Below are positions 1 through 64,000 of a DNA stretch of 64,000 bases, in pieces (positions within the stretch are counted from its first letter, which is position 1; every line of letters starts with the position of its first letter). The position numbers were made by a program, and so were the translations under genes. This DNA comes from Glaucostegus cemiculus (Eukaryota). The notes beneath the pieces are model-generated. The model had not been told where the DNA came from. It was given only the letters and a program-made list of their open reading frames with translations, and did not search any database. The stretch is from NCBI GenBank assembly GCA_976551045.1, contig CDPCPM010000013.1:26846001-26910000 (forward strand), given 5' to 3'.

Positions 1-1289
1 TGTGATGGAATGTGTTTGTGATTGTACATGAAAATATTTAATAATGGATCATTTAATAAGTACACCATGTTAATTAGGATTCTGGGAGACTAACATTCTA
101 TATACCTGGATATTTTCTAAAGATCTGTACATACATGATTGAGGATTTCTCTGTGTAATCATATGCTTGCATGTGCAAGTCATTACATAAGCAGCATTCA
201 CGTTACAAAATAACAGCGTATTTTCTTATATTTGTGGCTGCCTTAACAATGGCATACGGATAAAAAAAGCGAATTACAGAATCTGTTTCCAGGATAAGGA
301 TTTTGGATTTAACAAGCATTGAAAACTAGTTCCTGAACATTGGTCTTCCAGAATACAATTTAAAGAATAACAGCAAATAAAAAGAGCTTGTGTGTAGATC
401 AATGATCCATGTGCGTGAGAATAGGTGCACTTCCATGTGTATTGGTCTGGCCTGAACTTTGAGACACAGTGGTTTTCCTAAGTCTAACATACATAAGAGT
501 TACTGCATTTCTAATGAATTTTCATGTGGGAGTTAATAGTGTGAAATTGCAAAGAGATATCTCTATCTATGTCAGTATCTACTGTATATACAATGTATAT
601 GTATCAATTGCATTTTGCATGCACATAAAAGAGTAAATATATGCTAAATGGTTGCTTTTCTATGAATACATGTAAATGTAAGGAGAGCATCATTTACTTT
701 ATATACATGAACTGGATATTTGTGTATTTATTTTTCATTTTTGAAGATTATTAAATCACGTTTAGGAGGGTGCATCTCTGAGTATGGATCTTGCGCAGGT
801 TGGAAAGTGTTACTTGCGAAAGGTAAATATCCATGCATTTGCATGAAGGAAATGTTATTTCTTGATTACTGTATATTGTGCTTGTGCACTTGAGTGTTAG
901 AGCTCCAGTGTATATATTTGCTCATTTTGTGTGGATAACAATATTTGCTGTTGTGTACAAGTGTTAGTGACTTTGAAGAATTTGAACCTGTAAAGTAAGT
1001 ACTAGCTATTGCATATATGTTATGAATATGTGCATGTGTCTGCTAATGTTTAACTATGAGCTATTTTGATGGATGTGTGTATTGACATTGTCAGAAATGT
1101 TAATGTGTTTATGTTTAGGATACATATAAATATTGGTACCAATCTGTGTGTTTTTGTATATTCTTTTTGTGAAGTTTAAGATGCTTTTGAGTTTAGCCTT
1201 TATTTCACATTCCTGGAAACCAAATAGCTTCCTGGGCCTCTTCAGAGTACAAGCAAGAGTCAGTCACTTTCATATCACATGTTGGTGAG

Positions 1290-1480
1290 ACAGGGTAAAA
1301 ACATCTTCCCTCCCTAAAGATAACAATAAATCTATTTGAGTACATGCCTCATGGTCAGTTTTACTCATACCTGCTTTCCAGACTTTTAAATATATCAAAT
1401 CCTCATACTGGTATGGTGAGAGATGAGCACACTTTCTGTGTATTAGTAGACCAATAATTAAACCACCAAGTTGTTATGTC
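1290..1480 (-). mobile_element. Very degenerate SINE fragment, probably the family seen at 23495 and 38920
   Basis: gggtaaaaacatcttccctccctaaag...cctcatggtca resembles ggtaaggatgg...ttccttccctaaagg...ttcatggtca in the other copies. Confidence 0.4.
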
Positions 1481-2149
1481 ACCTTTATAAAACATGTTGA
1501 CGAATTCAGACTTAATAAAACTATTGCAAATCAACATTCAAAATGTTCCTCAAAGAGAATACGTCTAAGCATAGAATAACCTGAAATCCTTGAACGCTGC
1601 TGTGCTCTCCAAGGAGGCTTCTCTGCCTTCCGGCTGGTTCCCACTCTCACCTCCAGAACCAACTTCTCTATTCTCTCCCCATTGTCAGTCACGGTTCTAG
1701 TCCTCAGCACGTCCTACATACTCCTGTAGCCAGTGAACTTTATTGTTGTCCCTCTACCTTCAATGTACAATCCTGGACAAACTCTCCTCATAACTCAACA
1801 CTGTCCAAATAAAAATGGTAATGTTGCTATTTAATTTCTGGGAAAGTCTTGCATCAGCCCCTAGAAATGCAACTCACTGCATCCTACCTTCCTTCATTGT
1901 TTAAAAGAGCTCAAACCCTGTAAATCTTTACCTCCTTCACAGTTCTGATCATGCCTCAGAGAGGAAACTTTCAAAACCCAGATTTAGTGAATGCTCATCT
2001 CCATTGTTTCGTTTACCTTATGTTCTGTTCCATTTGTTTTCTAAACTTGCTGGTGCCTTACATCAGAATCTCTGGTTATTTAAGAATTGTCTGTAAAAAA
2101 AAACTAATCTCCCGGCTTTCTCCAGCTGGCCTTACAGAAGGCCACCGAG

Positions 2150-2240
2150 TTGAAAGGTAAACTCTGTCACATTGTCTTTCTCCCTCCACTAACGCTGCCT
2201 GGCCTGCTGAGGTTTTTGTTTTCATTTGCTGGTTGTAGTT
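2150..2240 (+). mobile_element. Penelope terminal-repeat-derived fragment
   Basis: tctccctccactaacgctgcctggcctgctgag, shared with copies at 26700, 34280, 46620, 51910 and 60410. Confidence 0.5.
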
Positions 2241-5200
2241 CAAATTCCCATTCATCTCTCGCGTTTTATTTGTTTTTGTTTCTTACAATGTACTACTTTG
2301 CATGTGATTCATTCTTCTATTGCAGCACGAACTGTTTTTTCTCTCTCTCCGAAGCAGAGATTCAAACACTCCTACACTTTAATTTCCTCGTTCTTTAGAA
2401 GCCCAAATAATCTTATCCTCGCTGCTATTTAATTTGGCTCCTTTCTATTTCGATCGTGGAATCCGCCTTCCATTACTGTAAGGTGCTGATTTATTTTAAA
2501 TACCACATATTCAGAACCGATATCTCCCCCAAGAGAGGCAGCGAAGAAGGGAATCTCTCCGATGTTACAAGCTCTCTGTGCTATTGGTCCAGGTTACACT
2601 TGCATCGGTTTAATTTTGGGACTGCTCCCCGTTGGTCTTAATGTAGATTTCTACAGCTGGAGTCAAAGGCTGTGAGCAGCCTGCGTGTTTTGTAACGTAG
2701 TCAGAATGGTCTGACCTTTATTGCAGCGACTTAGATTTTCCGCAGCGTTTGGAAGCGTTTATCTCGCTCTGCATCACAATAATTGCGACTCAGTACGCTT
2801 TCCGCCCTGTCTCTGCTGGAAGGCTCCATTATTCTGTCACCGTTGCCGATGTTCGGCAGCTACTGCTCCCAGTACTTATCCTGACCTGTGTTTGAAGTCG
2901 CTGGATGCTGGTCGCTACACGTTGCCCTAACAGGACCTAGATGTTTGCAACAGTAGACGTGGGATATGTTTTTTAAAAAATCCCCGTGTCATGGTTATAA
3001 TTATAGTTCGGTGTAGGTGCTGTGAAATTCGGGGAGGTCCAACAGCGAGATAATTTGGCTTTAGTGTTTATCTTAAGCGAGCAGGTTACTTTGGCTTTCC
3101 ATTTCCCTGCAATCCAATTTTATTAGGATATACTATCATTTGTGCGCGGGAATCCCTCGGGAAATAATGCTTTGATTAATGTAATCCTAGGCAGGGATAC
3201 GCCACATGCCCAGCTCCCAGGGGACGAGCCCTGTTTGACAAACAAAAACACAGCGACCACGCCGAGTGCAACTATTACAATCCGCACCCACTCGCGGAGA
3301 TGCATTCTAATATTAACAATAAGGAAAAGAGCAGCCACGGGAACTGCAAGTGCTGCGCTCTGCACCCAGCCTCTGACAGCGGGGTACATGTAGTCTCTAA
3401 TCGCACACTCAGAACATAACCAATGTCAACTAACGCCAAACAGCAAGAAAAAGACCCATTGATAATACGTGATGGAAATTCCTCCTAGGCTGCGTTGAAA
3501 AGACTGTTTTATTTGAATATTTGGAGTAACATTGCGTATCAAAGAACCTTGCAAGCGCTGTAAAAATAAAACGGACGTTTTTATTTATACCCAGAAAAAA
3601 ATGTATATTCCATTGTCACGGCGGCATTAAATAAAAGGCGACAAGTAGCAATCAGGCAGAATGTATATTCCAATATCAAATTGATCTGAAGTTTAAACAA
3701 AAAAAAATTAACTGGGCATGTGTTGCAAATACCATCACCTGCAAGCAAACCAGCAACTGTAAACAATGGTAAAAGAAAGGCACTGCTATTGAGCTGGACC
3801 TATTACACGCCCTTGCTGGCTCGGAGATAGGCACCGTACACACAAATGTAATTCAAACTACATAAAATGCACAGGGCCTCTGGGAGACATGATACAGAAT
3901 AGGTGACATCCACATCCTGATCATGAAACAATTGAAAAATGTCCCGGGATAGATGCTATCCGGGTTCCACCAACATCCTGTTTAACCCCTAATACAAACC
4001 AGCATAAACACATCCAAGAAACGGGATGAATGATAAGCATATTTGAACATGAAGCCAGTGCACAACAAAGCAGCCGGAGCAATCACACTGTGAAGTAGCT
4101 ATTCCAATCCACAGGCAGAGATCCAGTCTCCAAAATAACATTCCTGTTTTCCATGACATAAAACAACAAAAAGAACCTCCCCCTTTGAAATCCATGTTTA
4201 TTCTATTTGATAGATGCTGAATGAACATTGTTAAGTCATAAAACGAGGTAATATCGCGCTAAAACAGAAACAATCCAAAGGAATACCGAACCATCCTAAG
4301 ATTCAAGTGTTTCCCGATCAGTCACGAACCCAAACATGTATCATTTAGCACCAAAACAATCTTTCAATAAGACTTTGCTGTTATACTGTTCATTCTTGTA
4401 CTTGCTTCGCTTTTTATCTTATTTAAGATTAAGAAGGTTGGGAAGGGTTGGGGGAGGGGAAGAGGAGATGGAGGGCCTCTCACGTGCAGCTTCTATAACA
4501 CGGGGATCTTTAACTCTCTTCGGCCGATAAACGATGCAGAATTCTCAGCCAAACAATTAACAAAATCTGACATTTTGATCTTTCTGAGAAACCTGGATGA
4601 CCACTAATGAATGGTACAGACTGTCACTCGCAAAGGGGATGGGGAATGGGCCTGGGCGTTTATTTAGTACTTTTTTTGAAAACTTTAAAAAAAGACGTAC
4701 GGTACACATCCACGTCGATTCAGTACGATGAGATTCCATACTATATCTTAATAAGATTCACAATTCCCTACAACGTTCGAAAATGATACACACCGAAACT
4801 TTGTCTGTATACTACAGTTTTAATACCTTTTTAAAATGTTTTCTATGATTTTTTTCAATAGCCTCAAAGTTAAGAGCGCGATTAATATTTTAACATTAGA
4901 ATCCTATCTATTGCCAGATTATAAAACTATACTGAAGTTGTGGGTTATAAGAGTTGATGATTAATGTAAAGTGAACCTAGGTTAGGTAAACCGTTAGAGA
5001 ATCAACAAGTCCACCTGTGTAGCGACTTTGCTCGGCATAGCACTAATGTTCTGTATATTTATGTTCCAGCCATTACTTATCTAAGATGCACCTTTCTCTT
5101 GAAGTGCTGTATAGCGAAACATAGTTTGTCAGTGTTACATCACTGGCAATCAATTAAAGATGTAGAAAGCTGCGGTTTCAATCCGCAAAATGGTTACACT

Positions 5201-7632
5201 TATCTTTTATTATCCTGTAATGACTACAATATATATGTGTGCATGTGTCTATGTGCTTAAATCTTATAATATCTAATTGCAAATTCAATATCTGTGAAAC
5301 CCCCTCTCCATATCTTTCCGATTTCAACCAAAATAAAAGAAACTACATTCGCTATTGAACAATGTGTTAATTGCTTATTCGATCAGCAATCTGGAACTTC
5401 TGTAGTAAACGTACACCTTGCACCTTGAAGCAATGCTGAATATTACTTAATTGTAAACAAACACTGTAATGAAGGGCGCTCCTTAGCTTTGTAATATCAT
5501 ACTCCGCTAAGTGCAGAGTCATGCAAAACACACCGCGGGAGCCGAGACCTTCTACAACTTTTTGTCCAACAAAAAAAATGTAATAATTAGCGGTGTTAGT
5601 ATGGATAACTAACCCACCCCATTGTAGACAACGCCTGTAAGGTCAGACTGTTGGAATTGTAATGTGTTAAATGAGAACAGTAGCGAAGATAAACCGGTCC
5701 GGAAACAATGGGAATTATACCGTGGAAATGTTTATCGGGAGAGTATTTTTCATCTCCAGCAGTTAATGATGCACAGTCAAATATCCGTGGGAACCTAGAA
5801 ACTGCGTACCTACAGTTTCAGATAAGCAGTTTATTTCTGCGTTATCTGTGCTGTGAATTGGGCTAAACGTTAATTAAAAACTTTTTTATGACAAGTTGAG
5901 GCTTCTAATGCACAAAACTAATTTGCCGTTTATAAAATTATGCAACATTCACAAGCTGGAACAAAATCTTCAATCTGGCCTCTGACTCAGTAGACGTTCT
6001 CCCAAAATGGTACATTGTTGCAGTATAAATAGTGGGGAGACTTCAAGAAACAATGAACTGCCTGCAGAAAGATGCCCGACTTTTAGAGAGCAGAATCACT
6101 CCTCTTTACGCACTCCCGGACTTTTAAATAGTTTCTATGCCAAGATGATTTTCATCCTTTTCTCTCAGTGACACGTTTCACGTGCTATTTCGCCTCTTTA
6201 ATGCCTTGTGTTACTTCAGAGCTTTGATTTGAAAATTTAACTCAGTGGGAAGTCACATTCTCAGTAAACCTTTACCAATCCTTCAGACCCCTCCCAGAAC
6301 TACAGATGTTTAACCTAGTTTTTTTTATCCCCTAAAGCAAAAAGAGCTTCTGGTTGTTCACATCAGAATTAAGCTTTTAAATCAAATTTTTCCCCAAACC
6401 ATCGCCATATTCTGTTAACGAGCAGAACATCAGAGAGTACACTTCGACGTGCACCTTAACTCCAGGGAGACGGTCTATGTTTATTTAATATTCAAGCCAA
6501 CCGTAACAAAGTTAATTCAAACTTCTTAAAATAAGCTGGGGAATCGGGCTTGTACGTAAAAATCTGAGACTGAGCCTTCTCTCCATCTTAAAACTTTAGA
6601 CCATGACAAAACTAAGTAATTAGGAACAACACAGTCAGGTATATATATTTATCCTTTTCAGCAGCACAAACAATTAAGGAGACTAATGCTGAGCTATTGG
6701 CCCGCAGTTTCTGCCGAGTATTCGTCACAGGCTACTTTATGGAAGTGCTTCAGTGAACTACTTGGAATTTTACACTAACGAAACACATTTGTCACTTTCT
6801 CCCGCCTGCTCCTCCCTTTAGCAACTCAGTAGTTAATAAGTGATCTGATTTCAAATTTAAAATTATCCCTGCCCGGTATAATTTCAGTATCTATCGCTCT
6901 AAAACATTTAAGTGTTCTGATCGCGGTACGAAAACTAATTAATGTATTTTTTTATTTAAAATCACTAAAACTTCCAGTAGAATTTAAGAGACTGGGAGCT
7001 ACGTGCAACGTCTCATGTTCAATACTTCAACGCTAAATAGTTGTTATTTTGACTTTTTTATTTATCACCGCGTTATATTTCTCCTTGCTTATAAACTCAT
7101 TCCGTGCCCTTCCCTGTTCCCTTGCTTCTTTTCATTACTTCATCCCAAGCTCTGGTTACTCCTCTGCGCTCTGCTGCATCTTTCCCCGCACGACAGTGCT
7201 CCCTACCGCCCACAGCGTGCAAAGGCAACGTCTTTGAAACTCTCCAAATTTGCATTTGAGCTCCAGACCCCGTGTCTAACAAAATTAACGCCATCCAAAT
7301 AAAAAAAAAATAAGCTATATGTTTTAAAATGTCAGAATTGGGAACAGAAGACAGCTACCTTTATTGAGACTATATAGAGAGTTCTATACACTGACTCGGG
7401 GTCCCGAGCTTTCTTCCTGGCTGAAATGGAGTCCTTTATCTAAACCCGAGTGCACAAACATATAGGTTAATGTGACTACTGTTCTTTCCTTTTATTTCGT
7501 TCTCTATGGCAACGAAAACGCTGTGCGCAGAAATGCACCCCGTCAAGAAAACAAATGATCTTCGGGGAACAGCTCTACATGGCATCTGTTCCAAAGGGGC
7601 ACAGAGGGAAGGAAGGAAGGTAAGAGTGAAAA

Positions 7633-7633
<1 letters not shown>

Positions 7634-7691
<58 letters not shown>
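7634..7691. repeat. Compound microsatellite (GT)n(GA)n
   Basis: Read directly. Confidence 0.95.
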
Positions 7692-7697
<6 letters not shown>

Positions 7698-8108
7698 AAA
7701 GTGTGCGTGTGATACAGAAAGGACTATATATGAGCTTGATGGAGAATTATATGTGTCTGAAAGAAAGAGTCGGCCTGTGAATATGAATCCGAACAATGAA
7801 AAAAATTCATTTTAAACGTTGATACATTTTGTTACCGATCTTTCAAATCAGGGTATTCAATTTAAGTTTAATTTTACAATTTATGGATTTTAGAAAACAC
7901 TGACACGATAAGATCAAATAAAATATTTTATGACACCATGTACGCACAAACTCTTTACAAGGTAACACAATCGATGTTTATAAAATCAGTCGTGTGATGA
8001 AAATGGATCAAAAAGCTGCATCAAAGTTGAAAACGGTGTAAAACTATGGTCCGTTATATCGTGTAATCATACAGTCACACGTGTGTGCGCGCATACATAC
8101 AAATCTGC

Positions 8109-8135
8109 GTGTGTGTGTGTGTGTGTGTGTGTGTG
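8109..8135. repeat. (GT)n microsatellite
   Basis: Read directly. Confidence 0.95.
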
Positions 8136-9949
8136 GTGTTTTAAGTAAGCTTGACATTCAAATTAATTCCATTCGTCACCACGCGAATCTTTTTTTGGAA
8201 TCAGTAATATGAAGTGCCTCGATTTAAAGACGGGAGCTGCGGAGGAAGACAACACTGCCTGAAATGTCATATTTTGGAAGATTTCTTTTACACTTGACCT
8301 TGACAATCGAAGTGCTTCCGGTGTGCATTGAGTTTTACCTTTTGTATTCGATGGAAGGAAAGTTAAAGAAGATTATTTTAGTGTTGCGAGATGGCGGCGT
8401 GTAAGTCTGTGTCTGAGCAGGACGCTCGCACCCACCTCTCCGGAGAACTCAGCCAAGTTCTCTTTAGTTATGATTGATAGTATAGCCTGTGGAAGGACTT
8501 CTCCAAGCCACAGGGCTCGGTTATAGACGGTGGTATCGTTGCACAGTGTGCTCCAGTGTTCACGTTTATTTCCGTGAGATCTCTCAATACGCTTTCGCTT
8601 CGAAGTTAATGCTGGAATCTCATATCCATTGTGACCTTGCCCCCTGCTCTCCGCTTGTCCATTTATGAAGCAGATCCATTTTGATAAAAATATACCGTAG
8701 AAAAATATCAAGCCCAACACTGCAGAGCCTCTAAAGCCCCAAGTCCTAAAATCGAGCTGACGCTATCAATAAATGCGTTGCGTTAAGAATGCACACTTAC
8801 CAGTGGGATAGTCGCTTTCAACTCGTAAATAGTGTAGAAAAGTTTCGCAAATTTGGATTACTGACTTTGCATTTTACTTTCGCTCCGAATTGTTCCTGGT
8901 CGATCCTCGCAAGGATGTGCCCTTATACTGGCTTCACTGAGCCCGACTCTCGCTAGTCTATTATTTTCACCAAAATATATGAAAATTTATGCAAATGTAA
9001 ATCAGTACAAATTGCTCTCTGATGTTTTACTTTTTTCTTGGTGGGGAAACAATTTATGGATGTTTTCTTAAAGACAAAATACATTTTAGGTCTTTCCCAT
9101 CATTGTCATTGACCTTTAAGTTTTTTTTTTAACGCAGCTCTTTTCGGCGGCACATTCGCGTTTCATCAGTCCACCTGAGACATCTTTAAATGCGTGTACT
9201 GTGAAATTCGTAGCAGTAATTTAGACAAAATCCTCACTGTATATTAATGAAAGACGGCCCCATGGCACCGCTGCTATACTCTCCATTCAGTGTAAACAAA
9301 ACCACGAGACTCGGTTTGAGAGTGGTCCAAGGAAAATCTGCTGGAAAGGAAAACATGCTGTTGGGGCTCTGGCACAGACTATTCAGCGTCTGCACCTGGA
9401 GATCAGAGATTTAAATGAGATCTGTGTTACATCTGTAAACTCTTTCGCAGCCCTGAAAAGAAGAAAATCATACGCTTAAATTGTTCAGGTCAATTCCACG
9501 TAAGACGGGTTTACTACCACTAGAAAATATATTTCCTTTTTTTAAAAAAAATACTCTTGTCTGTTACAATTAATCGTTTGCTCTCACCCAAATTGTTAAG
9601 ATCGTGTACAGGACTAAAGTCGTTTGCTTTTACGCCGTTTATTCTTGCAGATCGGAGTGAAGTGGTAAAATGAAACTGGCGCATCCAAAGGGTTCAGTTT
9701 ACAATGCAAGATGAGTCGGATGCATTTCTTACTATTACTTTCGTGAACACACGTCTTGTTCGTTTGCATTAGTCAGGACTTAGTTTAAAATTATCTTTCA
9801 CTCTGAAATGGTCAGCTTGCAACCACCCCCCCCCCCCCCCCCACCCTTTCTAAATTCTGGTCACTAGTTTTTTTTAATCTATTTTCTTGATTTACCAAAA
9901 GGAGAGAGAAAAGCTGTGTGCAGCTTTTCTGCTTGGTCGCATCTCTCTT

Positions 9950-10210
9950 CAACACCCCCCCCCCCCAATCCCACACCCCACACCACGCCCCCCCCCCGTC
10001 CCTCCTCACCCAAACCACAAACACAACGACATTCCCCTAATTAAAAAGCAGCCAATCGGAACCGCCGGAAGGAAGCCGCGCGCCCGAGTCTCGCAGTCGG
10101 AAGGCGTCAATCACCCAGCGGGTAGCCAATCAGCGGGAGCCGCTGGCTCAACTTCCTCCTTTTTTTTGTGGTGTGCGGGGAGAGCGCGGCGCGGCGGCCG
10201 AGGTAAACAC
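9950..10210 (+). promoter_or_regulatory. POU3F3 proximal (possibly bidirectional) CpG-rich promoter
   Basis: Two CCAAT boxes (gccaatcgg ~10051, agccaatcag ~10124), a KLF/SP box ccacgcccc (~9983), ETS-like ccggaagg (~10065) and forkhead ggtaaaca (~10202). CpG-dense, no TATA box, 200-450 bp upstream of the ATG. Confidence 0.75.
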
Positions 10211-10422
10211 TGGCTATGTGAGAAGGGAGCTGTCAAACAGCAGCTCCACCAAGTCCCAGCACCAGCATCCCATTACACAACAACAAAACTCTCAGCAACA
10301 ACAAAAAAAGAGAGCGAAAAGCAAAAAAAAAGAGAGAGAGGGATTAAAAAAAAACACTTTTATTTCTATTTATTTCTGGCAATCAAACAACTGCAAAAAA
10401 AAGACAAGCGAGGGGGAAAGCC

Positions 10423-10683
10423 ATGGCGACAGCGACGTCCAATCCCTACATGCCGAGCAATAGCATCTTGTCGTCCAACTCTATCGTGCACAGCGACTCA
10501 GGCGGTATGCAGCAGGCGACCACGTACCGGGATCCCTCGAAAATGGTGCAAAGCGATTTCATGCAGGGGGCCATCGCCAGCAACGGCCACATGCTCAGCC
10601 ATGCACACCAGTGGGTGACGGCGCTGCCGCACACCGATGCCGGCTCGCCCTGGTCCTCGGCCATGTCCGGCAGCCCCTTGGGT

Positions 10684-10724
<41 letters not shown>

Positions 10725-11616
10725 GCAGCAACAGGACGTGAAGCCGTCGGTGCAGGTCGTGGGCCGGGACGAGCTGCACACGGGAGCCGCTCCGCTGCAC
10801 CACCACCGCCCGCCTCACTTGCCCCCGCACCAGCCGTCTCACGGCGGCCACCCGACCGCCTGGGGGGCGACGACCACGGCTCACCTGCCTTCCATGGGCT
10901 CGGCCGTTCAGCCTCTGATCTACTCGCAGCCTGGGGGGTTCACCGTCAACGGCATGCTGAGTCAGGCGGGAGGGCAGAGCCTGCACCCGGGGCTGAGGGA
11001 CACGCCGGAGCTGGTGGATCACGGGCAGCAGCACCACAGCCACGACCACTCGGACGAGGACACGCCGACCTCGGACGACCTGGAGCAGTTCGCCAAGCAG
11101 TTCAAGCAGAGAAGGATCAAGCTGGGCTTCACCCAGGCCGACGTCGGCTTGGCGCTGGGCACCCTGTATGGCAACGTCTTCTCGCAGACCACGATCTGCC
11201 GGTTCGAAGCGCTGCAGCTGAGCTTTAAGAACATGTGCAAACTCAAACCTCTGCTGAACAAGTGGCTGGAGGAGGCCGACTCGTCGACCGGCAGCCCCAC
11301 CAGCATCGACAAGATAGCGGCTCAGGGCAGGAAGAGAAAGAAGCGCACCTCCATCGAGGTCAGTGTCAAGGGAGCTTTGGAGAGCCACTTCTTGAAATGC
11401 CCCAAGCCCTCGGCGCAGGAGATCTCGACCCTGGCAGACAGCCTGCAGTTGGAAAAAGAAGTTGTCCGGGTTTGGTTCTGCAATCGGAGGCAGAAGGAGA
11501 AACGCATGACGCCGCCGGGAGGAGTGCAGCAGACGGACGATGTGTACTCACAGGTCGGCAATGTAAACGCCGACACACCGCCCTCTCACCATGGACTACA
11601 AACCGCCGTGCAGTGA
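10423..11616 (+). CDS. POU3F3: POU domain class 3 transcription factor 3 (Brn1), intronless, 397 aa
   Basis: ATG in strong Kozak context (aaagccATGg). POU-specific domain ([29 protein letters not shown]...) and POU homeodomain ([10 protein letters not shown]...[15 protein letters not shown]). Paralog-diagnostic segments match POU3F3: [29 protein letters not shown], linker [15 protein letters not shown], and C-terminus [22 protein letters not shown]. Confidence 0.96.
10684..10734 (+). repeat. Coding CAG/CAA repeat encoding Q17
   Basis: CAA(CAG)6 CAA(CAG)7 CAA CAG read directly. Confidence 0.95.
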
Positions 11617-12965
11617 AAGCAAGACGCTAAACATAGACTGTTTAGACTGGATTTTTTTAAAAAAATATGGGACAGAACGAAATCAACAAGATCAGGACTA
11701 TCGCAATGATAGCAGGTTTTCTACTGTGATTGTGAGGCTGGCGATTGCATAGAATGAGTGCATTAAAACTGCAGGTGTCTTTTCTTTTTTAAAAAAATAT
11801 GAAAAATCTGAACCCTCTTGGCTTGTGGTGATCGACAGGTGGACCCCTCCCCACTCCCGTGACCCCAGATACTTCCAGATAAGTGTGAATTCATTCCCCT
11901 GCTGTTTCAGAAGGACTGGTTTATAAAATAATTTCCAATTTGGTCCAGTGAGATCGGCCGTGGTCGCTGGTTGACTGTAAGGTGCCTGGTATACTTCCAG
12001 CGACTTGTTTTTCTTGGTTCTGTCAGGTGCATAGGTAACATGGAAAGAACGAAAATCTTTCATTCTGTTATATCAAATAGAGAAACTGTTCTTAATGTAA
12101 ATCACGGCAATCTGCGGACGAAATGGAGATAATCCGTACTGACTATATAAAAGGAGGACCGGTAAAAGAGGGCCTTTAAAACGCAAAACTTCCGAACAAC
12201 ATTAAACCTGCAAGGCAGGGAAATTTTCAAGAGAAAATAATTAAATGGGTTGATCCAAAAATAATGACAGATGGAACTTTCAGCGGCGAGGCTTGTTGGA
12301 AAAGACAAGACAAAGGACTGGGGGATTTGGGCGAGAAATCGTCCCAGATGTGGCTTTGATGATTGGTTCATTATGTTGTGTTCGACCTCATCCCCACCCC
12401 CTCTCCCAACACCATCCCCCCAAAAAACCTTCGCCCCAATGTTTTCTAATTTCACCTCCAGCCGAATGGAGTAGAAACAATTTTTATTAAAAAGAAAAAG
12501 AGAAAAAAAAAACACTCCACCATCTGCAGCTGCACTTACTGAACTTATCCTCTTCTAAAACCATTGCCAAGTTGAATGAATGGGTGCTGTGGATGCGACT
12601 GTATAAAACTGCCATTTCCAAGCAGTGTTCTTGGTAGGTTTCAATATAGACTTTACAAAGACGGCAATATAGAGTCAGTAGATCAGTTACTGATCTAAAA
12701 AATATTTACTTTATATTTTCATCAAAATTGACTTCTTTTAATATTTTATTCAGAATACCTATGAACTGCTGCAAAACGGTAATTTATTTTTCCCCAGATC
12801 TTGTATTAGATGTTTTCAAAACGAGCACAAATAAATGCGATGAAAAATGGACAGTTGTTAGGTAATAAGGGTATCTTTTGATGTGATAATTTGATTGTAA
12901 TTTAATTTGAGTAGTGATTCCGTAAGAGATGATTCAAGAAATAAATTTGTTAGAGTCAAACGATT
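11617..12965 (+). other. Probable POU3F3 3'UTR
   Basis: Runs from the TGA to AATAAA at 12940-12945, which is followed by a GT-rich downstream element (tcgtgtgtctggtgt, ~12973-12987). A second AATAAA lies at 12830-12835. Confidence 0.6.
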
Positions 12966-12990
12966 TTATGGCTCGTGTGTCTGGTGTACA
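12940..12990 (+). terminator. Polyadenylation signal with GU-rich downstream element
   Basis: AATAAA with a GT-rich tract ~30 nt downstream. Confidence 0.6.
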
Positions 12991-15624
12991 ATAACAGTTG
13001 GATTCTGTTGAAGAAAAGTGTTAGTCTAGGGTAAATAGAGAATTTATTTATGAACCATAAATCCAATGGTGTATGATTCAACCAGACTTTGATATTTAAT
13101 ATAGTTTTAGTTTTAAACAATACGTTTTGTTTTATTTTGAAAGGATGGTTTACGTTAAAAATAAGTTATGATTTTCTAAATGAAATTTAATTAGAGTCTA
13201 TTTTCCATGTTATCATACACAGATAGGCTTTTAATCACGCTTAAGTCCTCTGATGAGTTTGGATGATTGCCCTGTATCTGCTTTCTGCATTTTATGGAGT
13301 TTCCAAAACGGAGAGCACAACAAGCCTCAGCTTCTGTTCTATTGAGTTTGCATAATTTTCCTACGCCATTGGTTTGCTATCTTTTTAAAAACAAAAAATA
13401 ACCTTGTCAAAAATATTGGACCTTAATGGGGCGGTTTAAATGTGGAGGTATTTATTCGAAAGCAACATATCCGAGCTGTTTAGGTGGGGTGATACATGAA
13501 ATTTCAAAAAGAGGTTCATCCGCAGGTCACAGTTTCATTGAATGGTTGTGTTTATAGAGTTTAGACTGGTTTACTCTGTATTTCAAAAGCAAGACCCAAT
13601 AGAACAAGGACGTCTGAATATATTTAATTAAAGGCGTTTTACCTAAAAATTCCCAATACAGCTCTAAAGGTAAACCACGTATCATATGCAGGGAATATTT
13701 AAAATAAAATTATAGACCATCATGAAAGCGTTTAATGGCGTTTAATATTTTACTTACCTGTAGACAAAGGTCGTAAGCCACTTTGATTTATAACAGGGTT
13801 CTCTGTTGTTCAGGGTTTTTTTCCCACAAGCATCCTTTAATGCTTTATACCAGTGGCATCTTGCTAAAAATACAGATGAGAATTACAAGTATGATTCTAT
13901 TATGTATATTACATTTCTGTTCGCCGGTATAAGCTTCATGCATGAGAAATGTGTTCAGAAGTAATCAAAAATCTACGCCGTGCAATATTTCGGAACGTCC
14001 TCTTTCCTACTATTTGATAGTTTAACGGTTTTTTTAAACAAATGCCTGGCTGACATTGATGTGCGGTGCTATTGTGATTCTGTCTTTTCTGCATATTCTG
14101 AAACAATACTTTATAATCCAGTCTAAACATTTTTGACTGTCAAAACGTTCCTGATGGTGTGAGGTGTGGAGGAGATTGATGTGGCGAGATGCTTGGTGCA
14201 GAGATTCGTTATTGTTTTAAAATACAAAATAATCACACGAGGTGACAACACATGTTAGGTTGTTGGCATGCTCTGGATTAGATTCTTTCTTCGAACAGCT
14301 CGGCATGTGACGTCAGTGAAGTGCTATATTACAGTTAGATCTCGGAATGTATGATCATTTTGCTATTATATTCTACTGCCGTTGTTTTAGCTTATGAAGA
14401 CCTGCGTATGCGGCGTGTACCAATAGGAAGTTGTGGGTCAGCGCAGCGTTGTACTGGGAATTCAAGATCACAATACCAGAAGTTGTTAAGTCCCAAATAG
14501 AAACGTTTCTCGGCACTTATGGTCACTAGGAACCGCGCTGATAAGTGGCACAGTGATACTAATGAATAATGGGGGCTATGGGAACATTAGGCTTGTCAGT
14601 AAGATAGACTCTTGTTAGCAAATAATAATATGTGATTCCGAAAATCCTTTCTTTTTACGCACATGAAGGGGGCTGCTTGTTAGGAAATTATCAGAACTGT
14701 ATAAACTCTCCTGGAGGATGATAATTTGTGCATTCAAGAAAGAGTGCAATCCCGAATGATTTATGTGTCAGTCCCGAGCGACTAAAGCCTCCGAAACTTA
14801 GGCCAACATCTGATTTTGTAAGTTTGATGTTTTGAAGGAAATGAAGCGTTGACGTTGGATTACTTATAAGTGTTCCATTAGATAGCAGAAGAGCCACTGG
14901 AGAATTGCGTGAAATAAGAAACACTGTTCCACTCTTTTCCATATTAGTTCAATTCATTCAGGAGAAGTTCTATTTAAGGCCCCGTTTGAATTGCACTCAA
15001 TTCTGTGACGGCCCGCTGGACAAGTAATTGGAGTATGTGAGAAAATGCAGAATCAAAGATAAAGTATAATAAATAATAAAATATATTTCTAGGTGGCAAA
15101 CTTTGAACTGTTTGATATTACCCCAGCAGACTGGATCTAGGTTCTCATTTAATCCGCTTATCGTATATTTCGAATTTGTTTTATCTTCGCATTTTCTCAG
15201 CAATTATTTCTATATTTTCCTTTATTATTTCCATTTGAAATGGAATGCATATAATTACAAGAAGTATACTTGTAGAAAGGTCCCTTGTTAACCTGCATTA
15301 ATTTCTCGCTCCTTTATCTGTATTTTTCGGTGACACATCAGCTCTCCTCGGTTTACCAGCGACTCACAATTTCTCAGGCGCATCGCCTGTTTGCTGGCTA
15401 TCTTATTATGGAATCCCCAGATGTCTCCTTTCCAGTTTCAAAATATTTACCTATCAATTATTCGCTGGACATGTTAGAATATTGATGTGCATGTGCAGAA
15501 ATTATAGGAGCATTGAAATACACGCACAAACACAACACAGAGTGCTTGTACTTCAATTAAATCTCTTACTGTCTCTGCTTACGTCATTTTCTATTTATTC
15601 TGCGAATGGTTGTGAATATTATAT

Positions 15625-15800
15625 ATTCATTTACGGGATGTGGGTGTCGCTAGAAGACCGGCATTTATTGTCCATCCCGCACTGCCCTTGAGCAGGTGGT
15701 GCTGAGCCGCCTTCTTGAACCGCTGCTGTTGTTGTGATGGAGTTATCGCACAGCGCTTTCGGAAAGATAGTGCCAGGCTTTCGACCCAGTATTCAAAAGT
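15625..15800 (-). mobile_element. LINE 3' end (CR1/L2-group)
   Basis: gggatgtgggtgtcgc...gcatttattgtccatccc...gcccttgagcaggtggtg.tgagccgccttcttgaaccgctgc. Homologous to the copy at 24070 and to the reverse complement of the LINE tail at ~46050-46165. Confidence 0.7.
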
Positions 15801-18800
15801 ACGCCTTATGTTTGGGCAGTCATTGTTGCCGCTTTCACCCGTTGAAATTTATTCGCCTTTAAGTGCAACTGTCACGAGAGAGCGAAGTAAATTGTTGCTA
15901 AGACTTCGAGGAGGTGAGGTAAGTTTCAAAATAACTGGCGGTTGTTTACGATTAGGCGATATTCCAGAATGCTGTCCCTATCAGTTTTTGAGTGAGGTTT
16001 AATCTTTTTTCAAAAAAAAAGTTAGAAGAACATTCCGAATTTACCTCACAAGCACATGTTGAAGCCGTGCTGCCAACTTAAATGTTAATTGATCAAAACT
16101 CACAAGCTGCTGCAACAGGTGTATTTTGTACCGAACTTGTTCAATTGAGTTTGCATTCTTATGCAAGTTTCCCATATCACGAGGTGGGAATTAATCCGCG
16201 TAGTATTTCCACCAATGTCCTTAGGGGAAAAAAGTTGAAATATTTGTAAGATATTCGGCTCATTTTTAAAACAAATTGCTAGTGGTATACTTCCCTTTTT
16301 TTGCTTGACTTGGACCGACTCGAGAGCTATATATGAAACTGACATCTGAGCATAGGTTGTGCTACTTTATAAATGGATCAGAAACGGCGCCAGAAAACAA
16401 ATATTAGTGGTTAGCTGAACACATTCTGCGGTTTGATATTCGGGTTTAGGGGTGGAATGAGTATATTAGCTTCTAGTTAATTATTTTGCTTTAACAAGGT
16501 GTGGCGTAACCTAATCTACGCAACAGTTTGACAACATGTTACACGCCAGTGGCAGAAGGTGCTGTGAAAGAATAGTTCTTAGGCTTGGGGAAGCGGCATT
16601 GGCTAATGAGTGTTCCCATGGTTGAGTTTCGTTATTATAAAGATTTTTTTTTAAATGTATGGTATGCATACCTAATACTGTGAGCGATCTTCTTACTGCA
16701 AATGGAGATCAAATTGGTAGAATTTTTAATGTTGATAACAGGAAGGTGAAATCACAAAACAGAGTTGTTTCATATACGAAAATCTTTAACTTTTCAAATA
16801 AGGGTTATGTTGGAAACCATATGCAGTAGTCACATTTAAGCGCAGGTGTATATTTGTGTCTCGTTAAACTGATCTGCATTTTAATTGCGAACCGCCATGA
16901 AAGCCCATCTGGGCTCAAGTCAAAGTGCTTTCATTCTACTTAGTCTGCCTCTGTTCCCATTGCAATAAATGCTACAGTTTCAGCTGTTCCAACCTCCCAC
17001 TGACCCACCCACTCCCTCCTCTTCGGGAAAATAGTAGTGCAACGCGCAGGTTTGTACGTGCAATTTACTTTATTTTAATCGATACACACTCCCAATTACA
17101 GGCAGAAAAGAAATGTATCTGACAAAATGTTGCAATCTTTTCAGCCTAACGTGGTCTGCATCCTTGCTGCACGGAAGATGGCCAAGATTTGGGGAATCTG
17201 TCTTAACCGGTGCTGGTGCATTGCAAGTGGTCTTGCCAAGAGTTTCCACTGCCTTCACGTAAGACAGATGCTGCCCATACTGCAAGTTGTTTTCCAGGTT
17301 TCGACCATTCATTAAAAAGCAGCAGCCTTTAAAAAAATCTCATTTCTCCGATCGATTAGCTAGCACCGGTTGCTTAGCAACTATATTCTAGCGGAGTTGA
17401 AATAAAGTGAATTTTTATATTACTTTTTCGGTGAAGTATAACAATGGAACAATAATTTCCCATGTTCACATGATTGTTGTGAGTGTAAATTCAAAGCTGC
17501 AGATAAGTTCAGAACTTCAAAACTCAATGGTTTATATTATTAATAAGGCAGATATCGGGGAGAATACACCATTCTATTCAGTACCATCACTTTTTGGTAA
17601 TCAACTGTTCTCTACCATTAGATTTATTTCTAAAAATCGACTGTGAAGTTGATTTTAGATACTTGAATTGGCATGGTGTAGTGTTCTGTGGTTTGCCTGC
17701 TGTGTGATACGGGGTGTTCTTCAGATAGCTTCTCATGCAGAGTGTTACAGATTGACTAGTGAAAAAGAATTGCGTGTTTGCCCAGACTTGGTAGTAATTG
17801 AACAGGTCACTCCATCTGGTGGGGAAACATTTACACTTCGGGCCTGAATCCGAGTGTTGTGCTAAACCTCCATAAAACCCCGCGAGATTTCTAACTAAGG
17901 CATTTAAAGTGACAGTTTTATGTGCATGACTGTATATTGTGCCGGTTGATTTTTAACTTCCGATTCATACCTAGTTCTTACTTACTTCATATGTTCCTTT
18001 AGTTGATCGCTTCTTTTAGAATGATTGCAGAAACTAACGCCACAATCGCGTAATGCCTACCACACCGAATCCCTTTAAATGCCTGTATTTAATTTGCCAC
18101 ATTCAAGTTGAATTTGTATTAAAATCACATAATTCGTGTTGTTGAAGACTTGAATGTGCAAGAGCCAAGGCATGACTATGCATAGATGTGGTAGTTAAAT
18201 TATTGCCTAGAGGCAGCTATGTACTGACTTGACAGATCAACATATTCCATCTTACATATTATTAAAGCGTACAGCTGAAATTACACAATTGTTCCAATTT
18301 CTCGTTCTATGGCCAGGTCTACTCATTGGTTCTAATGGTCCGATAATTAAAATAGCGTATGATCATTCGTGGATCTTTGCCGATCTAAAGTAATTGTTAG
18401 ATGGAACAACGTAATCGATCCGGGTCTGAAGTGATACAGTGCAATTGTACTCAAAAAAAACCTCAAAGAAAAATATAGAAGTTTTTAGCGAATGAATTCG
18501 GTGACCCGTGCGGGATCAGCCGGCTCTGAAAAGATTCCCGCACAGCTCCACAAAGGTAGAGAGTTCTTTTGTTCAAACTGCTCTGTTGCATCCAGTGGGG
18601 AGACAAATTGACTTTATACAGACTTTATTGCAGACCTTAAAGATATGCTTCTGGAGTTTGCTGCTTGATTTATCCAGTTTATGTAGTTTCTGATTACAAA
18701 ATTAATACAACCACATTCTTGTGTTTTTTTTTTGTTGGTGTGGTTTCTAATAACAAATGCTCAATATGTATAAACAAACCTCAGTGCGGCCTTAATTGCG

Positions 18801-21509
18801 AATACTGTCCATCGCTATACTATTTGCAGAACGATTAAGTTCGCCGTGTAGATTCTCACTATAAAGATCCACTTTAAAAGAGCGGTAAATATACGTTGTA
18901 ACAAGGTGCTTAAACCTTTCATAATGTTTAATTTCCCCACTTTAATCGCAGCCTTGCCTAAATCTATATTGAAGCAAGATAAACGAAATAATGGATTCGA
19001 CCAGATGCCAAGTTACTTGAATCTTTTTTGATCCTCTTTTATATGAGATGGTGGGCTTAGTTATCGCTGTGATATTTCCAATTATTTAATTATTTTCAGT
19101 GTTTTATTTTTGTCGAGGATGACTCCAGTATCGGTCAGTGTGGAGGATCAGTTCGTGGAGAACAAGGTTGTCAAAGTCAGAGGAATTCTGGCGAGAAAGG
19201 CAAACGTGACAGAGTAAAGGATGGGGGAGGGGAGATAATATTTGAAACATCAAACAAGCCCCAGAGCTGTTTAACCCTTTCACCATAGATCCCTATACAA
19301 ATTAAACCATACAATATTTCGATTTAAGTGTTTCCAGGTAGCTTCCAATATTAAGTTAACTTCCTCATAAATAGTATTTTCTTAGTTTATTCAACAAATA
19401 GAAATTACCTTCTCCAGCTTTTTATTGCACATATGAGTCACTGGGAGATTACTCGCGGGTAATGGCCTAATATTCTCGTATTTACTATTCAATATGCATT
19501 TATAATCATCTTTTTAAGTTAAATAATCCGATTCGTTTATTATTTTAATGTCACAATTTACGTCAAAATGAATACACGTTTCAGAGATCATTAAAACTTG
19601 ATAATAACAATCACATTGAGCTTTAGGGAACCCACTGGCCGGTAAAATACTGTTCTGAGCTTGATCTGGTAGGTGATTGTAACTGTTGGTAGTATTTGTG
19701 TTTATGTATACGCATGAACTGTTGTGAGGCTACTTTTTATCAACATAAAGAAAGATAATCTGGAACTGATACGGATTGACTCCCATATCAACTGAGTCAA
19801 CAGAAGTTCCAATCAAAACAGATGAGCCCTGTAATTTCGTGCTCTATAGAGAGCCGTAGCGTTCGTTAACATGCACCCAAATACGGTAATATGGAATGAA
19901 ATGCACACGTGGAATTAGCAGGTATATATCCTTACCATTAAACATACGGTTTGATATATCTGTATACATCACCTAATCAGTAGATTGTGCATACACCTTG
20001 AACACAGACGCCATGAGGCACTGTGTGTTTTAATGGTTGGATTACTGGACAACATTCAGGTCCATACTGTTAACAGTGCGTCTTATACCTTGGTTTTATT
20101 GTGACATTGAGCATGACGGTGTGAAATGCTTGGATGGATGCTTAACAGCGCACTTTTTCTTAGATTGTTCCTCACCATGAACAACAGATGGTCTTTGCCA
20201 TAACTCCATTATGTCCTGGTTCAGATTTCCTGGTGGTACATACGGCAGGTCAAGACTAAGCTGAACAGGTATGTGGAATTTTGAGATCTATTTCGAAATT
20301 ACTTTGACACTGGTGAGCCATGTTGTATGGATTGCTTAAGCCGCTCAGTAAATCGGGGAACACCCACAGCAGAAATGAGATGATCAAAGATGGTCGTTCT
20401 TGAATATTGTGCAACTGTTTGGGGGAAATGGAGTTTTTAGTTTCACGAGGGACTTGGAGGAAGTGATATAATCGTGGCCACTGCAATCCACCTGCGTTTG
20501 AATCAGAAACATTTCGAGGTGCAGGAACCTTTCAGCCAAGACCACAGTTCACGAAGTTCTTGTGGGTTCTATCAGTGTAGGCAAGATGCATTGTTTGACT
20601 ATCCTTTTATCTATTGAATTTTAAATTCGGTGAACGTTATCATCGGCTACTGTGTACTGGGCTTTAATTTTGCCACACTACCATATCTTTAACTACGTGA
20701 AAAGCTTCCTGTGTAGATGTGCCCTTGTAGTTATGTACCTCAATTACAACGTTATTTTCCCAATAAAATTCTAATTTTGAAATGTGTGTCATTATGAATA
20801 TCCGCCCCCCACTCCCATTTTCCTTACTAATAATATACAGCATACTAGAATTAGAGTGATATACATATACTTCTTTTAAAGGAAAAGTATTTTGAGAATT
20901 GAGACAAATATCGATAGCCACTGTCCACAACGCTGGCATGAGCCCACCAGTCCTTGCATTTTGCATTTTTAACACAATTAGTTTTCATACAAAATCACTC
21001 AAGCACCATCCACCTCCGGATGGAGATTACAATACATAAGAAAATTGAGTAAAGTTCAGTCAGTAGCCAGCTTCCATTTGTGGGCATACGTTAAGTGAGG
21101 GATTTAGGTTTTAAGCCAAGCTGCACAGTACAGATGGAAGGTCGTGCAAGCTGCGTTCCGATTGCTCTTTCTAATCTATGACCTTTCTGGTACCAATTTA
21201 TAATACACTAGCTCGCTTTTCAAAACTAAAAAAACAACATAGTGGCAGTAAATTTACCATTTTAGAGGAAACTATTTTAACTTAACTATACCATTTCAGT
21301 TGAAGAATTTATGTCTCAAATCGTTGTCTGAGAAGTATACACCAGGGCCTAATGTTCTCTCTTGAAATCCCAGTTATGCCAGAAACCTTGCAAACACTTA
21401 TAGCATTAGCCGAAGATCAGGAGATAGCAAACAATGGATCAATTTTTGCACAGGTATCTGGCATCCTCTTTTTATAAAGAGGTTTTAAGTATTGAAAGAA
21501 TATTTTTTA

Positions 21510-21695
21510 AAGAAAAGATTCTGAAGGAACTCAGCGGGTCAGGCAGCATCTGTGGAGAGATACGGACGGTCGATGTTTCGGGGTCGATATCCCAAAAGGA
21601 CGACCCTCCATTTCCTTCCACAAATGCTGTCGTACCCATTGAGTTCCTCCACCAGTTCGTTTTTTCATGCTGCAGATTCCAGTCTTTGTGTCTCC
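21510..21695. mobile_element. Palindromic Penelope terminal-repeat-derived element
   Basis: ggaactcagcgggtcaggcagcatctgtgga ... ttccacaaatgctgtcgtacccattgagttcc form inverted arms around gatgtttcggggtcga. Confidence 0.7.
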
Positions 21696-23494
21696 GTAAG
21701 AATGCTAAACATACTGTCCCTGTGTCAAATTAGCCTTCCTATGCGAATGGTGTTTGGTGTGGGTCAATGGGACACAAGTTATCAACTGGTGCTTAGAAAA
21801 ACAGGAGTCAATCCCAGAGGTTATAAACCTTGCTGATAGATCTTTGCAGTACTCCCTGGCACATGCTAAGCGTATAACGGCATACTATGGTGGTCACTCC
21901 TGTTCCATGAAGCAAAATATTTGTGTACCATGGTCAGAACTCTGGTCCTATCGTTCGGGAGCAGTGGAATTGTGCAGCAAACACGTCCTTTAACAATATA
22001 TTGTGTTTCGAATGAGTTACAAACTAAACGAAATCTTTTTCCAAGGAGACACAATATGAGGTGAGATTCTTAAGCTCTCCGAGTCACACTTCTCCTGCAG
22101 CAGAACACTGGCGCTTCCTGTTGAAACAAATAACCATAGTGATCCACACCGTGTTTACATTCAGACCTATGTTGCATGTTGTTGCAACGTTTGTGGTAGT
22201 CCAGAGTATTAATACACGATGCCTAATGAGAATGAGAGGTCTGAGTAAATTTACATCATCGTGTTTACAGAGCTTTCTGTAGACACGGCCTCAGAACAAT
22301 GCGACAGGATGACAATAATTGGTGATGTTGGAGACCAATGAACACTAAATGTAATCTGTTAGTCTCCTTTGGTCGCATAAAATGACAGCCTTATGGCCTG
22401 AAACCTGACGGGAAAAAAAAGCCAAATGCGGACGGGAGATTGGCACACATAAGCACGCCCAGTTTACGCGCGCCTGTACGCACATACAGCCGACATACTA
22501 ACTTTAATTTACATGGATTATATTCAATCAGTAATGGACGCACCAGACTAGCATCTTATTCCAAAATGCAAATAAGTTATAGCAGTCAATGTGCGGGTAA
22601 ATACTTGAAATCATGTTGCCAAACAATATATTGCATTAGCATTTTGTTCGAATAATTCTACTGGAACTAATGTCTGGCCAAAAGTATATACAGTCATTCT
22701 ATACTCGGTAAGGTAAGGCTCAGCATGTAAAAACAAAGTACCGTCCAATTCTTTAACATTGCTATACAACAAATATTGAATTTAATTGAAATACCAAAAG
22801 CCATATTAGATGGAGAAATTGTTAACTGTTAAACCGGGCTCCATCATTGGTTATTATTATTTTTCTTTAACTAATTCGGTTTAACCTCCATTTTCAATAG
22901 TATAGTCAAATAAATATTCCAATTTAACACGTTCATGCATTTAGTTTTTCTCTAAATTAACCTTTTTAAAATGATTTTGAAAAATCTTTTTCCTCAGCAT
23001 ATTCCTTGAGTAGAGAATATGTGCAAGGCCTTGGGAAAAGTGAAAAGTAAAATGGGATAAGGAGGAAGTGAGAATTCTAATCCGGCAGTTCTTTAATGAG
23101 CCTGTGCAGACGGGACAGGTAGAGTGGCCGCCTTGTCATTCTTGGATTCATGTGGATTTTGTGACTTGAGAGATCGGGGTGCAGTGGTACCAGTGCTGCA
23201 CCGAACGTGAACATTAAGAGACACGTGCATGCGGTGAGACGATGATACTCATATCATCTGCAGCAATCGAGTAAGATTTGAGCAATCAATGTGCATCTGC
23301 TGGCCTGGATAGATTGCGTCAATCAAACTTCGCCCCTTACTATTGAAAGAATAATATTGCTAAGGTATTTTACATGTGCCGTTCCCTCTTTAGATAAATC
23401 TCCAGAAAGAATGTATTTAACAACTTCCATGTCATGCCAGAGCTTTGCGATTTATTCTATATTATATTTTGTAAATTATCTGGAAGTATACATG

Positions 23495-23830
23495 TATTTA
23501 TTTCAGGATATGTGCATCAATGGCAAGACCAGCATTTATTGGCTTCCCTTATGGCTGGCTAGGCCGTTTCAGAGACAACAACTTGGCTGTTGGTCTGGAA
23601 TCGCATACAGGCCAGACCAGGTAAGGATTGCTGGTTTCCTACCCTAGTGGGCATTAATGAAATCCAGATGCATCGGTAGCTTCATGGACATCATTGCTAA
23701 GACTATCTCTGTGTTGTTTTTTTTTGTCGTTCCATATGATGAATTGAATTTTAAGTCCAAGACTACTAGGTTCGAATTTGAATTCAGTTCTCTCGATTGC
23801 TTGTTACATTTACCCATTACACCACCATCC
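23495..23830 (-). mobile_element. tRNA-derived SINE sharing its tail with the CR1/L2-group LINE
   Basis: Tail ggatatgtgcatcaatggcaagaccagcatttattg, body ggtctggaatcgcatacaggccagaccaggtaagga, and a degenerate tRNA-like head. Homologous to 38920-39210. Confidence 0.6.
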
Positions 23831-24064
23831 GATCCTTGCCGCCTTCTCTATTCATCTCCCTTTGCCCACCTGTTACTAAAAAGGCAGATAGGGGCCTTGA
23901 GCTCCATGTGTCTGCCGCAGTCCCACTGCAGTGGCCCCTTCTACTGAGCAGCACCTAGCGGCCATAATCACCAGGGCATAACTTTCAATTGGTTGATTCT
24001 GCGTGATAAAGGAGTTTGAAACTGCGCGTCAGAAATCATGTAACTCTGTTTTCTTTTACAGGTA

Positions 24065-24330
24065 TTGAATGAGGGCATCGCAGGCTAACACAGCATTTAT
24101 TGTCCATCTATAATTGCGCTTGAGTAGGTGACGTGAATCGCCTCCTTGAGCCGCTGCTAGTAATGAAGGCTCTTCCACGGTGCTGTTGGGTGGGCAGTTC
24201 CAGGATTTAGTCCCAGCGGCCCAATCGAGGGAAGTGTTTCTAAGCCAGAATGGTTTTTAACTTGGAGTGCTGGTGGTGTTTCCTTGCGTGCACTGCTCCA
24301 CTTCTGTGTTGGAACCATTATGGATTTTGG
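24065..24330 (-). mobile_element. LINE 3' end, same family as 15625
   Basis: cagcatttattgtccatctataattgcgcttgagtaggtg...cgcctccttgagccgctgc...gttccaggatttagtcccagcg. Confidence 0.65.
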
Positions 24331-26644
24331 GGGAGATTCAGTGAAAATGTGTTCTTAAGGAACTTTGGAAGACACTGCCCCGAATTTCACAATGCTTACC
24401 CCCAGTTATGACCGAGATCTTAAGTTTCCTGTGCCCCAAGCAAAATGTTATACCCACCAGCAGCGGGGTACTCATAAACTATGCAGCGTTGAACATCAGA
24501 TTCCCAGCAATCCAACCAGAAATGTTCACCCTAATATTATGCATGGCAAAGGGACGGTACAAACAACGTGGAAAGTGGTTTTCTATACCATGCAAAAATG
24601 CCATGCACTTTCTTGTGCTCTGTAGTACAAGTTCCAGTTTATGTATTGTTAGACTGTGTTAGTATGTGAGAGAGGTTTATGTACTGTTTACCGAATGGAT
24701 TCATGCGATATGAGAATTAATGGAATGATAAATGTACAAAATGATATTTGACATGTTGGAAACGTGTTATATTGTGAATATTATGTATAGTATGGGAATT
24801 CATATATAACCTACAATGACAATGTAATTTAATGACAAAATATCAATTGTGCGGCCTACTAAATTATATAAAATAAACAGTTATTCGTAGCTGTGAATAT
24901 AATATAGAGTTTCATAGTCTGTGAGGACTACGTACGTAGAGAGCTATTCTGCAGAAATCTGCTTTTGCATTATGCAGTGTGAGGAATGGTACGCACTGTA
25001 TGAAAAACTTTACATTCACAGTCAGGATTATCCTGCGATGGGGTGGTATAGATAGTTGGGACGGTAGAGTGGATAATGTGAGAGAAGTAGTTAGATGTAG
25101 CATGAAGAATCATACGATATACCATGTGGGGATAGTTTAAAATAGACTAAGAGACCCCCACCCCCACCCCCCGCGCCGATAATGACCATCTACTGACTTT
25201 CTGGTAACATCCTGGAACGGATTTCTCGCGATAAATAAGTATGTTGACATGTACCTGACTTAGTTCTGCATTCAGAGGTTGTGTCAGGTCACCGTCACCA
25301 AGTATAGTTGATAAATTATCCGCGGGTTGAGGCATGAGACAACAACCATTTCATTTACTCAAAACTGCCCGTAATTGTCCATAAATCTAAACCTAACTTT
25401 ATAGGCTTTGTTTCGTTTCACTTGAATTTTGGTCTTTGGGCAGTTATTATAATAAACATAGTGCTTATTTGCCTGCGCAAGTTACACACAGAGCTGCGCG
25501 TAGCAATTTGCGATATTATCAGCGGCGGAGTAACTGTGAATTTCAAAGCAACAAAACAAAGGGAAACTATGCGTCCATGAAAAGGTAAAGCTCTCACAAG
25601 TCATTGATATACTGGCATTTTAATGTTTGAATGCATTTGTCAGAAGATGTTTATAAGACGCTTTATCTAAATACTAAAGCTTAATTTACACAAAATTCAT
25701 CAACATGCTTCAAAGGTGGGGCGCTTACTATTTCAAAAATAAGATGGTTTTGTTTTAAACTGACCTTGAAACCCAGTCTTCTTGGAGTGGGGTTTGTGGT
25801 GGAGGTGGAGGAGCGGGATGGTGGTTGACAGGAGAGGGTTCAGAGAGCGGTGAGGGGGTTTGGAATCCGGGGAGTAACGTGTCTGTGGAGTAACGGGAGT
25901 GAACTGTGGATAGATTTGTTCGGATTTGAAAACGTTACTTAAATCTGTTCAAGAAGAATTTCCACACTTACGGGAGGGGAAATGTCCATCCCAGGAGCCT
26001 GGGTCTGATGCAGTCTACTCAGATGGAATAGTCGCTCATCCAGTTACCGCCCAACGCCTCACTCACCTTACCTATTGCCCTCAGTGGTTGGCAATAATGT
26101 TGGAAACATCTTCAGACGTATTCATGCGAACTGCTAGGCCCTGTGGCTCAATCTAAAATGTAAACGTTATTAGCAACTTAATTGGAAGTAGATGGATTAT
26201 CAATCTATTATTGGATTATCTATGGCTTCAACCTGATTTTTTTTAGAAGGCGGTGACCAACATATAGAGCGCGTTCATAAAATAATGTGAAATAATTCCA
26301 TTTGCAGTAGACGAACTTACTTTAAACTTTATTGGACATCACTTTAGAACAATGAGAAGACCACTAAAGAGTGAATAACCAATTATGTAAAAATGGGTGA
26401 AGTTCTCAGAATGGGGATTCCTTGAGCAATATCTGGATTACTATGTTGGCCACGTTCACCCAGTTACTACTTTCCCATGAGCTATGACGAAAACTGTTCA
26501 TTGCAATGGGATTCGATACCTGTTAAAATCACAGAAAGCCAATTTAAATTGAAAATTGTATTTGAATCATTGAAATTTCGCAATACATCCATCATAATAA
26601 CGACTATATCATTAAAAATAACTACAACTGGATTAAAATAAAAC

Positions 26645-26795
26645 AAAATAGAAAATGCAAGAAACACTCAGCAAGTAGAAAAGCATTTGTGGAAACGTTA
26701 ACCCTGTTTCTCTTTCCGCAGATGCTGCCTGACCTGCTGAGTGTTTCCAGCATTTTCTGTTTTCATTTAAGATTTCCACCAACTGCATTTTTTAT
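26645..26795. mobile_element. Palindromic Penelope terminal-repeat-derived element
   Basis: agaaaatgcaagaaacactcagcaag pairs with cctgctgagtgtttccagcattttct; central gaaacgttaac. Confidence 0.7.
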
Positions 26796-29278
26796 ATTAA
26801 TTTTGGAAGTCTAATATCTAAGACAAAGTCATTCACAATATTACGCCAAGTTTGTAATTCTTGTGATACGCCAAGTGACTGGATTACAGCAGCTTCGCCA
26901 TGAATGTCGAAAGTGTGATTTCAATGCGGTTTATGGAATCTGAACCTATGGGGACAGAAAACGGAATTCATCTGTAATTTAACATGACGACCTAATTATG
27001 TTTCGGACGTTAACAAGAAATAGTTTTTTTAAAACAAAACTTCCAAACTGCACAGGGACTTGACTTTGCGGGTGCATTGAGTGACCATGATGTCAAAGCG
27101 TTGCAATGTTTCCTCGTGTCCTCTCAATCACACTCGCGTGTTATGAATGGCACTGAACCCATGCCGACCATTACGAGCTGCATTCACGTTTCTCGTTCAT
27201 TTAAACGTCGGTCTTCTTTATTTCTACCCTGCAAGGAGATCATGTTCATCCATACATTCCATGGTATCTTTGCTCACTGGCATCAAGTGAGGGCTGGTGG
27301 CGAGGGCGCATGCTCAATGGCCAGATGAACACTCCAACTGCAAGCTGGGGGTAAAGAAACCGGAGGTCAACATTAGAATCATTTGAATTGCACCGGATTA
27401 TACAAATGGCAATTTTAGTTGCACGTCTCCGACCCAACATCACTATCGATCGGAAATATTCTACAGGAGACTTTTGGCAACGTGGCTGTGTCAGCAGAGG
27501 AAGGGAGTGTATTTGTGTTAAAAGGTGCAAAGCAAACCAACCCCTTGCTTTGTAACGGTAAAGTTAGCTCCAGTGTGGAGGGGATCACGTTGCAGACTCT
27601 GTACTGCTTTCAATCTCGATTGAAACCTAATGCATTAAACTGTGTGTCCTTCCCTCCTCCCCACCTGTGTTAACGATAACCTCGATCATATGTTCTGCAC
27701 TGGACACTTGCAGCTCTCAGTTCTGCCTTCATTTTGCCACGGTTTGCACAGCTCATCGCAGAGCCGTGCTTCATGAGTCCCTCCGCGTGCTTTCCTTTAA
27801 ATCTCCCGCCCTCTCCCCAACAACAGTCACCACACACCCACCCCCACCCTCTCCCCTTCACAGCCTGATTTAATTTGAAATAAGCCAGCCTCATGTGCCA
27901 AGTATCGCATCATTTCTGAAACATCCCTTTCGGCCCGGCGGGGTGATTGATGGGGACACGCTCATAAAATGCGAGCGGCTGTTCTCTTCAGGCGCTTGGC
28001 AGGGTCCATTCCGGGCGCGCTTCCCATCATTTCAACCAGTAGCACATTACTTTCATTTTTAGCATATGGGTGATGTCGGTGCGACAGGAAAGTCACGAGG
28101 ATTTTCCTCCCGAGTCTTTAGATCTTGTCAAAGGTCAAACAAGACGTGCATTCTATTTGTTATGGTGTACGTGAGTGTGGAGATAAATGCAGATCGGTTT
28201 ATAATAACACACTGCATTCTGTGGCTTGCCTAAGTAGATGGAGCAAGGCTCTGCAGCTGGCAAATAAACAGTTGCAATCAATGTTGGATACAAACAAGCG
28301 AGGGGCTGTTTTTTTCACCATTGTGCTCGTAGGGACTCGGCAGCTTTAAACTCGGATGTGCTAAGAATTGCAAAAGATAGTGATAAGACATGAAAAAGAG
28401 ATATGTTCAAGTGAAGATTGCTAAGGTGCACGTCGTTAGCTCCAGGATTTTTAGGTACCCTGCTGTCCATCACTCAGGATACGTGTTGTCACCAGTAGCA
28501 AAACCACACAGCAACCGGAAAGCCAGCAGGGAAGCCACATTCTACACTGTGTGGAAATACATGTTCAATGTACCATGGTAACCCCCCCCCCCCCCGCAAT
28601 TCTGCAAAAATTCTGGTTTACATTCCGAATTTGAGACGTTTCTATAGATAAATCTCTCCAACGGAAGCGGGATCCCACAAGCTGGCAAATTATCGGCACC
28701 TATGCCTGTCACTGCTGCAACTGAACTGAACATGGAGCGGGGAGTGAAATAAATGACAGGAGCTATCGGTAGCATCAAGCTTATCACTGCACTCTTTACC
28801 AAACGTCACATGCCCACACCAATGACGCACCAAGGTAAAATTCCCCGCTGATCAGCGAAACAGGCCCCTCCATATTTCAAACAGGTGCAGAGCCTACCTC
28901 TGTCTTAGGATAGTTTGGGGCAGATGTTTACTACAAGAACACACACGGAGTGTCTCCTTTTGAAATCTTACAAATCTAGCAGGCCGCAGTGTATGCGCGA
29001 ATTCCTCAGTATTATGTGCACGAACTGCCGGTTAGCAAGTTGTGAATCGAAATCTCCGAGTGATAGTGAGAAATTATGATTTCGAGGGGCAACGGACGGA
29101 CAGTTTATTGCAACTGCGTAAAACAGCCGTTTACCGAGGCAGCGGTGAAACAGAATTAGAGGTGCACTCTTTACCAACATTAAGGGCGGTCTTCAAGCAG
29201 CATATCAGCCAACTAAAGAAAGTGAACAAAGATGGGTAACTTTCCATCAAATGGACACACAGATTTCCCATTGATGAT

Positions 29279-29355
29279 AGAAAGACAGACAGACAGACAG
29301 ACAGCTAGATGAATGGAGGGATGGATAGATAGATAGAGACAGGCAGACAGATGGA
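29279..29355. repeat. Degenerate (GACA)n/(GATA)n tetranucleotide repeat
   Basis: agacagacagacagacagacag...gatagatagatag read directly. Confidence 0.85.
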
Positions 29356-32300
29356 CACTCATATCAGAAGAAAAGCGTTCAGTGTTGTTAGAAATGTTAG
29401 GTTTGTTGCTAAACTATTTCTATACTTTTTACGTTTAACGTGTCATTTCTTTGAATGAATACATGTCATCAACGACATTCTTGTACAACATTAAATCAAA
29501 AGACAAGCAATCTAGAAATAAATGTCCCAATTTTCTGCGATGCAGGCGCATAAATTAAACATTTTAAACGCCTACAAAACGTGTCAGAAGATTAGTGTTG
29601 GTCACGATTTTTAGATTATCTGCTGTGAGCTCTCGGATGCTGTGGAAGACTGATTGACTTTGAGCTGAAGGGATTCGGTGTAAAATGAGACGAAACGTAC
29701 AGATCGATGACTGGGGATTAGAATGGATCTTCTGAGAGATTGCGGGTTCTGACAACAGCAGCCGATCGTTACCAGTGGATCTCGAACGATCAAAGGATAA
29801 ATCCCTATTCTGTGGATCTTCACCCATCGATACTAATCCCCAGGGACTCGCCGCAGAGTTTCCAAGGTATCTGTTGGAAATAACAACTGACGAGGAAACA
29901 AGTACTTTAAATGATACCATGTGTATTACTGGGTAAATCAGATCTGCTGTCACTTTGCAATTTTTCTACATATTTTGTATTGTTTTACAATTAAAATACT
30001 TCTTTAAAATACCACCACTAATATTTATCCTGCAACTAGGATGCATCACATTCACGCTACATAAACAAGGTAATTTTCAATTCATTGGCCATTAAGAGTT
30101 CTCATGACATTTATTTCCCTCTTCATTTAATAACTACAAGTCCCGAAATCCTTCGCTGTTTCAATGTGGCTGTCAAGGGATTTGGGACGGCCTATATTTA
30201 TCAGCTTCACTGTGACCTGTCAGTATGTCACATGACCTCCCAGTGGTTCTTTGTCAGGAAGAAACACACCAGGGCAAATCCGAAATTGCCAAGTGTCAAA
30301 AAAAAATAGTCTGTAGGGTTGCCAAACCACAAAACTTTTCCGGTTAGCCAAAACCATAAAGCTAATGTAGCTGTTTGGTGCACAAATCGCTGGTACATTT
30401 CCGTAGTGTAATTTTTTCGAGCTTTCTGTTCTACAGCGGCACTTCAAAGCTTGGAAATCCTTATTGTGAGGATTTAACCACGTTGAATATTTTGGGAAAT
30501 CCGAGGAAAGCAATTCAAAAACTAAGTAAATTGTGAGATTTGATACGTTTAAAGAAGACAATTCCTGAAAGCGACTCTCTTAATTGTGTCTTATATTTCG
30601 GAATGATATTATTGTCCTACAGATCTTTAATGATCCGCTTACAGATCTTTGTAACTTGGTTAAGTTTCCGCGACTGTCCGTTCTCAAGTGATCTCTCAGT
30701 AGAACTTAGCCGGGTAGTTACTTAATGATCAAAGCGTACAATCAATAAAGGATTCCGTAGGTCTATCTTATCACTGCGGGAAAACCAGAGATTGCGGATT
30801 CCACCTTTATCTGATACCATGGTGACCGGCTTTCTGCGGTTGTCCCTTTAGTTGGAGCTTAACTCTGAACCCGTTAAAATGCTACAAGGTCACATATGTC
30901 TACTTTCAATCTTCAGCAATGTTCTACCTTTCAGTTTACCTTTTACACCCAGTATTAAGACTGAGAATCAGCCCATTGCCATGAGTCTTTGCACAGATTA
31001 CGTTTTATCGGAAATATTGAGTTGGAAACGACAATTTGAATTGTTTAAAACTTATTTTAGAGAAACAAATAAGTTGAAAATAAATTGCAAAAGACAACCA
31101 TACTGAAATCAAGACTCTGTTATTCAAATGTAGGGAACCTCAATAAAAAAATAACATAAGTACCGATTTGGAAGACCTAGTGCCAACGATGTTAAAGATT
31201 GTGAACTTACCTCGCACGGGTGGAATTAATAACTTTTTTTTCGTTTATGGCACATTCAATGACGGAACCCATCAAATAATAACGGGATTCCCCTCACTCT
31301 TGCATTTTTAAACCTTTCCTAGCACCTCATGTGTCATCAGAAATAGAAAACTACAGTCAACAAATGAATTAAGAAAATTTGCTCTGCTTGGTGCCTCAGA
31401 TCAAAGCACCAGATACTTTTCATTCGAAGGAAGCAGATTGGAATAAATTATGACCGCGCTGGATTTTAAGTTTTCAATCTGTTTTAATGCCAACGGTTGA
31501 TTTTATAATAATACGCACCTTCCTCTAAGTTCCTCTAACTTTTCCCTTGGAAGGTTGAGCAATGTAATACATATTGTGGAGTCCGACCAATAATACCGCA
31601 GAAAATTCTGTTCTGAAGTCTTATAGGCCTTTTCAGCTTGTGTTCTTAACTTTGAACATAAAATGCATAGCCTGTATGGGAGAATTACACTGACAATACA
31701 TTCACATGTCCAGTCCAATCCTACTTCTTACCAATGATAACTAGAGCGCACTTTAGATCGGCACTAATTTAAAACGTTCTTATAACCGCTTCTATTAATG
31801 GCAAAGGGATTTTTATCTAAACTACATGGGGGGCGTTGGCGGCAGGGGCGTTCCTTTAGTTTATTCATGATTAAACATAGTTTCTTGTGACTAATTGGGA
31901 CGTTTCGACTTAGATTTCTATTTAATAAAATGAAGTTCTGATGCTGGGGTGGGGGGGACCCTTAGTGATAATATCAGAGTTGAGACAGAAGCACCAAAAT
32001 GGTTTAACAAACAGTCTATTAATTTTAATAAATGAAAATTAGAGCCCACAACGACGTCATTGGCGATCACATAAACAATGGACCTGTTATTTTAACAGAG
32101 TCAAAAATCTGTAACACAGACAAAGTGCATCTGTGTAAAAAAAACCTCAGGTTATCCGATTTACTCCACGGAAGGACATTTTCTTAGAAGAGGTTCTGCA
32201 ACCGATACTGTTTTACAGAGAATGCCCAGTGCTGGGGCAGTTCTTTTTAAAGGACCCAAGCACTAAATGGAGATTAGTCTTTCTTTCCTTACCTTTTTGG

Positions 32301-33469
32301 GGTATTTATAAACCGTGTTAAATAGGATAAAAACCTACAAATAATTCAATATTAAATAAAACAGACCGAACATGTACTTGGCCTCTTTCACTCACCGATC
32401 GTTGAACTGTTCCGTGCTCAGTAGCATCGGTCTACGACTTGGAAATGTTTTTGCAGATTTTCCAATCAGGCAAGCTTTCACAATAAACGTCCTAACAAAT
32501 TAAAATGGGAGAGTCACCACACTTGCACATAACGAAGTCGGGCTGAAAATTCCGTGTGCTTTATTTGAACTGGCACTCAAAAGTATACAACAGGTCTTTG
32601 GAGATCCTACAGAATGAAGGGATTCTGCTTTGTTATGGAAACGACAAATCTGTTTAAACGAGAATGGAGCCAGGGACATCGGACAGAAGCTACTAATTAA
32701 TATTGCGCAGGGTGAAGTCTAAATTCATAGCAATAAAAGTAAAGTTAGATGCTATTTTCCTGCGAAACTGTTTATTTCGATATTACGCCAGTCCTGTTTG
32801 ATTTTTTTTGCAAACGTCATCTAATGCAGTGAGTATAGCTTTAAATATTCATGCGAAAAGAATAAATTCTTAAAGGAGAACGCGCTAGAATTACAGATTT
32901 GCTTTTAAAGGTACGTGTTTATGTTTTGACAATTGTAATATCTTGGAAAGTGGAGATATGAGTGCTTTTCAGTGCATTTTTCTTCATCATATCAATTCCT
33001 TCTTGTTTGCTCTGATCCCATACATACGAATGTAAATTCAGACCCATCAATCATCCTTAACGATCTAGTCTGGTCTCACTTACTAAACCAGTCCCCAGAG
33101 ACACAAGGAAGCCTTGTCGTGTTTAGAATAACCGCTTACAAAAAAGACAAACCAGAAAAATAAGACTAAAGAGTAAATATTCAAATTCAAAAGATAAACA
33201 CTACAGATTATAGAAATTTGACAAATATTCGACATCTAAACAATCTAATCCTAAATTATGTGTTTATGTAAATTGTAAAGAATTACTTTACAAGTCTCTT
33301 GGTTTTTATTCTTAACGGTTGGTGTTAATTGGAAATTTAAAATGTTTTAATATCACGCTTTGAAATGTAGCAATTTTTTGGAGATGTATATGTATATTTA
33401 AAACAGAACTTTTTAAAATTGTAAAATATAAAATGGCTTATGTGTGGTAAACAATTATATCAAACTAAT

Positions 33470-34370
33470 AGAGTCACCTCACACCCTCCCGGCCTTCACA
33501 TTCAACGAATCATCTTGCACTATTTCTGACGTCGCTAACGTGATGCTACCACCAAACATATAATGACCCCTCCCTTTCCCCTTTAGTTTCTCGAGACTAT
33601 TCCCTCCAAGGCCCACTCTTCCATTATCCCAATAACTCCCCCGCATCCCACATCATTTCTGGGCAAATGCAACATTTGCCCCTTTACCCCTTTTATTTCC
33701 ACCATCCAAAGCTTCACCATTTTCTTCGGGGCGAAGCAGCGATTTACTCCTCTCGATGTAGCATCCTGTATTTGATGTTAGCAATTTGCTCTTTTCTACA
33801 CTGGAGAGTCTAACTGGATAGGGCGAGTGCTCTACAGATCACCTCTGCTCAATTCACGAGCGCAGCCCCGAGCTTTGGCCACCTGCCATTGTCATTCTTT
33901 ATCCCGGGGGAACTCTGACCACACTTTCCTCAGCCTCCTACACTGTTACCGTGAAGCTCAGTGTAAGCTCAAGTAACAGTACCTCGTCTTTTGACAGGTC
34001 ACGTAACAGACATCGTGTTCAACAATGTCAATTAATGATTCTACTGTTCCAATGTACATCGTCTCAAGATTCAACGTTAGTTTATTTATTTGTCTCATGT
34101 TTTTCACCAGATTCCCTTTCATCGTTTAATCTCTTTTGTCTTCCACTTTATCACAGACCTTTCCTTCTGTCCCTTCTCCCCCAGATCCACAACTGGATTC
34201 ACCCTGGATCTTAATATTTGTTATATCGCTTAACATCTTCCAGTTCTGACGAAAGGTTACCAAGTTGAAACGTTAAGTCTGTTTCTCCCTTCCCAGATGC
34301 TGCCTGACTAATTGAGTACTGACATTGTCTGGTTTTCTTTCTTATATCAGCTGGCGCAACATTTTGTTTT
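33470..34370 (+). mobile_element. Decayed Penelope-like retroelement (GIY-YIG endonuclease region plus terminal repeat)
   Basis: Frameshifted remnants of the Penelope C-terminus (aagcagcgatttact = KQRFT; ctttt.ctacactggagag ~ L.Y.GE; ctcctacactgt = LLHC; cagtacctcgtcttt ~ Q.L.F), followed by the ctgacga...gaaacgtt...cagatgctgcctgac terminal repeat. Confidence 0.7.
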
Positions 34371-34624
34371 TTTATATTAAACTAAGATTATTTAAAATGT
34401 TAATTGTCAATTAACCTTTATTAGTCTATTAGAATACTAACATTATGATCTTAGATAAAAATCACCTGCCAGGGCTTGTTTGAAAAACAACACAAGATAT
34501 TATTGCCACCTTAGACATATAAAAATCGATACTTAAATTTAATATTTTCCCAAACATAGCCGATTCACATTCGCCTGCCTGGAGAGGGAATAAATGATCC
34601 TCAAAGACTAATTGCTTAAGTCTT

Positions 34625-34643
34625 TACCGCCATCTAGTGCTAA
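34625..34643 (-). promoter_or_regulatory. CTCF-binding motif
   Basis: Minus strand reads TTAGCACTAGATGGCGGTA, matching the CTCF core CCASYAGRKGGCRS at all but the first position. Confidence 0.65.
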
Positions 34644-36679
34644 CAGAAGCAGTAGGTGACACGAAAATCAACAGTGCCCCGTTTGTTTAGGCCACAGTGG
34701 AAACCCGCGAAAATATTTGGAGTGCACATTCAAAATTAAGGGTTGCAGTTAGCATTTATAAATCTACGCAACGATCTTTATAGTTCCAAATTAGCTACAG
34801 ATAATTATGGCATAATTTTTTGTCTTAAAGGAATGACTTGAAATATCAATCAATGTTTTTATCTTTTCAATATCACAACATTATTTAATTATTCATGTTG
34901 CAGGAAAGAAACACAGACATTTCAGAAGAGCAAATTAACAAAGCCTCAGAAGTATCCAGAATGTTGAATTCAGTTCATTTCATATTATTTCTATGGCCCA
35001 AAACCTCTGTGACAAGCAGTACAAATATTCTGTTTTAGTGTACTCTTAGTTGCTTTCCTTCGTGGCTCACACTTTTGATTTGTTTTAATACATTTGGCAA
35101 GTGCATGGGCACAGTCCCAAATTCATAATCCTCAAATGACCACCAAACCCAATTTTAAGTTTCTTCCTAATTATTCTTAACTAATTGCTGAAGTCTGATC
35201 ATCTTGCTGGTCTAGACTGACCACCATCCTTAGTGGTCAATTCATTTCAGATTATGTGTTTGTTCCCTCCCCCCTAGAGATTCTTTGCTTAATTTTCTTT
35301 CAGTACTGCCCTGCCAGGACTTATCCCATGGCCCAGAAAAGCAGAGCATCCATAAATAAGTCTTTAGGATTTTTGTGGAGAAATGCTGAGTCTAAGCCCA
35401 TCAACTTGATATTCTATTCTAATTAAATTTAACATAAGCTTCCAAAAATATACTTCATTCTTACTATAAATTCTGGACCTGCTGATATTAACCCCATTCT
35501 TTACAGTGATTATCATTATTTCCTCCAAAATTAAGATAATCCCCAGAAGAAATGAAAGCCTACCTATATTTGTACACAGACATGCATTGCAGACCTTGCT
35601 AACAGACAGACTGCAAATCACAGACAGGTACAGCTTTACAGCTACCAGTTGCAGGTCAGTATAATTGCAACCCTCGTTTAGTTCCTTTTGATATACAGCT
35701 TGCAGAAAGGGATATTGTTTCATTTGACGTATGAGAACCTAAGAAAGGAATTTTGTTCAGGATAAACACAAACACATGTTAAGCTACTAAAATTTGACAT
35801 ATTTCATCCTGCTGTTAAGGGGAATGTATTAATTTACCAGATAAACCCAGAAAATCTTGTTAATATGCTTAAAACTTATATGTCAAAGAAATCAGGCCAA
35901 TTTTGTTAATGGCTTTTTCTAAAAGATTAAGAAAATAACAATAGTTTATTTAAAAGAGACTTATTGTAAAATATGTGCGCTCACATTCATCATATCAACA
36001 ATGTAGTCATACAAAGATTTGATACATTCTACAACATGTTAATTGTAGCAAAGTTCAGTGTGTGGTTGATATAAACAATGGCAAGCATGAGAAGCTCCAA
36101 ATTAGCCAGTCTGATAGTACTAAGGGAGTTTGCTGTGTTCATTAACTTTCATTACACATATTCTCCTCCATATCCTATTCTGTAGTTTCATCCACAATTT
36201 CACCAAAGTACGTTAGTGGCAGTAAATTGATTTCCTTATAAAAACACACTGAAAAATAGTAAATTGAAACCAAAATAAAAGCAGAAACAACTACTTGGAT
36301 AAATTAATCTGACACAAGGAGAATAAACAATCTTTCAACAATCAGTGATTAGGAGAATTGGGAGACAGAGGTTCTTGAGTTGACAATAATTCTATCAATT
36401 AACTGACACATTCACCAATATAACAAGTGATTTTTGTTCAGACATAAATTGTTCACTGTAGCGCAGTTTGGGGCAATCAGATCTTTTTTCTGGTTAGTCA
36501 CTGAATCCAAATAAGGTCTCTTCAAAAATCTCAAAGTGAAGTTATTTGAAATGTATGGCTATAGTTACTACCACTTTCACACATTAACATTCCACAAACT
36601 AAATACGGTGTAAGTTGAAGGAGATTGGTAGATATATTGACTAATGCAGCAGGGAAACACTCTTCTTTGAATACTGCAG

Positions 36680-36860
36680 GGAATTCACCTGAACAAGCCT
36701 CAAGTTAAATATTAAAGGACACTATTTTTCCCAAAAGAGCATTTTGCTCAGTCTGAACTGAGATTTCAATCTCGACAGTATATTTAACTATAGGAGTGGA
36801 GTTTGAACCTATACCCTTCTGACTGGAGGTGAAAGTAGACCAAATGAACAAAGCTAATGC
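36680..36860 (-). mobile_element. Ancient DeuSINE/SacSINE1-like SINE, 5' part
   Basis: ggagtggagtttgaacctatacccttctgactggaggtgaaagt is a reverse tRNA-like head with a B-box (ggttcaaact). Confidence 0.5.
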
Positions 36861-38919
36861 CAAAATCAATGTACTAAATCAAGTCAAAATCCAGTGCACC
36901 AAAATTTTTGGCTAGCAGTATTAGAGCCCACAAGATAGTACCACAAACAGTTTTATGCTTACGAGCTCATTATTTTCTTTCTTGTTTTAGACAAGTATTT
37001 TCTTCATTCCTTTTCCTAGAATATTGGCAATGATTTCAACAATAGGCAATGGCTGAGAGACCAGTCTGCTACATTCATCTTTCAGTGGGGCTCTGTAAAT
37101 GGCTTGTGTAAGGTGATTGATCTTCTGATTATCCTTCCTCTTAACTGGGGGTGGCCTGACATCTGTTCAGCACAGTAACATGGTTTAGATCATGGATGAA
37201 ATCCTCTGTCTTAACATTCTAGGGCATGGTAAATTGGAACTGAATTGTATTTCACTATCTGCTGCTCTTGGGATTCTTTAAGTTTCTAGTAATGTAAATA
37301 GAAACTCCAGGGTAATGCACCTTTAATTGAGTTATATTTGTGTTCAAGACAATTTATACTGAATGTGCAATTTCAGTATAGTAATTTTTATATAATGGCA
37401 CTCACAATTGTTTTTAAGATACCCTGCATTTACCTTGTAATGCAGATCTGAATGGATTTAATTAAGAAAGTTTTATTCATCATGGTAAACATGAAATATT
37501 TTACTTTGTTGGATGAAGATGGTCAGAGTATGGCACCAGTGCCTTCATGGTAAAATATAATGAAGTGGCATTGTGAGTTTTCACAGTTGGGAGGAATAAT
37601 TCTTCCTCCAAACAAAAATTAAGACTTCAGTATTATCTACCTCAATTACTAAATAATTTAAGTGAAACAGTTGCCTTCAAATCTATCAGGACCATTTTAT
37701 AAAAAAAAAGTATAATTGCTTTGAACAAAAAGTGGATTTAAGATCTTTTTCAGAACTTATTCATCATTGTTCCAAGCATGTTATCTTTCAATACGTTGCA
37801 CCCTTTTTTACATTGCTGATTACAGAACTTTGCAACTATTTGAGTCTATGTGAAATAGAAGCCACCTCGAATCACAGAGGTGGAGATTTCATTTGAAGCA
37901 AACCTAGTATATTTCATGTTGTCTGAATGATGTGATTTTGTGCAACTTAAACATTCTTACACGCACCCTCGAATACAAAGCAAGTAAAACATTAGTCCTT
38001 CAAATACATAAATCACTTTTCTGTCTGTTTGGTGGATGAATAATTATATCTGCACTTGTCATAATGTTTTATTTACTTCATTTATTCTTAACTGAAGTGG
38101 TATTTACTCTCTCCGTGCCTTTGTCATACCAGCCTCCTATGGAATATATCAAAAGGTATGATAAGGAAACATGAAAGTCTAAAACACAACAGAAAAGTTC
38201 CACTAAATTGCTGGGCAACATCTTTGAAACTGAGCTCTTTGAGTTGAAGCAATTTTGTGACTTAACTTGCTAGACAAAAAGTCATTACGTCAGGCAGGTG
38301 TTATGTCCACATTTCTGGTGTCAGGTCAATAGATTTGTTCTTGTCCATTTAATGGTAACAGTATTTTGAACTGAAAGTTGCTGGAAGAGCTAGATGGAAA
38401 TGGTGTGATGCAATTCTGGCAACTGGGATCCGAGGTAACAGGGTACCCAATTATTTATCTCCTTAAGCATCCAGACTGAAGCACTGTTGTAGGTTTAAGA
38501 GAGAAGAGGAAGAATTAAATCTCCAAGCTCAAGCAAAATCTGGAAAAAAATGAGACCAGATTGGTGGTAGTTTTCACTGGCAGGGAGATTGACTGGCAGT
38601 CATTCACACTTATCACACCAGTGAAAGACTACTTAGATGTGAAATGATTTGACTTATTATTCTTTATGTGCTTCCTTCAGACCAATTGTGCAAGTATATG
38701 AAATTTTACATCATCTCTGTATTTGTGCAAGGAATTTGAAACCAAGATGTTGGTTTTGAGAAGCTAATGTAAAAATGTTGGATCACTAATACTAATGTCC
38801 TTGTTTAATTGCACCTCCCCACACACTTGAAGTTGTAGCATTTGTGTATAAATAACCACGAGTACTACTGTCCTTGCAGATATTTTGAGAGAAAGATATT
38901 GTCCACCGCTGAAAAGAGA

Positions 38920-39210
38920 AGACTCATTGTGGGCCTGGAGTCACATATAGGTCAAACAAGGTAAGGATGGTGAATTTTCTTCCAAAGGACATTTGTGAAT
39001 GAAATGGGTTGATACAACAATCCAGGGGCTTCATGATTATCATTACCAGTTTCATCCAAACTTTATAGAATGTAGCATTTTTCATTTCATTTAATTACTT
39101 GAATTTAAATTCTCCATCTACCACGTGGGATTCAAACTCATTTACCTGGGTTAATGGTCTAGTCATCAGGATGCTAATCCAGTAATCTGACTTCAATGGC
39201 ATTGTCCCCC
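38920..39210 (-). mobile_element. tRNA-derived SINE, same family as 23495
   Basis: gggcctggagtcacatataggtcaaacaagggtaaggatgg...gtgggattcaaactc (B-box on the minus strand). Confidence 0.6.
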
Positions 39211-41499
39211 TACTCCATCACAAATCATATTTGGGCTGTATTGAATATCTAACTTCTGAACTGTTCTTTTTAGCACAATGCTTATAGTTAAATTTCTGAT
39301 CCAAGGTCATCATTTCCTCTCCATCCTCACTTCAGATGTTGATGGCGAAGACTGGCCTTTGTGACAGTGGGACCCTCAGAAGGAAGCCAAGATGGATCTT
39401 CTATTCAACACAATTGAATAAAGCTGCCTGCAAACATTTCAGCTTTTGTACTCATATGCTTTGTTCTATATTTGTGGTTTAATTGTTCACCACCATTTAC
39501 ATCAGAATGTAGCAGTTTTTATCTATTTCGGCGATTGTAGAATGACTTGACACTGCCAATGGTGCCCTACCTCTGCTGTTTAGAATATACATAATTGGGT
39601 ATTATGGCCTTTTTAGATTGGAATCTAATAGTTAGGTATGCCTGGAGCTACTGACCCGTTGATCAGTAGCAGCAATGGTAAACTGAGCAGTGAACAATAC
39701 CACAATGTTATAGATTGTGAGGGATTACAATTTAGTTCCATCACTGGCTCACACCTCACAACTGACCAGCTTTGAACCACTTAATCTATTCTAAATCTAT
39801 CCCACTCAGCAATCAAGTATTCTTTAGACCCTTGGTCCAGTAATGTAGCCATGACACTACTATGTCCTCAGTATACAAGCAATTGGACTACTGGACGTGA
39901 ATTTGTTCAGTATTTTGAACTGTAATTTCTATTACCATAGTTGTAATCTCATCTTTCATTCTGCTATGGAGTATTGCAATTGCATGCTTGTCCATTACTT
40001 TGTACCCTTGAAAAATCACTTGGGAACAGTGGTAATTACTGGTCATAACCAGCTTAATTTTTTTTTTGGTCATTAGGAATGAAATTCTAGATTGAACAGC
40101 AAGAGGCAGAAGAGATAAAGATGTTACATATTCATCAGGTAATACCTTAAGCCACATCTGCATATTTTGAGACTTTTGCTTTGTCTGAGCATTTTGGGCT
40201 TCCAGAATTGTCATTTATATTTATATAGAATAAATTTAAGTTACAGGTAGTGTAATTTTAGGTCAGTGAATAGAAGTTATTGTGCTTAGTTGAAGGAAGC
40301 ATAGGACAGGGATTCAAGGTGATCAGCAGAGTTACTCACTTTGTAGCATCTCTTTTATGTAATGCATGGGTGATATCAGCAGGTTTAAACAACATTTCTT
40401 TTATCAGTCAGACATAGAAGTAAAGATTAATCTACATCTCTATTTAAAGGTATGCCAACTGAGAATTTCCAATAATATAATGCAATGCTTCTCAGAACTC
40501 TAGTTGAACTTCTTCACAAAAGGTGGAAAAAATGAACAGCTTACTCACTACTTCATGTAAATTTAGAAGATATGATTCTCTGTATCTTACATAATATTCC
40601 ATTTCACATTTAAAATTGGAAGAATGTTGTTGCAAAGCAAACACTGATGCTTTTAACTTGTAATTCGGTACTCAGAGGGTTTCTATGGAGTGCCTGCATA
40701 TTTACAAAACAACTTTTGAGTCAAAGCCTGTAATTACAGGCCAATCACTCAACACAGAGCTCTTGAACCCATTAAAGTTTGGGCATGGTTGGTCAAAGAT
40801 TTGGGTCAGAAGTCAAGGTCACATACTTCAGCAAATCTGGTTCCAGGCATTTTTCAAACTGTTCCAAAGCTAAACTTTGTTTCAAAAATAATGGATACCT
40901 GGAAGTGATTATAAAGCAGTAATCTAATTGAGGGGTTCAGATGATATCATAAACCATGGAGACCAAAGCTCAGTTCTTTATAATTACCATTTGAACCCCA
41001 AGATTTGATTACAACTGTAAAATCCATCACTGGTATATTTTATTGTGTGCGTTTTTTATGTATGTGGTTTATTTTCATGTATGTGTCTGTATGTGGGTGG
41101 GTGGGTGGCAGGGTTGGGGGTGGGCGGGCAGTGGTGGGCTTTCCGTTTCTGTTCCTTTTCTGTGTTGCAGCAGCTGTCGTTACAGACAGCAGTGGTAGTG
41201 TGCTGTAGGTCATTGATGCGTGATGGTATTCACATAAGAGGATTAATGATTGTGACATAATTGTTACAGGTTTATTTGAAATAATGTGCAAACAATTACT
41301 GGGAAACTCTATGTCCAGTGTCTGTAACCATTATTATTAATAAACAAAGTCTTGTCCCTGAAATTAAGTTGTGGTATGTTACAAGGTTTTCTGATAAAAT
41401 AGTAAGAACAGCAAACCTCAATGTTAAATATTCACACAATAATGTTGCACAGCTTAATTTCAGGGTTTTGGGGCTATGTATCAATGAATTTAGGTGAAT

Positions 41500-42180
41500 T
41501 TAGGAACTGGAGTGGGCTGTACAGTCCCTCCAATCTAGTCAGAATGCCACCTTCATTTATGTGCCTTTGATCCGTATCCCATGTTACCTGAACTAATCAA
41601 AATCTATCTGTCTCCATCTTGAAATTTTATTTGATCAGTATCTACAACATTTAGAGGAAGAGTTGCAGCTTTCTATCACTCATTCTATGAAAAGGTGCTC
41701 CTCAGTTTCACCCTTAAATTGGCAGGCACGGTAGTGTAGCGGTCAGCGTAACGCTATTACAGTGCCAGCAACCCAGCTTCAATTCTGGCCACTGTCTGAA
41801 AGGAGTTTCTGGATGGGTTTCCTCCGGGTGCTCCGGTTTCTTCCCACATTCCAAAGACGTACAGGTTAGGAAGTTGTGGAGTGCTATGTTGGCACCGGAA
41901 GCGTGGCGACTCTTGCAGGCTGGCCCCAGAACACTCTACTCAAAAGGTGTACTTCACTGTGTGTTTTGATGTGTATATGACTAATAAAGATCTTATCATA
42001 TCTTACTCTAAAATTAATAATATGCATCCTTGTTTTGAATACCCTGGGTAGAGAAGATAGTTTTGAGATCTGGCCTGCAATCCTTTTATAATTTTATTGA
42101 TCTCAATACGATCACCACTCAACCCTCTGAACTCAAAAGAATAGAAGCTTAACCCTTTAAGCCCTGGTATAATTCTTATG
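41500..42180 (-). mobile_element. Old CR1-type LINE 3' fragment interrupted by a V-SINE
   Basis: taggaactggagtgggc... and gaggaagagttgcag...tcacccttaaat resume after 42005 as ...tctcaatacgatcaccactcaaccctctgaactcaaaagaata, typical of reverse-strand CR1 ORF2 ends. Confidence 0.55.
41721..42005 (+). mobile_element. V-SINE (HE1-like)
   Basis: tRNA-like head ggcacggtagtgtagcgg...ttcaatt, V-domain gggtttcctccgggtgctccggtttcttcccaca, and a tail ending actaataaagatcttatc. Confidence 0.85.
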
Positions 42181-43004
42181 GATTCTGTGGGATCAGCATA
42201 TATTAACTGTCATTTGGAACCCACAACTGATAGATGAGGGATAGTGACAACAATTTTGTTAACCAAATTCCCACTCTTCTCAGAAATTGTAAGAACTGAT
42301 TCTAAACCTTACTTGGCTGACAGGAACATAGTGAGCAGGCTGTTAAAATGGGCAAATGAGCCTCGCAACTTATTTGCACTAATCCTGCCTCTACTTCTTT
42401 GACTACAATGTTAACTTGCTCTACAGGGCTCTCAAGAAGGCAGCGGTTCTCCGTTAAACATGCAGATTAGGTTAAGATGGCATCGTTAGACCCAGTCCAG
42501 TTGGAGTATCAATTGTGGCTTCCCTGATGAGCCAACAAAATAAATGGCACATTAAGCTCAGGCAAGAAGGGATCGAGAAAGAAAAGTGATTTTTATATTG
42601 TTTCCCTAATTTTGAGGGACTAGGAATCCTTGGCTTTCCCCCTCTCTCTCTCTTTTCTTCTGATGCCCCATCCAACCATTTAACTAAGCACTTAAGGATC
42701 ATTCTTTCAGGACTACGGTAATGGGCTCCTGGCGCTTCACCCCACTCATTGGGATGAAGGGTCGTTGGGTAGTTGCTACTTTCAGGTAATTCTGATTTAC
42801 AGTGTAGCCTAAGCAGATGTGGCCCATGAATTAAAATTTCTTGTGTGGGTTAAATTTTGGATGTCAAGAAAGTTTGTCAGCTGTTTCAATCATACAACAT
42901 AGTGAATAATTTAAAATTGGAGCTTGTGATCCAATTAGTATTCCACTAAAATTAGTGTCCTTGAAACTCAATCACAGAATATTCCTTACTTTAGTCAAAT
43001 CAGG

Positions 43005-43158
43005 TACAATGACAACATTTAAAAAATATTTGGACAGGTACATGAATAGAAAAGATTTAGAGGGATTTGGGCCAAACACAAGCAAATGGGGATAATTTAG
43101 ATGGGCATGGATGAGTTGGGCTGAAGAGCCTGTTTCTGTGCTGAATTACTCTATGACC
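43005..43158 (+). mobile_element. HER1/CR1 LINE 3' end
   Basis: catttaaaaaatatttggacaggtacatgaatag...gggctgaagagcctgtttctgtgctg...ctctatgac. Confidence 0.75.
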
Positions 43159-43230
43159 TTATACCATTCCAGTGATTGTTTCAGGCAAGTGATGCCACTA
43201 AAACATTCAACTGCACCATGACAACCAGTG

Positions 43231-43456
43231 CAGGCCATCCCCAGGTAACAAATGGATTTTGTTTACACAAACGTCCATAGTCGATTTTATAAATCAAAAA
43301 ATACAAAAAAAACCACTCGATATGGTAACCGTACATCCACAGTATTGTAATGAAACCACCTATGACTTATAAGAAAGGACAACTACTAAAAGTAGATATT
43401 ATGGGAGCTCGTTCATACGTCCATAAGTCAAGTATTTGTAACCCAGCGATGGCATG
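43231..43456. mobile_element. Tc1/mariner (Tigger/pogo-like) MITE
   Basis: Imperfect ~23 bp TIRs: caggccatccccaggtaacaaat versus the reverse complement of atttgtaacccagcgatggcatg. Flanked by TG on the left and TA on the right, consistent with a mutated TA target duplication. Confidence 0.6.
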
Positions 43457-44309
43457 TATAAGCAAACTTTTAGAAACCTTTTTGCACATATGCAGATGAA
43501 TATAATGAGGTTAACAATATTTTATACAATATTGTATTCTTTGGCAATCCATGATTTTTCTACAACACTTTATCAATTTATTCTATTGTGCCTAGAAACT
43601 GGGCCCATTAATGCACATTTTTTTGTATGGAAATCACACATTAACATTCTGCACATCAGCTATTTGGCATATAACCGATCATGCTAGGGATCGCACCCAT
43701 GTTAATTAGTGACCATGGGGAAGCTGGCTTGTGCACTTCCCTGCATGATTTACCTGAGTACACTTGACACTTGCCCAGTATTAGTCACACAACTGGGGAT
43801 GTCAGAAATCGTGAAGAATGTGTTTTCTCCACTGCCACAAGGAATTTGGGCTTCTGAGGGAAATCTACAACTATTTTGGTAACTCTCAAAAAAAAACTAG
43901 CAGCACATTGCACAGGAATGAGACTGCATTAAAGAGTCTGTGATGTAACATGGATACGTTGCATCCTGCACCTCAGCCTCACTTTTCACTGGCCAGCATA
44001 ATGTTAACTAATTCACTGGAGCTCTTCACTGATCACAGCTTATTGTGAGCTGCATACAGCAATCACAGGCTCCTTGATCAGCCTCCATTTTGCTGTTTGG
44101 GGCCACCTACAGCACAGGGGTTGGTTGCGCTTGCTTATCACATGGCTGAGGCAGGGGCAGGGTAAAGAGACACCATGTCCACCTTCTCCAATGTTTTACT
44201 GCACCTGTGCGGCAGCCTTTTCTGCCACTCTACTGTGACTTCCATGAGTTCCTTAAGCATTACTATATTTATTGGTGGTCAGCAGAAGAATCTCACGGTA
44301 CAAGGACAG

Positions 44310-44462
44310 AAGAAAGTAGAAGCATGAGTAGACTGCTCGGCTCCATAAGTCTGCTCTGCCGTTCAATATGATCAAGGTTGATTTATGCTGACCTCAACTC
44401 CTTATCTGTGCCAGTTCCCTACAACCCTCAATTCTTCAATCTCTTAGATATTTACCTATCTC
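44310..44462 (-). mobile_element. CR1-type LINE 3' end
   Basis: agaagcatgagtagactgctcggctcc...ctgctctgccgttcaatatgatcaaggttgat...cctcaactcc. Confidence 0.6.
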
Positions 44463-44959
44463 ATGAGCCACGAGATCTGCACAGGTCCCATTCAAGTGCA
44501 TGAATTAGTGTGCAAAATGCCATGATACTGCTTTAAATGTATTTTCGTGTGATTTCATTAAAATTTTTAGGAGAGTGATGGAACATTACCACCATGTGCT
44601 ACATATGTTTAGTGTGCCAAAAGAGGATGAATTTCAGCTTGCAGGCATTGGCATTTTTATAATCACAATGCCAAGGTCATATAAGTAGCTACCAGTGCAA
44701 ATGTCAAGGCAATAAACTTCCATACAAAGTTACCTCCATTTAACCTCTAATTATATACAATGTGACCTGTTTTGAAAATATTTTTTGGGACCTCTGATTC
44801 TGATTATTATCCTATGGTACAGCAAAATTAATAAAGATTACTCCTCCCAAAAAATCAATTTCTAAGAAAAATGTCTTTTTGAAAAAAATAATTTTAGACG
44901 TTCTATTTTCCACTAAAATATGTATAAGAGGAAAACTTTCCATGGGCTGGAATCATAAC

Positions 44960-46165
44960 CTGCACAAAGCAAGATAGTTGTGTGCGTTGGATGTTAATCA
45001 TCCCAGCTTCAGGATAACACTGCATTAGTTCTTCAGGGCAGTGTCCAAGACAAAGCTGCTTCATCAATGGACTTCCTTCCATCATAAGGTCAGAAGTGGG
45101 GATGTTTGCTAATAATTGAATATTATTCATTTCATTAGGAAACTTCCCAGACAACTGAGTCGTCTATGCCTGTATGCAGCAAGTCCTAGACAACATGCAG
45201 GCATGGGCTCATAAATGGCGAATAATATTCAGTCGCAAAAGAGGCAGAAAATGACAACATCTAACAAGGGAGAACCTAACCATATCTTTAATATTCAATG
45301 GCAATACCGTCATTGAGGCCCACTTTTTTGTCAATCTAGAGTCACCATTAATCAGAAATGTAACTGCATCAGCCACGTATACATCACCATCACCCTCACT
45401 GCCATTCCATCACTCCTGCCTTCCACACTATCACAGACCATCTCTTGTGTTCTGTGCCCACTCCCTCTTCTTCTGCACCATAAAATGTGCTTCATCTCCT
45501 ACTTTTACCAATTCTGATGAAAGCATTTTTTTTTTTGCTTTTACTTTCAATTTCTATCAATCTCAATATTTTCCATTCACAGTCACACTTCAGCAGTCTG
45601 GTTTATAGGAGCAGATGAGAGGCTGGATAATCCAAAGCCTGTAACTCATCTCCTGTCCCTCTAAAGCCTTTCCACCATCTACAAAGCACAAGCCACGGGT
45701 ATGATGGAATACCTTCCAAATGCCTGGATGGGAATACCTCCAAATATAGTCAAAAAGCTCAGCAACATCCAGGAAAACAACAGTGTTTTACTGGCACCAT
45801 CCACCATCCTAAATATTCTCTCTCTCCATCACCTGTTCACCATGATTAGAGTGTGTACCATCCACAAGATGCACTCATTTACTTACCTAGAGAAATCCAA
45901 CAGCACTTCCAGTACCAAGAAGAACATGAACTCAGACACATTGGGAACATCACCGAACTGCACACCATTCTAGTTTGGAAATACGTTACTGATCTTTTAT
46001 TACTGGATGTAGATTCCAGAATGGCCTACCCACTAACACCTGCAACAAAAGAACCTGTTCAAGATGTTGGCTTACTTATCAGCCTCTCAAGGAGAATTAG
46101 GCATAGGCAACAAATTCTGCTGTTGCCTGCAATACTCATATTCAGTAAATGGATAAATAAAAAAT
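44960..46165 (+). mobile_element. Decayed CR1/L2-group LINE with reverse-transcriptase remnants, interrupted by a Penelope fragment at ~45380-45560
   Basis: cagggcagtgtc = QGSV; agctgcttcatcaatg..cttccttccatcataaggtcagaagtggggatgtttgct = SCFIN.LPSIIRSEVGMFA (FADD region); atggaatac...aatgcctggatg = MEY..NAWM. The 3' tail matches the minus-strand copies at 15625 and 24065. Confidence 0.8.
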
Positions 46166-46554
46166 ACACATGCAGCCTATTTACAGGATTGCAACAGAAA
46201 CTTCCATAATTCTCATTTGTGCATGGCCACTCATGTTGAAGAAACTTCCTCAGTACTTGTCATAAGGGACACCTGCCTGTTCATGGTCCAGTCTAGTGTT
46301 GGGACCCAACCTGGGTTGGTACCCTTTTAAATAAGTACTAACCCTGTTCTTCTTCAAGCTCCATAACCCCATCAAGAGCCATGCCACATCTAAGCTTGTG
46401 AACGTCACCTACCCCGCCCCAACATACCACCTGAGCTGAAGACCATTTCTTATTCCCATGACCACCGACAATAACCCCCTTCCCAGAGCCAAGGGATCTC
46501 CTGACACTGGTTTGGGAGACAGACGGGTGCTAGAACCACCACAGATGGATCATT

Positions 46555-46700
46555 AGCAACACACAAAATGCTGGAGGAGACCAAATGAAGGGTCTCAACC
46601 CGAAACATTGACTGTCTATTTCCCTCCACAGATGCTGCCTGGCCCGCTGAGTCCCTCCTGCATTTTGTGTGTTGCTCCAGATTCCAGCATCTCTTGTGTT
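46555..46700. mobile_element. Palindromic Penelope terminal-repeat-derived element
   Basis: acacaaaatgctggagga ... gaagggtctcaacccgaaacattgactg ... cagatgctgcctggcccgctgagtccctcctgcattttgtgt. Confidence 0.8.
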
Positions 46701-49700
46701 TCATAGATTGATCATTGTTGTTGATGGGACTGATGCATATAAACACTTGGCAGTTTGGAGGGGTGGAGGAGGCCATGTTCAACACTACTTCTTCTGCCCC
46801 ATTCTATGATTTATAAGCAATCCAGGAAAGTTAGGCCACTTTTGGAAAAAAAAATGGTGGGCACTTTATAAGTCCAGGCCTCTTGTTTGCACTCTATGCC
46901 ACCTACGGTGCCCAATTTAGGTGCAACAATAGGTAAGCACAGTGAAGATTCTTTATAATGAACTTAGAGTTTGCAGCTCTGAAATAGATCCTGCTTATCA
47001 GCTCTACAAGAGCATTGAATTGAGCTCTGTTTAAGGAAACTATTTGTTTCACCATTATCTTGGGGAGCTGTCTTCCTCTTATTACTGATTATTTCTTCTT
47101 GTGTCCTTGAAGTATCTAATAAGCAGAGAAGATAAAACAGATTAAATGATTTACCAGAATGGATTGTGAAGTGTGGACTGGCAACTATAATACTAGGTTT
47201 TGTATGTCAACATTCCACCAATGCTTCAAAGCACTGCACCATACACAATATTTTAATAATGTTCTGTTTCATCCAAGCTATTACTTGACAGCAGAGAATC
47301 TAACACTGGATTTTTTTTCTTTAAAGCTGTGTGAACATGTGTGTGTGAGATTCAAAAGCCATTCCAACATCAGCAAGTTGTATATTTCCTTTTTAATCTT
47401 CTATTGTTTGGGATTGTGACTATGCAAGGAGCTCTGTTCAATGGTTGAATTAAATAACATGCTTTCCTTTAAAATTCAGCAAAAGCTGATGTACAAAGGA
47501 ACAACATTTGCTGCAGAAGTTCAGAGATACATGCCATCCCTTGTTCATCTGTCCCAAGTACAAGGAATACGATGCAATAAGCTGTTATGTAGTTGATTCA
47601 ACTACATTGCTCTTCATTGCTTTGATTACAAGTACTGGAAGCAAAATAATGAAATCTACAGATTACTAGAAACACACACAGTCAATACCTGAATATAATA
47701 TTTTACATATCACAATTAATGGCTATCCTAATGGTCCTTGAGTCAAACTTTGGTCAAGGTATCAGAAAATTAATGAAAGGTACATGTTCTGGTTACAGGA
47801 ACCCTCTGTGATCACATAACAAGGGAAGGTGTATTCATAATAGTGACAGATAATAGATGCTTCAAATAATGCCATGCATTTGGCTTCTGTGATCTCTTGC
47901 TTAGTATGGAGCAGCTCAAATAAAGAAATTGTAGATCTTACCTTTATTGTAAATTCTACTGCACCTTTGGGATACAGTCTTGTGAAGATGCAGCAATTCT
48001 TATGTATTTCATTACAGGAAATAATTAAGTGCATTGCTTACCTTAGATACGTCTATAGATAGTATGATCAAATCAATCAGCAACTACTACTTGATCCTAA
48101 TTTTGTTAGCAGAACGTAAGTTTAAAAATTCACAACCTTAGCTTTACTTCAACACTCTAAGCAAGAATACTCATGGACGATAGTCAAGGTCTATGTCCAG
48201 GATACATATAAAAAAGTCTAGATGGAGCAGTGAAATTGCTCCCCAGATTGTGCTTGTAAAAGAAGGGAAAAGGAAGCCATAGGCTGTCTGGTAAATATTT
48301 AATTAGTTTTAGAAATCAGCAAAGACCTCAATTGTAATTGGAAAATGTGGCTATTATAATGATAGGCTAGATTTAGTGATGAGTTCCTGGAACTTTAAAA
48401 AGAGGTTCATAATTTAAAATATGCTTTCAGCTAGTGACTGACTAGTGAGATCTCCAGACAGACAGTACAGATTCTTAGTTGATGTTTGACTATGATTAGT
48501 TTGGGAAAATAATTTCATTAATACATTGTAGGAATTTAAGAACTTGTAGTACAACAATGGTGAACAGGAGGTGCAGAAACAATAGCAAAGACATCTGTGG
48601 GCATATGAAATGCAGACTGATTCACCTATTTTTAACATTATTGAATATGATACCCAAAATCATAAATAGATATGCCCATATCTAATGTTCTCTTTCTTAC
48701 TGATTGAGTGTCCAGGAAAAACTCACACTAGATCTCTGGTCTGAGCTGGCTGACCTCAGCTGAAATGGCAGTTGCAGCCATTAGCAACGGCTTCAGCACC
48801 CTATGTGAGAGAAGAAAATAATATCCTGTGGTTCCTGATCTTGATCCATAGAAAATGATTACTGCTAGGAAGTGCATATATGTGGATATCAAGAGCAAGA
48901 CTAGACTTGCCTTTGATATCAAATCCCAATAGTCAATTCGCTGACAGACTCACATGCAAAGAACAAGAGGTGGATTAGAAATCAGAACTGCTGGTGCTCA
49001 GAAAATCATGCAGAATTAGTAGATGGTATCTGTGGCATTCAACAGAAAAAAATAAGAGTTATCAGCTGTAGGCATACTGTTATAATATTGTGGTTCTGAA
49101 GCCAAGAAGCAAACATGATAGGGACTTAACATGTCCGAGACAACAAGGTGAAAAACATATTTGAAGCTAGACCCAAGATATTGTGCATGGAAAGAGTCTA
49201 AGTATTGTATGAGAGGGGAAATCTATAATCAGGTGAAATATAGTTGCCATCAGGGATTATGGTTGTGGGAGCATAACTTTCCAAGTTTATTGTTATCTCT
49301 TCATTGCCATAACTGCGTATCTTTAGTAAGTCCAGAAAAGATGTAAGCAGAGTAGAGAAGTGGTTGGTTAGCAACATAGCCATAAAGATATCAATTTACA
49401 CCAATAAAGACTCCTATTCTCTACAGATGGCTGCACAAAATCATTATAACTTTAGATATATATTGAAACACATCTGGTAACTATCTTTGTTAAGTTCAAT
49501 CTGTCCTCAAGTAAGAGATACCTGTAGAGTTTGAAAAAATTGGATGAACTTGTCATTTTAGATATTAATGAAGTGAAAGGTCAAGAGCCATACTTGCTGT
49601 TTCAAAAATCTGGATCAAATAACCATTTTTATTGTAATTTGAGACTAAATAACAAAATTGTATCAGTAAGTAGTTTTGAAAATATAATTCCTGAAAATAT

Positions 49701-51889
49701 TGTTATCAGGAATAATGACCATTTCATGATACACCTACAATAATGACTTTAAATGCTCTGCCAGCCAAGCTCATTAAATTGGCATAAGTGTAGGTATGTT
49801 TGTTATTCCAACTTGAAAGTTCATGTTTTCTACAAGTTATTTAAAAGTAAGATTTAAAAAAAGCTATTTTACTAAATATGATGTAAATAATCTTTGCTAT
49901 ATAGAAACTTGAGTCCCATGATGTAAAGGAAGAAGCTAACAACAGATTGTTGTAAAAATGAACTTGATTCCAAAGGTTGAAATGACCATGCACAATTTCT
50001 GAAAAGGTTTTTCAACTTGAAAAAAAACAAGGCATGAATACCACTGTAATGTAACCATATGGGACATCTAAGGGCTTTTTTTTGTATGCTTCCTGCTGCA
50101 TTTATATTAATTAGCCAGTAATTAAAGCCCATAAAAAGTTCTAAACAATTGGTGTTAGAAGCTCATTTGGCTTAATTTTCAAAGTGCCCTTAAATGGATA
50201 TCCAGAGATCATGACCAAAATAGGCAGAAGCATTATATAACTATCTGTCAGGACCCTTTGTCTATTCTTGTGTCTTGTTGCAAGTCTTGTGTATTAATGG
50301 GTCATGCACCTCTCACACTGGTTTTGGAGTGACATATCCCAAGCAAGGTTTCTTACAGTTACTTGAAAACACCATTTCTCCTAAACACCTAAATTACTTA
50401 AGTTCTCGCTTGCTTCTCCCAAAATGGTTTCCTTACTCTGCATCCATATTGTAAGAAGACCTCAAATACTAGACAACCTCCCCACTAGTTGTTACCTCAT
50501 TTTTCAACAGTACCTCTAACTCCACCATACTGAGGCCCAGCCACAATGATGTTTGGCTCTTTCAGTTCTCCAGCGGATATTAAACTTGATCACATCTTGT
50601 AGCCATGTAGGTGCTGTGTGTAGCATTAAGATCAATATAAATATCTTAAGTCAATTGTAAATGTATCGTACACACATCACATTTTGAAGAATTACACATA
50701 CAAAATATGTGCTACAATTGCATAAAATTGGTCAAAATGTAGACTTAAAAAATATAAATTAAATAACCTGTAAAAACAGAACAAAGGAAAGGTGAGAAGT
50801 ATCAGTTATTTCTTGATGGGTTTTCTGACCTTTAAAGTTTAGTCTCTTTCCAAAGATAACAATATGCTTCTAATCCACAGAGAAGTCACTTGGCAATGAC
50901 CATTAGCCTCTACTTCACTTCAGCATTATCCCAATTGACCCATTTACCGAAAAAGGAAGTCCAGTTCAAATGTAGCTTGATCTTCTAACATACACAGCCA
51001 TGGCCTGCTTAAAGCTAAAGGGCCAGATATGAAGTGGGATCATGCCTTGGCTAAGTACAATCCGTGTCTGTCTCTGAATTCAGCACTGAGCTGATTGTTG
51101 GAGTGGGATGTCAAATCTCACCTTCAGTGCTTTCTGTTTTTATGTGCTGCTGTGTGCAGATTTGGAAGATGCATTGAACAGCAGAGGGTGGATGTTCTGG
51201 ATGGAACCATTACCCAAAATGATATATAATCTGGCCCAGAACATATGCCAGTGTAGCCATACTCCTGCCTCTCTATGGAGCACTAGGAGACAAGTGGTCT
51301 GTGACACATACATGGTGAGTACCCTTACACTTTAGGTAGCTCTTGAAAATATAGGTATATTGGACCAGATTTTTCAGGTAATGGTGGCATTTACCCATCT
51401 AATTGAATTCATTTCACTGCATGTCTGTGAATAATGGGGATGTCCACATGAATGAAGAAGACCTAAATTTCTTCTCTTATTTTCTTGTGTACTTGTGTTC
51501 AGCTCCTCAGCAGGTTTGCATTACTTTGCGGAAGGCCCTATTTACTGTGTCAGGACTTAACTGGCTTCAAACAGCAAGGTCCTCCCAAGGCAACTGCATT
51601 AGAGAAAACAACTTCATTCAGTGATTAGCAGCAAGTACGAATGAGCATTGTGCCACACATATAGGCCAGTTGGTAAAAGAGCAATTAAATAATCTGTAAA
51701 AATAGTACAAGGAAAAAATGAGGAATATCAGTCACTCCTTGATAGCTTTTCTGACCTTTAAAATCTAATCTCTCTCCAAAGGTACCAATGAGTTTTCATT
51801 CTACAGAGATGTCCTTCATGAATAGCCTTGAGCCTTTACTTCACTTTGGCGTCATCCCCATTGATACATCTCCCAAAAAGGGTAGTTTA

Positions 51890-51992
51890 TCTAAATCTCG
51901 ATCCTATTTCTCTCCCTACTGATGCTGCTTGACCTGCTGAGTGCTTCCAGCATTTTCTGCTTTTGATTCAGATTCCTAGAATCTGCAGGGTG
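51890..51992 (+). mobile_element. Penelope terminal-repeat-derived fragment
   Basis: ctgatgctgcttgacctgctgagtgcttccagcattttctg...tcagattcc. Confidence 0.7.
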
Positions 51993-54420
51993 TTCAGCTC
52001 AAATGCAGCTTCACTGTATAACCTAAACATTTTATCTCCTACATTTCTCTCCTTTGCTCTTTCTGTTATTTCTTTGCAAAAAAATCTGTAGGGTTAGTCA
52101 AGCTGACCTTCCTTTCCTGACATTCACAAGTGTTTGCTTATGGTGTTACATTTCACAATTATCACGTGGCCCTTTCCTCTCAGAAACAAGCCCTTGTTCT
52201 AGCCATAGAAATTCCACCTACCATACAAGGATATAATGCATAAACTCAGCAACACACTCATTTCTAATGCAAAAGGATATTTGTTTTCCACACTTATTAG
52301 AAGACAGATTTCAGCATGTGACTGACTATTGCAATCATTTGGTGATGCACCTAATAACTTCTGCATCTTAGTTTCAAACATGGAAACATCTATGTTCTGT
52401 GTGTGTGAAGTATTAGGCATGTATGACGTAAACAATGCTCCAAGATCATCTACTACATTGCCAAGATAGGATATTAGTATTAGTATTAAGCTCCCTACTG
52501 AATGTTTGGTCTTTCAGAGATGATAGTTCAGGCACAGACAAAATCCCTTCCCAAAATGGAGGGAAAGAAAAGGCATCCAGATCAAAAAGATCAAAGAAAT
52601 TAAAATTAAAATGAAACAGAGAAAGGAATAAAATTATAAATGTCAGGTTGAATAATAGTGAGGAACCAAGCAGAATTTAAAAAGTGCAGATGTGAATGAG
52701 AAAAGAAAGTGAGAAGCAAAAATGTGCATGAGAAAAAAAAAATCACAGATAACTTAAATGGGAATCTCAATGTTTCTATAAATAGGTAATAAATAAAATT
52801 ATGATCAATGGATCATGGGTACCATTGAGGATCATAAAGGTACTCTTCTAATGGAGTCACAGGGCATCTTGAGAGGTTTCTTCATAGACTAGAAGTACAC
52901 AGTGTTTCTGGCAAAACCTGAAGAAAAAGAGGTGACAAATAATATCAAAACCTTTCCAATCAAGGACGATCTAAGGGTCTCAACATCGGCCATCCAGGAG
53001 CATAGCTGCAGGGTACCTCTCACCTTTCACCTCTACTCTGTTGCTGCACTTGATCTCAATGTAAAGACTTGACAAAAGGCACATAAGAAAGTGCCTCAAC
53101 CATGAAAATGGGTTGCGCCAGGAAAATAAAACACATTGCTCGCATCACAGAAGCAGCACGCCTCAGTGTATTGTGCTTATCAGATATCAGGCAGCAACAG
53201 GGAGAAAAAATTGCTCTTTTTTCCCCTTTTAGGCAATAGTCTCATGAAATACAAATAGTTTGGCACTTGTAATATGGCTCTGACATCTTTTCTTCATTCA
53301 AGCTCTGCTCCAGCTGATAACTGCCATCATGGAGACTAGATACTACATACTTTGTCACCCCCTAGGATGAAATGCTCTGATAAATGCAACTTCAGGTGTG
53401 GCGTGAGCCTCACTAATATTCCTCGATGTTCCCTGATTGTAGGGCAAAGTTTCACAATTCAATCACAGCAGATGTGGTCTTGCAGTTTGGAAGCAGCTCG
53501 CTCCATTTAATGAGATGAGGTAGAATGATAGCTAAAATGGGTGCAGCTATTATAATGATTGAGCTTGGAGGTAAGAGATCACATTACATTGAGCATCAGT
53601 ACTCCATTCAACAGCAGAAATGTTGCTTTATCAGCCAAAGATGTGTTCCACAATCGCTCAGATGAAGTTCCTTATATATGCACTTTGATGTTCTAGGTAT
53701 ATTTCCAGTTAGGCTCATGTGCCCCTAGTGCTTAGTTTCACAAATGCCATCTCACAGCACCTTTGTGAAATAGAGATGCATGAAATGCTGCAGAATAAAT
53801 TGGGTGGTTCTTGGATTACACTACAGTTTTCCTACACATTAGTCCAGTAGTATCTTTCCTGTAGCCACTGGGATTAAAAATTCCCATCAGAAAACATGGC
53901 TCCAGCTGTAATCTCCTGGCCTCTGAGAAAGTTTCTGTGGGAATGTTTCTGTACTCTCTTTGGTGGATGTCTCTGTAGAAAATAACAAAGGAGTTAATCA
54001 TGGCACAGATCACTTGCTTAAAGCAAGAGTGAACTGCAAACTAGTTTCATGCAGGTTTCGGGAAGTATTTTATTATACAGATCTTAATGACTTTCATGTG
54101 GAGATGCCAAAGGCAGGCCTCCTGTGAAATGTCACAATATAGGTAATCCATAAATATAGGTCCAGGGATATAGGTTTCATGTGTACATATAATGGGAAAA
54201 TTTCTGCAGGGACTCTTTGTCTCACCTGCTTTAATTTCAGTAGAAGTGTCATGGAATCCAAGTTTATTGCTAAATCCACAGAAGGCAAGCTAACCAACCA
54301 ATATGGAAATTTACTCCCATTGTCTTGGCTCTTACAAAAGTTCCCTTTAAAGCGCAACTTAAAATAAAGACTGAGATACTGCTGCCACTCTTTATGAAGT
54401 AGCCTAAAGCAAAGCTTTAT

Positions 54421-54660
54421 GGGCGGCACAATAGCGTAGCGATTGGGTTCGATTCCCATCGCTGACTGTAAGGAGTTTGTACGTTCTCCCGTGTCTGCGT
54501 GGGTTTCCTCCGGGTGCTCCGATTTCCTCCCACATTCTAAAGACATACAGGTGGGTTAATTTGGGGAGTTAAAAATGGGCGGCGTGGACTCATTGGGCCG
54601 AAAGGGCCTGTTACTACGCTGTAAATAAAATTTTTTAAAAATTAAAATTAAATTAAAAGC
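54421..54660 (+). mobile_element. V-SINE (HE1-like) with a HER1/CR1-type tail
   Basis: B-box gggttcgattccc, V-domain gtctgcgtgggtttcctccgggtgctccgatttcctcccaca, and tail gggccgaaagggcctgtt. Retains many CpGs, so relatively young. Confidence 0.88.
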
Positions 54661-55329
54661 TCTGCTGTTCATTCCCTGTGTTTCCACTTTGCATTGCCCA
54701 AATCAGGGAACTTACTACGCTAGTAAGATAGTGTACATTTTAATAGCTATAGTTTCAGTTCCCTTATCAGAATTCACCCACTGGAAAGCAAGGTCATACA
54801 ACTGTTCATTAGGAACTGCATTTTTGCTGGAAAGTGCACCAAACAAAGCAAAGTGAATGCTGCTTCCTTCAAATGCACATTCTGGCACTAGCTCTCTGTG
54901 GTGTGTCAGACTAATTATCAGTGTCAATGCTTTGTTTACAGTTGTGCACCAGATTAGTTCCTTCATTCTGAATTGACCCAAATTAATTTTGACCCCACCC
55001 TACCAGATCTGAACCACCCAACATCTGCACCTCTTACTTTTCTATACTTTTGTCACTGTAATAATGCCACAAAGACCAGCAGATGCCCCCATGGGTAAGA
55101 CTGTAAAAAGGAAACCTAATTCATTATTTATTTGGTTGTTACAAAGATACTTAATTTTTCAAAATTTTTTATGTATGCATTGTCCAATATTCCAAATCTG
55201 GCATAGGGTACTGGATTTTGGACATAGGAACAATAATAAATCTGAATAATTCAAATTTGAGACAGTAAATGACCATTATATTCTATAATCATTATTTCCT
55301 TTCTAATGCCCTGAGTATACAACAATGCT

Positions 55330-55520
55330 AATTTGCATTTATATATCACTTCTTGTGTAGTAAAATACCTAAAGGTTATTTGGAGTTATATTTAGAGTAA
55401 AGTGATATCAACAAAATTTGGCACTAGGCCATTTATGGAGATATTAGCTCAGATGAACAAAAGGCTGGTAGCTTTAAAGGCAATCTTGAAGAGAAAGAGG
55501 TGATTTAGAGTGGTTGGGAG
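55330..55520 (-). mobile_element. L2-like LINE 3' end
   Basis: ttgcatttatatatcac...caacaaaatttggcactaggcca...ggagatattag. The terminus is the reverse complement of the ctatataaat tail of the SINE at 59000-59325. Confidence 0.5.
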
Positions 55521-58500
55521 ACTCAAAGTAGTCTATATATTCTTTTGAACCATTTTTCTGTCTATTCATCTTGCTTACCATGGAAATAGTCTCACCCTGG
55601 TTAATGGTACTAGACTTAATGTACAGTGTATGCCAGACCATAAGGAAGAATGGCTTCTAATTCAAGCAACCATTCAGCATCTTGCTGCAGAAAAGATCAG
55701 TAAATTTGAAGATTTCTTTGCTTTAAGGCTCAGACTACTATACTGATGGCAATTTTTGTGAATTATATACCTTTTTTAATACTTTAAGCTTGCATTTTAA
55801 AGGTCATATATACTATCTTGTGAAGAGAACCCTGACTAAACTTGCTTAAACTCTGTTTCAGAGTATGGTAACCATTTATTAAATTCTGCTATGATATAAA
55901 TTTAAAGTATTGTTCCAAATTAAACTCTGAGTCAAACATCAATTCATTGTTACTGTTTATCTTTCATAAAAAATAGACAGTAAAAGCAATAGGTTCCCAG
56001 GTCTTCAATCATTCTCCATGTGTCACAGGACAGGCAGTTTGGGAATGAATCTACCCACAGTTCACAGCTGACAGCACTGAGATGGAATCATAAAAGTCAA
56101 TTAATCATTAAAAGCTGTTACAAGCACACATTGAACAGTTCTGGCATGAAATGTTAATCAGTTCAGTATCAATATAATAAATTCTTGCAAATTGGAGCAA
56201 TCAATAACTTTGAAGCTGAAGAGATCAATTGCAGGGCACCAGACCTCTCCTTTGGGCCCTGGTGACATGGTTGCCACACGAATAAAACACCTCCAGGCAT
56301 GTTGCCAACAGAGGTCATCTTCCCAACAGGCTGTTCACTTCAGCAATAGTTACCACGGTGACAGCATGTCACAGTTGCCCTAGTGTCCTGCTGGGGTAGG
56401 TGGAAGCCAATGCATCACTGGCTTTGATGGATTTGTCAATAATACTTAGCAGGGGAGGAGAACTGCTCACATAACACTTGCAGGTCTGCTGTCCCAGAGT
56501 GGGTCAGAGTGATTTAATTGTTTGCAGGGACGTGTGAGCCTGCATACATACAAGGATTAAATAATGTGCACAAAGGCACAAGGTTTTCATCTGAAATTAC
56601 TGTGGGTTAAAACCCCAATGAAAAAGAACAAAAGCAATGCCCAGTGGTTAATTATCCCATTCATTGACAAAATATGAAACTATTGTTATCACACTTATAC
56701 CTACATTGTACATACTGTTTTAAAGGATAAAAATTAAGAAGTTACTCATATTGGTTCTACATTTAAATAGATGTCAATTGATCATTAATTTCTCAATAGT
56801 GGTGATAGTATGAATTTTTAAAGCCAAAGAATTCCAGAAGCACTTTTTCCTTATTTTGCAAACACAGGCTTTAAAAAAGTATGAAATTATAAAATAAAAT
56901 TTTAAATCAATGTAATCAAAATATTCATTAACTGTCATTTTTATTTTTAAGTGTGGTATTAAACTTTGTAAATACAGATTAGTCATGTGACACCCAGACC
57001 GGCATGTTGCATTTTGACCTCTAGATTCTGCAGATAAATTCTTTGCCACCTCTGACCCGTGGAGCAAAAAAAACTAATGCAAGCATAAAATGGGATTCGT
57101 AAGTAGACCTGAGTTGCTATTACTCCAGAGTGACCTTCTACAGTCTAAATATGGTGAGTTAGAAAAGGGAGCATTTTGTCCTAAACTATCCTGTGCAAAG
57201 CTGGACTCATTGATAATATCAAGAGGAAATGTCCATTCCCTTTGCATTTTATTCCACATAAATGCAATCCTCCCACTTAAAAATTGACAAATTATAAATA
57301 CTTTAAATCATTCAAATGGAGCCACATTGTCCAGCTCACACATAGAAACTGACCCCACAAGTGAGTATATTTCCACCAAAATAAGAGAGTTGGAGCATTA
57401 AAAGACATAACTGCTAATTTTCTACTTCCTTCATATTGAAGCCTCAGCTGCCAACCACACAATGTAAATTTAAAATGCGCACTCTGCTCATATTGAAATG
57501 ATTGGAAAATGATGCATAGCACATGCTGAAATTTTTGAAAAGTGCCCTTGTAGCAGGGCTCTCACTGTCTGAAGAGAGAACGAAGGAAATTACCTGTTCA
57601 GCTCATACATGCTATAAATGCCAGGAAAGGCCTACATGACCTAGTATTCAATATCTGTGACATGTAAATGATAGCTAAGATCATCATGAAGAGTCAAAGA
57701 TAAGGGAAATACATAGTTCAATGTAGTTTGGAATTAAATGGGTAAAAAAAAATAAAAAAAGATCTCTAGTGTAAAATCTAACAAAAATGGATTGAAAAGA
57801 GCTATTCCTGGAAGATAAGAATACATAGTGTCAAAATGATATATAGAAATTAAAACTAAAATGAAGCTTAACTGGGAGACAAACAATGATGGACAGACTC
57901 TTTATGGAGAGATGAAGCAGTGCTGATTTTTAAGTAAATATTTCATTTTGTTTCAGTTTATAAATAAGTTGGAAGTATGACTAATGGTGCAAAGCAGGAG
58001 AACATGGAAAAGATGTTAGATGACAGTAAGAATTAATAAAATTCAAAATGAATGAAAATGAAACTGCTCTTAAATGGAAACATAAATTGGGCAAAAGCTT
58101 AGTGCCATCCTGCTTTATGCAGAATTTGGTCTTCTTTTCCATTGACTTTAATGGAGAAAAGTGTGTTTATGTATAATGGCTCCCCACTCATTATTGTAAG
58201 TAAGTAAATTAGTGAATACTGATAGGACACACCCTAACATGCAAAGGACAATGGAGAGGAAAATGGTAAGGATTTGGCTGCAGTTTTTGATTCTCCATAA
58301 ATTTGCAAATTGAACCTGGGCATCTAAGACATGTTTGTCTAACATTAACTTGAACAAGCATTTAGAATCCATAATTCAGCATCAATCTAGTGAGTATTTA
58401 AAGATGCATAAATTAATGAAGAGAAGGCAACATGACTTTGTTAGGGTAATGTTTGACTAAAGCAAAAGTTCTTTTTTTTAAATGACTAATTATATATTGA

Positions 58501-58999
58501 AAGAAAATGCAATTGATATGAGTGCACATGACATTTCAGAAAGAATTCACAACAACTTGGCGCGTTTAACATCCAAGGAGCAGTAACACTGCAAATAAAA
58601 TTTCACATAAAATTCAGTGAGGTATCTCAAAGATTTTTGTATTTAAAGATCATGTGTGTGCCAGATATGACACAGTATGTGTGTGTGCAGTAGGATGACA
58701 GTTAGTAAAAATAAATGTTGAGGTTATCAACTGCTGAATGAAGAGTTGAAAAAAAGGTCCTGGCTGGCTGATGGCTTGCTTACATAGAGTGCAAAAGACT
58801 AGCTGTAGTGTGAGGCTCAGTGCCTTCCTGGCTACCCCACTTGCACATCACAACACAGAAGTCAGGTACACACTGGGGGTTAGATATTAGCACATGTGAC
58901 CTCTCACTCTACCCTGGGCTCACCGCTGACGACAGGTTCAGTTTCGTCTCTTCCTGAGCTGAGTGGGCCAGATGCAGGTCTTATCTGATCCTTGCCTTC

Positions 59000-59325
59000 A
59001 TTCCAGAGACTTGAGCACAGCAGTGTGGTGCATGCATTAACAGAGGTGCCATATTTCAAAAGACACCTTGAACTGAAGCCCAGACTGCTGGCAAGGGTGA
59101 GGTAAAATATCCTAAGGCATTATTTGAAGAATAATGAACATAGTAGTTTTTTTTACCCTGAACTAAAAATGATTATCCAGTAATTTATCTTGTTATTGTT
59201 TGTGGGACATTACAGTGTGTTGAATGGCTGTTGCCTACTTCACAACAATAGGTTCGCTTCCATAGTACTTCAATAGCCAAGGCTGAAAAAAGTTCTATAT
59301 AAATTAAAACTCTTTCTTCTTTCGG
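59000..59325 (+). mobile_element. Ancient DeuSINE (SacSINE1/AmnSINE1-like)
   Basis: tccagagacttgagcaca...gaggtgccatattt...gtaaaatatcctaaggcattatttgaaga...tgattatc...tgtttgtggga...agtacttca...ctatataaat, following the Deu-domain order. Confidence 0.65.
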
Positions 59326-59389
59326 ACAAATGATTTCAGATTTGGCTTCAGGCTATGAAGTGATCCAACTCAAGGAAAATACTGCCTTC

Positions 59390-59838
59390 ACCGGAAATTG
59401 GATCTAAATACATCACAGACACATCCCTCCCCACCATCAGAAGTATCTACATGAGGCATTGCCTCAAGAAGGCAACATCTATGAACAAAGACCCGCACCT
59501 CCGGGCCATGCCACCTTCTTGCAGCTAACATTGGACAGGAGGCACACCACCAGGTTCAAGACCAGCTACTTCAACCATTTGTTCTTGAACCAGCCTGCAC
59601 AACCTTAATCACTACCTCAGTAAAGCAACACTATGACCACTTTGCTCAACAATGGGCTTTGTTTTGATTTGTTCTAATTGTGTTCTTTCTTCTATGATTT
59701 TGCATAATTTGTTTTTTTCTTGTGAATGTTGTTTCTTTAATGCTATGTGCCTATAATGCTGCTGCATGTAAGTTTTACATTGCACCTGTGCAGACATTTA
59801 CTTGTGTCTATGACAAGAAACTTGACTTTAACTTTGAA
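59390..59838 (+). mobile_element. Decayed Rex1/Babar-like LINE 3' end
   Basis: ctccccaccatc...tgcctcaagaaggcaacatct...aaagacccgcac...caccaccaggttcaagaccagctacttc (LP.I...CLKKA.S..KDP.H...TTRFK.SYF). Confidence 0.7.
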
Positions 59839-60127
59839 ATAAATGCAAAATGTTAGAAATAGTTAAATCAGGCAGGATCTGTTGAGAGAAAAGCCAAAAT
59901 GAACATTTCAAGTGGAGGTGTGCACAAGGTGGGAGGGGGGCTGAGTTCATAGAACATAGAACATAGATATTATTGTTCCACCAATAATCATCAAAATAAA
60001 TTTAAGACAATGGGTGCATGAGTATACATGCCCTCCATGACACTGTACACAGGGACCTCTCTCAGAACCAGTCAATTTAAATTCCTGCACAAACCCCTGT
60101 TTCAAGTCAATATACTGATTGACGTTT

Positions 60128-60205
60128 AGAACCATAGAACAATACAGCACAATACAGGCCCTTCGGCCCACCATGTTGTGCTGTCCATCAAACCACACCT
60201 CGCAC
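60128..60205 (-). mobile_element. HER1/CR1-type 3' tail
   Basis: agaaccatagaacaatacagcacaatacaggcccttcggcccaccatg. Confidence 0.7.
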
Positions 60206-60565
60206 TAGTCCTTTAAACAGAACCAATCTATTGTTAGGGTGCCAGAGACTGAGCATCAGCATAGTGAGAGGAAAAATGCAGAAGGATGGCCAGATTCAGA
60301 AGTGTCTACGGTGGCTAAAGGGCCAAGGTCATTAGAAGCTGAAAGGTGAAGACATTTAAGCAATGGGTGAGTTATGTAAGGTCAAAAACCTGAAATGCTA
60401 TCTGTTTTACATTTCACAGATGCTGCCTGATATGCTGAGCATTTTTAGTTTTTACATCTACAGAGGAATCCATTTGCTTTTAGCTCAAATACTGTGACTG
60501 GAGGGAGTATTCCAATGGAGAATACTGCAACAGTGAGAAGAGGAGGATTCCTATTCATGGTAATC

Positions 60566-61283
60566 ATTGGTATTGGTATTGGTATTGGTTTATTATTGTC
60601 ACTTGTACCAAGGTACAGTGAAAAGCTTGTCTTACAAACCAATCGTTCAGGTCAATTCATTACACAGTTATATAGTTAGTACAAAGTGCATTGATGTAGT
60701 ACAGTAAAAACAGTAACAGTACAAAGTGTCACAGCTACAGAGAAAGTGCAGTGCAATAAGGTGCAAGGTCACACAAGGTAGAATGTGAGGTCACAGACCA
60801 TCTCATTGTATAAAGGAACTGTTCAATAGTCTTATCACAGTGGGGAAGAAGCTGTCCTTAAGTCTGGTGGTGCATGCCCTCAGGCACTTGTATCTTCTAC
60901 CAGATGGAGGAGGAGAGAAGAGAGAATGTCCCGGATGAGTGGGGTCTTTGATTATGCTGTCTGCTACACCAAGACAACGAGAGGTAAAGACAGAGTCCAA
61001 GGAGGGGAGGCTGTTGTCCATGATGTGCTGGGCTGTGGCCACAACCCTCTGCAGCTTCTTGCAGTCCTGGGCAGAGCAGTTGCCATACCAAGCCGTGATA
61101 TGACCAGATAGGATGCTCTCTATGGTGCATCAGTAAAAGCTGGTGAGAGTCGAAGGGGACATGCCGAATTTCTTCAGCCTCCTGAGGAAGTAGAGGCACT
61201 GGTGAGCTTTCTTGGCTGTGGCATCTACGTGGTTAGACCAGGACAGGCTGTTGGTGATATTCACACCCAGGAACTTGAAGCTC
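60566..61283 (-). mobile_element. Younger 5'-truncated Rex1/Babar-like LINE with an (ATACCA)n tail
   Basis: Minus-strand frame gives LYFLRRLKKFGMS...TIESILS...WYGNCSAQD.KKLQRVV and LPSLDS.FTSRC...SIIKDPTHPGHSLFSP.PSGRRY...TTRLKDSFFP.VIRLLN; microsatellite tail attggt repeats. Confidence 0.85.
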
Positions 61284-61443
61284 TTATTCATCTTAAGCAT
61301 CTTATTCATCTCTTCATTTACACCTTGTGGACAGCTTATGGAGCAATTGTTGTAGTAATACCTACCTGAAATATCTCTTTCAGTACCAACTCTTCTGAGC
61401 TTCCTATGTTTACTGTTAAATGTTTTTCCTTTACTTTATTTCT

Positions 61444-61481
61444 GATAACGTTACCTCCACTTTTGTGGAGGTAACGTTATC
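61444..61481. repeat. Perfect inverted repeat, 17-bp arms with a 4-nt loop
   Basis: GATAACGTTACCTCCAC-TTTT-GTGGAGGTAACGTTATC. Confidence 0.95.
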
Positions 61482-63224
61482 TTCTGGAAATCTTGGGCCC
61501 TGATCTAAACAGACTCCTCTGAATCTGATCAACCACCTGCAGTTTTCCTCTTTCTGTGTTTTTACCCCATTTTTGGCTCCTTAATTGATGCATCCTGGCC
61601 CTTTGAGTTGAAGCAGTTATGTGAGATTTTGCTGTCTCCCAATAAAGAAACCCATTCAGCCTAAATTCCCGTCTTGAACAAATCTTGCAAAGTTAATTAG
61701 CACCTTCCTGGAAGACATGGCTGTCGGTTAACAGACAGTAGTGGTTGGACATCACAGCTCCTCCATATATTTCCATGTTACTAGGAAAAAAAAATTCTTT
61801 TAGCAATATTTAAAAAAGACACCCAATTTCAGAGTCAAATTTCTATTTTATAAAAATTTCTTTCTGAGCATCCCCTACCCAATAAACTTCCTCCTTTTGG
61901 AAAACAACTGAACAATCTGTCCTAGACCATTGGAAATACCCGCAGTTTATAAGTATCTTACATTGATGCCCTCAGTGATTTTATGAACATGTGACATGGA
62001 CTTAAACAGATGAAACCAGTTTGATTACATAGGTCAGGTATAGGCTTTTGTCACTGCACAGTAACATATTAATCCCAAAGTGACACCAGTACCACTGCTG
62101 TTGGAAATCCAAGATCCAGGCCCCACATTCTGATCACCCAGTGATGTCTGTGGGAGAAATGAGGGCTCAGTTACAGTCAGCTTCCACCACTTCAAAAGGA
62201 GGAGAGTGATGAAAACTTGGCACATGCATGATGAATCACATGCACAAGTGCAATTTACCAGCAATTTATTTTCTGCTGATTAAAATTATCTGGCAGGAGA
62301 AATAAAAATGTTACACAGGGGCATCTCAGAGATGTGAAGAAAGACAGGAACCCATCAAATACTGAAAAATAAGATAATGCTGGAAGCACTTCTGCACCAC
62401 GTGTAGTGATAGGTTACCCTGACAACCGAAGCAAAATGCAGACAAAGTATCTATGGAACTACTTGCAGATAATTTCTACTATTTTGAGAATGGAATGAAA
62501 GTTACCTCTTCTCTGAGAAAAATTAATTTTGATACATTTCGGAGCTGGAAGATTTTATAACATATCAAAACATTTTGTCTTTCATGACTACATCAGGATT
62601 TGTTTTGCTGTTTATAAGACTTAACAATCTAATGATGCCTGAAGAATAAGAGGCATAGAAATATTTTATAACAGGAAGACAACCGTGAATTGTTTTTTCA
62701 AAGCAGAGTAAGTTATTAACTTCTGAATATTATCGTCAGTAAACGTATCCTCAAAACAATACAGGTTAATTATATTCAAGGGAATGTTATTTATAAAATT
62801 ATGCAAAAAATACTTTTCCATTTTATTTCCATCATTGGCCTTAAAATAATATTGTGGTTTTACTGTTCAATGTCCTTACCTATTCTGTATATTTCTGAAA
62901 GATCGGCTCTTGTATATCTCCTTTCCAGGCTCAAGAGCTCGACCCCAGTTTGTTTCTCAAAGTACATACCTCCAGCACTCGATATCATCCTTGGAGGTGT
63001 TGCTGTTGCTGTAATACCTACAGCATTCCAATCTTCTGAAGTCCTGAGTTGGATATAATACCTGAGGAGAAATCAGATTAAGATTTGTGCAATTTGATCA
63101 CTATTTCCTCTGATATAATTTGAACCAATTTGGCTGAATTATTCAAACTTCAATTGCTTCATAGCTGTCAAACCTCAGCACTTCTTTACAACAGAGGAAG
63201 AGGCTGTAACCCATACCGTCAGTC

Positions 63225-63420
63225 CTATTGCCCTTCTCCATATTTTACTGTACCCCTGCAATTTATTCTCTCACATACCCATCAGCTCCCCTTTGATCCT
63301 TTTGTCACTCATCTACATTAAAGCATAATTTACAGTAGCCATTTAACCCACTGGCACCGTCTTTTTGATGTGGGAGTAAATCAGAACACCTGGTGAAAGC
63401 TCATGCAGTCACAGAGAGCT
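63225..63420 (-). mobile_element. Degenerate V-SINE fragment
   Basis: gatgtgggagtaaatcagaacacctggtgaaagctcatgcagtcacag is a CpG-decayed reverse complement of the V-domain. Confidence 0.6.
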
Positions 63421-64000
63421 CTGAGGCTGTAGCACGTACTCCAGCTCAGGAGTTTAGATCCCCTCTAAATTTACCAGGATCTTATTTCAGGTAGTTAATT
63501 CTGCCCGGTACTTATGGGCTTTGGTGGTCCTTAACGAAACAGTTAAAAACTGCTCAAAAAAAGGATGCAGATCATCCAAAGTTTTACTTTTATGAAGTCA
63601 CAAAGAGCTAGAGTTCTTCTCGTCTTCACAAAACAAATGCTGCTGGCCAGGCCTCATTCCCACACCCTCATCACTTCTTCTTAACCCGCATCTCCCTCTT
63701 AATGTGTGAAAGAAAATGATCAGGGCCTGAGGTGGGTACTGTAATTGTCATCCACAGTTTGCTTGAGGTATTCCATAAATTCATTCTCAGGCCTCTATTT
63801 CAACAAACCGGCACTGGTTGGCACTGCTAAGTATCTGTGTCAATGAAGCCAGGCTGCTCATATCTTTCCTTGTGGTTACTTGGAAGAAATATCAACTCTT
63901 TTGAACAATTTACTCAGTTTTGATTATGTTTATATTCTTTATGGTTTTCAACTTCTGAGTGACCACTTACTGTTACATTACTGAATTGTGTTATAACGTT

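Follow-up and report, generated by a model that had tools for sequence, protein, structure and literature searches.

Background

DNA methylation valleys, also termed canyons, are described as regions of 5 to about 60 kb that are centred on developmental transcription factor genes, take in non-island DNA and show low deamination (Li et al. 2018, PMC5806489; PMC8941758; accessible parts of both). In the accessible text of PMC5806489, the non-island parts of valleys are maintained by Polycomb with TETs. All 21 mouse samples, sperm and oocyte included, list Pou3f3 as a valley gene, and a mouse valley at chr1:42.740-42.772 Mb is called as a single 31-34 kb block in 9 of the 21, as near-contiguous pieces in 5 and as shorter calls in 7, including sperm (6+8 kb) and oocyte (19 kb) (PMC5806489; PMC8941758; accessible parts). 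The available text of PMC4803225 places mouse Pou3f3 at 42.7 Mb of chromosome 1, on another assembly. Based on that position, the interval at chr1:42.74-42.77 Mb is very likely the Pou3f3 valley. We take the mm9 position of Pou3f3 to lie in this valley as well. POU3F3 also appears in human valley and canyon gene lists, as far as their accessible portions go, and a gene-body canyon with 4.9% methylation in the cell line used is reported in the available part of PMC6085761.

Broad non-methylated islands (NMIs) cover whole developmental genes and are marked by H3K27me3/Polycomb (Long et al. 2013, PMC3583005). In zebrafish, the available text of that paper describes broad NMIs with a high CpG observed/expected ratio (o/e) at background-like GC, which island callers miss. 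The elephant shark is globally methylated, with pervasive methylation in liver that includes transposons (PMC5437953, accessible part). Published work already covers valleys, their low deamination and the AT-rich form that they take in fishes. A literature search, with most subscription papers outside its reach, found neither a description of valley footprints at the sequence level in cartilaginous fishes nor a report of CpG loss followed by gain in valley-embedded transposons. Neither point is addressed in the accessible portions of PMC10115646, PMC13047888, PMC9842680, PMC3595034, 10.1101/780551 and 10.64898/2026.06.15.732472; the first of these names public methylomes of skate and elephant shark.

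The POU3F3 locus and its CpG-rich domain

The window analysed here is the whole 64,000-nt stretch G000:C13:26846001-26910000 of the 2.85-Gb Glaucostegus cemiculus genome, and all positions given are window positions. The features at and around the gene are as follows.

2260..34776, no strand: CpG-undepleted AT-rich domain, a putative DNA methylation valley (o/e 0.75, GC 0.41)
9766..11660, no strand: the only Takai-Jones CpG island of the window, covering promoter and CDS (GC 0.58 over 9801-11700)
10423..11616, + strand: POU3F3 CDS, single exon, class III POU protein of 397 aa with POU domain, homeodomain and a poly-Gln tract
7460..7516, + strand: non-coding element in common with the POU3 paralogue on contig C288, order kept relative to the next element (84.7% over 59 bp, E 1e-7)
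8961..9004, + strand: non-coding element in common with the region upstream of the C288 paralogue (88.6% over 44 bp, E 4e-8); it presumably contains an octamer motif

The genome holds four POU3 genes. This one was identified as POU3F3, a brain and kidney gene, by synteny, because Ribosomal_S9 (MRPS9-family) exons lie on this contig, in the same orientation, approximately 177 kb downstream and linkage of MRPS9 and POU3F3 is known (PMC3436827, PMC6347452; available parts). A 1.0-kb CpG island 125 kb downstream is likely the MRPS9 promoter. An Rfam search of the window for structured RNA gave 0 hits.

The CDS lies entirely within a 32.5-kb domain in which CpG is about fourfold more frequent than in its surroundings: CpG o/e is 0.75 across 2300-34780 (1008 CpGs), compared with 0.27 in 1-2299 and 0.17 in 34781-64000. 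An earlier note on this DNA had placed steps at about 2.3 and 34.8 kb by eye; maximum likelihood change points fall at 2260 (support 1955-2389) and 34776 (34725-34939), with 2 delta lnL of 565 for two change points over a single rate. In this fit, a C is followed by G in 15.2% of cases inside the domain and 3.3% outside. The spot counts of the note were also close, with recounts of 26 CpGs in 31.0-32.0 kb (about 25 claimed), 4 in 35.0-36.0 kb (about 4) and 0 in 841-1440 (none). The sequence flanking the window, 100 kb to either side, has o/e values of 0.20 and 0.22, so the left border is not an effect of the window edge, and these 200 kb contain no other high-CpG segment longer than 4.1 kb. 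As claimed, the domain is asymmetric, extending 8163 bp before the ATG and 23159 bp past the stop codon (approximately 8 and 23 kb).

The CpGs are spread evenly, with a mean gap of 32 bp and a maximum CpG-free gap of 248 bp inside compared with 1561 bp outside; o/e is at least 0.51 in every complete 1-kb bin between 2001 and 34000 (32 of 32). TpG/CpA is 1.16 inside and 1.33 outside, in the direction expected by the note. GpC is flat (1.08 inside, 1.07 outside), GC is nearly constant (0.395 in the domain minus the gene core, 0.378 in the right flank) and GC skew shows no clean flip at either domain border. The compositional step is limited to CpG and its decay products, with no step in GC or GpC. 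With a GC of 0.41, the domain as a whole fails the classical CpG island test (GC ≥ 50-55%, o/e ≥ 0.6-0.65). By Takai-Jones criteria 5.8% of its length qualifies, and by Gardiner-Garden criteria 16.8%, which bears out the expectation that GC-based island callers would overlook it: the classical island measures 1.9 kb and the CpG domain, sized by its sequence footprint, 32.5 kb.

Comparison with known valleys

Like valleys and canyons, the POU3F3 domain covers a developmental transcription factor gene, falls within 5-60 kb and reaches far beyond the promoter island. Lower deamination in non-island parts is a further likeness, seen in substitutions over 5 kb and compatible with a fivefold CpG rate (see below). 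The earlier note had assigned the domain to the valleys of developmental transcription factor genes, and mouse and human POU3F3 are both published valley or canyon genes. Valleys are defined by bisulfite data, whereas this domain is defined by its sequence footprint, which is uniform and AT-rich and includes a single classical island. In mouse germ cells the valley measures 6+8 kb (sperm) or 19 kb (oocyte), in contrast to a footprint over all 32.5 kb here. The domain is equal in length to the 31-34 kb mouse block, which may reflect real conservation or chance. The human canyon is that of the orthologous gene, but in a somatic and tumour context.

Similar to broad NMIs, the domain covers a developmental gene with high o/e at background GC to which island callers are blind; in contrast, broad NMIs are defined by Bio-CAP in seven species, with no cartilaginous fish named among them in the accessible text (PMC3583005). 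With hyperconserved CpG domains, 146 of 190 of which lie within valleys (cited in the available part of PMC5806489), it shares a sequence-only sign of low CpG decay at Polycomb targets. The POU3F3 domain differs in being visible from the composition of a single genome. Hyperconserved CpG domains come from alignments of primate type, in GC-rich islands of mammals.

Recurrence of the domain in the genome

Domains of this type were sought in 10-kb windows at homeobox loci (the best-scoring 20 distinct loci among 150 listed matches, leaving out Hox clusters and POU genes) and in 20 arbitrary 10-kb windows at round coordinates. An o/e of at least 0.5 over 10 kb was found at 18 of the 20 homeobox loci and in 0 of the 20 arbitrary windows, with median o/e values of 0.77 and 0.22, respectively. 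Ten of the 18, picked for high o/e, were extended to 50 kb and show gene-centred domains of 12.8-27.2 kb (o/e 0.68-0.85, GC 0.37-0.46). All four POU3 paralogues sit in such domains, the other three measuring 18.2, 15.4 and 5.6 kb; the downstream bias is repeated at the POU3 gene on C16 and reversed at that on C288. Among 10 HSP70- or L7Ae-family loci, used as a housekeeping-type control, none has a 10-kb block at o/e ≥ 0.5. These loci mostly have islands of 0.3-3 kb with raised GC, the exceptions being a patchy 13.4-kb segment (o/e 0.43), a 6.9-kb segment with a GC of 0.57 and segments measuring 3.1-4.8 kb (o/e 0.42-0.58). The recurrence at homeobox loci and other POU3 genes refutes uniqueness of the locus: such a domain is typical of developmental transcription factor loci in this genome and not special to POU3F3, although that of POU3F3 is the longest of the 14 gene-centred domains measured.

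One candidate border signal lies approximately 140 bp inside the right border.

34628..34640, - strand: CTCF-like motif, 1 mismatch to what we take to be the CTCF consensus

Borders set by CTCF were rejected, as the window holds 2 matches where 0.95 are expected and 25 of 100 shuffles reach 2. Nor does CTCF serve as a general border signal: a match with at most 1 mismatch is present at 2 of 34 domain borders, and allowing 2 mismatches gives no enrichment.

Substitutions against related species

Of 24 listed runs, 15 contain part of the sampled words and none contains as many as half. Contigs from five related organisms (7 different runs) were aligned on 29777-39776 and 29777-34776, so that the substitution test inside the domain covers 5 kb at its right end; cover there is almost nil for runs X5 and X8 and patchy for X1, gaps that carry no weight as evidence. 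The ratio of transitions to transversions (ts/tv) inside the domain is 1.37 (X12), 1.28 (X13), 1.29 (X2) and 1.18 (X9), compared with 1.86 (X12, by subtraction), 2.16 (X5) and 2.31 (X8) outside. Transitions are fewer inside (23-28 per kb, compared with 33-35 outside) and transversions are undiminished (18-21 per kb, compared with 15-18). The 5 kb tested have therefore lost transitions without being more conserved. The only inside/outside pair from the same run (X12) gives a Fisher p of 0.10, and pairs from different runs of one organism give 0.011 and 0.0009; the four organisms are not independent, because most of the branch is common to them.

Individual differences were classified for 39 of 40 listed rows inside and 36 of 40 outside; those left out are row 34124, a pile-up of repeats, and three others at scattered positions. 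Across 29777-31863, where 57 CpGs are present, 2 of 23 shared transitions in the listed rows touch a CpG. At the background rate 1.2 would be expected; a fivefold rate predicts 6 (P 0.06) and a tenfold rate 12 (P 5e-4), and a CpG rate five times background inside the domain is still compatible with the count. Outside, 0 of 22 listed transitions have a CpG in either species, there is one TG/CA swap and that kilobase contains only 3 CpGs, which makes the ts/tv contrast an indirect one.

Repeats inside and outside domains

Repeats cover 4.3% of the POU3F3 domain and 11.9% of its right flank, and long hits with at least 90% identity occur exclusively outside, consistent with the prior observation that young insertions lie mostly outside. 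In a wider set of unbiased stretches totalling 1.26 Mb, 4.0% of the bases within domains are repeat sequence, compared with 24.2% elsewhere. The copies in the POU3F3 domain include the following.

15626..15789, no strand: old repeat copy, o/e 0.83, of a family shared with 24074-24218 (o/e 0.71)
21495..21683, no strand: old palindromic short repeat copy, o/e 0.90
26645..26817, no strand: younger copy of the same short repeat family, 88% to its best long hit, o/e 0.37

Neither blastn nor nhmmer detected a repeat remnant that had been noticed by eye near 2100-2250, at the left border.

As the domains are defined by CpG, repeat tests are partly circular at their edges, and the 27 edge copies among 695 were left out (28 inside, 640 outside). 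In copies at least 5% diverged, family CpG sites are kept at 54 of 90 positions inside and 1030 of 3605 outside, and TpG/CpA-to-CpG gains number 43 of 877 inside and 510 of 26044 outside. Ranked against outside copies of matched divergence, the 14 inside copies with at least 3 sites lie at the 80th percentile (per-copy Wilcoxon p 0.003). Copies less than 5% diverged retain CpG alike (17/36 inside, 706/1369 outside). The idea that every insertion is methylated first was considered and is unsupported in general: young inside copies keep 17 of their 36 sites, with one edge copy dominant. Among inside copies, 38 of 75 sites survive where a border is no more than 2 kb away and 33 of 51 at greater depth, a weak trend that fits edge movement.

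Origin of the domain

The domain is very probably the mutational footprint of a DNA methylation valley that has long been unmethylated in the germ line. Under this explanation, CpGs around POU3F3 would escape the C-to-T decay that has depleted CpG in the remainder of the genome, and CpG density would be set near 0.75 by mutation balance, in which new CpGs survive and few decay; neither GC enrichment nor selection on each CpG would be needed. By analogy with other vertebrates, Polycomb and TET activity may keep the non-island parts unmethylated. The record of long-term germline hypomethylation proposed in the earlier note, for which methylation is read by proxy, is supported by the lower ts/tv inside at undiminished transversions, by CpG transitions near background in the listed rows and by repeats that keep and gain more CpG in such domains. 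As o/e is below 1 and TpG/CpA is still 1.16, partial or past methylation is allowed.

Purifying selection on a dense enhancer cluster would also preserve CpGs, through constraint on the whole sequence and whatever its methylation. The locus does lie in a block of ultraconserved elements (PMC3436827, accessible part), two paralogous non-coding elements are found upstream of POU3F3, and repeats are depleted over all sampled domains (4% versus 24%). Yet transversions are no sparser inside than outside; the right-end repeat remnant is 7% diverged from organisms D and E, a speed like that of the flank, and is nevertheless CpG-rich; the CpGs are distributed evenly, no gap exceeding 248 bp; and CpGs appear at new positions in dead repeats. 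The transition deficit, together with retention and gain of CpG in repeats, favours lost deamination over constraint, which we regard as quite unlikely. GC-biased gene conversion, or another regional repair bias that restores C/G and so maintains CpG, would agree with the rarity inside of differences in which the window has C/G and the partner T/A (2.7-2.9%, versus 4.5-4.9% outside) and with the slightly higher GC. However, CpG is up fourfold while GC barely moves and GpC is flat, and differences from window A/T to partner G/C are not raised inside (2.1-2.8%, versus 2.7-2.9% outside), making this explanation highly improbable.

The very sharp right border could instead point to misassembly, contamination or an insert from a little-methylated genome. 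An X12 contig, however, spans this border (33205-35215), the inside is covered by four runs of four organisms at 4-7% divergence, MRPS9 synteny holds and 18 of 20 homeobox loci show the same pattern. The border-spanning contig and the repetition at other loci refute an artefact, to which we assign almost no likelihood.

History of the Penelope-like remnant

33470..34340, + strand: old remnant of a high-copy retroelement (26 CpGs, o/e 0.67)

We presume this element to be Penelope-like from its resemblance to that group. A Pfam search for a GIY-YIG endonuclease domain gave no hit in 7 of 7 translations; one relative (L078) has LYIGET after a Cys-rich stretch. The family is numerous (7935 candidates), and the remnant is 60-67% identical to 29 fetched copies, none closer than 67%. 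Spanned by contigs of organisms B-E, the remnant evidently predates the split from them.

The earlier note held that old remnants such as this one keep many CpGs. The remnant is indeed CpG-rich, but its CpGs are mostly not those of the family, and the view that it kept its own is rejected. Over 33466-34065, the 19 family CpG sites have become TG, CA or TA in 15 cases and something else in 1, and only 3 are still CG, while 18 of the 21 CpGs present sit off family positions. Outside copies have a median of 4 such off-family CpGs (maximum 17), and 11.6 would be expected if new CpGs never decayed. Since 16 of 19 family sites are lost and 18 CpGs lie at other positions, the remnant was probably first methylated after insertion and protected later. 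In such a sequence of loss and then gain, later protection might come from a border shift or from release of an aged element from silencing. Inheritance of the decay from a shared source element was judged unlikely: the choice of TG or CA at decayed sites agrees with the 29 other copies 116 times and disagrees 98 times, and two of the decays create in-frame TGA stops. It keeps some likelihood because no copy closer than 67% defines the source element of the remnant. In the 21 young copies among the 29 relatives, 185 of 580 CpG sites survive at 6.7% non-CpG divergence; CpG decay in young outside copies is 8.5 times the non-CpG rate, which indicates that the bulk genome is undergoing deamination.

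Conclusions

The POU3F3 domain is real, sharply bounded and of the ordinary methylation valley or broad NMI kind, its unmethylated state being predicted from sequence. The locus by itself adds a cartilaginous fish to the range of a feature that is well known in vertebrates. A wider proposal, which we advance tentatively and consider rather doubtful, is that the cartilaginous-fish germ line keeps the whole valley of somatic size unmethylated, with borders that can be mapped to approximately 200 bp genome-wide from one genome; that the POU3F3 valley would have measured approximately 32 kb since the shark-mammal split, the mouse germ line protecting only its core; and that dead transposons inside, having lost their own CpGs and gained new ones, would record the history of each border and provide a clock for valley expansion.

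A simple CpG-ratio scan in this genome finds sharp domains of 6-33 kb at developmental regulators that GC-based callers miss, and such a scan is useful where germ-cell methylomes are hard to obtain, as in cartilaginous fishes. Two questions become testable: the agreement in size with the somatic valley of mouse raises that of whether valley extent goes back to the ancestor of jawed vertebrates, and the loss and later gain of CpGs in an embedded transposon that of whether valley borders move.

Sequence features of the POU3F3 domain

Features within the CpG-retaining, AT-rich domain around POU3F3 include (window coordinates):
7460-7516, non-coding element 1
8961-9004, non-coding element 2
10687-10734, 16-unit CAG tract coding for poly-Gln in the N-terminal part of POU3F3
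34628-34640, CTCF-like motif lying 140 bp short of the domain's right border

Both non-coding elements are shared, in collinear order, with the upstream region of the POU3 paralogue on contig C288, which we take to be POU3F4-like. Element 1 presumably contains an RFX-like box. Element 2 carries what we assume to be an octamer motif, through which a POU gene might regulate itself. The C288 paralogue's domain also carries a CTCF-like motif, 394 bp inside its right border and in the same orientation as that of the window; such motifs were found at 2 of 34 domain borders overall.

Positions 21495-21683, 26645-26817, 34205-34387, 46561-46709 and 51875-51994 belong to a short, partly palindromic and very abundant repeat family, which makes up the tail of the Penelope-like remnant as well.

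When bases 29777-34776 were compared with related species (four non-independent runs), differences were strand-asymmetric, with 42-51 T>C against 22-36 A>G and 13-18 G>C against 2-6 C>G. Outside the domain, T>C and A>G were in balance. Transcription in the germ line or a replication origin might account for the asymmetry.

Related loci elsewhere in the genome

A CpG island lies further along contig C13, which also holds the window:
26982045-26983059 (2045-3059 of stretch L018), CpG island of 1 kb

Within it, an ATG-led exon looks like a mitochondrial leader, and the opposite strand possibly carries a divergent gene. The island is likely the MRPS9 promoter.

On contig C172, approximately 10 intronless HSP70 genes, some with stops, stand in tandem (1987010-2241697), with a POU2-like gene nearby.

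The homeobox regions of 2 of 20 homeobox loci are CpG-depleted (o/e 0.36 and 0.38; stretches L113 and L118); from their motifs, we take one gene to be Nkx1-like and the other Nkx3-like.

On contig C16, the POU3F2-like gene has a second CpG-retaining, AT-rich domain of 16 kb at an upstream distance of 20-36 kb (32763975-32780118; stretches L021-L023), divided from the gene's own domain by CpG-depleted DNA. This upstream domain may hold a lncRNA promoter or an enhancer cluster.
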